This document shows positions 1 through 64,000 of a stretch of 64,000 nt of DNA, one piece after another. Both the position numbers and the translations under genes were made by a program. The stretch comes from Acidobacteriota bacterium (GTDB lineage: Bacteria; Acidobacteriota; UBA890; WLXD01). Within the stretch, counting starts at the first letter, position 1. Every line of letters begins with the position of its first letter. The stretch lies in the NCBI GenBank assembly GCA_965205505.1, contig CBDBHB010000009.1, positions 992,001 to 1,056,000 on the forward strand. Direction: 5' to 3'. The notes beneath the pieces were generated by a model. The model was not told where the DNA came from and did not search any database. It saw only the letters and a list, made by a program, of their open reading frames with translations.

Positions 1-191
1 ACGGAACCGTGTTCGACTACGACTCCCACGTACCGATGATCGTGGCCGGGCCCGGCGTCGTCGCACGCCAGCACGACGAGCGTGCCGCAACCGCGGATCT
101 CGCTCCAACGCTGGCAGCTCTACTCGGCATCGAGCCTCCGGCCGACCTGGACGGACGCGACCTCAGCGCGCAGGTGCGCAGCAAACGCTAG
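1..191 (+). CDS. Alkaline phosphatase/sulfatase superfamily protein, C-terminal part (runs off window)
   Basis: GTVFDYDSHVPMIVAGPGV...DLAPTLAALLGI...LDGRDL is the typical C-terminal motif set of this superfamily; the stop TAG lies in a CTAG at 188-191. Confidence 0.75.
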   Translation, partial: GTVFDYDSHVPMIVAGPGVVARQHDERAATADLAPTLAALLGIEPPADLDGRDLSAQVRSKR

Positions 192-208
192 CAGGCCCGC
201 CACGCTTC
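188..208. repeat. Collapsed remnant of the 279-bp repeat
   Basis: ctagcaggcc (left end) joined directly to cgccacgcttc (resembles right arm ccaggcccgccacacttcc of the 57625 copy) across shared caggcc. Confidence 0.55.
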
Positions 209-487
209 CTAGCAGGCCGTGGTGAAAGTGTGGTGGGTCTGGCGACAGGGTCTTGCGAAGTGGAGGCAAGGAGAGAGGAGGAGGCGATGGTTACCCTATC
301 GTTGACGAGGAACGACGCAGCAAACGCGCGCAACCCCCTATCGCCCGAAGGGTTACGGCGATTTGGGGCCATTTGCGGCGTTGGCCTTCCTGGACGATGG
401 CTAGGGCATCGCCTGTGTCAGGCCTCCTTACATCTGGCCCCAACTCGCCGTAACCAGATCCACCACACTTTCACCACGGCCTGCTAG
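209..487 (+). mobile_element. 279-bp MITE-like structured repeat, full copy 1
   Basis: Ends ctagcaggccgtggtgaaagtgtggtgggtctgg ... ccagatccaccacactttcaccacggcctgctag (34-nt TIR, 1 mismatch); near-identical to copies at 33709 and 51232. Confidence 0.9.
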
Positions 488-491
488 GCGG

Positions 492-770
492 CTACTGGTT
501 GCTCCAGGAGGTGCGAGTTGGCACCGACTGCGTGCAGTTGATGCGCTCCGTCATGCCCGTCGCCAAGGCCGAGCAGGCCATTTCGGCGGCGGTGCGGATG
601 GCTTCTTGGCGCGTTGTGCCCGAGGCCTCGCGGCATTCCGTGCGACCCTTGAAGGTGAAGCAGATTTCGCCCGTGACCAGTGCCAGGCCCATGCTCGAGT
701 ACACGATCAACGCCAACAGGCCGACAACGAGCAACCCTACCGCGACAAATACGCCCCTGCGACTCCCCAT
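492..770 (-). CDS. Small membrane-anchored hypothetical protein with 4 Cys
   Basis: N-terminal hydrophobic helix followed by ICFTFKGRTEC...AC...C; protein-like composition. Confidence 0.65.
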   Translation of the reverse strand: MGSRRGVFVAVGLLVVGLLALIVYSSMGLALVTGEICFTFKGRTECREASGTTRQEAIRTAAEMACSALATGMTERINCTQSVPTRTSWSNQ

Positions 771-853
771 TGCTCGATGATACAGTCAACCTGCTCCCAG
801 CAACGGCTGGTGTCTTCGGCGCGCCAGGCAGCCGACGCCTCCTACGACGACGG

Positions 854-2308
854 ATGACCCTAATGCGCAAGACTCTTGCAGCGCTGCTGCTGCTGTTGAC
901 TGCCCTCCCACTCGCCACTGGCGCCAGTCCCACGCAGTCGGACGAACACGAGGTATGGACACGGTTTCGTGGTCCGAACGGATCGGGAGTGGTCGAGACC
1001 GGCGCCCTGCCGACGACTTTCGGCCCCGACACCAACGTTATCTGGAAGACCGAGCTGGCAGAGGGACACTCGTCGCCGATCCTATCGGAGCGGCGCATCT
1101 TCCTCACGGCGACGGATGATGAGCGTCTGCTGACGATAGCGCTCGATCGCGAGAGCGGCGAAGTGCTTTGGGAGCGCGAGACTCCGCGGCCTCGAGCGGA
1201 CTTCTTCGACAACCGCAACAACGCGGCCTCGCCGAGCCCGGCTGTGGACGACGCCTCGATCTATGTCTTCTTCCCCGACTTCGGCATGGTGTCGTACACG
1301 TTCGAGGGCGAAGAGCGCTGGCGCGTGCCGCTCGGTCCGTTCAACAACATCTACGGCATGGGTGCATCACCGGTCGTCGTCGACGACAAGGTAATTCTGG
1401 TCTGCGACCAGAACGTCGGATCGTTCATGGTCGCGGTCCACAAGGACACCGGTGAGATCCTCTGGGAGGTCGAGCGGCCCGAGGCCAAGAGCGGGCACGC
1501 CACGCCGGTGGTCTGGGAGTCGCCTGAGGGCGATACGCAGCTGATCTTGCCGGGCTCTTTCCTGCTGGATTCCTACGATCCAGACACCGGCGAGAAGATC
1601 TGGTGGGTGCGTGGTCTCTCGTTCGAAATCAAATCTACGCCGGTCATCCTCGACGGTATCGCGTACATCAACGGCTATGGAGCGCCGATCAACCAGCCCG
1701 GGAATCAGGTCTTCCTGCCTTCTTTCGCCGAGGTTGTATCGGAGCGCGACGGCGACGGCGACGGCTTCATCAACGTCGATGAGATGCCTCAGAACCGCGC
1801 TCGGAACTGGTTCTATCTCGCCGATTTGGACGTTGACGACATGCTCGATGCGGACGAATGGGCCTATCTGCGAGCAGCGCTGGAGAGCCGCAACGGCATG
1901 CTGGCGATCCGCCTGGGCGGTCGTGGTGACATGACCGACGAGAACTTGATCTGGGAGTACAACCGCTCCGTCCCGCAACTGCCATCGCCGCTCATCTACA
2001 ACAACGTTCTGTACATGGTGAACGACGGCGGTATCGTCACGTCGTTTGATCCGCAGACCGGCGAAGTAATCAAGCAGGGACGCCTGAAGGGCGCAGTGGA
2101 TCAGTACTACGCGTCGCCCGTCGCCGGCGACGGCAAGGTCTTCATGCTGTCGGAGCTCGGCATGCTATCGGTACTCGAGCCGGACGGCGGCCTCGAGCCG
2201 ATCACCGTGTCGGATCTCGACGACCTCTGCTACGCCACCCCAGCGATCGCCGACGGTCGGATCTACGTGCGCACCCGCGGCACGCTCTACGCGTTCGGGT
2301 TGAGCTGA
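854..2308 (+). CDS. Secreted PQQ/BamB-like beta-propeller protein with EF-hand-like insert
   Basis: Signal peptide MRKTLAALLLLL; WTRFRGPNGSG start motif; repeated SSP/G..W blades; DGDGDGFINVDE and DLDVDDMLDADE loops. Start taken at ATG 854 (863 also possible). Confidence 0.85.
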   Translation: MTLMRKTLAALLLLLTALPLATGASPTQSDEHEVWTRFRGPNGSGVVETGALPTTFGPDTNVIWKTELAEGHSSPILSERRIFLTATDDERLLTIALDRESGEVLWERETPRPRADFFDNRNNAASPSPAVDDASIYVFFPDFGMVSYTFEGEERWRVPLGPFNNIYGMGASPVVVDDKVILVCDQNVGSFMVAVHKDTGEILWEVERPEAKSGHATPVVWESPEGDTQLILPGSFLLDSYDPDTGEKIWWVRGLSFEIKSTPVILDGIAYINGYGAPINQPGNQVFLPSFAEVVSERDGDGDGFINVDEMPQNRARNWFYLADLDVDDMLDADEWAYLRAALESRNGMLAIRLGGRGDMTDENLIWEYNRSVPQLPSPLIYNNVLYMVNDGGIVTSFDPQTGEVIKQGRLKGAVDQYYASPVAGDGKVFMLSELGMLSVLEPDGGLEPITVSDLDDLCYATPAIADGRIYVRTRGTLYAFGLS

Positions 2309-2421
2309 GGCTCCGGTTCGGGCGTGCTCACCCGGTGGCGTGGCGCGCAAGCCGATCCAGCCGGGTGAAGCGCGCGCCAGCTTGTCGCCGATCTCAGCAG
2401 CTTGACGACCGTTGCTTCATT

Positions 2422-2502
2422 TCAGTCGGCCCGAAGGGCTACTACCGGGTCGACGCCCGAGGCACGGATCGCCGGGAGCCAGCTCGCCACTAGAGCGACC
2501 AT
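2422..2502 (-). pseudogene. Isolated C-terminal tail of an ABC/ADOP-type permease
   Basis: MVALVASWLPAIRASGVDPVVALRAD* matches the conserved P-A-x-R-A-x-x-V-D-P-x-x-A-L-R terminus of FtsX/MacB/ADOP permeases; the rest of the gene is absent. Confidence 0.7.
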
Positions 2503-2512
2503 CCCGAGCTCC

Positions 2513-3556
2513 CTACTCCACCTCTCGGAGTATCGCCCCGGAGGCAAATCCGGCCCCGAAGGCAACGTCGATCTCGAACCCACGACGCGGTACGCCGTTA
2601 GCTCGCGCGTCGGGATCGAGGTACCCGAGCGGGATCGACGCAGTGGACGTGTTGCCAAAATGCACGATCCCGTTCGTGTACACTCGCTCGAGTGGCATCC
2701 CAAGCTTGCTGGCAACGCTTTCGATAATGCGCAGGTTTGCCTGGTGTGGATAGACGAAGCTCACATCGTCGAGGCTGACCGGGTCGGGATTGTCGCGATT
2801 GTACTTCTCGACGACGGTGTGGATGTCGTTGACCATCGTGCGCACCGCCACACCGTAGACTTTGCGGCCGCTCATGTGCAGATAGGGACGGACACCGGTC
2901 TGCTTGTTGGAGAACGACTCCGGCGAACCCGGCGCCCACTGTGTTTCGAGTACTGGGTCGGAGTACAGGTAGTCGCCGTAGCGTCCGTCGGCATGAGTGT
3001 GAATCGCCAGGATTCCGCCACGATCCACCTGGCGGACAACCACGGCACCGGCCCCGTCGCCCAGCAAGACGCAAGTTCCGCGGTCCGTCCAGTTCGTAAT
3101 GTGCGACAGGCCGTCCACACCGATCACCAACGAGATCAGCTCATCGCCGTCGCGCACCTTCGAAACCCAGATCTTGTTGTACGCTTCCTCGACCGCGTAT
3201 ATGAAGCCGGCACAGCCGGCAGATATGTCGGCGGCCGATGCGTTGAAGGCGCCGATTGCAGCCTGCACTTGCGTCGCCAGGCTCGGGAAGCGGGCCCAGG
3301 TATTGACCCCGACGCGGATGTCGCCGACCTGCTCTGGTGTGATCCCGGCGTCGTCGAGCGCCTGCCGGGCGGCGGCCACCGCCATGTCGAGGATGGTTTC
3401 GTCCGCGCCCAGGATGCGGCGCTCACGAATGCCCGTGCGCCGCTGGATCCACTCGTCGGTGGTGTCGATGATCCGTTCGAGGTCGTGGTTGGTAAGGACC
3501 GTAGACGGCACGTAGGCGCCGAAGCCCACGTAGCCGATGGAAAGATCCGGCTTCAT
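2513..3556 (-). CDS. fabH: 3-oxoacyl-ACP synthase III (KAS III)
   Basis: TGIRERR, AGCAGF (catalytic Cys), GDGAGA, PHQANLRII, GNTSTASIP. Confidence 0.9.
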   Translation of the reverse strand: MKPDLSIGYVGFGAYVPSTVLTNHDLERIIDTTDEWIQRRTGIRERRILGADETILDMAVAAARQALDDAGITPEQVGDIRVGVNTWARFPSLATQVQAAIGAFNASAADISAGCAGFIYAVEEAYNKIWVSKVRDGDELISLVIGVDGLSHITNWTDRGTCVLLGDGAGAVVVRQVDRGGILAIHTHADGRYGDYLYSDPVLETQWAPGSPESFSNKQTGVRPYLHMSGRKVYGVAVRTMVNDIHTVVEKYNRDNPDPVSLDDVSFVYPHQANLRIIESVASKLGMPLERVYTNGIVHFGNTSTASIPLGYLDPDARANGVPRRGFEIDVAFGAGFASGAILREVE

Positions 3557-3691
3557 GTCGGGCCTGCATCCGGGGGCGCACGAGTCACCCTCGGTTGGTT
3601 GCCGCGCGGAATGAGAGCATGGCGCGGATGATGGAGGGGTCAGGAAGTAAGAAGTATGGGATGGAGGTTCCTACCCTTTGCGCCCGCCTGT

Positions 3692-3764
3692 CAAGCAGGA
3701 CGCCTTGCATCTGGCCCCAACTCGCCGCAACCAGGCCCGCCACCGTTCCACCACGGCCTGCTAG
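3692..3764 (+). repeat. Partial copy (right part) of the 279-bp repeat
   Basis: gccttgcatctggccccaactcgccgcaaccaggcccgccaccgttccaccacggcctgctag matches the right third of the element; its CTAG contains the fbp stop. Confidence 0.85.
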
Positions 3765-4810
3765 CGCACGCCGGTCTCGAACTCGACGGCAAGCCTCATA
3801 TCTTCCTCAGACCCCATGTACAGCGGTATGCGCTCGTGCAGCTCGGTGGATTGCACATCGAGGATGCGCTCAGTTCCGGTTGAAGCCATGCCGCCGGCCT
3901 GCTCGATGACCATTCCCATGGGGTTGGCCTCGTACATCAGACGCAGCTTCCCGCCGGGAGCCTTGTGCGTAGCCGGGTACATGAAGAGCCCGCCGTAGAG
4001 CAGCGTGCGGTGCACGTCGGCCACCATCGAGCCGATGTAGCGTGCCGAGTACGGTCGCCCCGTGGACGCATCGTCCTCCTGGAGATAATCCAGGAATCGA
4101 CGAGTGCTCTCGAAGAAAACGTTCCGGTAACCCTCGTTGATGCTGTAGATGTTGCCCTTCCTGGGAATCTCGATATTCGGATGCGAGAGCAGAAACTCGC
4201 CGATGCCCGGGTCCAGTGTGAAGCCGTAGACCCCGGCGCCGGTGGTGTAAACCAACATGGTGCTCGAGCCGTAGAGGATGTAGCCGGCTGCCACCTGCTC
4301 GGATCCCTTGCGCAGTAGATCCACCAGGCTGCCATGTCCGGGCTCGGTAACGCGACGGTAAATCGACCAGATCGAGCCGATCGACACGTTGGCATCGATG
4401 TTCGATGAGCCGTCCAACGGATCGAACAGCAGCACGTACTCGCCAGTGGCGAACTTGTCCGGAATGGCGATGGGTTCGTCGGCTTCCTCCGAGCCCATCA
4501 GACACAGCATGCCGCCGTGATCGAAGTTCTTGATAAAGCACTCGTTGGCGAACTCATCGAGCTTCTGCACCCTCTCGCCCTGGATGTTCGTTGTCCCTGT
4601 CTCGCCGACGATGTCCACCAGGCCCGCCTTGTTGACCTCGCGGGCGATGAGCTTGCCGGTGAGAGCGATGTCGTAAAGCAGTCGCGTCAAGGAGCCGGTG
4701 GCGTCGGGATGCTGTTTCTGGCGATCGAGAACGTGGCGCTCGATCGTGACAATTTGGTTGGGCCGCGTGACGATCGGCGTCTTCACTGCTGCGGCCGGGC
4801 GGCTGGGCAT
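3761..4810 (-). CDS. fbp: Class 1 fructose-1,6-bisphosphatase
   Basis: [47 protein letters not shown]. Confidence 0.97.
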
Positions 4811-4965
4811 GAGATTCCTCCGAGTGTCTGCTGACGCAGGACACCTTACGCTGCGGATAAGCGATCAGCCTAATTCTCGCCTGCCGACGGACGAAATCAA
4901 GCGCGGCGGCCCGTCTCACGTATTGCAGGACAGTTGGGCATGCCCCTGCAGGAGCGCTGATACCG

Positions 4966-5331
4966 ATGGTAAGCTCGTTCGTCGTTGCCCGTCGCCGCAT
5001 CGCACAGTGCCGTATCTGTCTGGAGCGAGATACCAGCTTGAGGCTCATTCCGGCAGCGGCGCAAGACGACGTCGACCGCTGCTACCTGGCAGTGGCGACC
5101 ATCCTCGACGACGCACGGGTCGAGATCGAGGCTGCGGGCCCCCGCTTGGATCGGGATGTAGTGTTCCGCGAGGAGTTTATCGGTGGATGTCTACTGTTGG
5201 TCCAGTGCATGTTCTGCGCCATGTACAGAGAGACCTGCCCGCTGGCTCTGCGTCGGGTTGCCGGCTGTTTGTGTGCCCAGGCGCGTGGTCTCAAGGAGTA
5301 TCTCTGGGCGCGGCTGGAGCGTGTCGCGTAG
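4966..5331 (+). CDS. Cys-rich hypothetical protein
   Basis: Purine-rich AGGAG upstream; fills the gap between fbp and the next gene; CRIC, CMFC...C and CLC motifs. Confidence 0.5.
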   Translation: MVSSFVVARRRIAQCRICLERDTSLRLIPAAAQDDVDRCYLAVATILDDARVEIEAAGPRLDRDVVFREEFIGGCLLLVQCMFCAMYRETCPLALRRVAGCLCAQARGLKEYLWARLERVA

Positions 5332-5388
5332 GGTCGAGCGACCCATCTGGGGAGGCATTCGGTCGATTGAACCGGCATACTGAGCGAC

Positions 5389-6243
5389 ATGTTTCGAGCC
5401 GGAGAACTCCGCACACCCGGGGCGCATCGCCGATCGCGCGCCGGCGGCCTGGCGTTGGCGATCGGCGCCGGCGCCCTGAGTTGCACGAGCGCGCTGGACA
5501 ACGGCAATCGGCCGGCGCTGGATGGCGTTGATTCGGCCAGCGCACCTCGCACCCAGACCTACGAAGTGGTGCGTAGCTATCCACACGATCCGGCAGCGTT
5601 TACTCAGGGCCTCGTGTTTCACAGTGGCCACCTCTACGAGGGCACCGGGCGCCGCGGCGAATCGTCGCTTCGCAAGGTCGAGCTGGAGACCGGTCGGGTG
5701 CTCGAGTCCGTCGACTTGCCACCGATGTTCTTCGGTGAGGGGATCGCCATCCTCGGGCAGCGCGTCTATCAGCTCACATGGCAGTCGGGTATAGGTTTCG
5801 TCTACGACCTTGAGAGCTTCACTGTCGTGGCGCAGTTTCAGCAGTTCACCGTGGGCTGGGGGCTGACCCACGACGGCGAACAGCTCATCCTGAGTGACGG
5901 GAGCTCGCGGATCTACTTCCTCGATCCCGGAACGATGGCGATGGTTCGGCAGATCGAGGTGCGCGATCAGGGGCGCCCGGTAGACCAGATCAACGAGCTC
6001 GAATACATCGACGGCGAAATCTACGCCAACGTTTGGCATAGCGACGACATCCTGCGAATCTCTCCTCGCACCGGCGAGGTGCTCGCACGGATCGACATGT
6101 CGGGCATTATCGACGCCGACCTGATTCGCGATCCTGGGGCGGTGCTCAACGGTATCGCGTACGATGCGGCGAGCGGCCGGACGTTCGTCACCGGCAAGCT
6201 CTGGCCGCGACTCTTCGAGGTACGGTTCGTCAGCCAGCGCTGA
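5389..6243 (+). CDS. Glutaminyl-peptide cyclotransferase (bacterial/plant type), probable lipoprotein
   Basis: YPHD..AFTQGL, FGEGI, QLTW, GWGLT, NELEYI.G..YANVW, VLNGIAYD, TGKLWP. Confidence 0.93.
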   Translation: MFRAGELRTPGAHRRSRAGGLALAIGAGALSCTSALDNGNRPALDGVDSASAPRTQTYEVVRSYPHDPAAFTQGLVFHSGHLYEGTGRRGESSLRKVELETGRVLESVDLPPMFFGEGIAILGQRVYQLTWQSGIGFVYDLESFTVVAQFQQFTVGWGLTHDGEQLILSDGSSRIYFLDPGTMAMVRQIEVRDQGRPVDQINELEYIDGEIYANVWHSDDILRISPRTGEVLARIDMSGIIDADLIRDPGAVLNGIAYDAASGRTFVTGKLWPRLFEVRFVSQR

Positions 6244-6300
6244 CATCCGGGCAGCGCAGGCGGAACCGGTGGCGCTCGCCAGCGTCGGGCGTTCCGCAGC

Positions 6301-6552
6301 TCAGATCGAGCCCTCGGTCTTGGCGAACGAGGAGTCCTTGTCGCCGCCAAACCGATACCCGCCACTGAAACCGATCTTCTTGTGCTCGATCGCTATCACC
6401 TGCGAGCTGTTGAACACCACGGTCGCCTGCTCACCTTCGATCGAGGCGGCCTTGCGTGGTAGCAGCTCGACGAACCTGCCATCGCACAAGAAGCGCGCAT
6501 CGTCCGCTTCGATGACGGTGTCGTCGCTGAGCTCGATCTCGTAACGCGCCAT
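6301..6552 (-). CDS. Small hypothetical protein
   Basis: 83 aa with ordinary globular composition and codon style like neighbouring genes; no family recognised. Confidence 0.6.
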   Translation of the reverse strand: MARYEIELSDDTVIEADDARFLCDGRFVELLPRKAASIEGEQATVVFNSSQVIAIEHKKIGFSGGYRFGGDKDSSFAKTEGSI

Positions 6553-6588
6553 GGGGCGAGACTTTAACAGGCGGACGCAGGGACGGAG

Positions 6589-6735
6589 CTAGCGCGGGTT
6601 GCCGGGTGCCCTTGGCGAGCGACGAACGACCGCTACGGCGAGCTCGCGCCGTAGCTCGACCGCCGTCCGGATGACCGTCCAGGCCGACCAGAGCGCCAAC
6701 GCGGCGAGCGATAGAGGGATAATTTGATCCAGCAT
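6589..6735 (-). CDS. 48-aa predicted single-pass membrane peptide (not in ORF track)
   Basis: AAAGGA 7 nt before ATG; MLDQIIPLSLAALALWSAWTVIRTAVELRRELAVAVVRRSPRAPGNPR*. Confidence 0.55.
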   Translation of the reverse strand: MLDQIIPLSLAALALWSAWTVIRTAVELRRELAVAVVRRSPRAPGNPR

Positions 6736-6748
6736 CTGCAAGTCCTTT

Positions 6749-6799
6749 AAACCCCGGGTCGTCGGGCCCCCCCGTGCTTCGGCCCGACGACCCGGGTTT
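6749..6799. promoter_or_regulatory. Long GC-rich hairpin (terminator or leader structure)
   Basis: cccgggtcgtcgggcc (6753-6768) is a perfect inverted repeat of ggcccgacgacccggg (6781-6796); flanked by aaa/ttt. Confidence 0.6.
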
Positions 6800-7007
6800 C
6801 GTAGTCCACTTTTCCGTTCCTTGTCCTGTTAGACGCGCGAGCACCAGGTTCGGTTGCTCTCGCTATCTTACTTATTCGCTCAAACGACCGCAGAAGTTTC
6901 AGTTTGTATGACGATGACCTTCGAACGTGCGCAACTATCGGGTCGCGACCTGTCGGCGGCGGGCGTAGCGTAGGCTTCTCGCTGACAACAAGCCTCGAGG
7001 GGATTCG

Positions 7008-7850
7008 ATGAGCGCAGACTATCGCCGCATCCGGGAAGCCATCCGATATGTGCGGTTTCATGCCGACGAGCAGCCGCAACTAGACGATGTGGCGGCTCAT
7101 GTCGAGCTCAGCAAGTTTCACTTTCAGCGCCTGTTTCGGCGCTGGGCGGGCGTTTCGCCGAAGCGCTTCCTGGAGTTCGTGACCGTGCAACACGCCAAGC
7201 GGTTGCTGCGAGAGTCGGCCTCGGTGCTCGAAGCGTCTCTCGAGACCGGGCTATCCGGACCGTCCAGGTTGCACGACCTGTTCGTGAGCGCCGAGGCGGT
7301 GACCCCCGGTGAGTACAAGTGGCGCGGCGCCGGTTTGGAGCTACGGTTCGGGTTCCATGAATCCGCGTTCGGAGAGTTCTTGATCGCGGTGAGCGATCGG
7401 GGTATTGCCGCGCTGGCGTTTACCGTTGCCGGGGGGCACAAGGCCGCCGTCGACGATCTTGCCTCGGACTGGAGCGCGGCGGCGCTGCTGCGGGACGATG
7501 CTGGAACGGCAGCGGCAGCACGCCAGGCATTCGCGTTCGATCGGGTCGATCGACCGCTTCGCTTGTTGCTTCGAGGCACCAATTTTCAGATCCAGGTTTG
7601 GCGGGCGCTGCTGGCGATTCCCCCAGGAGCGATTGTTTCGTACGGCGACGTGGCGGCGGCGATCGGTCGGCCTGCTGCGCCGCGCGCGGTTGCCAGCGCC
7701 ATCGCCAACAACAGGATCGCCTGCCTGATCCCCTGCCATCGCGTGCTTCGCGCCAGTGGCGACTTCGGTGACTATCGCTGGGACCCGGCGCGCAAGGTTG
7801 CCATGCTCGGTTGGGAGGCGGCACACCTGGAGGTCGCGGTGCATGCCTGA
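7008..7850 (+). CDS. ada: AraC-HTH / methylated-DNA-protein-cysteine methyltransferase fusion (Ada-like, no N-terminal Zn domain)
   Basis: LSKFHFQRLFRRWAGVSPK HTH; GTNFQIQVW; IPCHRV active site. Confidence 0.9.
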   Translation: MSADYRRIREAIRYVRFHADEQPQLDDVAAHVELSKFHFQRLFRRWAGVSPKRFLEFVTVQHAKRLLRESASVLEASLETGLSGPSRLHDLFVSAEAVTPGEYKWRGAGLELRFGFHESAFGEFLIAVSDRGIAALAFTVAGGHKAAVDDLASDWSAAALLRDDAGTAAAARQAFAFDRVDRPLRLLLRGTNFQIQVWRALLAIPPGAIVSYGDVAAAIGRPAAPRAVASAIANNRIACLIPCHRVLRASGDFGDYRWDPARKVAMLGWEAAHLEVAVHA

Positions 7851-9252
7851 CACCGAGCTGGTGGCGGCGTTGCGACGCCTACGCCAGGTCGCGGGGGCAA
7901 TGAACGAGAAGGTCGCCGATGGCCCGGTTTCCGAATCGTGCACCGTGACCGAGGTGCGCGCCCGGATCGGCGGTCTCTTCGATCTTGCCAAGCCGACCTC
8001 ACCCGACGAGCTTGTCGAACGGGTCGTCGAGCGGTTGGCGGCCGACACCGTGCACGTCACCCACCCGCGCTACTTCGGGCTCTTTAACCCCGCTGTTCCG
8101 CCGATCACGGTAGTCGCGGATGCGTTGGTGGCGATGTTCAATCCACAGCTTGCCGCATGGGAACATTCGCCTGCAGCTCAGGAGATGGAGCGCCTGGTGC
8201 TCGGCTCGCTGGGACGGCTCGTCGGCCTGGAGCTTGACGGCGGCATGGCCCACTTCACCAGCGGTGGCGCCGAGGCCAACGGTACCGCGACGCTGGCGGC
8301 GCTGGTGGCGGCGTTCCCGGCTCTGCCTGAGACCGGGCTGCGAGCGCTGCCGGCGCAACCAACGCTCTATCTTTCCGGGCAAGGTCACGACACCTTCTTG
8401 AAGATCGCCGTCGCCTGTGGACTGGGCCGAAAGGCGGTGCGGCGCGTCCCGGTTGACGATGATTTCCGCATGGACGTGGCGGCGTTGCGCGATCAGCTGC
8501 GGCGAGACCGAGCCCGCGGTGAGCAGCCGTTTCTGGTGGTCGCGACCGCCGGCACGACGGCGACGGGGGTGATCGACCCGCTCGAGTCGATTGCCGAGGT
8601 GGCAGGCGAAGAGCGCCTCTGGATGCACGCCGATGCCGCTTGGGGCGGTGGCGCGCTCCTATCGGAGCGCCTCCGACCGGCACTAGCCGGCATCGACGCG
8701 GCAGATTCGATGACCTGGGACGCTCACAAGTGGCTATCGGTGCCGATGGCCGCCGGCATGTTCTTCAGCCGCCGCCCCGCCGCCGTACGTGCGGCGTTCG
8801 ACGTCCACGCGACGTATGTACCGCCCAGTCCCGAAGGCGCCGACGATCCCTACATGGTTTCGTGGCAGTGGAGTCGCCGGTTCATCGGCCTCAAGGTGTT
8901 CATGGCTTTGGCCGAGGTCGGGCTGCAAGGCTACGCGGAGCGCGTTGAGCATCAGGCAGATATGGGCGATCGCTTGCGTCGACGATTGGGGGAGTCCGGC
9001 TGGTTGCTGTGCAACCGTACTCCTCTGCCGCTGGTTTGCTTCAGCCATCCGCAGATCGAATGCGGCCACACCACCGCGCCCGAGGTGGTCGCGCGGGTCA
9101 TCGCCTCGGGGCGGGCTTGGGCCTCGACGATTCACCTGCCCACCGGCGCGGAGGTCATTCGCGCCTGCGTCTGCAACTATCGCACCAGCCCCGAAGACAT
9201 CGATGCCACCGCGCGTGCGTTCGACGGCGCGTTATCGATGACGGTCGGGTAG
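7843..9252 (+). CDS. PLP-dependent group II amino-acid decarboxylase
   Basis: HPRYFGLFNP, TSGGAEAN, TAGTTATGVIDP, HADAAWGG, DAHKW; start at ATG 7843 overlapping the ada end. Confidence 0.9.
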   Translation: MPDTELVAALRRLRQVAGAMNEKVADGPVSESCTVTEVRARIGGLFDLAKPTSPDELVERVVERLAADTVHVTHPRYFGLFNPAVPPITVVADALVAMFNPQLAAWEHSPAAQEMERLVLGSLGRLVGLELDGGMAHFTSGGAEANGTATLAALVAAFPALPETGLRALPAQPTLYLSGQGHDTFLKIAVACGLGRKAVRRVPVDDDFRMDVAALRDQLRRDRARGEQPFLVVATAGTTATGVIDPLESIAEVAGEERLWMHADAAWGGGALLSERLRPALAGIDAADSMTWDAHKWLSVPMAAGMFFSRRPAAVRAAFDVHATYVPPSPEGADDPYMVSWQWSRRFIGLKVFMALAEVGLQGYAERVEHQADMGDRLRRRLGESGWLLCNRTPLPLVCFSHPQIECGHTTAPEVVARVIASGRAWASTIHLPTGAEVIRACVCNYRTSPEDIDATARAFDGALSMTVG

Positions 9253-9570
9253 CCAGCGGTGGCAGGTCATGTCCACGCGCCCGTCGCTCCCGAAGCTCAC
9301 GCCCTCGGCCTCGAGTCGCCGTCGCTGGCGTCCGGGGGATGTTCCCGCGACGCGATCCGTCGAGCACTCTCCACGCACGCTCACTACGCGGTGCCACGGA
9401 ACGTCGTCCGGACAGTCATGCATGGCCCAGCCGACGGCACGCGGTGTCAGCGGCCGAGTATGGAGCGCAGCTACCTGGCCGTAGTTCATTACCTGTCCGG
9501 AGGGAATCTGGCGCACGATGTCCCACACCTCGTGCCAGGCGCTGGTCTCGCCGCTCTTCAGCCCCGCCAC
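9232..9570 (-). CDS. Alkyltransferase-like protein (ATL/YbaZ family)
   Basis: IPSGQVMNYGQVA, PRAVGWAM, PWHRVV (Trp replaces the catalytic Cys); GTG overlaps the upstream TAG. Confidence 0.88.
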   Translation of the reverse strand: MAGLKSGETSAWHEVWDIVRQIPSGQVMNYGQVAALHTRPLTPRAVGWAMHDCPDDVPWHRVVSVRGECSTDRVAGTSPGRQRRRLEAEGVSFGSDGRVDMTCHRWLPDRHR

Positions 9571-12500
9571 TATCGCTCCGCCTTGAGGGCCGGCAGGAGC
9601 GGCACGCGCAATGTCCCAATTACCGCCGCCAGACTCGCCAGCATGCCGACCACGAGCACCGCGGCAAGCGTTGGCAACAGGACGCCCCACGGCAGCTCGA
9701 CTGCAGCAAGGGCAAACCGCGGGGCGATTGCCAGCAACGCCGATGCGCTGCCGATCATCGTGCCGACGGCGAGTAGAAAGGCGTTCTCGGCAAGCACCAT
9801 GCGCGCCAGGAAGGCGCGCCGAAATCCGAAGGCGCGCAGGGTGGCGAGCTCGCCGCGCCGCTCGATCACGTTGCGTACCAGGACAACTCCGAGCCCGATT
9901 GTACCGAGGAGCAGGCCCAGTCCCCCCAGTGCCTGGAAAGTCGACAGGTAGGTGTTCTGCACCACGAGGAAGCCGGCGATTCGCTCGGCCGTCGGCGTGG
10001 CGTCGAAGCCGAACCGTTCGAGACGGTCTTCCAGCGAAGCCGCGATCTCGACCTGACGCCCCTCGGGCGCGTCGATGAGGAAATACGAGAAGCCACTTCG
10101 GCCGGGGAAATAGCGCAGCAGGTTGGCTTCCGAAATCAGCAACTCGCTCTGGAAGATGCTCTCCTGAACAGTGCCTACCAGCCGCAGCGTGAGCTCCTCG
10201 CCGCGCTCGCCCTCGATGGTCAACTCGCCGTCGACCGGCAATTTGAGAATCCACTGCATTGAGTTGGCGTCGCCGATAGCCGGGATCACTCCCGGACCCA
10301 GGTCGACGCGTAGCAACTCCCAGGGGTTGGCGCTCGCCTCCAGCTCGGCGCTCAGCGCAGCGAACCGAAAGCCGCCGCGATCGATAAGCTCGTCCGTTGC
10401 CCCGAGCAGCCGCGGTCGGCGCGGCTGAAACAGGTTCAGGCAGCTGGCGTCGTCCCCCGGCACCAGCCGAAGCTGGGTGATCCGCACATCTTGCAGCCGC
10501 GCCTCGGCAGTGGCGTCAAAGCCGAGATCGAAGCGTCCGGCGACGTCGTTGAGGTTCTGATGCAGCGGTACGTCGGCCATCGCCATGAGCTCGTAGCCGC
10601 CGGCGCCCTCCTCGATAACGTGGGATTCGCGGGCCGGGTCGCGGGTGTTGCCGGCCACTGTGACGATGACGAAGCACGCCGACGCTACGAGTGCCACGCT
10701 TAGAATGCTGCGGTTCGGGCTCCACGAGCTGCTTCGAACCGCCATGCCGAGCGCCGCGAAGCCGGAGCTCCTGAGGCGCCCGCGCCCCCGCCGACACCAA
10801 GTTGAGAAGGCCGCCAATCCGGCAGTCAGCAGTAGCGCGCCGATTCCGAAAGCGATTCCCGGGTTAGACGTTTGATCGCCCGCCAGCGCGTACCCCAGCA
10901 GACCAATTGCAGCGGCGAAACACAACGGGGCCAGCCAACCACGGTGCTGGCGTTCGCCAGCGGTGGCGGCAGGCATCCTGGTCACACCGGCCAGCAATCG
11001 GGTTGGCGGCAATCGACGCAAACGCCGCACAGCGATCCATATCGAGCCAACCACAGCGATCGCAGAGATGGCGAACCCGATGACCAGCGTGACCGGCAAC
11101 ACGTGCAGATACAGCAGCGGCGAGCCCACCGCCGCCAGCCAGATCGTCCGCAAACCCCAGAGCATGAGGTTTCCGTAAAGCACCGCGGCGACCAATCCGG
11201 CGGCACCGCCTAACGCTACGATCGCCGCTCCCTCAGTCAGGAATTTTCGCTGCACGTGTCTCAGCGGGTAGCCAACCGCCAGCAGCAATCCGATTTCCTT
11301 GCCGCGCTGTTCGATGCCGAGGGTGAACAGCAGGCTGACGATCATCAACGCCGACAAGATGAGAAAGAAGCTGAAGGCGAGAAACAGCTGGCCGAAGTCG
11401 GTTGCCCCAGCTGCAGCCTCGAGGCCCTGGCTCTTGATGTCGACAAAGCGGAACCCATAGTCCTGCGGCTCGAGCCGCTCGAGCAGGATCGAGCCGAGCT
11501 CGAAGCTGAACGTGGCCGGGTCGACGTCCGCGGGGACCGCGACCCGAACCGACGTGGTGGCGCCATATCGCGTGCTCCACAGCCGTTGGCCGGTATCCGC
11601 CGCGACGAAGGACTTCGGTGTGCCACGGTAGGCGTCCCAGTACTCCTCGTCGACGTCGCGGATGGTGCTCAAGTCGACCGGGAACGGTGGCTCCCAGTCG
11701 GCAATGTTGTCGATGCCCTCGATGCCCGGATACTCGGGCGTCAGATCGGCGTCCACCGCCAGGCCGCGCATCGCAACGGTTCCAGCCACGCGGAAGCGGG
11801 TCTCCTCGGTGCGCAACTGCTCATCGAGCCCGACGACGTAGTAGCTCATGCGCAGCTCGTCGCCCGTTGACGCACCGAGCTGGGTCGCAGTCCACTCGTT
11901 GATCAGAATCTCGTCCGCTGCCAGCGCCGGCGCCGGCGTTCCGTCGACCAGATGCAGCCGCCCGAACGGCAACGAGTCGTCCAAGACGTCCAGGGCCAAC
12001 ACCATCGAATAGGGTACCTGGCGGTCCGCGACCCGCAGGCTGTTCGACATGTAGACCTGCAGACGCTGGGTCGGTGCTCGGAGGTCGCGCGCGGCGGCCT
12101 CGATGGTCTCCACCAGCGCCGCTCGAAGGACGAACTCTTCGCTCTCGATCTCGATGAGCGTAGTGTTCGCGGGGCCCTCGATGGCGCTTAAGCCGAGCCC
12201 GATGTCGGCGAGGGTCAGCGAGGTGACCAGCAAGGGCTGAGGGTCGGCAACGCTGGTGCCGCGGCGGTCCAGCAACAGGGAATTGACGCGTCCCGGTTGC
12301 TCGACAGCAGCCTGTAGATCGTCGAGCGACAAGAAGGCACTCAGCGGCGACGCCTGGTGCGGGTTGAGGTCGAAGCGGCCGATTCCACGATCCGGCACGA
12401 CCTCGACCAGACTCGTGCGTATCGTGCCGACTACGTCTTCCGCCTCGCGGCTGCCCAGCAAGGTATCGCGAGGCACCTCGCTGCCGAGCCGGAAGCGCAC

Positions 12501-13007
12501 CAATATTTGGTCGCCCACCACGGCACCGAGCTCGCGCTGCAGCGACGCGTTTATCACGATGGACGGGAACAATTGGCCGCTGCTACGGGCGAAGCTCATC
12601 GCGGGTTGGCGGTCGCCAGCCTGGCTTTGGAATACCGGGGAGGTTGTCGGTTCGTCGAACAGCTCGACGAAGGCGTCGTCGATGCCCAGCACATTGATCT
12701 GCGACGCGCGTGCGCGGGTGTCGGCATGCACGGCGTTGCCGCGTAGCAGGATGGCGCCCGCAACCCGTTCGAACCCGGCGGCGAAGCCGGGGAGCGCCGC
12801 TATCTCATCGACGAGCTCGGCGCGGAAGAAGCGCTCGGCGACCAGCGATGTATCGATGTGGCCCAGTCGGTCGAGGGTGATGTCGCGGAGGCTGGCGCGT
12901 ACCGAATCCCCCACCAGCAGGGCTCCGGTCAGCACCGCCGCGCACACGGCTACGGCTAGCGTGACGGCAAGGTTGACGCGCCAATGGTGGATCAGACCTC
13001 GAAGCAT
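9570..13007 (-). CDS. Large FtsX/MacB-type ABC transporter permease (duplicated)
   Basis: Multiple TM segments; EQRGKEIGLLLAVG and ERRGELATLRAFGF permease motifs. Confidence 0.9.
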   Translation of the reverse strand: MLRGLIHHWRVNLAVTLAVAVCAAVLTGALLVGDSVRASLRDITLDRLGHIDTSLVAERFFRAELVDEIAALPGFAAGFERVAGAILLRGNAVHADTRARASQINVLGIDDAFVELFDEPTTSPVFQSQAGDRQPAMSFARSSGQLFPSIVINASLQRELGAVVGDQILVRFRLGSEVPRDTLLGSREAEDVVGTIRTSLVEVVPDRGIGRFDLNPHQASPLSAFLSLDDLQAAVEQPGRVNSLLLDRRGTSVADPQPLLVTSLTLADIGLGLSAIEGPANTTLIEIESEEFVLRAALVETIEAAARDLRAPTQRLQVYMSNSLRVADRQVPYSMVLALDVLDDSLPFGRLHLVDGTPAPALAADEILINEWTATQLGASTGDELRMSYYVVGLDEQLRTEETRFRVAGTVAMRGLAVDADLTPEYPGIEGIDNIADWEPPFPVDLSTIRDVDEEYWDAYRGTPKSFVAADTGQRLWSTRYGATTSVRVAVPADVDPATFSFELGSILLERLEPQDYGFRFVDIKSQGLEAAAGATDFGQLFLAFSFFLILSALMIVSLLFTLGIEQRGKEIGLLLAVGYPLRHVQRKFLTEGAAIVALGGAAGLVAAVLYGNLMLWGLRTIWLAAVGSPLLYLHVLPVTLVIGFAISAIAVVGSIWIAVRRLRRLPPTRLLAGVTRMPAATAGERQHRGWLAPLCFAAAIGLLGYALAGDQTSNPGIAFGIGALLLTAGLAAFSTWCRRGRGRLRSSGFAALGMAVRSSSWSPNRSILSVALVASACFVIVTVAGNTRDPARESHVIEEGAGGYELMAMADVPLHQNLNDVAGRFDLGFDATAEARLQDVRITQLRLVPGDDASCLNLFQPRRPRLLGATDELIDRGGFRFAALSAELEASANPWELLRVDLGPGVIPAIGDANSMQWILKLPVDGELTIEGERGEELTLRLVGTVQESIFQSELLISEANLLRYFPGRSGFSYFLIDAPEGRQVEIAASLEDRLERFGFDATPTAERIAGFLVVQNTYLSTFQALGGLGLLLGTIGLGVVLVRNVIERRGELATLRAFGFRRAFLARMVLAENAFLLAVGTMIGSASALLAIAPRFALAAVELPWGVLLPTLAAVLVVGMLASLAAVIGTLRVPLLPALKAER

Positions 13008-13660
13008 CGACCCTCCCGTAACTCCAGTCGACGCCCGAAGCGTTGTGCCAGATCCGAGTTATGCGTCACCACGACCAGAACGTTGGACTCCTGCTCGTGC
13101 AGCTCGAGCAACAGCTCGGCCACGGCGTTGGCGGCTCGATGATCGAGGTTCCCGGTGGGCTCGTCGCACAGCAGCACAGCCGGGCGATTGATCAAGGCTC
13201 GGGCAATTGCGACCCGCTGGCGCTCGCCGCCCGACAACTGTGCCGGCCGGTGATCGAGTCGGTGCCCCAACCCGACGCGCTCCAGCAGTTGCCGGGCGCG
13301 TGCCGCACCTGCGGCATTGCCGGGAAACGCCAGCGTAGGGACGATCGTGTTCTCGAGCACGCTGTACTGCGGTAGCAGGTGATGATCCTGAAACACGAAG
13401 CCGATCGACTCGTTGCGGAAGCGAGCCATATCCGGCTCGCTCAGAGCGAACGGGTTGCGACCGCCGATTTTCACGTCGCCAGCGGTCGGCGGCTCGAGCG
13501 TACCTATGATGTGCAGCACGGTGCTTTTGCCTGAGCCGGACGGACCCATGATCGCCGTCGAGTCTCCCGCAGCGACGTTGAACGAGACTCCGTCGAGCAC
13601 CGGTACGGTGGCGTCACCCATCTCGAATTGCTTGACGATGTTGGTGACCTGCAGGTCCAA
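12992..13660 (-). CDS. ABC transporter ATP-binding protein (LolD-like)
   Basis: GPSGSGKST, LSGGERQRVAIARA, DEPTGNLD, VTH. Confidence 0.95.
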   Translation of the reverse strand: MDLQVTNIVKQFEMGDATVPVLDGVSFNVAAGDSTAIMGPSGSGKSTVLHIIGTLEPPTAGDVKIGGRNPFALSEPDMARFRNESIGFVFQDHHLLPQYSVLENTIVPTLAFPGNAAGAARARQLLERVGLGHRLDHRPAQLSGGERQRVAIARALINRPAVLLCDEPTGNLDHRAANAVAELLLELHEQESNVLVVVTHNSDLAQRFGRRLELREGRCFEV

Positions 13661-13687
13661 GCGACTCCTCCCAATATGCCTGCCGGG

Positions 13688-14113
13688 TTACTCGACGCTC
13701 CCCGCTTCCTGGATCTGGTCGGCGATGAAGGCAGGGATCTCTATGGCCCGCGGACCCGATTCCTCCATGGCACAGCACACAGAGGTCATCGAGCCGGTGC
13801 CAACAAGACGCTTGCCGACGTGGATCGAGAACCCGTACGTCATCGCCTTCCTTCCCTTGCGTAGCACGCGGAGGTGGATGTCGACAACGTCGTTGAAACG
13901 TGCCGGCGAATTGAACTGTGCTTCGACCGCCACCCGCGGCCATCCGAGCTGCATGCCGTCGTGGTGCATGTGCACGCTCGCGCCGAGCGAGTCGATGAAG
14001 GCGTGCTCGGCATTCTCCATGAACACGATCAGCCGAGAGAAGTGCACGATCCCGGCCATGTCGGTATCGGAGAACTCGACTTTCCGCTGAATCCTCAGCT
14101 CGTGCATACCCAT
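13688..14113 (-). CDS. Acyl-CoA thioesterase (4HBT/YbgC hot-dog family)
   Basis: VEFSDTDMAGIVHF motif. Confidence 0.9.
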   Translation of the reverse strand: MGMHELRIQRKVEFSDTDMAGIVHFSRLIVFMENAEHAFIDSLGASVHMHHDGMQLGWPRVAVEAQFNSPARFNDVVDIHLRVLRKGRKAMTYGFSIHVGKRLVGTGSMTSVCCAMEESGPRAIEIPAFIADQIQEAGSVE

Positions 14114-15393
14114 CGCTCATACTCGCGTAGCGTCGCCGCTGCCATGGCCTCGTCCGAGAACTCACGGTGAACCGCTTGGCGGCCGACCCGGCCGAGCTCA
14201 CGGCCTCGTTCAGGATCGCGCATCAGCGCCTCGAGCGCATCCACCACCGCGTCATCTGACTCTGGATCCACCAGCACCCCTCCGCCAGTCCACTCGATCA
14301 ACTCCGGAAAGCCGCCGTGCGCGGGTACGACTACGGGCACGGCACTGGCCATCGCCTCCAGCGCCGGCAGCCCCTTCGATTCCCGGTAAACGGTTGGCAG
14401 GCAAAGGACGTCGATCGAGCTGAGGAATTGCATCTTGCCGTCGCGATCGACCTCGCCGACCCAATCGACGCGGTCCGACAGTCCCCAGTTCGTCACCCGG
14501 CGTTGCTGCTCGTCGACGTAGGCCGCGTCGCGCTTGCCCACGTAGCCGGCGATACGCAGGCGCACGCGCTCTTGTCCGACCCGTCGGGTCAACTCGTGGA
14601 AGGCCGCGACGAGACGATGCACTCCTTTTTCCGGACAGAGCCTGGCGAGGAACCCGATCGTGTACGGCTCGTCCGCAGACCGCGCCCGCGTCTCGTGTCC
14701 GAACAGCGTGACCCCGAGGGGCACCACGCGGATCTTCTCGGCCGACGTTGCCAGGTAGCCGCGCACATGGTCGGCGTAGTAGCGGTTCGGTGCTAGGAAG
14801 CCGTCGACATCGATGGCGTGGGTGCGTAGCTCCGCCACGAAACGCGTTCTGTAGGGTTCTACGAGCTGATCGATGAAGATGTCCTCTCCTTGCGCGCCGC
14901 AAAGCACCGGCACGCGGAGCTCGCGTTTGAGGGTTCGCGCCAGGCCCAACAGCAAGGCGTTGGTGATGTGCACGATCTGCGGTTTGAACTCGTCGCGCAG
15001 CCACGCAACGAGGCTTTCGAGCTCGCGCCGCTGACGGCCATCCTCGCCCCGCAGCACCGACAACGCCAGTGCGCCCAGCTCCTCGCCCTGCGTGGCGCTC
15101 GAGCCCGCCAGCCGCGAGACGTTCCTGAGCAGAGCCGGCCGATCGAGTAACCAGTGCAGGATGCCGGGACGACGTCGGAAGAGCTTCCAGTGCTGCTCCA
15201 GGTAGACGTTGACAGCGCCATAGAAGACGCGGTCTATGCTGACGTCGTCTTCGTCGGTGCGGATCGGCGTGTACATGGGAACTAGCGCCACATCATGTCC
15301 GCTCTTCTGCAGGGCGGCTGCCAGTGTGTTGTCGTGCAGGCAGCTACCGCAGTACATCCCCGCCGCGCCAGCCGTGATGTAGGCGATGCGCAT
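14095..15393 (-). CDS. Glycosyltransferase family 4 with N-terminal CxxC
   Basis: GAAGMYCGSCLHDN; ARLCPEKG; ESKGLPALEAMA. Confidence 0.9.
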   Translation of the reverse strand: MRIAYITAGAAGMYCGSCLHDNTLAAALQKSGHDVALVPMYTPIRTDEDDVSIDRVFYGAVNVYLEQHWKLFRRRPGILHWLLDRPALLRNVSRLAGSSATQGEELGALALSVLRGEDGRQRRELESLVAWLRDEFKPQIVHITNALLLGLARTLKRELRVPVLCGAQGEDIFIDQLVEPYRTRFVAELRTHAIDVDGFLAPNRYYADHVRGYLATSAEKIRVVPLGVTLFGHETRARSADEPYTIGFLARLCPEKGVHRLVAAFHELTRRVGQERVRLRIAGYVGKRDAAYVDEQQRRVTNWGLSDRVDWVGEVDRDGKMQFLSSIDVLCLPTVYRESKGLPALEAMASAVPVVVPAHGGFPELIEWTGGGVLVDPESDDAVVDALEALMRDPERGRELGRVGRQAVHREFSDEAMAAATLREYERWVCTS

Positions 15394-15403
15394 GCAGCGT
15401 CGC

Positions 15404-15592
15404 CTAGCGGGCCGTGGTGAAAGTGTGGTGGGTCTGGTTACGCCGTAACCCTTCGGGCAACAGGGGGTTGCGCGCGTATGCTGCGTCGTTCCTCGTCAAC
15501 GATGGGGTAACCATCGTCTCCTCCTCTCTCCTTGCCTGTACTTCGCAAGTTTCTGTCGCCAGACCCACCACACTTTCACCACGGCCTGCTAG
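15404..15592 (-). mobile_element. 189-bp internally deleted copy of the 279-bp repeat, inverted orientation
   Basis: Both TIRs and CTAG ends present; 90 bp of the second internal arm missing. Confidence 0.9.
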
Positions 15593-17058
15593 CCGGCTGG
15601 CGGGGCGATGAAGCGGTTGACGTGTTCGTCGTCGGGCGGGCTCGTCAGCAGCGACACGACCACCATCGCCACGCTGGACGCCGCCAGGATCACCGCTACA
15701 GCCATGACGCCGCTTCCACCGACCGTGTACGTCCGATCACCCCACCCCTGGTAGAAGAAGTAGCTCCACAGAACGACCACCGTTCCAACGCAGGCAGTCG
15801 CACCCTGCTTGGTGCTGCGTCGCCAAAACAGCGCGCCGATGGCGATCGGTATCAGCGCGGCGAAACCACTGAACGACCAGGTTGCCAGGTCGAAGATGCT
15901 TCGATCGGAGAACAAGAACAGCGTGTAGGTGAACGCCAGGATTCCCGTGACGAACAGCCTTCCCATGAGGATCTGTTGGCGGTCGGTGAGGCGGTCGGCG
16001 TGACCGTAGTGGCGGACGATATCCTCGGTGAACATCGTCCCCAGCGACAACACCTGCGAGTCGAGCGACGACATCACGGCCGCGAACACGCCAGCGGCGA
16101 GGAGCCCGGCGAGCACCCCGGGTGCGTGCAGCGTGATCATCCGCACGAGGATGGAGTTCGATTGCCCGCCGACGAGGCCGGGGAAGTCGAGCCTGCCGGC
16201 GATTCCTAGCAACACCGGCGGGAGCCAGACGGCGGCGATGCACAGCGGATACACTATCACCGTCAGCCGAAAGTTCTCCAGCCGCTTGGCGCTCAGCCAA
16301 TGCATGAACATGTGTGGGAACATTGCCGGCGAGAGCGGGATCAGCGAGTAGGTGAGCCATCGTACCGGGGAAAAGTTGCCTTCTCGCACCAGCAGCTCCG
16401 GCGCCTCTGCCGCGATTCTGCTCATCACCACGCCGACGCCGCCCATGTTGCGAAATACGACGAAGACGGTAGCCGCTCCGAGGATCATGAAGACGATGGT
16501 CTGGAAGGTGTTCACCCAGGCGGTGCCGCGCAGGCCCCCGTAGGTCACGTATGTCATGACGACCAGACAGATCACCAGCCCGCCGATCCACTCGGGGACG
16601 TCTCCCCCGGTAACCTGGTTGAGCGTGACCCCGCCGGCCATGACGCCGATGAGCAGGTAGGGGATCACCAGGCCAACCAGCACCACGAACAGCAACAGAC
16701 CGAGATAATCTGACCCCCAACGATCGCGGAAGAACTGCACCTGAGTAACGTAGCCATGGCGCTTGCCGATCGCCCAAGCGCGCGTGCCGATGAAGAAGAA
16801 GATCGCCGGGATCACCAGGCCGGAGATTGCCGGCATGAAGCCGAACACCCCGATCCCCGCGTGATAGGCTTCGCCCGACGCGCCCAGCAGAGCGAACGCC
16901 GTCATGTTGGTGCCGAACAGCGACATCAACAGAAGGAAGGGCCCGATGCTACGGGTGGCGAGGAAATAATCTTCGCCGGTCTGCTGGAACAGACGGTGGC
17001 TGAAGGCTCCGATCGACAACACCGCTGCCATGTAGACAGCGATGATCGCCAGCGTCAC
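15589..17058 (-). CDS. Sodium:solute symporter family protein
   Basis: EDYFLATRSIG, GGLRGTAWVN, AAVMSSLDSQ; about 13 TM segments. Confidence 0.92.
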   Translation of the reverse strand: MTLAIIAVYMAAVLSIGAFSHRLFQQTGEDYFLATRSIGPFLLLMSLFGTNMTAFALLGASGEAYHAGIGVFGFMPAISGLVIPAIFFFIGTRAWAIGKRHGYVTQVQFFRDRWGSDYLGLLLFVVLVGLVIPYLLIGVMAGGVTLNQVTGGDVPEWIGGLVICLVVMTYVTYGGLRGTAWVNTFQTIVFMILGAATVFVVFRNMGGVGVVMSRIAAEAPELLVREGNFSPVRWLTYSLIPLSPAMFPHMFMHWLSAKRLENFRLTVIVYPLCIAAVWLPPVLLGIAGRLDFPGLVGGQSNSILVRMITLHAPGVLAGLLAAGVFAAVMSSLDSQVLSLGTMFTEDIVRHYGHADRLTDRQQILMGRLFVTGILAFTYTLFLFSDRSIFDLATWSFSGFAALIPIAIGALFWRRSTKQGATACVGTVVVLWSYFFYQGWGDRTYTVGGSGVMAVAVILAASSVAMVVVSLLTSPPDDEHVNRFIAPPAG

Positions 17059-17282
17059 CGGTGGTCTCCGGAATCATCGATTTCGAGGTGGTGCGGCCAT
17101 GCTTGGGTGACGAGCAGGTACATCACCACCGCCGTCGCCCCCATGTACGCGATGTGGTAGAGCAGCCCCATCGGTAACCCGAAGCGTAGGCGCGCGTCGT
17201 TCCAGAGCCACCAGTCATTGTGGAGCACATAGAGCAGCGCCAATGAGCCGTAGAGTCTCAGCCGATTGCCACTCATGCGCAC
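17055..17282 (-). CDS. Small membrane partner of SSS transporter (DUF3311-like)
   Basis: LHNDWWLWND...GLPMGLLYH; 2 TM; overlaps the SSS start. Confidence 0.8.
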   Translation of the reverse strand: MRMSGNRLRLYGSLALLYVLHNDWWLWNDARLRFGLPMGLLYHIAYMGATAVVMYLLVTQAWPHHLEIDDSGDHR

Positions 17283-17334
17283 CTCGTCGGACCGTTCTTC
17301 AATGGGTTGTGGCGTTTGCTGGCTCCGGGCTGCC

Positions 17335-18609
17335 CTAACGCTCGCTGGTAGTTTCCTGGAGTCTGAAGGGCTCGTACGCCGGCAACGCGCAGAACTTCTC
17401 CATCGACTCTAGCAGTCGGCTGAGGTTTTTTCTGTAGACATTGCCGATCAACAGGTTCACCAACTCGTCCTTGACGTCGGGGAACTGTGCCAGAAACTCG
17501 GCGAAGCTGAACTCGTCCGAGTAGAAGGCGTAGACGAGCTTGCGCATCGCTTCGACGCCCTCGAGGAACTCGTTGCCGTGCCGCCCGAGCCGCTCCGCCG
17601 ATAGCTCTGCGTGCTCGAACGCGTCGAGGATCGAGTCGGCGGCGTATTCGGCGCCCTTGAGCGCCAGGAATACCCCTGACGAGTAGATTGGATCGATGAA
17701 GCCGAAAGCGTCGCCTACCATCACCCAGCCGTCGCCCGCCACGCGGTGGCTGGCGTATGAGAAGTCTCTGAGGACTCGGACCTCGTGCAGCTGCTCGGCC
17801 CCCTCGATCCTCTCCAGCAGCGCCGGGCAACCGGCTGCCTCCTCGTCGTAAACGCGTTGGGGGTCCTTGGCGCGGCCCTTCACGAGCCGATCGATTGGTC
17901 CCACCACGCCAGCGCTGACTACTCCGTCCGGCAGCGGGATATACCAGAACCAGGTTCTCGGCTGGCTCGTGTAGAAAATCAGCGTCGCCCCCGCGTCGCG
18001 GCCCTCGCCGCGCCAGCCACCGCTATAACGCGTGTAGAAGGAGCAGTTCATCAGGTTGGGATCCACTTGTCTGAGCTTCAGGCGCTTGGCGAGCATGGCC
18101 GACTGCCCGGTGGCGTCGACCACCACGCCGGCCTCGAGAAGATGCGTCGACCCGTCGGCGAATCGCGCCTCGACACCGCGAGCGCGTTCGCCGTCGAATA
18201 GCACTTCGGTGGTGCGGGCGCGCTCGTGCACTTCCACGCCGTGCTCGCCGGCGTTGTTCAACAGCATTTGGTCGAAGGCACTACGGTCGACTTGCCAGGT
18301 CTGCGCACTCGGCCCCGGTTCGGTCTCGGAGAAGTAAAAGGGCAACGAGCCTTGGCCGTTCTCGGAGAAGAACTGCACTGAGTGCTTCTCGGGAAAGCGG
18401 CTGCACTTCAATTGCTCGAGCACGCCAAGGCGCTCGAGTGTCCAATAGGTGGCCGGCATGAGCGACTCCCCAATGCGAAAGCGGGGGAACTGCTCGCGCT
18501 CGAGAAGTAGCACGCGGAGCCCGCCGTCGGCGGTCAACGTTGCCGTCGCCGACCCAGCCGGGCCCCCGCCCACCACGATGACGTCGTAGGCATCAGCCTT
18601 GGGAGACAT
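17335..18609 (-). CDS. Flavin-dependent halogenase-like oxidoreductase
   Basis: GGGPAG FAD motif, FPRFRIGES, WFWYIP (WxWxIP), GDAFGFIDPIYSSGV. Confidence 0.85.
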   Translation of the reverse strand: MSPKADAYDVIVVGGGPAGSATATLTADGGLRVLLLEREQFPRFRIGESLMPATYWTLERLGVLEQLKCSRFPEKHSVQFFSENGQGSLPFYFSETEPGPSAQTWQVDRSAFDQMLLNNAGEHGVEVHERARTTEVLFDGERARGVEARFADGSTHLLEAGVVVDATGQSAMLAKRLKLRQVDPNLMNCSFYTRYSGGWRGEGRDAGATLIFYTSQPRTWFWYIPLPDGVVSAGVVGPIDRLVKGRAKDPQRVYDEEAAGCPALLERIEGAEQLHEVRVLRDFSYASHRVAGDGWVMVGDAFGFIDPIYSSGVFLALKGAEYAADSILDAFEHAELSAERLGRHGNEFLEGVEAMRKLVYAFYSDEFSFAEFLAQFPDVKDELVNLLIGNVYRKNLSRLLESMEKFCALPAYEPFRLQETTSER

Positions 18610-20816
18610 CAGAACTCGTAGCCGAGGCGCAAGGTGGCGGCCACCGGGCTCGCCGGGGTGATCGATTGTGACCCGAATCCGCGGACGAAGTATGCCGAGT
18701 CGGTCAGGTTCTGCACGTTGACGCTGACTCGGTAGCGCGACCAGTCGTAGGCCAGGGTGCCCGAGATGGTGAATGCGTGGTCAATGTTGAAGACGTTGTC
18801 CTCGGCGATGAACTGATTGCCGATGTAGCGGCCGCCGAGACTAATGCCCAGCCCATGGCTGAACGTCTTGCTGGCCCATACGTTGATGAGATGCTCCGGC
18901 GCGAACGCCGGGCGGTTGCCGGCATGGTCCACGGTTTGCGCAAACGGCACACCAAGTGGGGTGAAGCCGGTAACGCGCTCGGTGAACTCCGTCAGCTCGG
19001 CGTCGTTGTAGGCGTATGAAACTACCCCACGGAACCCTTGGCCTGGCTCGGCGGCAAGCTCGAGCTCGAAGCCCGAGGAACGTTGATTGCCGATTTGCTG
19101 CGTGAAGCCGTTGTCGTCCGGGATCGCGATGTTGTCGCGCACCAGGCGGTACACCGCGGCGGTCGCTTGCAGGCGCCCGTCGAGCAATCGCAGTTTGAGG
19201 CCGAGCTCCACCTGCTCGCTCTCCTCGGGCTCGAGGTCCTCGAATGTACGGGGCGACGGTGGCGCGAACGAGCGCGAGTAGTTTCCGTAGATCGACACCT
19301 CGTCGTTCGCGGCCCAGGATGCGCCCAGCATCGGCGACAGCTTGCTGTCGTTGCTCGACCGTCCGGTCAGTTGATCGTCGAAGTCGACGCTGTCGAGGCG
19401 GGCGCCGGCGAGAATATACAGTCGCTCGGCGAAGGTGATCTGGTCGATCGCATAGGGGGCGACGACGATGCTGCGCGCGTCGCCCGCACCGATGCTTCCC
19501 AAGGGAAACGGCGGCAAGCCGGGCTCGACCGGATCGAACAGATCAACCGAACCGAGCAGGAAGGCATCGAGCGTGAACTCGTCGGTATAGCGGGACGTCT
19601 CGATACCGGTCAGCAGGCTGTGGTGCACATTGCCGGTATCGAAATCGAGAATTGCCTCGAACTGGCTGCCCAGTACCCTCTGCTGGTCGTCGAGCTGGAT
19701 CTGCGAACGGGCCACTATTGTTCGGCCGGTAGGTACGAACGCCGGCGTGAACTCGGGAAACGCGCCGATCAGCAGTGTGCCGTCCGACAGCCAGTCGAGG
19801 CCACGGTAGTAGAGCTTGCTGCGGATCCGAACCGTATCGCTGAGCCGGCCCTCGTAGTCGAGTTGGAAGCGGTAGATGTTTTGCTCGGACCGATCGCTGG
19901 CGGCGTTGTAGTTGTTCTCCAGCCGCACGGGCGGTATCTCGTTGAACAGTAACGGGATGCCCGCCTCGGGGCTGAAATCAGACCGCGCATACTCAAAGTT
20001 GACGTTGAGCGAGTGGTGGTCAGCGATCTCCCAGGTCAAAGCGGGGTTGAATGCCGTCGCGTTGCTATCGCGGTCGTCCCGGTATCCGGAAGAATCACGT
20101 ACGAGCGCGTTGACGCGGAACGCGACCCGTCCGTCGGCGGTCCCGTGGTTGGCATCGATCGTACCGTCGAACGTCGAGAAGCTGCCACCCGACGTGTTGA
20201 TGCGAAGCCCGTTGACAGCAAGAGGCTGCTTGCGCACCAGGTTGACGGTACCGGCCAAAGGATTGCTGCCGTATAGAAAGCCGCCCGGCCCCTTGAGAAC
20301 CTCGACCAACTCGATGTTGTAGAGCTGATAGAAGGTCGCCTCGGGCTCCGGGGCTCCGTCGGTGAGTATCAGGCTGCTGCTGATCGAATCGAAGCCGCGC
20401 ACCACGAAGAAGTCGTGCACGCCGCCGAACCCGGGTTGCACGTTGATGTTGCTGACGTTGATCAACGCATCACCGAGCACGTTCGCCTGCTGATCGCCGA
20501 ACAGTGCCGCGGTGACGATGCCGACGTTGTTCGGAGTCACGTGAAGCGGCAGCGAGAGCTTCGAGGCGATCGTGTTGGCGCTCGGTACTAGCGGCAGGCT
20601 GCCCTCCACGAAGATGAATTCGGTTGCCTGGAGTGGGAGCTGCTGCGCTGGATCGTCCTGCGGCGGAGACTGGGCGGCAGCGGTCATGGGAACCGCGATG
20701 CTCAGCACACATAGTGTTGTCTTCAAGATTCGCACGATCGGATTCCAAGGTTGGGGATCAACGTCGCCGGCGATAGTGCCCTGAGGCAGCCGTTCTCCGA
20801 GCGAATTTCGGTTCAA
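18609..20816 (-). CDS. TonB-dependent receptor (siderophore-receptor type)
   Basis: Plug motif VEVLKGPGGFLYG; NVQNLTD; C-terminal LGYEF; start uncertain. Confidence 0.9.
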   Translation of the reverse strand: MNRNSLGERLPQGTIAGDVDPQPWNPIVRILKTTLCVLSIAVPMTAAAQSPPQDDPAQQLPLQATEFIFVEGSLPLVPSANTIASKLSLPLHVTPNNVGIVTAALFGDQQANVLGDALINVSNINVQPGFGGVHDFFVVRGFDSISSSLILTDGAPEPEATFYQLYNIELVEVLKGPGGFLYGSNPLAGTVNLVRKQPLAVNGLRINTSGGSFSTFDGTIDANHGTADGRVAFRVNALVRDSSGYRDDRDSNATAFNPALTWEIADHHSLNVNFEYARSDFSPEAGIPLLFNEIPPVRLENNYNAASDRSEQNIYRFQLDYEGRLSDTVRIRSKLYYRGLDWLSDGTLLIGAFPEFTPAFVPTGRTIVARSQIQLDDQQRVLGSQFEAILDFDTGNVHHSLLTGIETSRYTDEFTLDAFLLGSVDLFDPVEPGLPPFPLGSIGAGDARSIVVAPYAIDQITFAERLYILAGARLDSVDFDDQLTGRSSNDSKLSPMLGASWAANDEVSIYGNYSRSFAPPSPRTFEDLEPEESEQVELGLKLRLLDGRLQATAAVYRLVRDNIAIPDDNGFTQQIGNQRSSGFELELAAEPGQGFRGVVSYAYNDAELTEFTERVTGFTPLGVPFAQTVDHAGNRPAFAPEHLINVWASKTFSHGLGISLGGRYIGNQFIAEDNVFNIDHAFTISGTLAYDWSRYRVSVNVQNLTDSAYFVRGFGSQSITPASPVAATLRLGYEF

Positions 20817-22105
20817 GGAGTCTTCGAATCGGTGATTTCGAGAGCCACGAGCTCCTGTTCGTCACGCAAATAGAGGATTCCATTTGCCAGTGTGGGTGCA
20901 GTCCAGGTCCTGCCTCGGAACACCTGCGCCCGTGATACCTGGAGGTATTCCCCGGGACTGAGCTTGACGAGCGTCAGCGAGCCGCGGTCGCCCAGCACGA
21001 TCAGGTGACCGTCTGCATACAGCAGCGAGCCCTGTCCGTGTCCGCGCGCCCGCCACATTCTCTCACCACGACTCAACTCGATACACTCCAGGATCGAATT
21101 GTCGAAGCCGTAGATGTAGTCGTTGACCAGGACGGAGCTGCTGAATTGGTTCTTCATCTCCCGGGTGCGCCATACAGTTTCCACTCCGAGGCTGTCGCCG
21201 GTGAGGACGCGTAGCAGAGCCGCGCCGACCCCGTAGCCCGAGGAGACGAAGATCTTGTCGGGCGGTACGAAGATCGGCGTTGCCGCGTTGACGCCATATG
21301 TAGTCTCCCATGGCGTGTCCCACAACATTGCGCCGTTATTCGGATCCACGCCCACAATGCGCCGGCCGGTGAAGAATACGGCCTGCTGGCGCCCGCCGAT
21401 CTGCACCACTAGCGGCGTCGAGTAGCCCGGGGGGTCTCCGGCGGCGCGCCAAACTTCCTCGCCGGTGCGCTTGTCGAACGCCAACAGTGCGGCGCCGTGT
21501 CCGCCAGCCTCGACAAGGATGAGATCGCCGAAAACCCGCGGTGAGGTGGAGAACCCCCAATTCGGTCCGGTTGCCCGATACTCCTCACGAAGATCGTGCC
21601 GCCATGCCGTGGCTCCGCTCTCAGCCTCCACAGCGGCCAGCTGCCCTCGTCCGCTGATCACATAGACAAGGCCGCCGTCGACGGTCGGAGTGGAGCGCGG
21701 GCCATCCCCGGAGCTGTTGCGGTACATCTCGTCGATCCGAAGTCGCCAGCGCTCGACGCCAGTAGCCGTATCGAAGGCTCCCAGGTACGTGCCGCCACGC
21801 CCGAACATCGTGAAGGCGTGATCGCCGACGACGGAGACCCCGGAGAAGCCCTTGCCAAGCGGCACTCGCCAGACTTCGCGCGGTCCCGACTCTGGCCAGA
21901 CTTTCAGTAGACCAGTCTGCGGCGAGATGCCATCGGCGTTCGGACCTCGCAGCTGTGGCCAGTCCTGTGTCGCACTCAGCGTCTGTGCGAGAGGCCCGGT
22001 CAAGTGGTTCGCATCGACTCGCCGCAGTGCACCGGTCAATACGATCAGCAGTGCGGCGGCTACGGGCACAATCGCAACCGTGGCGACACCACGAGCCCAG
22101 GCCAC
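20813..22105 (-). CDS. PQQ/BamB-like beta-propeller protein
   Basis: DWPQLRGPNADG, GPRSTP, YSTP, TWTAPTLANG..YLRD. Confidence 0.88.
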   Translation of the reverse strand: MAWARGVATVAIVPVAAALLIVLTGALRRVDANHLTGPLAQTLSATQDWPQLRGPNADGISPQTGLLKVWPESGPREVWRVPLGKGFSGVSVVGDHAFTMFGRGGTYLGAFDTATGVERWRLRIDEMYRNSSGDGPRSTPTVDGGLVYVISGRGQLAAVEAESGATAWRHDLREEYRATGPNWGFSTSPRVFGDLILVEAGGHGAALLAFDKRTGEEVWRAAGDPPGYSTPLVVQIGGRQQAVFFTGRRIVGVDPNNGAMLWDTPWETTYGVNAATPIFVPPDKIFVSSGYGVGAALLRVLTGDSLGVETVWRTREMKNQFSSSVLVNDYIYGFDNSILECIELSRGERMWRARGHGQGSLLYADGHLIVLGDRGSLTLVKLSPGEYLQVSRAQVFRGRTWTAPTLANGILYLRDEQELVALEITDSKTP

Positions 22106-23478
22106 TACGTATACCGAGCGTCGCGATAGCGCTCGGAGTAGAGCTCAGGCAACAGGGCGTCCGCCTGTAGCAATCCCTGGCGAGTCAGCTCGATACCGTC
22201 GTCGGTGATGCGCAGCATCTGGCGCGATTGCAGTCGGCCCCAAGCTGCGGCGAAGTGCTCGACAACGTCGACGTTGAACTTATCCACGAAGTGCTTCCGG
22301 GCGAGGGCTCCGGTCTTGAGCTGTAGGATCGTCTCCCGGATCAGGCGGTCTTCGGGGCTCGTGACAAAGGCGCGCTCGAGCGGGAGCTCGTCGTTGCCTA
22401 CCGCTTCGAGGTACTCGGACCAGCTCGCAGTGTTCTGCACGTGGACTCCGCTCAAATGACCGAACGAGGAAACCCCGGTGCCCAACATGTCTGCGCCGTG
22501 CCACAGCGCGTCGCGGTAGACGAAATCGCAGCGCTTGTCGGCGCGCACCATCGTGTAGGCGCTAGATATCTCGAACCCGGCGGTCTCGAGCTGCTGGATG
22601 GCGTAGTCGTGCCACTCGCGCTTCAGCGCCCAGTCGGCCAGCGGCACTTCGAGCCTGCCCTCCAGGAACTGCTTCGAGAAGCGCGTGTTGTAGGGCAGCT
22701 CCATCTGATACACGGTCACCGAATCCGGGTGTGTATCGATCGCCTGTTGCACGCTGTCGCGCCAGGTTTCCCACGTCTCGCCGACCATGCCGGCGATCAG
22801 GTCGATGTTGAGTTGATCGAACGCCAGATCGCGGATCCACGGCAGCACCCGAAAGATCTCCTTGCTCATGTGGGCGCGTCCGTTCAATTGCAGAATCTCG
22901 TCGTCAAAGTTTTCCACGCCTAGGCTCAGCCGGGTGATCCCGAGCTCGCGCACGGTCTCGAGCTTGGTCTGGGTGAGGGTGCCCGGCTCGCATTCGAAGG
23001 TGACTTCATCGACGTTGTCCCAGGGCAGTGCCGCGCGCAGCCGGGCCACCAGGCCGCGAAGGTGCTTTGCGGCTATGTAGGACGGGGTGCCGCCGCCGAA
23101 ATACACGAACCGCAACGGGCGCCCGACGATCGCCGGCGCCCTGGCGTAGCGATCGATCTCACGGGCGAGCGCATCGCAGTAGACCTCGACCTCATCGGCG
23201 TTCTTGTCGGTATAGACGCGGAAGTAGCAGAACTTGCACCGCTTTCGACAGAACGGGATGTGGAGATAGAGCCCCAGCGGGGGGGCGTCACCGGCCGCCG
23301 GAGTATCGAGCACCTGTCGGTACTTCGGCAACTGGTCGGCCGTCCATTGTGAGAACGGCGGATAGTTGGATACGAAGACGCTGCCGACGCCGGTCGTTTC
23401 TCGCTGCGTCCGTGACGTTGCGGGCTCGGGGTGAAACTCGGGAGAAGAGTCGGCTTCTGGCAGCGCGTCCTGGCCCAT
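22105..23478 (-). CDS. HemN-like radical SAM protein
   Basis: LYLHIPFCRKRCKFCYF (CxxxCxxC), YFGGGTPS, RLSLGVE, NIDLIAG; atypical N-terminal FVSNYPP. Confidence 0.9.
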   Translation of the reverse strand: MGQDALPEADSSPEFHPEPATSRTQRETTGVGSVFVSNYPPFSQWTADQLPKYRQVLDTPAAGDAPPLGLYLHIPFCRKRCKFCYFRVYTDKNADEVEVYCDALAREIDRYARAPAIVGRPLRFVYFGGGTPSYIAAKHLRGLVARLRAALPWDNVDEVTFECEPGTLTQTKLETVRELGITRLSLGVENFDDEILQLNGRAHMSKEIFRVLPWIRDLAFDQLNIDLIAGMVGETWETWRDSVQQAIDTHPDSVTVYQMELPYNTRFSKQFLEGRLEVPLADWALKREWHDYAIQQLETAGFEISSAYTMVRADKRCDFVYRDALWHGADMLGTGVSSFGHLSGVHVQNTASWSEYLEAVGNDELPLERAFVTSPEDRLIRETILQLKTGALARKHFVDKFNVDVVEHFAAAWGRLQSRQMLRITDDGIELTRQGLLQADALLPELYSERYRDARYT

Positions 23479-23483
23479 TGATC

Positions 23484-24626
23484 TCAACCGAAGCAGTAGA
23501 GGTCGCCGTCCTCCGTCCCGATTACGAGGCGCCCCGAGGCCAGGCTTGGCGACGCGACGATCGACGACCCAGTTTCAAATTGCCACACAACCGCCCCGGA
23601 CTGTGCGTCGAGCGCCACCAGGTCACCGGAGCTTCCGCCCACGAATACCCGATCACCGACGATGACCGGTGACGAGTCGACGCGTGCACCGCTCGAGTGG
23701 GTCCATAGTGCCGCGCCCGTCGCCGGGTCGATCCCGTGCACCATCTTGTCGCGTCCGCCCACGACCAGTAGCTCATCGGTAACCGCGGCGGAGGAATAGA
23801 ACGGGAACTTGCGCTTAGGGTGCTCATAGGCCCATCGTCGCTCGCCCGCCAGGGTCACCGCGAGCACCTGGTTCTCGTAGGTGCCGAAATAGGCTACGCC
23901 TTCGCGAATGGCTGGGCTCGCCGCGACGTATGCACCGATCTCGATGCTACCGAGCAATACGCCGTCCTTCAGCGCGATGAGTCGCAGCACGCCGTCGCAT
24001 CCGACCGAGATCACCGTGCCGTCGACGATTGCCGGCGTCCCGTTTATGTAGCCGCCGGTCTCGATGCTCCAGACAAGCTTGCCGTCTGCGGCCGCCACGG
24101 CGTAGAGGTGGTTGTCGTAAGACCCGAAGACCAACAGCCCGTCAGCATAATTGGCAGCCGAGACGATGCCACCGCCGGTCTGGTACGACCATTGCTCGCT
24201 GCCGCTCTCGACGTCGAGCGCGTAGAACGTACCCGACTCGTCGCCGAAGTAGACCGTGTTGCCGAAGATCGAGGGCGAAGATCTCACCTCGCTGCCAGTC
24301 TCGAATCGCCACAGCTCGGCGCCGCTGTCGAGATCCAGCGCATAGAGGCGACCATCGAGTGAGCCGACGAAAACTCGACCATCGGCGATTGCGGCGCTCG
24401 ACTCGATGCTGTCCTCTGCTGAAAAGACCCACCGGGGCTCCGGTGCCGCCGGCAACTCGATGTTGGCCGTGCCGGTGAGCGCCGCGTTGCCGCGGAACAC
24501 ACGCCACGCGTTGTCGACCCGGCCGTGCGCGACGCCGGTGGCGACGACGACGGTACAGATCGCGCCTATCCCACCCACCATGCGCCGGTGGCGGGCTCGA
24601 ACCGTGCTCTCAGTACGCCGATTCAT
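23484..24626 (-). CDS. PQQ/BamB-like beta-propeller protein
   Basis: WRVFRGNAALTG; regular SSP...GS.DG.LYALD..SG...W blades. Confidence 0.88.
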   Translation of the reverse strand: MNRRTESTVRARHRRMVGGIGAICTVVVATGVAHGRVDNAWRVFRGNAALTGTANIELPAAPEPRWVFSAEDSIESSAAIADGRVFVGSLDGRLYALDLDSGAELWRFETGSEVRSSPSIFGNTVYFGDESGTFYALDVESGSEQWSYQTGGGIVSAANYADGLLVFGSYDNHLYAVAAADGKLVWSIETGGYINGTPAIVDGTVISVGCDGVLRLIALKDGVLLGSIEIGAYVAASPAIREGVAYFGTYENQVLAVTLAGERRWAYEHPKRKFPFYSSAAVTDELLVVGGRDKMVHGIDPATGAALWTHSSGARVDSSPVIVGDRVFVGGSSGDLVALDAQSGAVVWQFETGSSIVASPSLASGRLVIGTEDGDLYCFG

Positions 24627-25773
24627 AAATGCTCAGCAGCTCGTTGGCGTCCACCGGACGCGGATTGAAGGTGGCGGTCCATTGTTGCGCAGCCTCCGCC
24701 GCAAGCTCGCCGAGGCTCGCTTGCGGTACGGCGTGGGCACGCAGCCGTGGAGCCGCCCCGGCACTTCCCAGCATCGCCGCGAGGCGTCCGGGTAGGTCAC
24801 TGACCTCGAGGACATCGTACTCGGTGGCGGCGTCATCGCACGCCATGTTGTAGCGCACTACGTACGGCAGCATGACGCCGACGGCGATACCGTGGGTGAT
24901 GCCGAACCGGGCAGTCAACGGATTGGCGCAGGCGTGCGCCGCACCCAGCATGGAACGTTCGATCGCCGCCCCCGCCAGGTGCGCGCCGAGCAACATGTGT
25001 CCGCGTGCCTCGAGGTCGTCCGGCGTGGTCACCGCCGCCTCGAAGGCCGCCGATAGCAAGCGCCAAGCCTCACGGCTGTAGAGCCGCGAGATCGGGTTGG
25101 CACGCGAGCTGACCAGGCTCTCGACGGCATGCGAGACGGCGTCGATACCGGTGGCGACCCGTACGTCGCGAGGTACCGTCCCGGTGACTCCAGGATCGAG
25201 AACGGTAGCTCGGAAACGGGCCCCCGGATCGCCACACGCCATCTTCCGATGGTTGTCGAGCCGCGAGATCAGCGCGTACGATTGCGCTTCGCTGCCGGTT
25301 CCCGCGGTGGTCGGCACGCCGATCGACGGCAACATCTCCGTATGCGCCTTTCCGGTTCCCTCGTAGTCCTCCATGCGGCCGCCGTTGGTGTACAGGAAGT
25401 TCACGCCCTTCGCCGTATCCATGGAGCTGCCGCCACCGAAGCCGATGAGCAGGTCGACGTCGTGTCGTCGGGCAGCCTCCACGCCTGCCTCGACGCACGC
25501 CGTACTCGGGTTCTCCTCGACGCCATCGAAAACGGCGCAAGGGCACCCGAGCTGTATCAGCGCGGCGCCGAGCTCGTCGACGATCCCTGTCGCGCGTACG
25601 CCGGGATCGGTAATGATCAGCGGGCGTCGGGCGCCGAGCTCGCTCACGATCGACGGTAGTCGAGCGCGCTCGCCCACACCGAAACAGACATCAACGGCGC
25701 CCACCGTGGCGCGCCAGCGCGCTTCGCCGAGCGCCGGTGTAAGCGCCCAGACTCGAGGTTCAATCACACTCAT
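24610..25773 (-). CDS. Iron-containing alcohol dehydrogenase
   Basis: GGGSSMDTAK, PTTAGTGSE, DAVSHAVE, GAAHACANP, HGIAV; ATG at 25773. Confidence 0.92.
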   Translation of the reverse strand: MSVIEPRVWALTPALGEARWRATVGAVDVCFGVGERARLPSIVSELGARRPLIITDPGVRATGIVDELGAALIQLGCPCAVFDGVEENPSTACVEAGVEAARRHDVDLLIGFGGGSSMDTAKGVNFLYTNGGRMEDYEGTGKAHTEMLPSIGVPTTAGTGSEAQSYALISRLDNHRKMACGDPGARFRATVLDPGVTGTVPRDVRVATGIDAVSHAVESLVSSRANPISRLYSREAWRLLSAAFEAAVTTPDDLEARGHMLLGAHLAGAAIERSMLGAAHACANPLTARFGITHGIAVGVMLPYVVRYNMACDDAATEYDVLEVSDLPGRLAAMLGSAGAAPRLRAHAVPQASLGELAAEAAQQWTATFNPRPVDANELLSIYESAY

Positions 25774-25791
25774 GGTGTCAGTTTGGCGGTT

Positions 25792-25811
25792 TCCACCACG
25801 GCCGTGGTGGA
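25792..25811. repeat. Perfect 20-bp palindrome built from the repeat TIR core
   Basis: tccaccacggccgtggtgga, 18 bp upstream of the first operon gene. Confidence 0.6.
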
Positions 25812-25905
25812 GCGACGGAGATCGGACGGGAGGCGATCGCAACTTCCCACGATAGCACGGTGCCTGGCGGGTCCGTATCGACGCGGCGCCGAGCCGTGGC
25901 GCCGC

Positions 25906-26142
25906 TTACTGGCCGCGCTGGCGCTTGGTCTCCAGCTTGGCGCCACAGGTTGAGAAGGTGGATACGAGATACGGTACCGCCACGGTGAGCCCCATCTTCA
26001 GCAGGCGGTTGCCGTCGACATTCCCCGCCAGGATGGCGTCGCCGTGGTTGATAGCGATGAGCACGGTGCCGACCACCGCGGCGAGCTTCATGCTGCGCAA
26101 AACGGTGCTCCGCTGCAGTGCGATCTCGAGCCAGTCAGGCAT
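25906..26142 (-). CDS. NrtS-family small membrane protein
   Basis: AAVVGTVLIAINHGD...VPYLVST signature. Confidence 0.75.
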   Translation of the reverse strand: MPDWLEIALQRSTVLRSMKLAAVVGTVLIAINHGDAILAGNVDGNRLLKMGLTVAVPYLVSTFSTCGAKLETKRQRGQ

Positions 26143-26316
26143 CTCTTCTCCGCCTCGATTGTCACGGTGAAGCGGTGCTGCCGCAAACTGCGCAACGGAA
26201 CTGCCATACGGAGACCGGCGTTTGCTGGCTTTGTCGTCGTACGGCGGTCAGGCGTGCGCCGCTGGGACGGCGGCGCTATTGTCGTTGCAGTGCTCTCTGT
26301 CGGGGAGGCCCGTCGA

Positions 26317-26766
26317 ATGGACCGCGTGCATATCAGGGTTGCTCAGCGGAGCGACCGGGAAGCCGTAATCGAGCTACTGCGTGCCTGCGAGCTGCCGCTC
26401 GACGGGCTGGATGACTGTTGGGCCAGCACCTTCGTCGCCTGTACCGGGCAGGCGGTGGCCGGCGCCGCGGCGCTGGAGCATCACGGGCCCGACGCCGTAC
26501 TGCGATCGGTAGCGGTCGACGCTTCGCATCGAGGCCGTGGCATCGGCGAGGCCCTGGTGCAATGGGCCCTGGAGGCGGCGAGGTCCGACCACGTACGCAG
26601 TGTTTATCTGCTTACCGAGACGGCCTCGCGCTTCTTTCCGCGATTCGGGTTTCGCGAGACTCCGCGAGAGCAGGCGCCTGCAGCCATCCTGCAGTCGATC
26701 GAGTACAGCTCCCTTTGTCCGACCAGCGCCACATCGATGGTGCGTCGCATCAGCGGCGACGGCTGA
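26317..26766 (+). CDS. GNAT N-acetyltransferase, ArsN2-like
   Basis: LRSVAV...[27 protein letters not shown]; SD GGGGAGG before ATG 26317. Confidence 0.82.
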
Positions 26767-26769
26767 GCC

Positions 26770-27681
26770 GTGGGCTGCCGCTTCGTTACTCTCGACGTCT
26801 TCACAGACGCCGCCTTCGGGGGCAATCCGCTCGCTGTGATCCCCGATGCCCAAGGCCTCGACGGGCGGGGGATGCAGTTGATCGCCCGCGAGCTCAATCT
26901 CTCGGAAACGGTGTTCGTTTTGCCGCCCGACGATCCCGCCAACACCCGCAAGGTGCGGATCTTCACGCCGGTGACTGAGTTGCCGTTCGCCGGCCATCCG
27001 ACCGTCGGAACGGGCTTCGCGCTGGCGGCGCTGGGCGAGGTCGACACCCATGAGCCGGAAGTCAGGCTGGTGCTCGAGGAGGGCGTCGGTCCGGTGCCTG
27101 TTCGTGTGCGCTGCGCCGATGGTGAGCCGGAGTTCGCGCAGCTCACAGCGGCTCAACGGCCCGACGAGCGACCCGTGTCGACGACGCCCGCCGACGTTGC
27201 GGCCGTGCTGAGTCTCGGCGTCGACGATCTACGCGCGGATGAGCTACGCCTCGGCGCGGTTTCATGCGGGCTGCCGTTTCTCTTCGTGCCTTTGCGCGAC
27301 ATAGACGCTGTACGACGGGCGCGCCTGGATCATCAGGCCTGGCGCGGGTCACTAGAACATACTTGGGCGCCGCAAGTGTTTCTGTTTGCCATGGAAGGCG
27401 AGCGACCAGGAGCCGACCTGCACGCCCGCATGTTCGGGCCTGGCGTAGGGATCGATGAGGATCCAGCCACCGGATCCGCAGCCACGGCGCTGGCGGCGTA
27501 TCTGGCGGTTCGATCGGGTGAGCGCGACGCCGAGCTCCGGTGGGTGGTGGAGCAGGGATTCGAGATGGGGCGTGCGAGCCGCATGGACATCGAGGCGGTA
27601 GTCGCCGACGGAGAGGTCGTGGCGGCTCGGGTCGGAGGCGCGGCGGTGATGATGAGCGAGGGTACGATCCGTGTCGCCTGA
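26770..27681 (+). CDS. PhzF family isomerase/epimerase
   Basis: DVFT...[31 protein letters not shown]. Confidence 0.92.
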
Positions 27682-28582
27682 CAGGCGGCAACTCTCCGTG
27701 CTGCAAGTCGATGCTTTCACAAGCGAGCCGCTGCAGGGCAACCCCTGCGCCGTCGTGCTCGATGCCGACGACCTCGACCCCTCGACCATGCAGGCGATTG
27801 CCCTCGAGATGAACCTGTCCGAGACTGCGTTCGTGATGCGATCCGTGGTCGCGGACTTTCGGGCCCGCTACTTCACGCCGGCCGCCGAGATTCCGTTGGC
27901 GGGCCATCCCACGCTGGCGACCACCCGGGCACTTATCGACACCGGACGCCTGGCCGTCGATGCGGGCGGGACCCAATTCGACTTGGAATTGAGAGACGGC
28001 CCGATCGCAGTCGACGTGCGTGGCAGCGGTGAGCTTGCCGAGATCACCATGACGCAGCGTCAGCCAGTGTTCCTGCGCTCCTACGCCGCCGCCGAGATCC
28101 TGCCGCTATTCGGGCTGGACGAGACGGACGAACTTGCGGCAGCGCCATCGCCACAAACGGTGAGCACAGGAACACCGATGCTCATGGTGCCCCTTCGCGA
28201 TCGTGACGCGTTGGTGCGAGCTCGGCTCGATGTCGCCGCCTTTGCGGCCGCCCTCGAGGGCGGGGATTTCTTCAGTCCGCACCTGTTCTGTCTGGACGGC
28301 TTCACCGACGTCGGCACTACCGCGGCGCGCCACTTCGGTTTGCCGCCAGATACCTACGAAGATCCGTTTACCGGGTCTGCAACCGGGGCGATGGCTGCCT
28401 ACTGCTGGCGCTACGGTCTGATCGGCGAGCCCCGATTCATCGCCCAACAGGGGCATGCGATGGGGCGACCCGGAACGGCCACCGTAGAGGTGATCGGCCC
28501 GGCCGAGAACATCGAGGCGGTGCGCGTCGGGGGGTACGCGGTGACCGTAATGACGGGTGTGTTGGCGCTCCCGGCCGATTGA
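27671..28582 (+). CDS. PhzF family isomerase/epimerase (second paralog)
   Basis: DAFT...GNPCAV, LSETAFV, EIPLAGHPT, EDPFTGSA. Confidence 0.92.
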   Translation: MSPDRRQLSVLQVDAFTSEPLQGNPCAVVLDADDLDPSTMQAIALEMNLSETAFVMRSVVADFRARYFTPAAEIPLAGHPTLATTRALIDTGRLAVDAGGTQFDLELRDGPIAVDVRGSGELAEITMTQRQPVFLRSYAAAEILPLFGLDETDELAAAPSPQTVSTGTPMLMVPLRDRDALVRARLDVAAFAAALEGGDFFSPHLFCLDGFTDVGTTAARHFGLPPDTYEDPFTGSATGAMAAYCWRYGLIGEPRFIAQQGHAMGRPGTATVEVIGPAENIEAVRVGGYAVTVMTGVLALPAD

Positions 28583-29015
28583 TTTTTTCGACGCGAGCAG
28601 CACACCAAAAGCCAGTTTTGATCACTGACAGTCTTCGGGCAGCGGCGGCCAGCAACGTGGGCATCGCGCGGCGGGAGGTGCCGGTGTCAGCCGCGACGCA
28701 CGCAAGTCGTGTCCCCGTCTGTCCCCGCCGCGCGGCTCAGCGGGACGCCACTCCTGACTGCGCCCGTCGGCGGTTGACCTCGACCGCGACGTGTGTGCCC
28801 GGCATTTCCGAGGCTGACCGCGGTTGCGTTGTTCGGCGGCGTGGCGGCCGTTGCGGGACACGGTGTGCTTGGATGCCCAGAGCAGCGCGCGCTGCTCGGC
28901 GGCAGCGGCGGTCAACCGTGGCCCGGTCGATTTTGGTCCGCCGACCCGAACAGCTAGCCTAGTTTCTCAGACGCCACCACGGTGAGCCTGGCACCGTGTC
29001 ACAGGGAGCTAACCC

Positions 29016-29735
29016 ATGAGCCGAGAGGCGGCGGGATTCACTCTGGTAGAGGTCAGCGTCATCGTCGTTGCCGTACTGGTGGTGCTGTCGATCGTGCTCG
29101 TCAACGTCGGCGACTTCAGTCGTCTGGCGCGGTTCGCGCGTGTGCAGGACGGTGTGACGCGCTTGTGCTCTGCCCTGGCGAGTATGATTCTCGACATTGG
29201 CGATCTGGCCTCACACGAGGAGCATGACCCGAGCGCCGTTGCCGACAGCCCGCCGGTGGGCCTGTTGATTGGCGACGGCCACGCGCCCGCCCTCAACAGC
29301 CAATTACCTGGCGCGGCCGGCACCCCCTGGCTGCTCGCCGAGGGCGAACCATTTGAACAACGCGCTGACTACACAGGCACCCGTCACCGCTTTACTGTCG
29401 ACAAGCTTGCCAACCACCTTTTGTACAACACGCCACTAGGTCAGCCGAGTCGCGGCTATCGTACGCCCACGGACGGAATCGCCTCCGACGACCTGTTCGC
29501 ATGGCGGGGGCCCTACATCAGCGGCCGCGTCGAGGCCGACCCCTGGGGCAATCGCTACATGGCCAACGTGTTCAGCCTGTACGTACCCGCGGCAATCGAC
29601 GGTAGCGGTTTCAAGAGCGCCGTCGTGTGTTACTCGGCCGGCGCCGACGAAGAAGTAGACACGGCCTTCAACCAGCCCAGCGGCTGGGCGAGCGGCGACG
29701 ATGACGTGAGCGCCTTCGTTGCCGTCGGCGGCTGA
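29016..29735 (+). CDS. Prepilin-type / GspG-like pseudopilin
   Basis: G|FTLVE cleavage motif plus hydrophobic helix; WRGPYI...DPWGNRY...SAGAD...GDDD C-terminal motifs. Confidence 0.82.
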   Translation: MSREAAGFTLVEVSVIVVAVLVVLSIVLVNVGDFSRLARFARVQDGVTRLCSALASMILDIGDLASHEEHDPSAVADSPPVGLLIGDGHAPALNSQLPGAAGTPWLLAEGEPFEQRADYTGTRHRFTVDKLANHLLYNTPLGQPSRGYRTPTDGIASDDLFAWRGPYISGRVEADPWGNRYMANVFSLYVPAAIDGSGFKSAVVCYSAGADEEVDTAFNQPSGWASGDDDVSAFVAVGG

Positions 29736-29890
29736 CTCTGATGCAGTCTCCCGAGAGACAGTGTCCTGAGAGACAGCGCCCCGAGACGGAGAGGTAGCCG
29801 AGGGAGACCCGAGTGTCACGCAGCCCTGCGTGAGGTGCCGGGGGCGGGATTCCCTGGTCCGCCCCGGCACCTTGCTCTCTCGCCGCAAAG

Positions 29891-31513
29891 TCAGCGGGCC
29901 GACCGCCTGCGTCGCCGCAACATCCACCCGGCGGCGACGGTCACAACGGTGATCAACGCAATCCCGGTCGCGATCATAACCAACTCGATGGTACTGAGAC
30001 GGTCTCCCCAGTAGTCGGCGGTGCCGAACAGCGAGTCGGCGCCAAAGCCGGTGCTGCTGAAATCCACCGCCGCAACGGTTGCGATGCAGTCCAGGTCGAG
30101 CGGTGCGGTCGAGTCGCGTACGAACGCGCCATAGAGCGCGGTGGTGCAGGTGCCGCCTGATGAGTTCACGGTGACGTGCCCGGCGTGCGGGAAAACGGCG
30201 AACGTCTGGCCCTCTGCGTTGAAATGCGCCCGCAGCCCGTTCAAGCGGGCAACCGGCATCGTTGGATCGAGTCCGCCGTGGAGCATGAGCATGGGGCCGT
30301 CATAGCTGGCAAGTCTTCCGGTGTGCTCATCACGAGGATAACGAGGCCACTGCGACCATGTGGCTGCGAGCGACGTGCTCACTGCGGTGGTCATGAAACT
30401 CCGTTCGACCACGCGCTCGAAGTCTTGCAGGGGAGGCGACGGGTCCGGCCACATCTCGGATAAGGCGATATGACGTTGCAACACCTGCGCATGGGACGCG
30501 GGCTCCTGGCCCGCAGCGCCGCTCTCGAAAAGCCGCGCGAACAACTCGCCGATGGCCAGCAGGTCGCGTAGCTTGCAGCGATCCAGCCGATAGACCATCG
30601 CCGGGATGTACCCTCAGATTTCGGGCCCCGCCATGAGCATGTTGCCGAGCAGCAATTTGACGGTGTTGCCGTCGATCTGCAGGTCGCTGCAGTGCCCATC
30701 GTCGTACTTCCCGGGAAGGGCCTCCGCGACCCCGATCGGGTCGGCGCCGAGATGGCGCGTGCACTCGTCGAACCTCGCGCAGCGTGCCATGAGGTTGCGC
30801 GCGGTAGTGTCGAGGCCGCTGTCGAACTCCGCGAAGGTCCAATCGGCGGGCACGATGCCATCGAGGATCACTCCATCAGGCTGCTCCGGATACAGCATCA
30901 GGTACCGGTTGGCCCAGGTTGTGCCGTAGGAGGCACCGAACACAAAGACGCGATCCTGAACGCCGCGAGTGAGCTCGACGAGTCGGCCGAGGTCATGGGC
31001 CGCCTGGGTGATCGTCAATGCCAGAAGGTCATTGCGTTGAGCGCTGATGAACTCGATACACGGCGCCCACTCCGCGGTGGCGATCTCGCGACCCTCTTCA
31101 CTGTCGAGGTGCTGTTGTTCCGGGCAGGCGAGCAGCGCGCTGCCGCCGACGCCACGGTGATCCAGCGTGTAGACGTCCACGTCGGCGTTCTCGAACAAGC
31201 GGCGCACGCGCGCCAGCGCCTCGACGCCTGAGTCGCCGGGGCCGCCATTCAGGAACCAGACCTGGCGACGCCGTAGCTCGGCCGAGCCGCCAGCGTCTTC
31301 CCGATCGGGATGGCTCGAGCCGAGTATGCGTTTTACCGCTATGCCGATAGTGCCGCCGTTTATGACGTCGCGATGTAGCGGCATGGTCACTTCGGCACAA
31401 TCGGCGCTCTGATCCGTGTCCTCCGCATCGATCGCGCAGGGGCGCCACTCGATCGGCTGCGCCTGCTGCGCGGACATCGCCAGGGCGGCGATCGCTGCCA
31501 ACGTTGCGATCAC
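29891..31513 (-). pseudogene. Secreted alpha/beta hydrolase (TAP-like, S33) interrupted by one in-frame TGA at 30614-30616
   Basis: GGPGDSG, DHRGVGGS, GASYG upstream and GGLDPT, AGH plus C-terminal TM downstream; the two ORFs are in frame (GPEI*GYIPAMVYRLDRC). Confidence 0.8.
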
Positions 31514-32757
31514 TGTCGATGCGCGTGTCGCGTGGCGGCGCCCAAATGTTCCATTGCCTGCCTGAGTTGCGTGTCGTCGAGGTAGGGGGCCGGCCCGAGA
31601 CGTAGCGCGTCGGCGCGGCAGTCGGTGTGAACGCCTAGTTTGCCAAGGCGCAGGCTGAGCTTGGCGGCGTCCGCCGAGCGCAGCGCCAAGAAGCCACCTA
31701 GCTGGCTGAGCGGGGTGTGGCGATCGCGCGACACTATGTCGGGGTCGAGATCCAACGCGTCGAAGGCGGCGGCCAGCAGGCCTACCTGGTGCTGGCTGAC
31801 CTCTCGCAATAGCTCGGGCGCGAGGGCCACACGCTCGAAGAAATCAAACACCTCGGCTGCCCGGTAGTGCGCTGTCGGGTCGTAGGTGGCACCGCCGAAC
31901 CGCGCAGCACCGTCTGCGTAGGTAACCTTGCCGAGATCCGCCTCGCTGAGCGTGTCGAACTCGGCGAACCAACCGGTGACCACCGGGCGCAACTCACAGC
32001 TCGGTGGGAGGCGCAGAAAGCAGTTGCCCTCGCCCAGCTGGCAATACTTGTAGCCGCCACCCACGATGAACGCTGTCTCCAGGCCGAGCCCCCGCACCGA
32101 GAAGGGGATTACGTTGAGGGAGTGGTAAACATCGACGAGCAGCTCCGCTCCCCAGCGTTCGCAGGCAGCGCACAGGTGCTCGAGATGCGGAACACGCTTG
32201 GCGCTTTGGAACATCACCTGGGAGACGGCCACCAACGCGGTACGGTCGTCGATGGTGGCCGCGAGGCGCTCTGCCAGCGTCTCGATCGGCTCCGTCGCGA
32301 GCTTGACCACCTCAATCTGCTCCTCGGCGAGTCGATCGAGTTGTCGCCGCAAGGTGTGAAATTCGCCGTCCGTGGTGATTAGGCGCGGTCGTTCACGGAG
32401 AGGCAGTGCCGACAGCAGACGCACCACCAGCTCATGGGTGTTAGGGCCGAGCGCAATGGCGTCGTCGTCGTCGTCGAGAAGCCGCGCCCAGCCTTGACGC
32501 ACGCGGTGCGCTTTGGCGAAGGCGCGCTCCCATTTTTGGTCGACAAGCTCAGCCGCATCGATCCACGCCTGGCGATGACCGTCGAAACCGCAGTCGGGCC
32601 AAGCCTGGTGGGAGTGACCGGTCAATAGCAGACGCTCGGCTACCCGGAAGCGCTTGTAGTAGCCAGTCAGGGCGTTGGGGGTGGCGTATAGCTGTGCGAT
32701 GTCGAGTCGCGCAGAAAGGGCCGGATCCTCGCTGCGTGCGATCAAGACAGGCGCCAC
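31510..32757 (-). CDS. kynU: Kynureninase
   Basis: LTGHSHQAWP, DVYHS, GGGYKYCQLGEG, TGWFA; adjacent to TDO. Confidence 0.82.
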   Translation of the reverse strand: MAPVLIARSEDPALSARLDIAQLYATPNALTGYYKRFRVAERLLLTGHSHQAWPDCGFDGHRQAWIDAAELVDQKWERAFAKAHRVRQGWARLLDDDDDAIALGPNTHELVVRLLSALPLRERPRLITTDGEFHTLRRQLDRLAEEQIEVVKLATEPIETLAERLAATIDDRTALVAVSQVMFQSAKRVPHLEHLCAACERWGAELLVDVYHSLNVIPFSVRGLGLETAFIVGGGYKYCQLGEGNCFLRLPPSCELRPVVTGWFAEFDTLSEADLGKVTYADGAARFGGATYDPTAHYRAAEVFDFFERVALAPELLREVSQHQVGLLAAAFDALDLDPDIVSRDRHTPLSQLGGFLALRSADAAKLSLRLGKLGVHTDCRADALRLGPAPYLDDTQLRQAMEHLGAATRHAHRQ

Positions 32758-32775
32758 ACCTTCATCACTAGGCCA

Positions 32776-33561
32776 CTAGAGCTCGCTGCGAATCGCCCAC
32801 AAGTCCGGAAACAGCGGCTTGAAAAGCGTGGTTTGGAGGTACTCGGCTCCAGAGCTGCCACCGGTGCCACGCTTGGTGCCTATGGTGCGCTGTACCATCT
32901 TCACGTGTCGGTAGCGCCACTCCTGGATGCCTTCGTCCAGGTCGACCAGTCGCTCGCACACCTGAGACAACGTCTGGTCGGTGCGGTAGATCCGGATGAG
33001 ATGCCCCTGCACCGCCTTGTTCTCCCGAGTCGGCCCCGGCGCTGCGTCCGAGCTTGCTTGGGTCGGTGTCCCCATTCCCTGATTGGCGAGGAAGCCGACG
33101 AAGCGGTCCCAGACCGACGGGGATCGCAGTCGTTCGGCCAGGCGTTGGCGCTCCGGCGATCCGTCGGCAAAGCGCTCGAGCGCGGCAGGTTTCTTCATGC
33201 CCAACGCGAACTCCAGCTCGCGAAACTGGCACGACTCGAAGCCGCTTGCCGAGGCCAATCGATCCCGAAAGCTCAGGAATTCGAGCGGCGTCATCGTCTC
33301 CAGCACGTCGATCTGCGCCACCAGTGTCTTGAGGATCGTCAACACCCGCTTGAGTGTTTGCAGCGCGCCGGCAGTGTCGCCGGCCTCGAATCGAGCGCCC
33401 AGCCGATCGAGCTCGTGGAGCATTTGCTTGAACCACAGCTCGTATACCTGGTGGATGACGATGAAGAGCATCTCGTCGTGCTCGGGGCCATCCGACTTCG
33501 GTTGCTGCAGAGACAGTAGCTCGTCGAGCTTCAGGTATTCCGCGTAGGTGCGCGAGCGCAC
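32776..33561 (-). CDS. kynA: Tryptophan 2,3-dioxygenase
   Basis: HDEMLFIVIHQVYELWFK, ASGFES.QFR, WRYRHVKMVQRTIG.KRGTGGSSG. Confidence 0.96.
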   Translation of the reverse strand: MRSRTYAEYLKLDELLSLQQPKSDGPEHDEMLFIVIHQVYELWFKQMLHELDRLGARFEAGDTAGALQTLKRVLTILKTLVAQIDVLETMTPLEFLSFRDRLASASGFESCQFRELEFALGMKKPAALERFADGSPERQRLAERLRSPSVWDRFVGFLANQGMGTPTQASSDAAPGPTRENKAVQGHLIRIYRTDQTLSQVCERLVDLDEGIQEWRYRHVKMVQRTIGTKRGTGGSSGAEYLQTTLFKPLFPDLWAIRSEL

Positions 33562-33708
33562 GTGATGACTCCGCAGGCTGGAGGTGCCGTTGGCCGGTCG
33601 AGCCGTACCATCGGTGCGCCCGACCCATGACCCATATCTCGGCAGCTTAGCTCAACTCCCAGGTCGAGTCAGAATGCGTCGTGACGGCGTCGGAATGTTG
33701 CGCCGGCG

Positions 33709-33987
33709 CTAGCAGGCCGTGGTGAAAGTGTGGTGGGTCTGGCGACAGGGTCTTGCGAAGTGCAGGCAAGGAGAGAGGAGGAGGCGATGGTTACCCCATC
33801 GTTGACGAGGAACGACGCAGGATCCGCGCGCAACCCCCTGTCGCCCGAAGGGTTACGGCGATTTGGGGCCATTTGCGACGTTGGCCTTCCTCGACGATGG
33901 CTAGGGCATCGCCTGTGTCAGGCCGCCTTGCATCTGGCCCCAACTCGCCGTAACCAGACCCACCACACTTTCACCACGGCCTGCTAG
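33709..33987 (+). mobile_element. 279-bp MITE-like structured repeat, full copy
   Basis: Perfect 34-nt TIRs with CTAG at both ends. Confidence 0.92.
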
Positions 33988-34005
33988 ACATGGTTTGCGT
34001 CTTAC

Positions 34006-34452
34006 TCAGGTCGCCACGGGCGTGGCCTCGTCTCCCTGCAGTGAGGCAGGCTCCCGCAGCAGCGCGGTTGCTTCGATTTCCACCAAGGCCTGCTCGTCGA
34101 CCAGACGCGTGACCTCCATCAGCGCCATGGCCGGATAGTGGCGACCCATGCGTGGGTTCCAAAGCTCACCGAGCTCCGGCAAGCTCCTACGATAGCCATC
34201 GATGTCGGTAACGAACACAGTCAAGCGGCCGATATCGCTCGGTCTGCCCCCGGCCTCGCGCACCACCGCCAGGGTGTTGTCGAGAGCTCGACCGAACTGC
34301 TCTACGAAACCTGCCTCTGGAACGCGACCGCTGCGGTCATGCGCCGTCTGTCCGGCGACGAAGAGCACGCGTCCCCCGGCCGGCCCGAGCATGCCGTTGT
34401 TCCAGCCTCGCGGCGCCCCGAGTTGCTCCGGGTTGATCACCTCGTAGCTCAT
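34006..34452 (-). CDS. RidA/YjgF family protein
   Basis: LFVAGQ, HYPAMAL, LVEIEATA; ATGA overlap with the SDR stop. Confidence 0.9.
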   Translation of the reverse strand: MSYEVINPEQLGAPRGWNNGMLGPAGGRVLFVAGQTAHDRSGRVPEAGFVEQFGRALDNTLAVVREAGGRPSDIGRLTVFVTDIDGYRRSLPELGELWNPRMGRHYPAMALMEVTRLVDEQALVEIEATALLREPASLQGDEATPVAT

Positions 34453-35237
34453 CCCATGAACTCCCCACCATCGATCCCGAGGTCCTGACCGTTTATACCT
34501 CGGCCGGCCTCCTGGCAAAGGAGCAAGGTCAGCTGAGCAACCTCGTCGGGCTCGATGAGGCGCAGCTGCGGAGTGGTCTGCAGGATCGATGCCTGCGCTT
34601 CATCGCGGCTCATGCCAGTCTTGCTCATGATGTTGTCGATCGCGTTCGTCACCATGTCGGTATCGACGTAACCGGGACAGATCGCGTTCACGGTTACGCC
34701 GCGGTTGGCCATTTCGGCCGCGATGCAGCGAGTGAAGCCCAGCATCGCATGCTTCGAGGCCGTGTAGGCCGAAACGTACTTGGCGCCGGTGCGCGACAGA
34801 ACCGACCCGATATTGACCACTCGCCCCCAGCCGCGTTGTGCCATGGCGGGGGCAAACGCCTTGGTGCACAGGAACGTCCCGGTAACGTTGATGTCGAAGA
34901 TCCGGCGCCATTCCTTGAGGGTTTGGTGGTGTAGCGGCGCCGAGCTCGCGATGCCGGCGTTGTTTACCAGGATGTCGACCGCGCCGAGCTGGAGGGCGGC
35001 AGTCTGCGCCAGCGCCTCGACGCTGTCCGGGTCGGCGACGTCGCAGGTCGTGGAGTCGGCGCGCAGCCCGTGGTCGCGGAGCTCGCTGGCCACCCTCTCG
35101 ACTTGATCCGCCGACCTCGCTGCCACCAGCACGTGTGCATCTGCACCGGCAAGCGCTGCGCTGATCGCAGCACCGATGCCGCGTCCGCCGCCGGTGATCA
35201 AGGCGGTCTTGCCTGCGAGTAAGCCGCTCGTCGTCAT
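34449..35237 (-). CDS. Short-chain dehydrogenase/reductase
   Basis: TGGGRGIG, NNAG, YTASK, CPGYVDT. Confidence 0.93.
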   Translation of the reverse strand: MTTSGLLAGKTALITGGGRGIGAAISAALAGADAHVLVAARSADQVERVASELRDHGLRADSTTCDVADPDSVEALAQTAALQLGAVDILVNNAGIASSAPLHHQTLKEWRRIFDINVTGTFLCTKAFAPAMAQRGWGRVVNIGSVLSRTGAKYVSAYTASKHAMLGFTRCIAAEMANRGVTVNAICPGYVDTDMVTNAIDNIMSKTGMSRDEAQASILQTTPQLRLIEPDEVAQLTLLLCQEAGRGINGQDLGIDGGEFMG

Positions 35238-35279
35238 GTCGTCCTGCCTGGTGCATGGTTGCTGATGTCGGTCACCTCC

Positions 35280-35325
35280 GGCAGGGTGCTGCAGAGCTCT
35301 GGTGGGTCTGGTTCAGCACCCTGCC
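35280..35325. repeat. 46-bp mini-derivative of the repeat family
   Basis: 12-bp IR ggcagggtgctg/cagcaccctgcc enclosing ctggtgggtctggtt, which matches the TIR interior; overlaps the stop of the creatininase-family gene. Confidence 0.55.
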
Positions 35326-36062
35326 AGGACCGCCTCACAGAGGATCGTCCCGAGAACATCCACCGTCTGGCGACCCTCCTCGGCCGTGGCGCTAGCAGGA
35401 TAGCCGAAGTAGGCGCGCTCGCCGCCCGCCGCCTCGAAAGATCGCTTGCCGTCGATGATCGCCTGTGACAGCGAGGCCGGATTGTCCGGGAGCGTCACGC
35501 GTATCTCGTTGCGAACCAGTTCCGGTCGCTCGGCGAGGACTATGGAGCCCTCGTATTGGCCCGCGTGGCAGGCGCCCGTCTTGAACTCAGCGGTGAGTCG
35601 CGACGCCCAGGGACGCTGGGTGACGTCGGGGAAAATGGTTGTCAGGTTTGCTTCCGTCGCCAACGTGTCGACCGCCCCGTGGATACTCGCCAGGTGGGCC
35701 GGATCGAAATGGGCGTTGGCGAGTGCCACGAACCTGAAGCCATGGCGCGCGAAGCTCCGCGCAACCTCGACTATGGTCGCGACGGCCACTGCCGGAGTCA
35801 CCGAGACGGTGCCCGGGAACGCTTCAGCGAACGGAGCCGCCGTATAGGTCATCGCTGGCAGCAGGAGCGGCAACCAGCCCGTGGCGGCTAACTTCTCAGC
35901 ACCCGACCGTGCCATCGCGGAGGCGATGATGACGTCGGTCCCCAGAGGTAAATGGGGGCCGTGAGCCTCGGTCGCGCCGGTTGGCAGGACGATGACGGTG
36001 TTGTCTCGCTCGAGGTCGCGCACCTCCTCCCAGGTCATTTCGGCAAGGCGGTGCACCGGCAT
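35313..36062 (-). CDS. Creatininase family amidohydrolase
   Basis: PTGATEAHGPHLPLGTD, NAH, HAGQYEGS, ATAEEG. Confidence 0.9.
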   Translation of the reverse strand: MPVHRLAEMTWEEVRDLERDNTVIVLPTGATEAHGPHLPLGTDVIIASAMARSGAEKLAATGWLPLLLPAMTYTAAPFAEAFPGTVSVTPAVAVATIVEVARSFARHGFRFVALANAHFDPAHLASIHGAVDTLATEANLTTIFPDVTQRPWASRLTAEFKTGACHAGQYEGSIVLAERPELVRNEIRVTLPDNPASLSQAIIDGKRSFEAAGGERAYFGYPASATAEEGRQTVDVLGTILCEAVLAGC

Positions 36063-36164
36063 GCCGCGATTTTAGAGTCGCCGGGACCGTACAATGGAAG
36101 TGAATCGTCGAGGCTGCCCGAAGGCGCGTCGATGTCAAGCGGGGCGGGTAAACAGGAGAGTCTG

Positions 36165-37211
36165 ATGCCCAAGGGGCTACGTACCGTGTTGGTGCTCGTT
36201 TCGGCGTTGGTTCTGGTCTCGCTCGCGCTGCTGCTGATCAACCAGACCGCGGGCGTCGTCGCGCTGGCGGAGACCTTCCGGCCAGGGCTGGGACAGGGGG
36301 TGCTCTGGGGGCTGGTGCTCGTCTACACGGTGCTGGCAGTCACGCCGCTGGTGTTGTTTCTGCGGCTGCGCAAGCCTCTGGTGACGCCCGCGTCGACCGG
36401 GGGGCCGGAGTACGAGGCGTACTTGCGGTTGCTCGCGGCGCGACTATCGGCAAGCCCACACGCGACGGGTCGATCGCTCGAAACACTCGACCAGATCGAG
36501 GCGGCGCTCGCGGAGATCGGCGAACGTGCCGATGCTCTGGTCAAGGCGCAGGCCGGGCGCGTGTTCCTTGCCACCGCCATATCGCAGAGCGGACGGCTCG
36601 ACGCCTTCATGGTGCTCGGCATCCAAATGCAAATGGTCTGGCAGTTGGCCCACCTGTACTCGCAGCGCCCGACCGTTCGCGAGCTGCTCCATCTGTATGC
36701 CAACGTGGCGGCGACCGCCTTCGTAGCCGGTTCACTCGAGGACGTTGACGTTAGCGAGCAGGTGGCGCCGATCCTGTCTGCGTCGCTGCCCACGATCGCC
36801 TCCGAGGTACCCGGACTGCGCGTCGCCGCCGGGTTGGTGGCCAACTCGATCGTCACCGGCAGCGCCAACGCGTTCCTGACCCTGCGCGTGGGAATGGTGG
36901 CCAAACGCTACTGCGCGCCGTTGGTGGCGCAAGAGCGTGGAGCCGTTCGCCGCGCAGCGGTGACCCAGGCCACGCGGCTGCTCGGCGAAGTCGTCGCGAG
37001 CGGCAGCACCAAGGTGTCCAAGGCAATCTGGGACGCCTCGCGGCGGGGAGTGAGCGCCACCGTCTCGGGCGTTGCCGGATTGGCGAAGGGTGCTGGCGGT
37101 ACCGTCGCCGACCTTGCCAAGGGGGCGGGTCAAGCTGTCGCCGGTCTCGCCAAGGGGGCTGGCGAGACGGCGTTCTCCGCCGTACGGCGCAAGGAAAAGC
37201 AGCGCGAATAG
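36165..37211 (+). CDS. YcjF/DUF697 family membrane protein
   Basis: TAISQSGRLD, GSANAFLTLRVG; SD AGGAGAG before ATG 36165. Confidence 0.78.
   Translation: MPKGLRTVLVLVSALVLVSLALLLINQTAGVVALAETFRPGLGQGVLWGLVLVYTVLAVTPLVLFLRLRKPLVTPASTGGPEYEAYLRLLAARLSASPHATGRSLETLDQIEAALAEIGERADALVKAQAGRVFLATAISQSGRLDAFMVLGIQMQMVWQLAHLYSQRPTVRELLHLYANVAATAFVAGSLEDVDVSEQVAPILSASLPTIASEVPGLRVAAGLVANSIVTGSANAFLTLRVGMVAKRYCAPLVAQERGAVRRAAVTQATRLLGEVVASGSTKVSKAIWDASRRGVSATVSGVAGLAKGAGGTVADLAKGAGQAVAGLAKGAGETAFSAVRRKEKQRE
37071..37169 (+). repeat. Three 33-bp in-frame tandem repeats
   Basis: VAGLAKGAGGT / VADLAKGAGQA / VAGLAKGAGET. Confidence 0.85.
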
Positions 37212-37229
37212 TAGGGTTGCTCCGGGCCA

Positions 37230-38294
37230 CTAGCCCGTCACCGTTCCACAGGTGCCCGCCGTCGGAAGCTCGGCCGACCCTGTTGCGAAAGGCCCTCCGG
37301 TGAAGCCGAGGTCGTTGCGCGTACCGTCGAGGTCGGTGCACTCCATGGCGGGGTCGCCGCGATTCAGAGCCTTGCCGGCTCCCGCCAGCTCGAAGTCGCT
37401 GTAACTGGCCGCGTCGGCATTGGCCGGCGGGCGCGCCGCGAAGTTCGGGTTGCCATCGATGTTGCGCTCTACCAGCGGGTCGGGCCGTCGACTCTGAAGG
37501 TGGCGGATCTTCTTCCAGTCGCGCCCGTCGCGCAGGATCGCCGCCACCGTATTGCGGTGGAATCCGTTGTAGTGGATTGATGCCTGGCCATTGCTGAAGT
37601 CACAGATGCCGCGGCCGCGTCGGGTTCCGCCCGCGCGTGCGCCGTTCCATGCCAGCAAGTTGTTGCGGATGACCGGCGCGCCGCCGCGGGAGATCACGCC
37701 GTTGCTGTCGCTTCGCACGACGGTGTTGTTGACCACCCAGGGGGAGGCCCCGACGATCTCCACCGCGTGTGGATCGCCGCTCCCGTCGTTGGTGTTGTAG
37801 ATGATCAGGTTGTTGTAGATGAACGGGGTGGCGTCGCCATCGACATAGATTCCGCTTCCCTGCAACTCCGCGCGGTTCCCCGTGACGACCGTGCGCACCA
37901 CCGTCGGGCTGGCGTTGTGGATGAAGATACCTCCCCCACGCTTGGCGACGCCGCCGGTTATCAGCACAGAGTCCAGCACACTGCCCGGTCCCTCTCGACT
38001 CGAGAAGCGCACCACGGGGCCGCGTTCGACACCCCGGATAACGGTGGCCTCGCCGGCGCCGACGATGCGGATCGCTTTGCCGCGGAAGTTGATGCGCTCG
38101 CTGTAGTCGCCGGCCGCCAGCTCGATCACGTCGCCATCGACGGCCGTATCGATCGCCGCTTGAATCGACTCCCCGGGCCCCACCGGGATCGTGTCGCGAC
38201 GCTGATCGAACCCTGCGACGGTCTGTGGGCGTGCGGTCGCCGCCATGGTCACAAGCGCGACGAATACCACTACACGGCGCAGCGTCGGCCGCAT
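37230..38294 (-). CDS. Secreted right-handed beta-helix (pectin-lyase-like) protein
   Basis: Signal peptide; SIQAAID.A.DGD.I....G.Y.E; Asn-rich NN repeats; DGTRNDLGFTGG. Confidence 0.8.
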   Translation of the reverse strand: MRPTLRRVVVFVALVTMAATARPQTVAGFDQRRDTIPVGPGESIQAAIDTAVDGDVIELAAGDYSERINFRGKAIRIVGAGEATVIRGVERGPVVRFSSREGPGSVLDSVLITGGVAKRGGGIFIHNASPTVVRTVVTGNRAELQGSGIYVDGDATPFIYNNLIIYNTNDGSGDPHAVEIVGASPWVVNNTVVRSDSNGVISRGGAPVIRNNLLAWNGARAGGTRRGRGICDFSNGQASIHYNGFHRNTVAAILRDGRDWKKIRHLQSRRPDPLVERNIDGNPNFAARPPANADAASYSDFELAGAGKALNRGDPAMECTDLDGTRNDLGFTGGPFATGSAELPTAGTCGTVTG

Positions 38295-38512
38295 CGATGC
38301 CTTCCGTTGATCGGTGGCGTGCTCATCGTACGGTGGGCTGACCTCACGAGCATGCTACCCGATTCTCGATACGCCGGCGGTAGCGGGCGCAGAGGATTGC
38401 GGGCCACCCGCAGGGTGCGACGGAACCACGCTGTCGAGAGATGCGCGCTGCGCCTCCAATAGGAGAGAATGTACAGTCCCTGCTTCCCATGGGATATGGA
38501 GCGCGAATCACC

Positions 38513-39676
38513 ATGCGCGAGCGCCGATGCCGCACGCCTTGCAGCGTGTTGGCAAGTCTCATGCTGCTGCCATGGCTAGCCGGCTGTTCCGGCGAGCGGG
38601 CCGCGGCCGCCGACCCGTCGGTCCCGGAGGCGCTCGCCCCCGCGGAGGACATGGTTCGCGAAGGGACGTTCCGGCAGATGTTGTTGATGACCGGAGAACT
38701 GAAAGCGGCGTACGGGGAGCAAGTTCAAGTACCACGGCTGCCCAGCTGGCAGACGACGATCCGGTGGATGGTCGAGGACGGAGCGCTCGTCGCCGAGGGT
38801 GATCGGCTGGTCGAGCTCGATACAGCGGAGATCGCCAGCGACCTGGAGAACAAGATCACCGCTCGCCAGACCGCGGCAAATCAGCTCGTTCGTCGTCAAG
38901 CCGAGCTCCAGGGGGAGACAGCACAGAAGGAGTTCGATGTCGAACGCAACCGCGTGGCGATGCGCAAGGCCGAGATCGAAGCGCAAGTTCCCGAGGACGT
39001 GCAGACGCGCAAGACCCACCAGGAAAAACAGCTCGCCTACGAGCAGGCACTCGTTGCCCATGAGAAGGCGATGGTGGACATGCGGGGGCATCTGGAAGCC
39101 GCTGAGGCCGAGCTCGATGTGCTCCGTATCGACACCGCCCAGGCCGAGCGCGAAGTAGCGGAGGCGCGCCGGGCAATCGAGACCATGGTGCTGAGGGCAC
39201 CGCAGTCGGGAATCGCGGTGGCGCTCGAGAACCGCCGCGAGGATCGTAAGTTCCAGGTCGGCGATGCAGTATGGGTGAGCGCGGCGATCCTCGAGATTCC
39301 CGACCTGTCCAGGATGGTTGTCGAAGCTCGGCTGTCCGATGTCGATGATGGCAAGATCACGCCCGGTATGCGCGTCGCGTGCACGCCGGATGCGTACCCG
39401 GCGCGAACCATCGGAGGGGTCGTGCGCGCCATCGCCCCGATCGCCACCGCTGGAGGGCGACGGTCGATGCAGCGGTTCTTCACGGTTGAGCTCGACCTCG
39501 ACGAATCCGACCCGCAGCTCATGCGTCCCGGCATGTCGGTGAAGGTCGAAGTGGAAACCGCGCTCCGCGAGCGTGCCGTGCTCGTTTCTCGGCGTGCGCT
39601 CGAGTTCGAGGACAACGGCGTCTATGTGCTCCTGGCTGACGCCGGTCGCCAGCGCGCCCGGCTGGGCCTCCGCTGA
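38513..39676 (+). CDS. HlyD-family periplasmic adaptor, lipoprotein (C-terminus short)
   Basis: LAGC lipobox; EDGALVAEGDRLVELD; LRAPQSG; MRPGMSV. Confidence 0.85.
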   Translation: MRERRCRTPCSVLASLMLLPWLAGCSGERAAAADPSVPEALAPAEDMVREGTFRQMLLMTGELKAAYGEQVQVPRLPSWQTTIRWMVEDGALVAEGDRLVELDTAEIASDLENKITARQTAANQLVRRQAELQGETAQKEFDVERNRVAMRKAEIEAQVPEDVQTRKTHQEKQLAYEQALVAHEKAMVDMRGHLEAAEAELDVLRIDTAQAEREVAEARRAIETMVLRAPQSGIAVALENRREDRKFQVGDAVWVSAAILEIPDLSRMVVEARLSDVDDGKITPGMRVACTPDAYPARTIGGVVRAIAPIATAGGRRSMQRFFTVELDLDESDPQLMRPGMSVKVEVETALRERAVLVSRRALEFEDNGVYVLLADAGRQRARLGLR

Positions 39677-40935
39677 TGCCGTCGACGGGCGATCATCCTG
39701 CACGAGCCGGATGGCGTCGCCGCGGTGCCGCCGTGCGTCTCGTCGCTGGCGTTGCCACGCTCGTCGTCGGTACGGGTTGGTGGCTTTCGGCGACGTTCGC
39801 CTCCGGCCCCGATGTCTCTTGGGTGGCGGCGGAGATCGACGATCTGGTGATCGGCGTCGATGTCGAAGGCATCCTGGCATCGCGTGATTCGAGCGAGCTC
39901 GGGCCCCCGCTAGTGCAAGGCTTCTACGACTTCACGATCCGCTTCATGGCCCCGGAAGGCTCGGAGATAAAGCAGAGCGCAGCGGTGCTGAAGTTCGACA
40001 CGTCGGCGCTGGACAGCCGGCTGCTGCAACTGCATACAGAAGCGGAGGAGGCGGGCAAGAACATCGAGAAGCTCGACGGCGATACCCAACAGCAGCTCAT
40101 GACCCTCGAGCTGCAGCTCGCCGAGGCGGACGCCAATCTCAGCAAGGCGCGCTTGCAGAACGATGTGCCCGATGACCTGCGCTCGGCCAATCAGGCGGAG
40201 ATCGATCGGCTGGACTTGGAAGTTGCCGAGGTGGAGGTGCGTAGCCTCCAGGGCCGGCTCACAGCAGCCACGACAGCTGCCGCGGCGCAGCGCGAGGCGC
40301 TGGTGGCGCAACGCGACCGGGCCGTGCGGCTGGTGGCCGAGACCGCGACCGCGATCGAGAGCCTGACGGTGACCTCGCCCAGGGCCGGCACAGTCATCTA
40401 TTCGACCAACTGGCGCGGCGAAAAGAAGAAGGTGGGCGATTCGGTGTGGCGCAATGATTCCATTGTCGAGGTTCCCAACCTCGCCCGGATGATGGGGCTG
40501 GGAGAGGTCGATGAGGCCGATGCCGGCCGCGTTCACGAGGGACAGTCGGTCACGCTACGGCTCGACGCCCATCCCGACATCCGGTATCACGCGCGAATCG
40601 AAACGGTGACGATGACGGTGCAGCGTAAGCGCGCGTCGCGCAATCCGCTGAAGGTGATGCGGCTCGAGCTGGCGCTTGCCGACACCGATACCAAGCGCAT
40701 GCGGCCGGGGATGCGATTCCGGGGGACCGTGGAGGCCGAGCGTATGATCGATGTGCTGGTGATCCCGGCGCACGCGGTGTTTCCATCCGGCGGCGGGCCG
40801 GTCGTCTATCGGCGGTCCTTGCTCGGGTACGAGCGCGTGCGTGTTGAGCTCGGCGCTCGCAACGCCCTCGTCGTGCAGGTGCTCAACGGTCTCTCGGCTG
40901 GCGATCACGTCGCCGAGGTCCGGCCGGACGCATGA
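39676..40935 (+). CDS. HlyD-family periplasmic adaptor
   Basis: APEGSEIK, VTSPRAG, MRPGMRF, GLSAGDHV; TGATG coupling. Confidence 0.88.
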   Translation: MPSTGDHPARAGWRRRGAAVRLVAGVATLVVGTGWWLSATFASGPDVSWVAAEIDDLVIGVDVEGILASRDSSELGPPLVQGFYDFTIRFMAPEGSEIKQSAAVLKFDTSALDSRLLQLHTEAEEAGKNIEKLDGDTQQQLMTLELQLAEADANLSKARLQNDVPDDLRSANQAEIDRLDLEVAEVEVRSLQGRLTAATTAAAAQREALVAQRDRAVRLVAETATAIESLTVTSPRAGTVIYSTNWRGEKKKVGDSVWRNDSIVEVPNLARMMGLGEVDEADAGRVHEGQSVTLRLDAHPDIRYHARIETVTMTVQRKRASRNPLKVMRLELALADTDTKRMRPGMRFRGTVEAERMIDVLVIPAHAVFPSGGGPVVYRRSLLGYERVRVELGARNALVVQVLNGLSAGDHVAEVRPDA

Positions 40936-42221
40936 TGCCACGCATCCGCCTGATCGTAGTCGCGACGACCCTGCTGATAGCAGTCGTGGGGGCGGTCGGA
41001 CTGGCTCGCTCGTGGAGCGGCGCCGATACGCTCGCCACGTACCGGGTGGAGCGCGACCGCTTCCTGCATCGCATCGATGCAGAAGGGATGCTGATCGCCG
41101 CGACCGCTACCGTGCTGACGGTGCCTGCTACCACGGCCAAGGAGCCCATGAAGATCGCCTGGCTGGCCCGGGACGGTTCGCATGTCGAAGCCGATCAGGT
41201 GGTGATCCGGTTCGATCCCACAGACATGGAGAATGAGCTGCTCAGCGGTCAAGCCGATCGCGACAAGGCGGCCAGTCGAACCCAGCAGACGAGCATCCAA
41301 CAGAGCACCCAGCTGGATAACCTCGGCCGCGATGCGGCGCTGGCCACGCTGCAGCTCCAGCACGCCCGAGACTTTCAGAGTACCGACGCAGAGATCTATT
41401 CGAGCAAGGAGATCCTCGAGTCACAGATCGACGAGGAACTGGCCAGCACGCGCAAGCAACATGCCGAGGACGCGCAGGAGATCCGCGCCGCGATCGGCGA
41501 GGTGGAGCTCGACCTGCTCGATCTCGAGCGTCGCCGGGCGGAGCTCACCATCGAGCAGGCAGAGGCCGGGTTGAGTGCGCTGGAGGTCAAGGCCCCACAC
41601 GAGGGCATCTTCGTTCTGCGCCGCAACCGGATGGGGGAACCGCCGACTGTCGGCCAGGTTGCCTTCGGCAGCCAGCCGATCGCCGAGATCCCGCAGCTCG
41701 GGGTGATGAAGGCCCAGATCTTCGTGCTCGAGGCCGCCGCCGGTGGTGTCGAGGTGGGTATCCCGGCCCAGGTCGTGCTGGAGTCCCATCCCGGCGAAAT
41801 GGTCGAGGCCACCGTGCGGGTAGTCGCGGCGGTCGCCAAGCGACGCAACCGCTGGTCACCGGTGCAGTACTTCGACGTCGAGCTCGAGCTGTCGACCACC
41901 GATCCCACGATGATGAAGCCTGGTCAGAGGGTGCGGGCCACGCTGCTACTGCAGGACCTCGACGACGTGCTCGCGGTTCCGCGCGAGGCGGTATTCCAGG
42001 ACGACGATGGCGGCCCGTTCGTCTACCGGCGTGGCGCGAACGGTTACGAGGTAACGGCCGTACAGCTGGGATCTGCAGCGCTGGGGCGCGTCGTCGTCAA
42101 CTCGGGAATTGCCGCTGGCGACGTCCTGGCGTTGGAGGATCCGACCCGCGCCAGCCTGGCACGGGAGAGCGAGACACCGTCGGGCGGTCCGGGGCTCGTT
42201 GGCGCCGGGACGCGCCCTTGA
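40932..42221 (+). CDS. HlyD-family periplasmic adaptor
   Basis: DGSHVEADQVVIRFD, VKAPHEG, MKPGQRV, GIAAGDVL. Confidence 0.88.
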   Translation: MMPRIRLIVVATTLLIAVVGAVGLARSWSGADTLATYRVERDRFLHRIDAEGMLIAATATVLTVPATTAKEPMKIAWLARDGSHVEADQVVIRFDPTDMENELLSGQADRDKAASRTQQTSIQQSTQLDNLGRDAALATLQLQHARDFQSTDAEIYSSKEILESQIDEELASTRKQHAEDAQEIRAAIGEVELDLLDLERRRAELTIEQAEAGLSALEVKAPHEGIFVLRRNRMGEPPTVGQVAFGSQPIAEIPQLGVMKAQIFVLEAAAGGVEVGIPAQVVLESHPGEMVEATVRVVAAVAKRRNRWSPVQYFDVELELSTTDPTMMKPGQRVRATLLLQDLDDVLAVPREAVFQDDDGGPFVYRRGANGYEVTAVQLGSAALGRVVVNSGIAAGDVLALEDPTRASLARESETPSGGPGLVGAGTRP

Positions 42222-43450
42222 GCGTCGCGGAGGCGCTGCTGAGCGCGCTCACCAATCTGGCGACACACAAGCTCCGGTCGGCGCTGACCATGCTCGGCAT
42301 GATCTTCGGGGTCGGTGCCGTGATCGCGATGCTGTCGATCGGCGCCGGAGCCGAGCGTCAGGCGATGGAGATCATCGATCGCATGGGGTTGCGCAATGTG
42401 CTCGTACGCGATGTCGATCGCAGCGAGGACGAGCTCAACGAGATCCGGCAGACGTCGTTGGGGGTGTCGCTGCGCGACGCGAGCGCCATCCGCGACGGGA
42501 TTCCCGGGGTAGATCTGGCAGTTCCCCGAGTCGAGATCGACGCGTACAAGATCATGGCAGTGGAGTCACGCGCCGAGGGCAGCGTAATCGGGGTGTCGTA
42601 CCGACAGGCCGAGCTGTCCGGGCTGCGTGTCAGCGAGGGGCGGTTCCTCGATCGTCTCGACGAGGAGCTCCATGCGCAGGTGTGCGTTGTCGGTGCGGGA
42701 ATCCGACGGGATCTGTTCGGTGTTGGCGAGGTGCTCGGCGGCCAGGTCAAGATCAACAACGTCTGGTTCGAGGTGGTAGGTGTGCTGGAGGAGGTCGGCG
42801 GTGCCGGATCGTTCGAGGGAGTGGATATCGGTACCAGCGCTTCGGAGATCTATGTCCCCGTCAGCACGGCTATTCGCAAGTTCGACCGCGAGCCGTTGCG
42901 AGCTCCGGTCGACGAGATCGTGGTACGGCTCGACGACCAGGCCTCGCCGCAGGCCAGCGCCGTCGCCATCCGGCGGTTGCTCGAGCGGATTCACGGGGGC
43001 GAGGACGATTTCGAGCTGGTAATCCCGGAGGCCCTGCTGGATCAGAGCCAGCGCACGCAGCGGCTCTTCAACATCGTCATGGGTTGTATCGCCGGCATCT
43101 CACTGCTGGTCGGCGGCATCGGCATCACCAACATCATGTTGGCCACGGTGCTGGAGCGCACGCGTGAGATCGGCATTCGGCGGGCGGTCGGCGCCCGTCG
43201 GCAGGAGATTCGCGCCCAGTTCATGATCGAGGCGTTCGCGATCAGCGTCCTCGGCGGGGCTGCCGGCGTCGCGATGGGCATCATCATCGCCAAGGTGGTG
43301 GCGGCGTCAGCCGGCTGGGAGACTGTCGTGACGGCGTCGTCGATCGTGTTGTCGACGAGCGTGTCGATGGCGGCAGGACTGGTCTCCGGCATTTACCCGG
43401 CCACTCGCGCTGCGCAGCTCGATCCCATCGAGGCGCTGCGCTACGAGTAA
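42218..43450 (+). CDS. MacB-like ABC permease
   Basis: RSALTMLGMIFGV, LLVGGIGITNIM, ERTREIGIRRAVGA, DPIEALRYE. Confidence 0.93.
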   Translation: MSVAEALLSALTNLATHKLRSALTMLGMIFGVGAVIAMLSIGAGAERQAMEIIDRMGLRNVLVRDVDRSEDELNEIRQTSLGVSLRDASAIRDGIPGVDLAVPRVEIDAYKIMAVESRAEGSVIGVSYRQAELSGLRVSEGRFLDRLDEELHAQVCVVGAGIRRDLFGVGEVLGGQVKINNVWFEVVGVLEEVGGAGSFEGVDIGTSASEIYVPVSTAIRKFDREPLRAPVDEIVVRLDDQASPQASAVAIRRLLERIHGGEDDFELVIPEALLDQSQRTQRLFNIVMGCIAGISLLVGGIGITNIMLATVLERTREIGIRRAVGARRQEIRAQFMIEAFAISVLGGAAGVAMGIIIAKVVAASAGWETVVTASSIVLSTSVSMAAGLVSGIYPATRAAQLDPIEALRYE

Positions 43451-43466
43451 CGCCCACCGCTTCGGA

Positions 43467-44984
43467 CTAGCGCACCTTCTCGGAGTAGTTCCCATGTTGG
43501 CGTAGGCGCGTCACGGCGCCGCTCGTATCGACCTCGAACACCCACTCCTCGCCGGGCTCGCCGTTGTCACGCACACGGTGGAACGTGTTTCCCTCGATGT
43601 GCGTGAGCTTGGTCAGGCCACCGAGCGGGTCATCGGTTGGCAAGCTCATGCTGGCGAGGCCGTCCTCCCAGAGCACGATTGCCGACTCTCCCCAGGTGGA
43701 GCGGTACAGGCCGACGTAGCGCTCGAGCTCGCTGTTGTCCGGATCGAGGTCAGCCGAGTCAGCGGTGGCCTCGTCGCGCGCCGCGTCGGCTTCTGCGGCT
43801 GCCGACAGTGCCGGCCCGACGATCTCGTAGGCGCGGCGCGCGTAAAGACCCGGGTTCACGCCCAGCGCGTTGGCCATGACAGTGACCGCTACGCGGTCGC
43901 GCGGCTGCAGCGTGAGGCTACTGCGAAAACCTGGACACGAGCCTCCGTGGCCGACGAACGTCGTGTCGTCACTGCGTGACACCGAGAAGCCGAGTCCCCA
44001 GTGAGCGCTCCAGTCCTCGTCGACCCAGTGCACTCGGTGCATCTCGCGCAGGGTGTTGGCAGCCAGTACCTCGGTCTCTCCGCTGGCCAGGAGCCGGAAC
44101 TGCCATGAGGCGAACTTGGCGAGGTCCTCCACCGTCGAGGCGAAGCCGGCTGCAGGCGAGATGCCGCGCGCCTGGAAGACCGGGACCTGCTCGCGGGACC
44201 CCTCTCGGCGCAGTGGACCGTATCCTGTCGCCAGGCGCCCGCCGGCCTCGTCGGCAGGGATCTCCGTAGTCGTCGAGCTCATATCCAGCGGCCCCAGGAT
44301 GTGCTCTTGGATGTAATCGGCATAGCGCTGTCCCGACACCGCCGCTACCGTCTCGCCCGCCAGGGCCAGGCCGAGGTTGGAGTACTGGAGGTATGTGTCG
44401 GCGGGGTAGAGCGTTTGCTGGCGTGAGTCACTTTCGGTGATCTGCTCGCGCGTCGGGAAGAGGAACTCAGGACCGGTCCAGTACGGATGCGCAGACTCTC
44501 GCGGTAGCCCCGAGGAGTGCGTCAGGACGCCGCGCAGGGTAGCTCGCCCGGAGTCAGCGTGTGATTCCTCGATGTCGAACCACGGAAGGTGGTCACGGAT
44601 CTCGTCGTCGAGGCGCAGGTTGCCGGCATCGCGCTGTTGCATGACAGCGATGCTGGTGAACAGCTTGGAGATCGAGCAGATGCTATAGATCGTCTGCGGC
44701 GTCGCCGGCTGGCGACGCTCGAGGTCGGCAAAACCGAATCCGCGCGCCCAGACGATGTTCTGGTCGTGAACGATCGCCGCTGACAGACCCGGAATGCGCT
44801 TGTAGGCGAGCTCGGCGTCAAGCCAAGTTTCGAGCAGTTGCAGCGCCTTCGCGACGCCCGGGTCGTCGGCCACCCGGTCTGCTGGAGTCCCGGCGGGCGG
44901 TGCTGCGTCGGCAACCGCCTGCGCCCAGGCGTTGGCGGGGATGGACAAGCTCAACACCAGTACCCAGAGGGTGATTCGTCGCAT
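43467..44984 (-). CDS. Secreted serine hydrolase, beta-lactamase class C-like
   Basis: CSISK (SxxK), LTHSSGL, YSN, HGG. Confidence 0.9.
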   Translation of the reverse strand: MRRITLWVLVLSLSIPANAWAQAVADAAPPAGTPADRVADDPGVAKALQLLETWLDAELAYKRIPGLSAAIVHDQNIVWARGFGFADLERRQPATPQTIYSICSISKLFTSIAVMQQRDAGNLRLDDEIRDHLPWFDIEESHADSGRATLRGVLTHSSGLPRESAHPYWTGPEFLFPTREQITESDSRQQTLYPADTYLQYSNLGLALAGETVAAVSGQRYADYIQEHILGPLDMSSTTTEIPADEAGGRLATGYGPLRREGSREQVPVFQARGISPAAGFASTVEDLAKFASWQFRLLASGETEVLAANTLREMHRVHWVDEDWSAHWGLGFSVSRSDDTTFVGHGGSCPGFRSSLTLQPRDRVAVTVMANALGVNPGLYARRAYEIVGPALSAAAEADAARDEATADSADLDPDNSELERYVGLYRSTWGESAIVLWEDGLASMSLPTDDPLGGLTKLTHIEGNTFHRVRDNGEPGEEWVFEVDTSGAVTRLRQHGNYSEKVR

Positions 44985-45153
44985 GGTCAGGTTCCGAGCT
45001 GTGGGACGACAACAGTGTCGCCCACGGCCGCATGCTATCGCTCGCAGGAGCGTGAGTCAGCGGCGCGCGACGACTGCGCAAACGAACAGTGGGATGTCGC
45101 GGCCGCGCCACCGTGCGACACTCCGCGGGAGCATTCCACCCGAGGTCCGTGTC

Positions 45154-45993
45154 ATGTACACAGCCACTGTCAGACTGGCGCTCGCGCTGCCACTCCTGCT
45201 GGCCGCCGAGTCGCCTCACATCCCTGTCGCGAGGACTCCAGTGCTGCAGCGCGTTGCAATTCATGAGCTCGACCTGGCCCTCGACGACGGTACCCAGCTG
45301 CACTACGCCGTGGCGACTCCCGATGACATGGATGCCGCCGAGTCGCTGCCGCTGGTTGTGGGGCTTCACTATGGCTGGCGAGGTGAACAATCCCCGCGGC
45401 TCGGGCGCGACTTCCTGCGCCTCCTGGTCGAGCCGGGCGTCGGTGCCACGCGCGCAATCCTCGTGGCCCCGAACTGCCCGGAGGGCTCGTGGAATCACCC
45501 GCGTGCCGAAGCCGCGGTGCTTGCTCTGGTGGACGCGGTGGTGCGCGAGTATCCGGTCGATACGGATCGCATTCTGGTGACGGGATTCAGCCTCGGCGGC
45601 ATGGGCACATGGTTCTTCGCCGCCAACCATGCCGAGGTGTTCGACGCCGCGATCGCCATCGCTTCCGTGCCCGTCATCGACCATGGTGCCAGGTCGCGCA
45701 CCGACCCGGACGCCTTTCTTGCCGCGCTGGCGGACGGGGTAGCGCCGTGGGTAAGCGGCCTCATGCGCGTTCCATTCTTCGTAATCAATAGTCGTGCCGA
45801 CGAGCTGATTCCCTTCGCCCAGGCGGAGGCCGCGGCCGCGGCACTGGCCGAGCTCGGCGCACCGGTGCGGTTCCTTCCGTTGGAGGGCATAAGTCACTAC
45901 GAGTCGGCTGGCTACGTGCCGGCCCTGCGACAGGGGGTCCGCTGGGTGCTACAGCAATGGGGCGACGCCCCCGAGCCGGGCTCCCGTCAATAG
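45154..45993 (+). CDS. Secreted alpha/beta hydrolase (carboxylesterase/peptidase-like)
   Basis: PLVVGLH, DRILVTGFSLGG, D..IP, GISH. Confidence 0.82.
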   Translation: MYTATVRLALALPLLLAAESPHIPVARTPVLQRVAIHELDLALDDGTQLHYAVATPDDMDAAESLPLVVGLHYGWRGEQSPRLGRDFLRLLVEPGVGATRAILVAPNCPEGSWNHPRAEAAVLALVDAVVREYPVDTDRILVTGFSLGGMGTWFFAANHAEVFDAAIAIASVPVIDHGARSRTDPDAFLAALADGVAPWVSGLMRVPFFVINSRADELIPFAQAEAAAAALAELGAPVRFLPLEGISHYESAGYVPALRQGVRWVLQQWGDAPEPGSRQ

Positions 45994-46005
45994 TTCGGAG
46001 TTGTC

Positions 46006-48693
46006 GTGGTGATGAATACTCGGCTTTCGCGTCATGCGTTCCTCGGTTTGGCACTGGCGCTCGCTTCGGTCGTGTCGGCCGGCGCGCAGCAACCTCGTGG
46101 CCCGATATCGACGGAAGACCGCTTCGCCCGGTATGCCGAGCATGTTCGAATGGCCGAGGCGTCGCCCTTCAAACATCTGCGCTGGCAGTTTCTCGGACCC
46201 ACCAACATCAGCGGCCGCATGACCGATGTTGCGGTGGTCACCCCGCGAGGACAGAGCTATACGCTCTTCGTCGCCGGTGCCTCGGGCGGTGTCTGGCGTA
46301 GCCGCAACGAAGGCGTGTCATGGGAGCCGGTGTTCGAGCGCGGCGTATCCACGTCGATAGGTGACGTCACGATCGCACCGTCCAACCAAGACATCGTCTG
46401 GATCGGAACGGGCGAAGCCAATATCTTTCGCAGCTCGATGGCCGGGTCGGGGGTATACAAGTCGACCGACGGAGGCGACACCTGGGAACACATGGGCCTC
46501 GGAGCTACTCATACCGTGGCTCGTATCGTCATTCATCCCACCGATCCCGCCACCGTTTACGTAGCCGCCTCTGGCCACGAATGGACCGACAACCCGGAGC
46601 GCGGCGTCTACAAGACCACCGACGGCGGCAACACCTGGAACCACGTCCTGTTCGTCAACGATCACACCGGTGCGATCGACGTGGTTGCCGACCCCAGCGC
46701 CCCCGACACGTTGTACGCGGCCACCTGGGATCGCCTGCGAAACAAGTGGAACGATCCGCGAAACACCTCCGACACCGATGGATCGGGGGTGTGGAAAACT
46801 ACCGATGCGGGGGCTAACTGGCGCCGGATTAACGACGGGCTGCCCCCACCCGCCCAGCGCGGCCGCATTGGCATCGACGTTTCCTCCTCGAACACCCACG
46901 TGGCTTACGCGTTCGTCGACAACTACGAGGTCGCGCGGATACCCGAGGAGGACGAAACCGATGCCTATGGCCGACCGGCAGCGCCGGTGATCCGTGGCGC
47001 CACCGTGTACCGCTCCGACGATCGGGGTGAAAGCTGGCGGCAGACCTCTGAGAACAACGACACCATGCAGGGCCTCGGAGGCACCTATGGCTGGGTGTTT
47101 GGCCAGATCCGTGTCGATCCCACCAACGAGGACCGCATCTACGTGATGGGCCTGAGATTGAACGTCTCCGACGACGCCGGCCGTACCTTTCGCCGCCTCG
47201 AGGGGATGCACGGCGACCATCACGGCCTGTGGATCGATCCAGACAACCCCGACTACCTCGTGAACGTGAACGACGGCGGCCTGGCGATCTCCTATGACGC
47301 GGGTGAGAACTGGCGCACCTTCGAGGACAACCTTCCGCTGGCGCAGTTCTTCAACGTCGGCCACGACATGGATGAGCCATTCCGCGTGTACGGATCGATC
47401 CAGGACCACGGCTCGCGACGCGGTGTTGTGGATCTCAGCGGCGGTCGTAGCAATATTTCGGCGGTCCCGTTCGAGAACGCACCTGGAGGCGAGGGATCTA
47501 CCCACGCCATCGACCCCACCGACCCCGATGTGGTGTACGCGGCGGGTTTCTACGGGAGCATATTTCGCGCCGACCTGGGATCGGGCGATCGCCAGCAGCT
47601 GGTGCCGGAGCCGGGGGAGGGGGAGCCGCCCTTGCGTGGACAGTGGGTCGCTCCGTTCATCATCTCACCGCACAACCCGCGGGTGATCTACCACGGCATG
47701 AACTTCCTGTATCGCTCGATGAACCAGGGCGAGTCGTGGGAGCGGATCAGCGACGACCTGACGTACAACGAGATCGACAAGATCGGCGACATCCAGTACC
47801 AGACGATCTACTCGATATCGGAGTCGCCGCTACAGTTTGGCCTGCTGTACGCCGGCACCGATGACGGGCGTGTGTGGACCACCGATACCGCGTCTGGCTG
47901 GGCGGAGATCACGGGCGAGCTGCCGCGCGGCAAGGTCATCGCCGAGATCGTGGCGTCGCAGTACGACCTCGATACCGTTTACATGACGCAAAATGGCAAG
48001 CGCGACGACGACTTCGTGCCCTACCTGTGGAAGTCGATCGACCGTGGCTCCACCTGGCAGGACATCGCCAAAGGGATTCCCGGGGGCCCGATCAACGTCA
48101 TGAAAGAGGACCCCAACGTTGAGGGGGTTCTCTACGTCGGCACTGATACGGGGGCCTACGTCAGCCTCGACGGCGGCGTCGGGTGGCACGCCTTGGCAGC
48201 CGGGATCCCCAACACGTTCGTGCAGGACCTGGTCGTACATCCGCGCGATGACATCCTGGTGGCAGCGACGCACGGGCGCGGAATGTGGGCGCTCGACCTG
48301 CGCCCGATCCAGCAGCTTTCGCCCGAGGTCCGTGGACGACCGTTGCATGTCTTCGATGTCGAGTCGGTGATCCTACCGGACCGTCGAGCAGGGAGGTCCG
48401 ATGGCGCGAGCCGACCGCAGGTGGCAGTCCATTATTGGCTCGGCGCTCCGAGCGAGGTCGTGATTACGGTACAGAACGCCGACAGCGAGATCGTGCGCAT
48501 GCTCGAGGGTACTGGCGACGCGGGCCACAACATGGCGGTATGGGATCTGTCGGTCGACGCCACCGAAGAGAATCGACCGCGGCGCGGCCCACCCCTGGCC
48601 GGCCCTGGGCGCTACACGGTTTTGGTCGACGCGGCGGCCGAGTCGGTGGAAGCGACGTTCACCGTCAGAGGCGGTGGTGGCGAGCGTCGGTAA
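46006..48693 (+). CDS. VPS10/BNR-repeat (Asp-box) glycosyl hydrolase-like protein
   Basis: GPTNISGR; many S.DGG.TW Asp-boxes; ATHGRGMW. Confidence 0.9.
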   Translation: MVMNTRLSRHAFLGLALALASVVSAGAQQPRGPISTEDRFARYAEHVRMAEASPFKHLRWQFLGPTNISGRMTDVAVVTPRGQSYTLFVAGASGGVWRSRNEGVSWEPVFERGVSTSIGDVTIAPSNQDIVWIGTGEANIFRSSMAGSGVYKSTDGGDTWEHMGLGATHTVARIVIHPTDPATVYVAASGHEWTDNPERGVYKTTDGGNTWNHVLFVNDHTGAIDVVADPSAPDTLYAATWDRLRNKWNDPRNTSDTDGSGVWKTTDAGANWRRINDGLPPPAQRGRIGIDVSSSNTHVAYAFVDNYEVARIPEEDETDAYGRPAAPVIRGATVYRSDDRGESWRQTSENNDTMQGLGGTYGWVFGQIRVDPTNEDRIYVMGLRLNVSDDAGRTFRRLEGMHGDHHGLWIDPDNPDYLVNVNDGGLAISYDAGENWRTFEDNLPLAQFFNVGHDMDEPFRVYGSIQDHGSRRGVVDLSGGRSNISAVPFENAPGGEGSTHAIDPTDPDVVYAAGFYGSIFRADLGSGDRQQLVPEPGEGEPPLRGQWVAPFIISPHNPRVIYHGMNFLYRSMNQGESWERISDDLTYNEIDKIGDIQYQTIYSISESPLQFGLLYAGTDDGRVWTTDTASGWAEITGELPRGKVIAEIVASQYDLDTVYMTQNGKRDDDFVPYLWKSIDRGSTWQDIAKGIPGGPINVMKEDPNVEGVLYVGTDTGAYVSLDGGVGWHALAAGIPNTFVQDLVVHPRDDILVAATHGRGMWALDLRPIQQLSPEVRGRPLHVFDVESVILPDRRAGRSDGASRPQVAVHYWLGAPSEVVITVQNADSEIVRMLEGTGDAGHNMAVWDLSVDATEENRPRRGPPLAGPGRYTVLVDAAAESVEATFTVRGGGGERR

Positions 48694-50350
48694 GATACTG
48701 ACGCTCGCTCTTGTCGGCACCCTGGCGGCAGGATGCAGCCAACCGATTCTCGACGATGGGGCGCGGCTGGAGGTTCTCATCGAGCGCTACATCGGCGCCC
48801 GCGACTCGGAGTCGACGGCGTCGAGGGACATTCGCGCTGCCGCCTTCGTCGGCAGGATTGCCGCCAGCCGCGTATTGCTGGCGCAGTTGCGCGGCGTTTC
48901 CATCGGCGCGTTGTCGCGCGCCCAGCGTATCGACCGTGCCTACCTGATCGGTGCTCTGGAGGCGGAGATCTTCGACGCCGAGGCGCTGCGGCGCTGGGAA
49001 ACGGATCCCACGATCTACGTTCCAGCTGGCGCGATCGCCGGTGCGCTCGATGCTGCGCAGGCCGAACCTTCGCCGGGCTCGCTCGAGCGCCTCGTGGTCC
49101 TGCTGGACGACATCCCTTCGGCTGTGGAGGCGGCGCGGACCAACCTTGGCAGGCCCCCACGCAGGTTCACTGAGGCGGCGATCTTCGAGGTCGCCGCGAC
49201 CCTCGCGACGTTGCGAGAGCGCGGCGCGGTGATCGCCGAGACTACCACTGGGACAACTCTCGTCGATTCCGCCGACGTTGCAATCGAGGCTCTGCAGCGG
49301 TTCGAGGGCATCCTGCGCAACGATGTGCTGCCACGCTCCGACGGTGATTGGGCCATCGGCAAGGAGCACTACGACTTCCTGTTACAGCATCGCTGGCTGC
49401 TCGATGCCGATGCCGACGCGATCCTGGAGAGGGGTCAGCGAGCGTTCGATGAAGCCGAAACGCGAGCTCAGGAGATCGCCGACCGCATCGCTCCCGGTAT
49501 GCACTGGATCGATGTGTACGAGTCGGTCAAGGATGATCATCCACCCTTCGATGCCATCAAGGGCGCCTATCAATCTCAGATGGACGCGGCGCGCGCGTTC
49601 GTTCGTGACCATCAGGTGGTCACGCTGCCAGATGGTGAACACGTCATCACCGTGGACACGCCGCCCGCCATGCGGCGGTCGTCGCCGTTCGGGACGTTTC
49701 AAACGGTGCGACCGCTCGACGACGGACTCGAAGGGCGGCTCGTGCTCACGCCAATCGATGCGGAGCTGCCCGCCGACCAGCGCCTCGAGCGATCACGCTC
49801 GCACCATCACGCCTGGACGCCGATCATCGCCGTTCACGAGGCTTATCCGGGACATCATGTGCACGCGTTGAAAGCGAGGCAGAACGTCCGGTTGCTGCGG
49901 CGCGTGGCCGGCGAGCCCATCACCCTCGAGGGCTGGGGACTCTTCACCGAGAAGCTGATGTTCGAGCTCGGCTTCCTGGCGGGAGACGAAGTCGAGCTCA
50001 CCATCCTGCGCAACCGGCTGTGGCGTGCGGCGCGCGTTATTCTCGACGTGAGCCTCCACACGCGCCGCATGGGAATCCCACAGGCAGTCGATTTCCTCGT
50101 CGATCGTGTTCGCTTCGAGCGCCGTGCAGCGGAGCTCGAGGTGGGCATGTATCCGCGGCGCCCGACCTACGTGCTCGGCTATCTCATCGGCATGCAGGAG
50201 ATCGAGCGGCTGCGCGACGATTGGGTGGCTGCCAACGGACTGCCGAACCCACCGTCCAAGCTATACGATGCTCTCCTGTCGGCCGGCGGCATCCCGCCGG
50301 CGCTCATCCGCGCCGAGCTGCTCGGCGAGGAGATACCGGAGCGTCAATGA
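48674..50350 (+). CDS. DUF885 family lipoprotein
   Basis: LAAGC lipobox; HEAYPGHH, EGWGL..E, LWRAARVILD. Confidence 0.88.
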   Translation: MVASVGKILTLALVGTLAAGCSQPILDDGARLEVLIERYIGARDSESTASRDIRAAAFVGRIAASRVLLAQLRGVSIGALSRAQRIDRAYLIGALEAEIFDAEALRRWETDPTIYVPAGAIAGALDAAQAEPSPGSLERLVVLLDDIPSAVEAARTNLGRPPRRFTEAAIFEVAATLATLRERGAVIAETTTGTTLVDSADVAIEALQRFEGILRNDVLPRSDGDWAIGKEHYDFLLQHRWLLDADADAILERGQRAFDEAETRAQEIADRIAPGMHWIDVYESVKDDHPPFDAIKGAYQSQMDAARAFVRDHQVVTLPDGEHVITVDTPPAMRRSSPFGTFQTVRPLDDGLEGRLVLTPIDAELPADQRLERSRSHHHAWTPIIAVHEAYPGHHVHALKARQNVRLLRRVAGEPITLEGWGLFTEKLMFELGFLAGDEVELTILRNRLWRAARVILDVSLHTRRMGIPQAVDFLVDRVRFERRAAELEVGMYPRRPTYVLGYLIGMQEIERLRDDWVAANGLPNPPSKLYDALLSAGGIPPALIRAELLGEEIPERQ

Positions 50351-50396
50351 ACACGTCCTCGGGCGGGATAGGCTGCGCCCACCGGAGGCGTACTCG

Positions 50397-51149
50397 ATGG
50401 TGGTGAAGTTGCCGAGCGGTGCGGACCTGGATGGCATGCGTGCCGTTGCCGGCGTCGTGGCGCGCACCATCGACAGCATGCGGCGCGAGCTGCGAGCCGG
50501 TATCACAACGCGAGAGCTCGACGCGGTAGGGCGCCGCGAGCTTGCCAACCACGGTGCCCGCTCCGCCCCCGAGCTGGTGTACGGATTCCCCGCCGCCACC
50601 TGCATCAGCGTGAACGACCAAGCGGCTCACGGGATTCCTGGCGACCGTGAGGTGCGCGATGCGGATCTGGTCAACATCGACGTTTCCGCCGAGCTCGACG
50701 GCTACTATGCCGACGCTGGCGCCTCGTTCCCGGTGGGCGCGGTTACACCGCTGGCGCAGCAACTCTGCGATGCCGCGCAGGAGGCGCTGTGCGAGGCGCT
50801 ACGCGCAGTGCGCCCCGGCAAGCTCGTCAACGCGGTTGGTCGGGCCGTCGAGAGGGTGGCCGGGGAACGAGGATTTCGAGTGATTCGTAACCTCTGTGGA
50901 CATGGGGTGGGTCGCAGCATCCACGAGGACCCCCGCACGCTGCTCAACTACTACGAGCCGCGCGACCGCCGGCGTTTCAGCGAGGGCTTGGTGCTCACCG
51001 TCGAGCCGTTCCTTTCGATCTCGTCGAATCGCGCCGTCCAGGACGATGATGGGTGGACTCTGCGCACGGGCGACGGCAGCCTGGCGGCACAGTTCGAGCA
51101 CACGGTGGTGGTGACCCGCACGGGCGCCGAGTTATTGACGGCGTTATGA
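50397..51149 (+). CDS. map: Type I methionine aminopeptidase
   Basis: CISVND..AHGIP, NIDVS, DGYYAD, GHGVGRSIHEDP, VEP, AQFEHT; SD GGAGG before ATG 50397. Confidence 0.95.
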   Translation: MVVKLPSGADLDGMRAVAGVVARTIDSMRRELRAGITTRELDAVGRRELANHGARSAPELVYGFPAATCISVNDQAAHGIPGDREVRDADLVNIDVSAELDGYYADAGASFPVGAVTPLAQQLCDAAQEALCEALRAVRPGKLVNAVGRAVERVAGERGFRVIRNLCGHGVGRSIHEDPRTLLNYYEPRDRRRFSEGLVLTVEPFLSISSNRAVQDDDGWTLRTGDGSLAAQFEHTVVVTRTGAELLTAL

Positions 51150-51161
51150 TCGAGCAGGTCG

Positions 51162-51231
51162 CTGAGCGATCGTAAGGTGCCGCTGATGCAGCCCTACATG
51201 AAGACCGACATGCCGTTCTTCGGCGTTGTCA
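51162..51231 (+). pseudogene. N-terminal remnant of an AlkD-like DNA alkylation repair protein
   Basis: LSDRKVPLMQPYMKTDMPFFGV resembles, from recall, the M.AYMK..MPF.GV N-terminal motif of this family; ends at the repeat. Confidence 0.55.
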
Positions 51232-51510
51232 CTAGCAGGCCGTGGTGAAAGTGTGGTGGGTCTGGCGACAGGGTCTTGCGAAGTGGAGGCAAGGAGAGAG
51301 GAGGAGGCGATGGTAACCCCATCGTTGACGAGGAACGACGCAGCATACGCGCGCAACCCCCTGTTGCCGGAAGGGTTACGGCGATTTGGGGCCATTTGCG
51401 GCGTTGACCTTCCTGGACGATGGCTAGGGCATCGCCTGTGTCAGGCCGCCTTACATCTGGCCCCAACTCGCCGTAACCAGACCCACCACACTTTCACCAC
51501 GGCCTGCTAG
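51232..51510 (+). mobile_element. 279-bp MITE-like structured repeat, full copy
   Basis: Perfect TIRs, CTAG ends; abuts the stop of the VOC gene. Confidence 0.92.
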
Positions 51511-52284
51511 CTAAGCTTCGGCAGCGACGGCCCTGGCGTGCAGTGCAAAGAAACCCCCCTGCGGGTCCGTCGCCTGCACAATGTAGTCGCCACCGGGAAC
51601 CTGCATCGGCCCGTTGACAATCGTGCCCCCGAGCTCGCTGATTTGTGCCGCCGCGGTATCGCAGCTGCCGACTTCAGCGTAGTAGAGCCACGCCGCCACC
51701 GGCATTTGCTCAGGCTTTTTCCACATCCCACCTACCTCTCGGCCGTTGACGCTGAAGATGCGATAAGTGCCGTGATCCTCGCCCAGGTCCATATCGTTCG
51801 AGATCTCCCAGGCGAACAGCGTGGAGTAGAAGCTCCAGGCGGCATCCAGGTCGATGGTGGCGAGCTCGTTCCAGGCGAACTCGCCGATCGCAGCATCGCG
51901 GTTGGCCCGGGGCGCGCTCACCGGTTGGTAGAACCCCACCACGGCGCCCTGCGGATCCATCAGCACGGCAACCTTTCCAATCTCCGGCAGCTCCATCTCG
52001 TGCAAGATGTTGGCGCCCAGCTCACGAGCCTGGCTGACTGTGGCGGAGATGTCATCGACGTGGATGTAGCCTAGCCAATGGGTCGGAGCTCCCTGCTCCC
52101 GGGCTTCCTCAGGGAGCTGCATGCAGCCGGCTACCGGGTCGTCGCCGAGCATGAACAGGTGGTAGGGCATGTCGCCCGGAAACTTCTGATGAGCCCATCC
52201 GACGAGCTGCGTGTAGAAGTCGATCGACCCCGCGGGGTCCGTGGACATGATCTCGCACCAAATGAAGCGTCCCTGATCGGTCAA
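51511..52284 (-). CDS. Two-domain VOC/glyoxalase family protein
   Basis: GRFIWCEI, WLGYIHVDD, DPQGA; second domain FAWNEL...DPQGG; TTG with GGAGG upstream. Confidence 0.9.
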   Translation of the reverse strand: MTDQGRFIWCEIMSTDPAGSIDFYTQLVGWAHQKFPGDMPYHLFMLGDDPVAGCMQLPEEAREQGAPTHWLGYIHVDDISATVSQARELGANILHEMELPEIGKVAVLMDPQGAVVGFYQPVSAPRANRDAAIGEFAWNELATIDLDAAWSFYSTLFAWEISNDMDLGEDHGTYRIFSVNGREVGGMWKKPEQMPVAAWLYYAEVGSCDTAAAQISELGGTIVNGPMQVPGGDYIVQATDPQGGFFALHARAVAAEA

Positions 52285-52378
52285 GGGTACCTCCGTCTCC
52301 GTTCGTCTCCGGATGAACGTGGCTGCGTCTCGCGAAGCGAACATTCTCGGCCACGGCGTGTCAGCGTGCTAGCTGTGC

Positions 52379-55300
52379 TCAGCTCGCCGCCGCCGGTGCC
52401 CCGTTCAACGCATCCTCGTCGAGGACGCGGTCGAGGGTCTCCACCAATCGGTCGGCGTCGGGTACCGAGAAGCACAGCGGTGGCTTGATCTTCAGGACAT
52501 TGTGCAGCGGGCCGTCGGTGCTCATCAGGATGCCGTGATCTCGTAGGCGATTGACTACGTACGAGGCCTCGTCGTCGGCTGGCACTAGCGTCTGTCGGTC
52601 GCGAACCAGCTCGATGCCGAGGTACAGGCCGCGGCCGCGGACGTCGCCGATGAGCTGGTGTTTCGGCCGCAGCTCGCGAAGCCCTTCGAGGAGGTGCTCG
52701 CCGACGACGCGGGCGTTAGCTTGCAATCCCTCCTCCTCGATCACGTCCAGTACCGCCATCCCGACGGCGGCGGCGACCGGGTTGCCGCCGAAGGTGTTGA
52801 AGTACTCCATCCCGTTGGCGAAGGAGTGGGCGATTGCTGGCGTGGTGATCACCGCGGCCAGCGGGTAGCCGTTGCCGATCGGCTTGCCGAGCGTGACAAT
52901 GTCGGGCGTCGCGCCCATGGCATCGAAGGCCCAGAAGTGGCTCCCGACCCGCCCGAACCCGACCTGCACCTCATCTGCGATGCAGACGCCGCCGTCGGCG
53001 CGTACGTGCTCGAATGCCTTCGACAGGTAGCCCTCAGGGGGCACGATCTGGCCGCCGCAGCCGAGCAGCGGCTCGGCGATTAATGCCGCCACGCCGCCGT
53101 CCTGTGCGCAGCAGCGCGCGACATCTGCGGCGTAACGAGTGGCTGCATCAGGGTCAGTCGATTTGTACGGGCCGCGATAAGGGTCGGGCATGCAGGCCAC
53201 GTGTACCCATGGCGGCGGACCCGATCCACCCGGCCCGGCGTGCTTGTAGGGGCTCAGGTCGATCAGTTGCGACGTGTTGCCATGATAGGCGCCGTCGAGC
53301 GTCACGACATCGTGCCGGTCCGTGTGAGCGCGCGCCATGCGAAGCGCCAACTCGTTCGCCTCGCTGCCCGAGCAGACGAAGAAGCAGACCTGCAGTGTCT
53401 CGGGCAGCATCGCGGTGAGGCGCTCGGCATAGCGCACGATGTTGCCGTGTAGGTAGCGCGTATTGGTGTTGAGGACGGCGTCCTGCCGCTGCGCGGCGGC
53501 GACCACCTTGGGGTGTGCGTGACCGACGTGCGGCACGTTGTTGACCGCGTCGAGGAACGGCTGGCCGTCGACGTCGTAGAGGAACTGACGGAAGCCGCGC
53601 ACGATGGTCAGCGGGCGGCGGTATGCGATGCTCAGCGACGGGCCAAGATGCTCCTTTCGCCGTGCCATGATCCGTTCTAGGACCGGTTGCGGTGTGGTCG
53701 ACGGAAGCCCCGGCAAGTCGAGAATCAGGTTGGGATCGGGCGACAGGCTCGTGTAGATCTGGCGCTCGGCTGGCGTCGATACGCCAGGGAAGTCGCCCTT
53801 GTTGCCAACCGGATCGGCGATCACCTGGAAATGCAGGTGCGGAGCCCAGTCGCCGGTGTCCGGGAAGTTTCCAATCGTGCCGATCTGCGTCCCGAGCTTG
53901 ACGGTCGACCCGTGATCGAGCTGCGCCACCGATTCCAGCGTGAGATGCCCGTAAAGCGTGTAGAAACGGGGTCCGTCCTCCGGATCGTGCTGCAGGACTA
54001 TGGTCGGTCCGTAGTTCAACCGGCCAGTATTGATCCTGACGCTCGCCACCGTGCCGGCGAGCGGTGCGTGGACGGGTGTTCCCGGCGGCGCGAAGAGGTC
54101 GACTCCTAAATGCACGGTGCGCCGCCGCGGCGCCTCATTGGCCGGTGCGGCGAACAGCTCACCGCCGTACCAGCACCGCGTCTCGTCGTAGCGTCCGACA
54201 CCCAGCGTGGCTTCGGCGCGGCGCAAGACGGCGGCGAGTCGTTCGTTCAAGGCCGCGGCATCGAACGTGCCCGGCGCGCCGCCGCCCATGTCGACGCTGC
54301 CGACACCAAGGTCGAGCACCTCGACTGCGGGCGGCTCGATACCCGGTGCGACAACGGCGGCGAAGCTGCCGCGCTTGGCGGTGAGCCAGCGGCGTAGCTC
54401 GGCCCCCGCTAGGCTCGGCTCCCAGCCACAGGCGTGCCGAAGATGGCAAGTCGCCAGGCCTCGGTCGATAGCTCCCAGCCGAGCCAGCGCCTCCCAGGCG
54501 TGGCGCTGGCTCACCAGCAGGTAGTCGTTGTCGGGATCGGCGGGGTGCTGTTGTGCGGCATTGCAGACGCTCAGACAGAGGCGCATCAGCACCAGGTCGA
54601 ACAGCACGTCCACCTCGGCCTCGTGCAGGGGAAATTTCGCGTGATAGGCGCCGACCACATCACCGGCGATCTCCATCGGGTCGTCGCGGTCGAGCATCGC
54701 GTAGGCGAGGCCGACCGCGAGCTCGCCGACGGTAGGAGCCCACAGGGTGTCGCCGACATCGATGAGGCCGACCACCCGGCGCCGCGGCCAACCGTCGACG
54801 CTCTCGAGCGGACCCACGATCACGTTGTGATCGTTGCCGTCGTTGTGGATCACGCTCGAGCGCAACCGCCGCAACACGGGATCGACACGGTCAGCAAAGT
54901 GAGATTGCAGCCGCTCCACCTCCGTCCGCCCTTCACCCGCCGGGATCAGCGGCAACGCTGCCTCGAACGTTTGCTGGGCGCGCAGCATGTTCCATTTCAG
55001 GCTGCGGTCGGCCGCCTCATGCTCGAGTCCTTCGAGCGCCGTGCTGACGTGGCCGAGCAGGTCACCCAGCTGACGGGCGAGCTGCCGAGAGCGCGGGCGC
55101 ACGCCGGCCATCGGTACCCCGTCGACCCAGGTCAGCAGGCAGGCCGTGGAGCGCTCGCCCCCCGCTTCGACAACGGTCAGGTCGCCGCCGTCGACCCCCT
55201 GAACCAGCCGCGGGAAAGTGTACTCACAGGGATGGTCGGCCAGGCGCCGCAGGACGGCGTTTTGCAGATCGAGCACTAGGCTGCGCTCGAGGGCGTTGAA

Positions 55301-55462
55301 TAGCTTCAGCACATGGCGATTGCCTGCGGCATCGCGAAGGAGAAAGTTCTGATCGCGCTCGCTGGTCAGCTCCTGGCAGGTCACCTCCAGACCGAAATAC
55401 CGCCGAGCGAGGTCCGACGCCTGATCGGCGTCGAAGCGGGGGCGGGGCGAGGGCGTCGGCAA
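52379..55462 (-). CDS. Fusion: APH/hydroxylysine-kinase-like + M23 peptidase-like + class III PLP enzyme
   Basis: SERDQNF, IHNDGND.N, IDVGD; HLGVDL, LYGHL, PHLHFQ; [26 protein letters not shown]. Confidence 0.9.
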
Positions 55463-55648
55463 GATCGTTCCAGGTCAGGAGACGGCGAGCGCAGAGTGTA
55501 CCGTCGGCCCCGTCACCGCGGTACACGCACCGTCTCTCGGCTGCGTCCTCGTCATAGCTTTGATGCGCGTGGCTCACGTGGTTCCTCCATGCATCCTGAA
55601 GTGACGGAACTGCACGGGGCCATGACCACTCGCTGCCTTCCGACCCTC

Positions 55649-55719
55649 ACGGACTTCAAATCCGTTGGGGGGCGTCGGAAGGCGTCCTTGCTGGGTTCGA
55701 TTCCCAGACGTTCCCGCCA
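55649..55719 (+). tRNA. selC: 3' portion of tRNA-Sec (anticodon arm to CCA); 5' acceptor strand and D-arm absent
   Basis: acgga-CTTCAAA-tccgt (UCA anticodon), long variable arm, ctggg-TTCGATT-cccag T-arm, acgttccc-G-CCA; no complementary gggaacgt upstream. Confidence 0.8.
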
Positions 55720-55849
55720 ATTTCGTCCCCCGATGAACGTTGAGGATACTGTTCCTCTGACCCGGCTAGGTTGCCGACCGCGCGAGTGGCCGTGGCGAGT
55801 CACTCGCCGTCAAGGCATCCTCGGTATATTCGTGGGAGGCAGCGCATCC

Positions 55850-56959
55850 CTAACCCCACACGGCTCGCGCCGTCTCGACCACCTCTCGCAGCTTGTCGCG
55901 CTGCTGCTGCACGGTGATTCGGTTGCCGATGATGGACGAGGAGAACCCGCACTGAGGGCTGAGGGCGAGCTGCTCGAGCGGGAAAAACCGGGCAGCCTGT
56001 TCGATGCGAGCCCGCAGCTCGGCTACGCTGCTGCGGCGTGAGCGCTTGGTCGTCACCAGCCCGAGCACGACCATTTTGTCCTCGGGTATTTCCCCCAGCG
56101 CCGCGAAAGACCCGGAGCGCTGGTCGTCGTACTCCAGCAATAGCCGCTGCGCCTTGATTCGCCGGACGATGGGGCCAACCAGACGATCGTAGCCGCCCTC
56201 CACGAGCCAGCGGCTAGCCTGGTTGCCTTTGCAGAGGTGCAAGCCGACCGTCACTCCCGGGTGCACGCCGATGACCTCGTTGTCGAGCTCGACGCCCAGC
56301 CGCAGCCAGGTATCCAGGCTCCATCCCTGCCCCTCGTAGAAGGCGCGCGTGCGCGGATCCAGGAGCAACGGGTAGTGGGGTGCGTCCAACTGTATGTACG
56401 TGGCCCCGCACCGCACCAGCTCGTTGACGTCGTCGCGGAGGATAGACGCCACGTCGGTCAGGAAGGACGTCAGCGACGGGTATGCGTGCCGGGAAAGCTT
56501 CCTGGACCAGAAGCTTGCAAACAGGCTCGGGCTCGGCAACGTCGCCTTCGGCGTGCGCGTTGTTCGATCCTTCAGGTAGCTGAACTCGTCGGCCGAAAGC
56601 CACCGTCTGCGCACCAGCTTGTCGACCACGCCCAGTCGCTCCGGTCGCCTCTTGCTGACGTCACCGATGCCCTCGTCGCCGTGCCAGTCACCCCACAGGA
56701 AGGCATCGAGGTCCCAGGCTCCGAAGCCATCGACAGCCTGGAGCAGACATGACTGGAAGGAAAGCCGCCTCATCTCGCCGTCGGTGACGATCTCCAGGCC
56801 CACGTCTTCCTGAAGGGCGATCGCCTCGTCGACCGCGCGGTCCTCGATGGAGGTGAGCTCTTCCTCGTTGATGCGACCGGCGGCCAGATCGCGGCGCGCC
56901 CGCAGCAGCCATGTTGGCCGAAGCAAGCTGCCGACGACGTCGGTGTGTGCGGTGATCAT
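55850..56959 (-). CDS. Cobalamin-independent methionine synthase II (MetE C-terminal-like) family
   Basis: VVGSLLRP, TDGEMRR, IQLDAP, HLCKGN, LEYD, LSPQCGF. Confidence 0.9.
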   Translation of the reverse strand: MITAHTDVVGSLLRPTWLLRARRDLAAGRINEEELTSIEDRAVDEAIALQEDVGLEIVTDGEMRRLSFQSCLLQAVDGFGAWDLDAFLWGDWHGDEGIGDVSKRRPERLGVVDKLVRRRWLSADEFSYLKDRTTRTPKATLPSPSLFASFWSRKLSRHAYPSLTSFLTDVASILRDDVNELVRCGATYIQLDAPHYPLLLDPRTRAFYEGQGWSLDTWLRLGVELDNEVIGVHPGVTVGLHLCKGNQASRWLVEGGYDRLVGPIVRRIKAQRLLLEYDDQRSGSFAALGEIPEDKMVVLGLVTTKRSRRSSVAELRARIEQAARFFPLEQLALSPQCGFSSSIIGNRITVQQQRDKLREVVETARAVWG

Positions 56960-57195
56960 CGAGGGTTACGGTATGCGATCCTGGGAGAGATTCCCATCTG
57001 GATCCGGCCGACGTCCAAGCAGGTGGATTCTGAGCAGATGAGGCCCAAACGGAAGCAATTCGACCAGCTAGAGCTGCTGATGTCCAATCAGCACGACCCT
57101 CTGGAAGCGACTGGTATCAAAGGGAATTTGCGATCCTCGCCCGGCCGGCACCTCTTTGTCCCACCCACAGCGTTCGAGGGATGTTCGGAGAAAGC

Positions 57196-57609
57196 ATGGA
57201 CGCCTCTCTCTACCGTTTTCTCGCCGACCTGACGGTTCTGATTCACCTCGGCTTCGTAACGATCGTGGTGGCCGGAGGGCTCCTGGTGCTCCGATGGCGC
57301 CGTCTCGCCTGGGTGCATGTGCCGTGTGCCGTGTGGGGCGCGCTCATCGAGCTCGGCGGCTGGATCTGTCCTCTCACGCCGCTGGAAAACCGGTGGCGCC
57401 GGCAAGCCGGCCTGCACGGATACGAAGGAAGCTTCGTGGAGCACTACTTGATACCCGTGCTCTACCCCGCCGAGCTGACGCGAGAGCTCCAAATCGGTCT
57501 GGGGCTGGTGGTGATCGCGCTTAACGTCGTGATCTACGGCTGGATTTGGCGCCGCGGCCGCCAACCATCAAGCAAACGATACGTGTCGAGCGGGCAAGAC
57601 TCAGCTTGA
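57196..57609 (+). CDS. DUF2784 family membrane protein
   Basis: LADLTVLIHLGF, WICPLTPLEN, FVEHYLIPVLYP. Confidence 0.88.
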   Translation: MDASLYRFLADLTVLIHLGFVTIVVAGGLLVLRWRRLAWVHVPCAVWGALIELGGWICPLTPLENRWRRQAGLHGYEGSFVEHYLIPVLYPAELTRELQIGLGLVVIALNVVIYGWIWRRGRQPSSKRYVSSGQDSA

Positions 57610-57624
57610 GTTGACAGTACCCTG

Positions 57625-57903
57625 CTAGCAGGCCGTGGTGGAAGTGTGGCGGGCCTGGCGACAGGGTCTTGCGAGGCGGAGGCAAGTCGAGAGGAGGAGG
57701 CGATGGCTACCCCATCGTTGACGAGGAACGACGCAGCATAGGCGCGCAACCCCCTATCGCCCGGAGGGTTACGGCGATTTGGGGTCATCTGCGGCGTTGG
57801 CCCTCCTGGACGATGGCTGGAGCATCGCCGGCGTCAGGCCGCCTTCCATCTGACCGCAACTCGCCGTAACCAGGCCCGCCACACTTCCACCACGGCCTGC
57901 CAG
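57625..57903 (+). mobile_element. 279-bp repeat, diverged full-length subtype
   Basis: TIRs ...gtggtggaagtgtggcgggcctgg / ccaggcccgccacacttccaccac...; the right CTAG has decayed to CCAG. Confidence 0.88.
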
Positions 57904-58022
57904 GGGAGTGCGTCGAGGCGGGCTCGATGTTCCCTTGGCTTCGGCGGGCGCCGTAGGATGGGTCTGCGAGCAGGTTCGTGCGGCAAGCAAGAGAAGCCAC
58001 GATATAGAGCCTTGGAGGGGCA

Positions 58023-58781
58023 GTGGGATTCGGCGGACGCAACATTCTGGTGACCGGGGCGTCGCGCGGCATCGGGCGCGCGATTGCAGCTCGCTTCGCG
58101 GCGCAGGGCGGCTGCGTGGCGGTGCACTATCACGTCAATCGTATGGTCGCCGAGGAGACGGTCGGCGAGCTGGACGGTGGGCCGCACTTCGTCGTGCAGG
58201 CCGACGTCTCGGATCCGGATGCGTGTGAACGCCTGGTCTCCGAAACCGCGTCCGAAATGGGCCGGATCGACGTATTGGTGAACAACGCTGGCATATTCGA
58301 GCAGCATCGAGTTGCCGAGGTCGATTTCTTCGCCTGGCGCCGTGCCTGGGATCGGGCGCTGGGCACCAATCTACTGGGCCCGGCGAACCTGATGTACTGC
58401 GTGGCACGGCACATGATGGAGCGCGGCGGCGGCCGCATGATCAATGTCTCCTCGCGCGGCGCCTTTCGCGGTGAGCCCCAGGCTCCTGCCTACGGGGCCA
58501 GCAAGGCGGGGCTCAACGCGCTCAGCCAGTCGCTGGCGCAGGAGCTGGCGCCGCACGGGATCTTCGTGGGCGTGGTGGCGCCGGGGTTTGTGGAGACTGA
58601 CATGGCGGCGCCTCACCTGGCCGGGGAAGCGGGTGAAGCGATTCGCGCGCAGAGCCCGCTCAACCGTGTCGCCATGCCCGATGAGATCGCGCGAGTGGTG
58701 ACGTTTCTGGCCAGCGAGGGTATCGGGTATCTCACCGGCTGCATCGTCGACGCCAACGGTGCCTCGTACCTGCGCACGTAG
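58023..58781 (+). CDS. Short-chain dehydrogenase/reductase
   Basis: [24 protein letters not shown]. Confidence 0.93.
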
Positions 58782-58820
58782 GAGGCGGCGCCGAGATGGT
58801 CGGCGCCCACGGTTGGGCTG

Positions 58821-60464
58821 TTACTGTTCGCCCACCTGCCCCAACAGCGCCGATCGCTCAGTGATTATCCGATCAGCGAAACGGTTGAACGCGTGCTCCG
58901 TGGCGGTGTCCTCGCCGCCCCAGATCGGTATCCGGCGTCCTAACGCGGTGAACGTGTCGTACAGGAGGAAGCCGGCCAGCTTGCCCTGTCCCGATCTTCC
59001 AGTGGCGAGGATTTGGCCTGGATAGGCTGCGGTACCGACGATCGGCAGCAGCCCGACGGCCAGTGCCATCCAGGGAACCGGAAGCCCACGGAGTCGTGCC
59101 TGGGTGGCCCGACAAACCGTGTAGGCCGTGCGGGCGATGCTGCCGCCAAGGAGCAGCCCGAACGGCACCACCCAGAGGGGCAGTATCGCTAGCTGGGCGA
59201 GCAGCGGCAGCAGCAGCCAGGTCACCGACTTGGAGGCTGGCTTGAGCGCCAAATGGACGGCGAAGTCGGTCAGGTAGCTAGACTGCTCGTGTCCGGACAT
59301 CCGGCACAGGAAGGCGGCCTCGCGCCGCCCGAGTTGGCCGCGCTGATGCCAGCGACGCACTCGGCGCAATGCGTAGAGTCGGCCGCTGCGGGCGCGATAC
59401 GGTTGCGACGCAGCAAACCGCCAGGCGATGCGCAGGCCCCCGAGAGCGTCGATGCGGCGCGCGACGCGCAACCAGCGCCGCGCGCCAGACACCACACACG
59501 AGACCAATGATCGTGATCCGCGCCTGATCTCGGACGCATGCCAACGCAGCGGGTGATCTTGATACCAGCGTGCTTGGGCGACGTTCAGTTGGCCTCGCAG
59601 CATAGCGCAGTGCAGGCTGCGATCGCGTCGCGGCAACGATTTCCACTCCTGCTGGGCGTCCCGCAGGTGGCAGGCCCATTGCCGCACCCGAGAAACGCCG
59701 CCATCGCCCACCGCTGCGTCGATATCGTCGGCGTGAGCCCCGACGTAGCCGAGGAGACGCTCCACATCGACATCGTCGAATAGCGGCCGCCCGAGTTGGA
59801 AGCTCCGCGGCAGGTAGTACGTGAACAGCGGCCGCGGGTCGGCGGGAAACAGGGCGGGAACACCGGACTCGAGATCGATCCAGGCCCATTGCGTGTCGGC
59901 GGCGCCGCGACTTCCCCGTCGGCGCTCGATCACCAGAAAGTTGTTGGCCGCCACGGGGTTGCCGTGGCCCGCCTGCCATACCAGGCCGTCAAAGCCGCTG
60001 GCGTCGAGATGGTGTTGCAGCGGTCGCATGATCTTGTCGCGAAGCTCGACCTGCTCGTGGTCGCGCGATGCGGAGAACGGGTGGTGCAGTGCCGCGGGAT
60101 ACCCCTTTACGTAGCGGGTGTGGAGCTCCCAGGCGCGTGCTGCCTGGTTCCAGAGCACCTGGGTGGCGTCTGCCACCTGCAGGCGCTCGCCGAACCAGTA
60201 GGGCACCAGCAGGGCTAGGATATTTCGGCGATAGAGGGCGCATCGGACGGCGGGGCCGGACCATGAGTACGGGTTAGGGGCCCCGAAGGCGATCCGATGC
60301 ACCAGATCACCGAGGGTGTCGCCGAGGAACACCTTCACCGCCAGCTTGCCCTCCGGGGCATCCTGGCGGTAGACCACGCCGGAGCGGCCGCGTCCGAGCG
60401 GTTGCCGCGGTGTGTTCGCGGCTTATCTGCGCCGCGCTGGCTTGATTGAGGCTACTGCGCCCAA
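58821..60464 (-). pseudogene. Kinase-fold-like membrane protein with in-frame TAA at codon 14 (60423-60425)
   Basis: GAGAGGG + TTG 60464, 13 codons, TAA, then in frame LGRGRSGVVYR...AVKVF, GNPVAANNF, WIDLESG, C-terminal TM helices. Confidence 0.6.
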
Positions 60465-60532
60465 GGCCCACCCTCTCGACAGAATTGTAAGGAGAAAGCC
60501 GGCGCACTCCGAAGCCCTTTCTGACCCGCGCC

Positions 60533-60907
60533 TTATCGTCGTAGCTGGATATCGGGTGCGCCCGTGGGGGTCAACGCGAGCTCCGGCGGGGCGAAGTCGT
60601 GCTGCACGAGCATGTAGGCGGTGATGTCCCAGTAGTCCTCAGTCGCGAGGCTACCCTCGCCGGCGTACGGCATGAACTTGCGGTTGTACTCGAACAGCCC
60701 GGCCGCTGTCCCGTAGCTGCTCAGCACCGCCGGTGAAAGCCGTGAGCCGATCCCCTCTCCGGAGTCGTGGCACTGGAAGCAATACCGCGCGTAGAGATCG
60801 TTACCCCGGTCCACATCGGCGTACTGCGTGCGGTCACAGGCGACAAGCGCAACGGCAGCCCAACCCACGAGCCCCGCCAGCACCAGCGCCAGGCGCCCCT
60901 GGGTCAT
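60533..60907 (-). CDS. Monoheme cytochrome c, probable lipoprotein
   Basis: LVAC lipobox, CFQCH, MPY axial Met; ATGA overlap with the upstream gene. Confidence 0.88.
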   Translation of the reverse strand: MTQGRLALVLAGLVGWAAVALVACDRTQYADVDRGNDLYARYCFQCHDSGEGIGSRLSPAVLSSYGTAAGLFEYNRKFMPYAGEGSLATEDYWDITAYMLVQHDFAPPELALTPTGAPDIQLRR

Positions 60908-62172
60908 GCCACCGAGATGGGGTGCGGCAGCGGCAGGTTGAACAGATAGCCTTTCTCGTTGAACGGGATGTCGTCCGGTTGCGTGTTTCCGGCCACGTCG
61001 GTGGCGCGGGTGATCATCGTGTGCGCGCCGCTCGATGCCACCCACTCGATCTCGAACCGGGTCCACGCGTAACGCATGACCGGCTCCAACAGCTGTGCCT
61101 CCGACCACGTCGCGCCATCGTCGACGCTCCACAGCACACGCGCGATGGGCGCGTGAGGCGAGTGTGCAAAGCCGCGCAGGGTCATCGCGCCCGGGCTCAA
61201 CCGTACCGGCCACGGCAGCGCCAGCACACTCTTGATCGACTGCAGGGTCGCGGGCCGACCTAGCGCCTCGCCCTCTGGCGGGTATGCGTCGCCGATCAGC
61301 ACATAGGAGGTGGTGTTGTTGCGGCTCCAGATCTTCTCGGTGGCCACGACGATGCGGCCGAGCCACTTGATGTTGGTGCTACCGACCCAACCGGGTACCA
61401 CGGCGCGGAGTGGGTGGCCGTGATCCGGGGGCAGCACCTCACCGTTCATACGGTCTGCCAGTATCGTGTCGGGATCGAGCGCCTTGGCGATGGGAATGGG
61501 CCGCCGAAACCCTTCCTCGGGAGATTCACTGTCCAGACCTATCAACTGCGCTTCAACAGCATCGTCGCGTAGCTCGGCGAGCCGCAGTACCTCACCTAGC
61601 GGCACACCACCCCATTCCGCCATACCGATGCCGCCACGTCCCCACTGCGTTCCGGTGGCCACCTGCCCCAGCAGCAGCTCGAAGAATGAGCGCTGGTTGC
61701 CGCCGCACTCGACGTAGGCGAAGACGCTGCGCCGCGGCAATGTCTGCAGTTGCTCGAGCGTCAGGTCGATCGGTTTGTCGACGCCCGGGCCTTCGATGCG
61801 CAGCGCGTAGCGATCGACGTCGACCGCGATGCTCGAGGAGTTGTTGCGTACGAAGAACTGGGAGGCGGGCGTCAGAAAGGAATCGAGTCGGTCGATGCGC
61901 GCCTCGAGATTGCGCGCGCCGTGAGGGATGAAATCGGTGGTGTCCTTGAAGAAGACGCTGGCCGGCGCGTCGGAGCTGCGGGACGCCGTCGCGCTGTGTT
62001 CCCCCTGCGTGGCGCACGCGGCCAGGAACCCACCCGCCGCGCCGGCAGTCACCAGACTTATGAAGCGCCGCCGGTCGACACCGTAACGGGAACAGGATGC
62101 CCGGAACCGCTCCAGTAGGTCCTGCGCCTCATCGCTATGGGCGGGAGGAAGAGGTTGGTGCCGTTGGGGCAT
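60904..62172 (-). CDS. Sulfite oxidase family molybdoenzyme (SorA/SoxC-like), Tat-exported
   Basis: DRRRFISL twin-Arg; FFVRNN, ECGGNQR Moco Cys, HGHPLR.VVPGWVG...IKWL. Confidence 0.9.
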   Translation of the reverse strand: MPQRHQPLPPAHSDEAQDLLERFRASCSRYGVDRRRFISLVTAGAAGGFLAACATQGEHSATASRSSDAPASVFFKDTTDFIPHGARNLEARIDRLDSFLTPASQFFVRNNSSSIAVDVDRYALRIEGPGVDKPIDLTLEQLQTLPRRSVFAYVECGGNQRSFFELLLGQVATGTQWGRGGIGMAEWGGVPLGEVLRLAELRDDAVEAQLIGLDSESPEEGFRRPIPIAKALDPDTILADRMNGEVLPPDHGHPLRAVVPGWVGSTNIKWLGRIVVATEKIWSRNNTTSYVLIGDAYPPEGEALGRPATLQSIKSVLALPWPVRLSPGAMTLRGFAHSPHAPIARVLWSVDDGATWSEAQLLEPVMRYAWTRFEIEWVASSGAHTMITRATDVAGNTQPDDIPFNEKGYLFNLPLPHPISVA

Positions 62173-62235
62173 CGGAAGCCTCCGGATCAGGGATACGCTG
62201 TTGACTCTCGATACGCTTGTCGCCGCGGCGACTTC

Positions 62236-62376
62236 AGCACGGTGCTGAAAAACTCTGGCGGGTCTGGCGCGTGGGCCGGCAACCCCCAGGCGCCCGAAGG
62301 GTTACGGCGTCGTGAGGCCATCTGCAGCGTTGGCCCTCTTGGACGATACAACAAGCATCGCCTGCGTCGCGCCGCC
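62236..62376 (+). repeat. Diverged, truncated member of the 279-bp repeat family
   Basis: agcacggtgctgaaaaactctggcgggtctgg left end; shortened first arm; cccgaagggttacggcg junction; part of the second arm. Confidence 0.75.
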
Positions 62377-62492
62377 AGGGACGACCGCTCGGCCCGAGGC
62401 GACGTCCGGTCACCGTTCGCAGCGACCGTCCGATCGATCCACCCTTGGTTGGCAGCGCTATGGCCGCGATAATCGAGCTGCACGTCAGGCTA

Positions 62493-62540
62493 CGCACCCG
62501 GGCGGAGACCCCGGAGCAACGGGTTTTCCGCTCGGGTGCG
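62493..62540. promoter_or_regulatory. Long hairpin
   Basis: cgcacccgggcgga pairs with tccgctcgggtgcg (14 bp, one G-T), extendable inward. Confidence 0.5.
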
Positions 62541-62578
62541 ATCCTCCTCCAAAGGCACCGATGACCGGATCGGCGAGT

Positions 62579-62731
62579 ATGTCGCGCCCCACCGATCGCA
62601 CCTTGTTGCGCCTGGGAGTTCTCCTCGTTGCGGTGCTCGCCGTCATGGCGGCGCTCGATCTGCTGCGCGGCACCGGCGGCCGCGCCTGGCTCGTAGGCAC
62701 GTGGCGCGCCGAGGCCACCGACGCCCGATGA
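62579..62731 (+). CDS. Possible 50-aa membrane peptide
   Basis: LLRLGVLLVAVLAVMAAL hydrophobic core; stop overlaps the next ATG (ATGA). Confidence 0.4.
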   Translation: MSRPTDRTLLRLGVLLVAVLAVMAALDLLRGTGGRAWLVGTWRAEATDAR

Positions 62732-63897
62732 CCGGCAGCGGCAACACTTCGGAGGCCCTCGTATCACTCACCCGTGATCTGATACGCATTCCCAGCGTGT
62801 TGGGTGGTGAAGGACCGGTCGCCGCTCGCGTCGTCGCCGAGATGCGCTTGCTGGACTACGACGAGGTCGAGATCGACGCCTCCGGCAACGCTGTCGGCGT
62901 GCTTCAGGGCGCCACTGATGGGCCGACCATTCTCTTCGACGCACACATGGACACGGTCGACGTTCACCCGCGCGGCGCCTGGTCCCATGACCCGTTCGGT
63001 GGCGACGAGACCGATGGGCGAATCTACGGCCGTGGCAGCTCCGACATGAAGGGTGCGCTGGCGGCGATGATCCACGGCATCGGCACGCTTGATCGATCGA
63101 CGCTCGGTGGTCGCGCCGTGGTCTCCGCGTCGGTCGGCGAGGAGCTCATCGAAGGGGCGGCGTTGCGCATCGTGATGCAAAGGCACGGGGCCGATTTCGT
63201 CGTCATCGGCGAGGCCTCCGATCTGGATGTCGCGCGCGCAGGGCGCGGGCGCGCCGAATGGGTCGTGGTCACCAAGGGCGTGCCATCTCACGCCTCCACG
63301 CCCGATCAGGGCGTCAACGCAGTGCACTCGATGCGCGCCGTGATCGAGCAGATCGAGGCGCTGCCCATGGCGGACGATCCGTTCGTCGGGGACGGCGTCA
63401 TGTGCCTCACCGACATCATCTCGATCCCGCATCCGGCGCACTCGGTGGTGCCGAGCGGCTGCCGGGCAACCTACGAGCGTCGGCTGTTGCCGGGCGACAC
63501 CGAGGACCAGCTCACCGCCGAGCTGCGAGCTGCCTGCGTCCGCGCCGGCGACGACGACACCCAGATCAGACTAGCAAATGCCGACTACACCACCTACACG
63601 GGGGTTCGCTGGGAGATACCGAAGTGGTTCGCTCCCTGGGAACTCCCCGAAGACCACGAGCTGGTACAGGGAGCCCTGCAAGCCTTGCGCGGAATCGGCC
63701 AGTCACCCGGTCTGCGCAGCTACCAGTTCTGCACTAACGCAGCGTACAGCGCCGGCTACGCCGCAGTTCCGACGATCGGCTACGGCCCATCGCGCGAGGA
63801 TCAGGCGCACGTGATCGACGAATGCATCGAGCTCGCCGATCTCCTGGCAGCGAGCGACGGTTATCAAGCGATCACATCGGAGCTGCTGAAGAGGTAG
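62728..63897 (+). CDS. M20 family metallo-hydrolase (ArgE/DapE/YgeY-like)
   Basis: DAHMDTV, GRGSSDMKG, GEE, SHAS.P..GVNA, AHVIDE. Confidence 0.9.
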   Translation: MTGSGNTSEALVSLTRDLIRIPSVLGGEGPVAARVVAEMRLLDYDEVEIDASGNAVGVLQGATDGPTILFDAHMDTVDVHPRGAWSHDPFGGDETDGRIYGRGSSDMKGALAAMIHGIGTLDRSTLGGRAVVSASVGEELIEGAALRIVMQRHGADFVVIGEASDLDVARAGRGRAEWVVVTKGVPSHASTPDQGVNAVHSMRAVIEQIEALPMADDPFVGDGVMCLTDIISIPHPAHSVVPSGCRATYERRLLPGDTEDQLTAELRAACVRAGDDDTQIRLANADYTTYTGVRWEIPKWFAPWELPEDHELVQGALQALRGIGQSPGLRSYQFCTNAAYSAGYAAVPTIGYGPSREDQAHVIDECIELADLLAASDGYQAITSELLKR

Positions 63898-64000
63898 CCG
63901 GTGCAAAACGATCGCAGTGGCGAACGCAGCAGGATAATGTGCGCCCGGGAACATGCTCTTTGCCGTCGAGCGCGAGGCGTTCGGTGACGGCGAGCTCTCC

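Follow-up and report, generated by a model that had tools for sequence, protein, structure and literature searches.

The window, a stretch of 64,000 nucleotides from an Acidobacteriota bacterium, carries 13 co-oriented genes that span positions 9232-25842 according to ORF coordinates and family searches. An earlier note had read these genes as an import-modify-export operon of no recognisable pathway, and all 13 lie on the minus strand; domain searches assign them to the families named there. Twelve of them, from an iron-containing alcohol dehydrogenase (Fe-ADH) through a large FtsX permease, are a true operon of this bacterium. The ORFs overlap at the gene junctions by 17, 4, 1, 4, 1, 4, 19, 16, and 1 nt, and the gaps measure 52 nt (FAD enzyme/DUF3311 protein), 27 nt (thioesterase/ABC ATPase), and 195 nt (sodium:solute symporter, SSS/glycosyltransferase, GT4). 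The last gap is occupied by a MITE-like repeat (15410..15586, not assigned to a strand) whose 28-bp terminal inverted repeats are perfect; the corresponding junction measures about 10 nt in the relatives L001 and L002. The Fe-ADH (24610..25842, minus strand; PF00465 E 8e-45, PF25137) scores under all NCBIfam equivalog cut-offs; its longest ORF begins with a TTG at 25842 and its first ATG lies at 25773, which was the end coordinate of the earlier note. Domain searches among the operon proteins found no NRPS, PKS, or ACP domain, in line with the earlier note.

The gene arrangement is far beyond chance. The same order is found in loci centred on the HemN-like radical SAM enzyme (rSAM) from other families of Acidobacteriota. 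In these loci Fe-ADH, propeller, rSAM, (propeller), (TonB-dependent receptor), FAD enzyme, DUF3311 protein, SSS, GT4, thioesterase, ABC ATPase, and FtsX permease follow one another, and subsets of the operon recur in Planctomycetota, Verrucomicrobiota, and Poribacteria, the genes thereby staying together in several little-studied phyla. Among 40 rSAM-centred loci the propeller is present in 33, the FAD enzyme in 31, the thioesterase in 27, Fe-ADH in 25, GT4 in 18, FtsX in 17, and SSS in 16. Conversely, 41 loci of other phyla and classes were selected by the FAD enzyme, each with 5 kb or more on either side, and 18 of them hold rSAM. In one sample of 401 Acidobacteriota genomes, 80 hold both rSAM and the FAD enzyme, six rSAM alone, seven the FAD enzyme alone, and 308 neither (78, 6, 6, and 308 once three unpublished ones, G152, G049, and G024, are left out), counts that overstate the support because kin are not independent. 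The co-conservation on which the earlier note had staked its claim is hence borne out. Presence is all-or-none by family (10/10 in f1, 0/25 in f20, 0/33 in f27) with 50-80% identity across the phylum, and this inheritance looks more like that of a physiological trait than of a sporadic secondary-metabolite cluster. Family models and a literature search yielded no curated family that names the system and no paper that describes the cluster.

The FAD enzyme (17335..18609, minus strand; PF04820 Trp_halogenase, E 1.5e-24) carries the hallmarks of flavin-dependent halogenases, namely GGGPAG at residues 14-19, K75, WFWYIP at 220-225, and FIDPIYSSG at 304-312. Its best PDB matches are all halogenases (8zop, Mpy16 5buk, CndH 3e1t, Bmp2 5bul, PltA 5dbj, and CmlS 3i3l), aligned over nearly the full length with E values of 1.8e-60 to 1.1e-46, and the GxGxxG, lysine, WxWxIP, and FxDPxxSxG stretches of these variant-B enzymes align with its own. 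In 109 of 109 relatives WxWxIP and the lysine, which lines up with the one in 8zop and Mpy16, are invariant. The choice between halogenase and reductase could be made from the bit scores, which are 208-154 for the PDB halogenases against 42.5 for digeranylgeranylglycerophospholipid reductase and group the enzyme with the former. It resembles variant-B flavin halogenases, and halogenation is its predicted activity. The substrates of these structurally solved variant-B halogenases are mostly carrier-bound and of pyrrole or tyrosine type, whereas the operon has no carrier protein gene.

The rSAM (22105..23487, minus strand; PF04055 and PF06969, HemN_C) contains CRKRCKFC at residues 80-87 and GGGTPS at residue 131, and its PDB matches are HemN (1olt) and NocN (9p2u). 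The earlier note had placed it outside heme synthesis, and it indeed stays under the curated NCBIfam cut-offs for ChuW/HutW (195.9 bits vs 400), HemN (182.6 vs 324.95), and HemW (157.9 vs 205.4); ChuW/HutW is the top match, with a score near those of HemN and STM4012, and tetrapyrrole chemistry is therefore conceivable for the rSAM. The class C radical SAM methyltransferases include NocN, MenK/MqnK, and TbtI, as covered in a review (PMC10114718). The rSAM shares the CxxxCxxC radical SAM core, GGGTP, and the HemN_C domain with these enzymes, HemN (CgdH), and ChuW/HutW, but it falls under all curated equivalog cut-offs and its gene context matches no characterised member. Judged by sequence, it belongs to an uncharacterised subfamily of its own, which is large, about 60% identical across phyla, given generic names only, and found in 86 of the 401 genomes.

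Two further components are brought in by the relatives. In many of them a protein of about 190 aa is encoded next to the FAD enzyme. Neither Pfam nor NCBIfam gives a match for it, and its modelled structure (TM 0.76 to DUF98, 0.62 to UbiC chorismate lyase) has the chorismate-lyase fold, which UTRA ligand-binding domains share. Of the 401 genomes, 32 contain the gene, and all 32 hold rSAM and the FAD enzyme; in many of them it is unlinked, as in the window's genome. Only one of ten other genomes of the same family has it. In the same-family genomes that lack it, the thioesterase is left with no obvious acyl-CoA source. In a second cluster type the FAD enzyme gene is flanked by a PaaK/FlxY/BagE-like aryl-acid ligase and a 4HBT thioesterase.

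An EhpF homologue (PDB 3hgu, E 3.6e-40), an adenylating enzyme with EhpF as its only PDB relative, lies beside an ALDH-like gene in 10 of the 40 rSAM loci and in the window's genome, where the pair is situated outside the window, about 41 kb from the operon and unlinked to it. Within a sample of 386 genomes the homologue is present in 78 of 84 rSAM-positive genomes vs 16 of 302 others. EhpF acts on an aromatic acid, and EhpF/EhpG reduce an aromatic carboxylate to the aldehyde. The arrangement resembles that of the D-alanylgriseoluteic acid phenazine pathway of Pantoea agglomerans (PDB 3hgu, 3l2k), as the EhpF homologue likewise adjoins an ALDH-family gene; ehpF and ehpG are adjacent in the phenazine operons described in PMC11278526. 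Unlike that system, the pair stands apart from the operon and two PhzF-like genes are the sole phenazine core genes nearby.

We tentatively propose, with a little under even confidence, that the operon may be one variant of a conserved system for tailoring and trafficking a small aromatic carboxylic acid, the likeliest compound being 4-hydroxybenzoate or one closely related to it. By analogy with related clusters, which contain the chorismate-lyase-fold gene and the PaaK-like ligase, a hydroxybenzoate derived from chorismate is the probable substrate, and the pathway may also include the EhpF/EhpG-like carboxylate-reducing pair. The acid would be made from chorismate via the unlinked chorismate-lyase-fold protein, taken up by the TonB receptor and DUF3311/SSS, or both. 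Its ring would then be halogenated by the FAD enzyme and receive class-C-type C1 chemistry, probably ring C-methylation, from the rSAM. The carboxylate could next be converted to aldehyde and alcohol by the EhpF-like adenylating enzyme, the ALDH-like reductase, and Fe-ADH, followed by addition of a sugar by GT4. The LolD-like ATPase and large FtsX permease would finally carry the product through the inner membrane. In the periplasm, the secreted propellers may then act on it or bind it.

The nearest described arrangement is that of Planctomycetales strain 10988, in which two neighbouring genes, for BaaA (chorismate-lyase-like) and BaaB (halogenase-like), are proposed for 3,5-dibromo-p-anisic acid, an assignment presented in the preprint without knockout or genetic proof (10.1101/723874). 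A UbiC-like lyase gene likewise stands beside the halogenase-like gene in many relatives of the cluster, such as L008, L029, L066, and L129-134; the operon in the window differs in that no lyase gene is linked to it, and it adds the HemN-like rSAM, propellers, Fe-ADH, GT4, thioesterase, importers, and exporter. The operon's FAD enzyme is more like Bmp2, PltA, and Mpy16 than like Bmp5. In the Bmp5/Bmp6 bromophenol and ambigol (Ab5/Ab6/Ab10) pathways, chorismate lyase yields 4-hydroxybenzoate that is then halogenated by a flavin enzyme, and in the ambigol pathway an adenylating enzyme activates 4-hydroxybenzoate before halogenation. Unlike these pathways, the operon has no carrier protein, P450 coupling enzyme, or decarboxylating Bmp5-type enzyme.

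The putative import side is represented by three genes on the minus strand. The TonB-dependent outer-membrane receptor (18609..20816; Plug and TonB_dep_Rec_b-barrel) is of the siderophore-receptor type, narrowly under the NCBIfam cut-off of TIGR01783 (215 vs 223.5), and is found in 13 of the 40 rSAM loci, with an Oar-like receptor instead in six others. The DUF3311 small membrane protein (17055..17282; PF11755 E 4e-08) is the usual partner of this SSS type (15589..17058; PF00474 E 1.4e-36) and accompanies it in 16 of the 40 loci; the nearest curated NCBIfam families of the latter are proline, pantothenate, and monocarboxylate carriers, all under cut-off. In six ligase-type clusters a TAXI-TRAP transporter replaces SSS. 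Import would fit the variant in the window, whose operon combines the TonB receptor and SSS and has no lyase-like gene or ligase. The recurrence of importers in several forms also speaks for a catabolic or salvage role, in which an environmental (halo)aromatic acid would be imported, activated, stripped of its halogen or modified in some other way, and then reduced and used, with the halogenase-like enzyme acting on a halogenated substrate. The set of ligase, 4HBT thioesterase, and TRAP transporter recalls the 4-chlorobenzoate fcb operon. Such a role is nevertheless unlikely, as the chorismate-lyase-fold gene, GT4, and exporter-type ABC/FtsX are unexpected in a degradative cluster and the conserved set showed neither ring-cleavage nor beta-oxidation genes.

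The secreted propellers are the most constant partners of the rSAM. Prop1 (23484..24626, minus strand) is a BamB/PQQ-like eight-blade-type beta-propeller (PF13570, 198.5 bits at a cut-off of 133; PF13360) whose gene is translationally coupled to that of the rSAM, and of the 33 propeller frames that immediately precede the rSAM gene, most begin with a signal-peptide-like N-terminus followed by W-x-x-F-R-G. Prop2 (20813..22105, minus strand; PF13360 E 5.8e-42), a second propeller of this type with a hydrophobic N-terminus, is present in part of the related clusters. This constancy, together with the inheritance pattern and high conservation, would suit the biosynthesis of a cofactor or ligand for the propellers or its maturation on protein, the flavoprotein being like the tryptophan-modifying maturases QhpG/LodB or the product being a small quinone-like molecule exported to them. 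The FAD enzyme does score on the NCBIfam models of QhpG (145.8 bits) and LodB/GoxB, but the QhpG score is under the cut-off of 240 and lower than the halogenase scores. Moreover, the propellers have the size of BamB and lack dehydrogenase-type insertions, and they are secreted while signal peptides are missing from the rSAM and FAD enzyme, which makes this explanation quite unlikely.

The GT4, thioesterase, ABC, and FtsX genes, all on the minus strand, form a constant sub-block. The GT4 glycosyltransferase (14095..15393; PF00534, PF13692, PF13439) belongs to a distinctive subfamily whose N-terminal motif is Y/L/I-C-G-x-C...DN/DG; its residues 15-18 read CGSC, and the C-x-x-C is kept in 25 of 25 orthologues examined. 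The 4HBT (hotdog) acyl-CoA thioesterase has 141 aa (13688..14113; PF13279 38.3 bits, cut-off 25.5; PF03061) and is under the cut-off of the YbgC/FadM subfamily model. The ATPase (12992..13660; PF00005) is of the LolD/MacB/YbbA type, with 260 bits for LolD vs a cut-off of 307.75. The FtsX permease of 1145 aa (9570..13007; PF02687 in two matched stretches, weak MacB_PCD) is the partner of the ATPase and the presumed exporter, and is co-conserved with the FAD enzyme in Pirellulaceae (L066) and Brocadiaceae (L078). This sub-block with its LolD/DevA-like ATPase could also serve an envelope lipid or glycolipid, whose fatty acyl would be freed by the thioesterase, reduced by the LuxE/LuxC-like pair and Fe-ADH, glycosylated, and exported by LolD/FtsX; the adenylating-enzyme and ALDH-like pair resembles acyl-reducing pairs generally. 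We consider this very unlikely, given that EhpF is the adenylating enzyme's sole PDB relative and the ligase is PaaK-like, that the halogenase and chorismate-lyase-fold genes indicate an aromatic substrate, and that the conserved set has no acyl carrier protein or acyltransferase. Most improbable of all is heme or tetrapyrrole uptake with anaerobic breakdown by an rSAM acting like ChuW/HutW, for although HutW is the top rSAM match and the receptor gives a weak NCBIfam hemin-receptor match (87.9 bits), the HutW score is about equal to those of HemN and STM4012, the receptor is missing from 27 of 40 clusters, no ChuS, ChuX, or ChuY-like partners were seen, and heme use would offer no role for the lyase-fold, ligase, halogenase, and GT4 genes.

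The favoured reading, a system for an aromatic acid, keeps the earlier import-modify-export idea in part: co-conservation, the halogenase grouping, and the lack of a named system stand, while the membership of the alkyltransferase-like (ATL) protein does not. The ATL gene (9232..9570, minus strand; PF01035 DNA_binding_1; GTG start at 9570), has PWHRV (9385-9399) where MGMT carries its cysteine motif. Among 120 loci searched it was matched behind the permease in the same-genus loci L001-L003 alone, and it is a neighbour rather than a conserved member. At the other end, a 78-aa ORF with hydrophobic stretches and no Pfam match (25906..26142, minus strand) lies directly upstream of Fe-ADH; copies of 69-74% identity are found in L003, L113, and L114 only, and it is possibly an extra member in close relatives. 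The MITE-like repeat is present in five copies in the window and gives 151 BLAST matches in the genome, 40 of which cover about 150-200 nt of the element.

The operon genes lie on the minus strand throughout, and the gene list of the earlier note was borne out almost to the base by the ORF listing and profile searches. The run begins with Fe-ADH (24610-25842, earliest ATG at 25773) and continues with a BamB/PQQ-like propeller (Prop1, 23484-24626), the HemN-like radical SAM enzyme (rSAM, 22105-23487), a second propeller (Prop2, 20813-22105), a TonB-dependent receptor (18609-20816), the halogenase-like FAD enzyme (17335-18609), a DUF3311 protein (17055-17282), a sodium:solute symporter (SSS, 15589-17058), a GT4 protein (14095-15393), a 4HBT thioesterase (13688-14113), a LolD-like ABC ATPase (12992-13660) and an FtsX permease of 1145 aa (9570-13007). 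Beyond the permease lies the gene of an ATL protein (9232-9570), also on the minus strand. The same note had counted it into the operon, but a match to it was found in only three loci of the same genus among 120 searched, and it is therefore regarded as a neighbour. The junctions are overlaps of 1-19 nt or spacings of 27-52 nt, with the sole exception of a 195-nt gap between SSS and GT4. This gap is a MITE-like repeat with perfect terminal inverted repeats of 28 bp, of which the window holds five copies (215-481, 15410-15586, 33715-33981, 51238-51504 and 57631-57897); these are mostly about 267 bp long, the copy within the operon being 177 bp. Genome-wide, the element gave 151 BLAST matches, 40 of which span about 150-200 nt of it. 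Since the SSS/GT4 junction measures about 10 nt in close relatives, the insertion interrupted a formerly contiguous operon. A consensus scan of 9000-26300 returned no promoter-like site and nine terminator-like sites, against 9.1 expected, a result that does not bear on operon structure.

Several of the proteins carry recognizable features of their own. The thioesterase, identifiable solely from the 141-aa ORF reading, exceeds the Pfam gathering scores of both PF13279 (38.3 vs 25.5) and PF03061 (30.8 vs 20.6). The TonB receptor has clear Plug and barrel domains and falls narrowly short of the siderophore receptor family TIGR01783 (215 bits against a cut-off of 223.5). An unusual N-terminal C-x-x-C in GT4, remarked upon earlier, recurs in 25 of 25 orthologues examined, typically as YCGxC followed by DN, and marks a distinct GT4 subfamily. 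Of the 33 frames examined for the propeller upstream of rSAM, most open with a signal-peptide-like stretch and go on with W-x-x-F-R-G, so this protein is periplasmic or secreted; none of the rSAM, FAD and Fe-ADH proteins shows such an N-terminus.

The FAD enzyme bears the hallmarks of flavin-dependent halogenases. Its GxGxxG motif is GGGPAG at residues 14-19, and in an alignment of 109 rows the first, third and last glycines are conserved in 108 (one gap), the second being G in 96 rows and A in another 12. Its WxWxIP motif is WFWYIP at residues 220-225, with W, W, I and P invariant in all 109 relatives. Likewise, K75 is invariant in 109 of 109 and aligns with a lysine of 8zop (..qrKyg..) and Mpy16 (..pkKfg..), which we take to be the catalytic lysine, bearing the chloramine or directing HOX, in these halogenases. 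The best solved relatives are all flavin-dependent halogenases, namely 8zop, Mpy16, CndH, Bmp2, PltA, ChlB4 and CmlS (E 1.8e-60 to 1.1e-46). The idea of halogenation, which the earlier note had made dependent on the enzyme not grouping with reductases, need not be dropped: the PDB halogenases score 208-121 bits vs 42.5 bits for the archaeal geranylgeranyl-type reductase 3oz2. Among NCBIfam models, CmlS scores 191, QhpG 146 and the GG-reductase superfamily 137. Judged from its sequence, the enzyme resembles the short 'variant B' flavin-dependent halogenases and is predicted to be halogenase-like.

The rSAM enzyme contains CRKRCKFC (CxxxCxxC) at residues 80-87 and GGGTPS, and matches PF04055 (E 3.7e-22) and HemN_C PF06969 (E 4.7e-06). 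It reaches no curated equivalog cut-off: it scores 182.6 bits against HemN/CgdH TIGR00538 (cut-off 324.95), 195.9 against ChuW/HutW TIGR04107 (cut-off 400) and 157.9 against HemW (cut-off 205). Among solved structures, its relatives are HemN and the class C methyltransferase NocN (E 3.5e-27 for NocN). The available portion of one review places methyltransferases, cyclopropanases, ChuW/HutW and chaperones among the HemN-like proteins and notes uncharacterised bacterial subclades (PMC10114718). The enzyme is best described as a predicted member of the HemN-like superfamily, for which class C methyl or C1 transfer with two SAM molecules is putative. The subfamily is very large, as all 8000 candidates scored E ≤ 1e-40; the best 120 clusters show 59-99% identity to the query and include records labelled KSB1, Deferribacteres and Thermoanaerobaculia. 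These relatives bear only generic 'coproporphyrinogen oxidase family' names. A role as menaquinone methylase (MenK/MqnK) seems unlikely from the context, in view of the secreted propeller, GT4 and transporters and the lack of a prenyltransferase.

The window belongs to contig 9 of a 5.98-Mb assembly (96% complete), and the closest public records are Acidobacteriota MAGs with FAD protein identities of 95, 86 and 85%. The conservation of the cluster was followed in two independent samplings, one centred on FAD (80 loci from a one-genome-per-species collection, scanned with HMMs of recurring neighbours) and one centred on rSAM; gene calling relied on GC3 and on HMM searches in six frames. The rSAM gene is present in 27 of 77 FAD-based loci, three near-identical loci being excluded and the count covering the sequence at hand per locus. 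Where an FAD-based locus extends at least 5 kb to either side (41 loci), the rSAM gene is present in 18 and a MarR gene in 13, the latter mostly adjoining FAD in Planctomycetota-type loci without rSAM. Subsets of the same families also occur outside Acidobacteriota, in Poribacteria (locus L007), Planctomycetota (L008, L037, L066), Verrucomicrobiota (L059, L075, L076), a Brocadiaceae MAG (L078) and a MAG with an Actinomycetota label (L070). Even in loci of Pirellulaceae and Brocadiaceae, the FAD gene is accompanied by the large FtsX permease and its ATPase.

An rSAM orthologue (E ≤ 1e-80) was found in 86 of 401 sampled Acidobacteriota genomes, representing 50 of 227 genera. From these 86, 40 were picked for diversity, unpublished genomes being excluded, and 20 kb around each was inspected. 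A propeller is present in 33 of the 40 loci, FAD in 31, the thioesterase in 27 and Fe-ADH in 25, followed by GT4 (18), the large FtsX (17), SSS and DUF3311 (16 each), a PaaK-like ligase (14), the TonB receptor and ABC ATPase (13 each), EhpF-like and ALDH-like genes (10 each), a small membrane protein and a lyase-fold protein (7 each), and TAXI-TRAP and an Oar-like receptor (6 each). Two architectures recur. Type I, that of the window, runs (propellers, EhpF-like, ALDH-like), Fe-ADH, propeller, rSAM, (propeller), (TonB receptor), FAD, DUF3311, SSS, GT4, thioesterase, ABC, FtsX. Type II runs Fe-ADH, propeller, rSAM, lyase-fold protein, FAD, thioesterase, PaaK-like ligase, TAXI-TRAP. In the FAD tree, the window's enzyme falls in a clade whose loci all have the type I architecture. 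A 177-aa membrane protein of the relatives gave no usable Pfam or NCBIfam match. The idea of a precursor peptide (RiPP) was dropped, no small ORF being kept beyond the family level.

At the level of whole genomes, the two enzymes largely travel together. Of the 401 genomes, 87 encode the FAD enzyme (E ≤ 1e-70); 80 have both rSAM and FAD, six rSAM alone, seven FAD alone and 308 neither (78, 6, 6 and 308 when the unpublished genomes G152, G049 and G024 are left out), figures that are counts and not a statistical test, since kin are not independent. Of the six genomes with rSAM alone, four are members of a single genus and the remaining two have completeness values of 55% and 83%; of the seven with FAD alone, five match weakly, at 37-39% identity. 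The absence of FAD from nine of the 40 rSAM loci could be taken to mean that the enzyme is dispensable. This was dropped because the genome-wide search finds a FAD gene elsewhere in most such genomes.

Clues to the substrate come from the accessory genes. In many related loci the FAD gene is directly adjoined by a protein of about 190 aa that has no match in Pfam or NCBIfam, even at E 10. Its profile finds the DUF98 structure 2nwi in the PDB (E 1.2e-4), and an AF2 model of the window genome's own copy (mean pLDDT 80.5) retrieves 2nwi in Foldseek (E 8e-09, TM 0.76) and E. coli UbiC (1g81/1fw9, TM 0.61-0.62), along with UTRA effector domains, which have the same fold. As modelled, this unlinked gene and the clustered genes of the relatives have the UbiC/DUF98 (chorismate-lyase) fold; a lyase function is predicted. 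The copy of the window genome lies on a different contig in an unrelated neighbourhood. The protein is found in 32 of the 401 genomes (the unpublished G049 among them), all of which have rSAM and FAD, with its own gene unlinked in many of them, and in only one of ten other genomes of the window's own family. The type II ligase is PaaK-like, with weaker matches to flexirubin FlxY and the bagremycin BagE/FevW aryl-acid enzymes; the window genome holds only a 30%-identical paralogue.

The adenylating enzyme of type I has EhpF as its only solved relative (3hgu, E 3.6e-40, residues 35-373) and adjoins a divergent ALDH-family protein. EhpF and EhpG presumably reduce an aromatic carboxylate. In other genomes the pair is within the cluster. 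In the window's own genome it forms a two-gene unit on the minus strand (G000:C9:1059195-1061816; L160:7195-9816 by locus), about 3.2-5.8 kb past the right end of the window and, measured from the operon, some 41 kb to its right. EhpF-like genes occur in 78 of 84 rSAM-positive vs 16 of 302 other genomes, in a sample of 386 assumed from matching handles and family labels to be a subset of the 401, with the unpublished G049 and G152 counted among the 78. The ehpF and ehpG genes are adjacent in phenazine operons, according to the accessible text of one report (PMC11278526).

A layout identical to the lyase-fold/FAD gene pair is described in the available part of a report on a planctomycete making 3,5-dibromo-p-anisic acid, in which the UbiC-like chorismate lyase BaaA adjoins BaaB, its most halogenase-like flavoprotein (10.1101/723874); the two are likened by gene layout alone. 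The route proposed there, with no knockout, leads from the lyase to 4-hydroxybenzoate, dibromination and O-methylation (10.1101/723874). The present cluster is placed with such baa/bmp-type clusters for aromatic-acid halogenation and tailoring, joined to Ehp-type carboxylate reduction. Its parts are of known kinds and the assembly itself matches nothing found in Pfam, NCBIfam or the literature searched, where the topics of HemN-like/rSAM enzymes, halogenases, chorismate lyase/4-hydroxybenzoate, Acidobacteria and MenK gave no description of the whole cluster.

The reading that we tentatively favour, while holding it somewhat short of probable, is that the cluster tailors and moves a hydroxybenzoate-type acid by way of supply, halogenation, C1 chemistry, reduction, glycosylation and export. 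From the observed families and their co-conservation, the hallmarks of a halogenase in the FAD enzyme and the fold of the lyase-like protein, we infer the following catalytic steps. A hydroxybenzoate-type acid would be made from chorismate, taken up via the TonB receptor and SSS (or TRAP), or both, and its ring would be halogenated by the FAD enzyme. The HemN-like enzyme would then carry out C1 chemistry on the ring, the EhpF-like and ALDH-like pair and Fe-ADH would reduce the carboxylate, GT4 would add a sugar to the product, and the ABC/FtsX pump would export it to the compartment of the propellers. If this is true, a sizeable share of Acidobacteriota and some Planctomycetota, Verrucomicrobiota and Poribacteria make a halogenated, rSAM-modified aromatic that has never been isolated. 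It would also give a function to a large orphan HemN-like branch labelled in databases as coproporphyrinogen oxidases and to a widespread halogenase subfamily, and would bear on the formation of natural organohalogens in soils and waters. The constant association with secreted propellers and import/export genes further hints at a role outside the cell, as signal, metallophore or cofactor.

Several observations speak against the aromatic-acid reading. The operon in the window has neither lyase nor ligase, the thioesterase of the ligase-less type is hard to place, and the propellers are left unexplained. In addition, presence or absence across whole families and high conservation look more physiological than is typical of a secondary-metabolite cluster. 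One rival explanation is catabolism or salvage. Another is that the pathway furnishes the propellers with a cofactor or ligand. In our estimate, it is rather improbable that the product is a small hydroxybenzyl-type molecule, halogenated or methylated, which is synthesised and exported to be a cofactor or ligand of the propellers, or a metallophore that is recaptured. A search of the window genome for PqqC (TIGR02111) gave no match, the control genomes being equally silent. Were this propeller-ligand or metallophore explanation true, it would represent a previously unknown periplasmic system of small molecule and propeller, vertically inherited in about one fifth of the Acidobacteriota sampled and shared with several further phyla. 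An envelope glycolipid and heme breakdown complete the rivals to the aromatic-acid reading.

The surroundings of the operon offer some further observations. Just upstream of Fe-ADH, a 78-aa ORF with hydrophobic stretches and no Pfam match (25906-26142, minus strand) shows 69-74% identity in the related loci L003, L113 and L114. Divergent from the operon are the genes of a GNAT acetyltransferase and, in tandem, of two PhzF-family proteins (26044-28582, plus strand); GNAT and PhzF-like genes occupy the same position in the family-level relatives L001-L003, L113 and L114. Further core genes of phenazine synthesis did not turn up. At the other end, an Ada-like AraC-MGMT fusion (7008-7850, PCHRV) and a PLP-dependent decarboxylase (7756-9252) stand together with the ATL gene (PWHRV) within 7008-9570, the operon end being flanked by two alkyl-damage proteins, the fusion and ATL. 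About 7 kb from the operon lies another PQQ_2/BamB-like propeller of 542 aa with weak EF-hand matches (680-2308, plus strand). On the right, genes for tryptophan 2,3-dioxygenase, a kynureninase-like PLP enzyme and two alpha/beta hydrolases lie side by side (31510-33561, minus strand), apparently as a block of the kynurenine pathway. The four ORFs that follow one another at 38441-43450 (plus strand, 410-429 aa each, stops and starts overlapping) are probably paralogous ABC permeases, since a six-frame segment from 41321 within this block matches the large-FtsX HMM.

Related loci likewise show other contexts. A squalene-hopene-cyclase-like gene and a polyprenyl synthase lie beside the lyase-fold/FAD pair or the cluster in L029, L066 and L134, which hints at a meroterpenoid variant; in L029, the only one of the three to be scanned, the synthase carries a DUF116 fusion. 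In Schlesneria MAGs (L030, L031, L033 and L034), the genes after a MarR-FAD pair are anthranilate-synthase-like TrpE/TrpG, another chorismate-using context of the same halogenase-like family.
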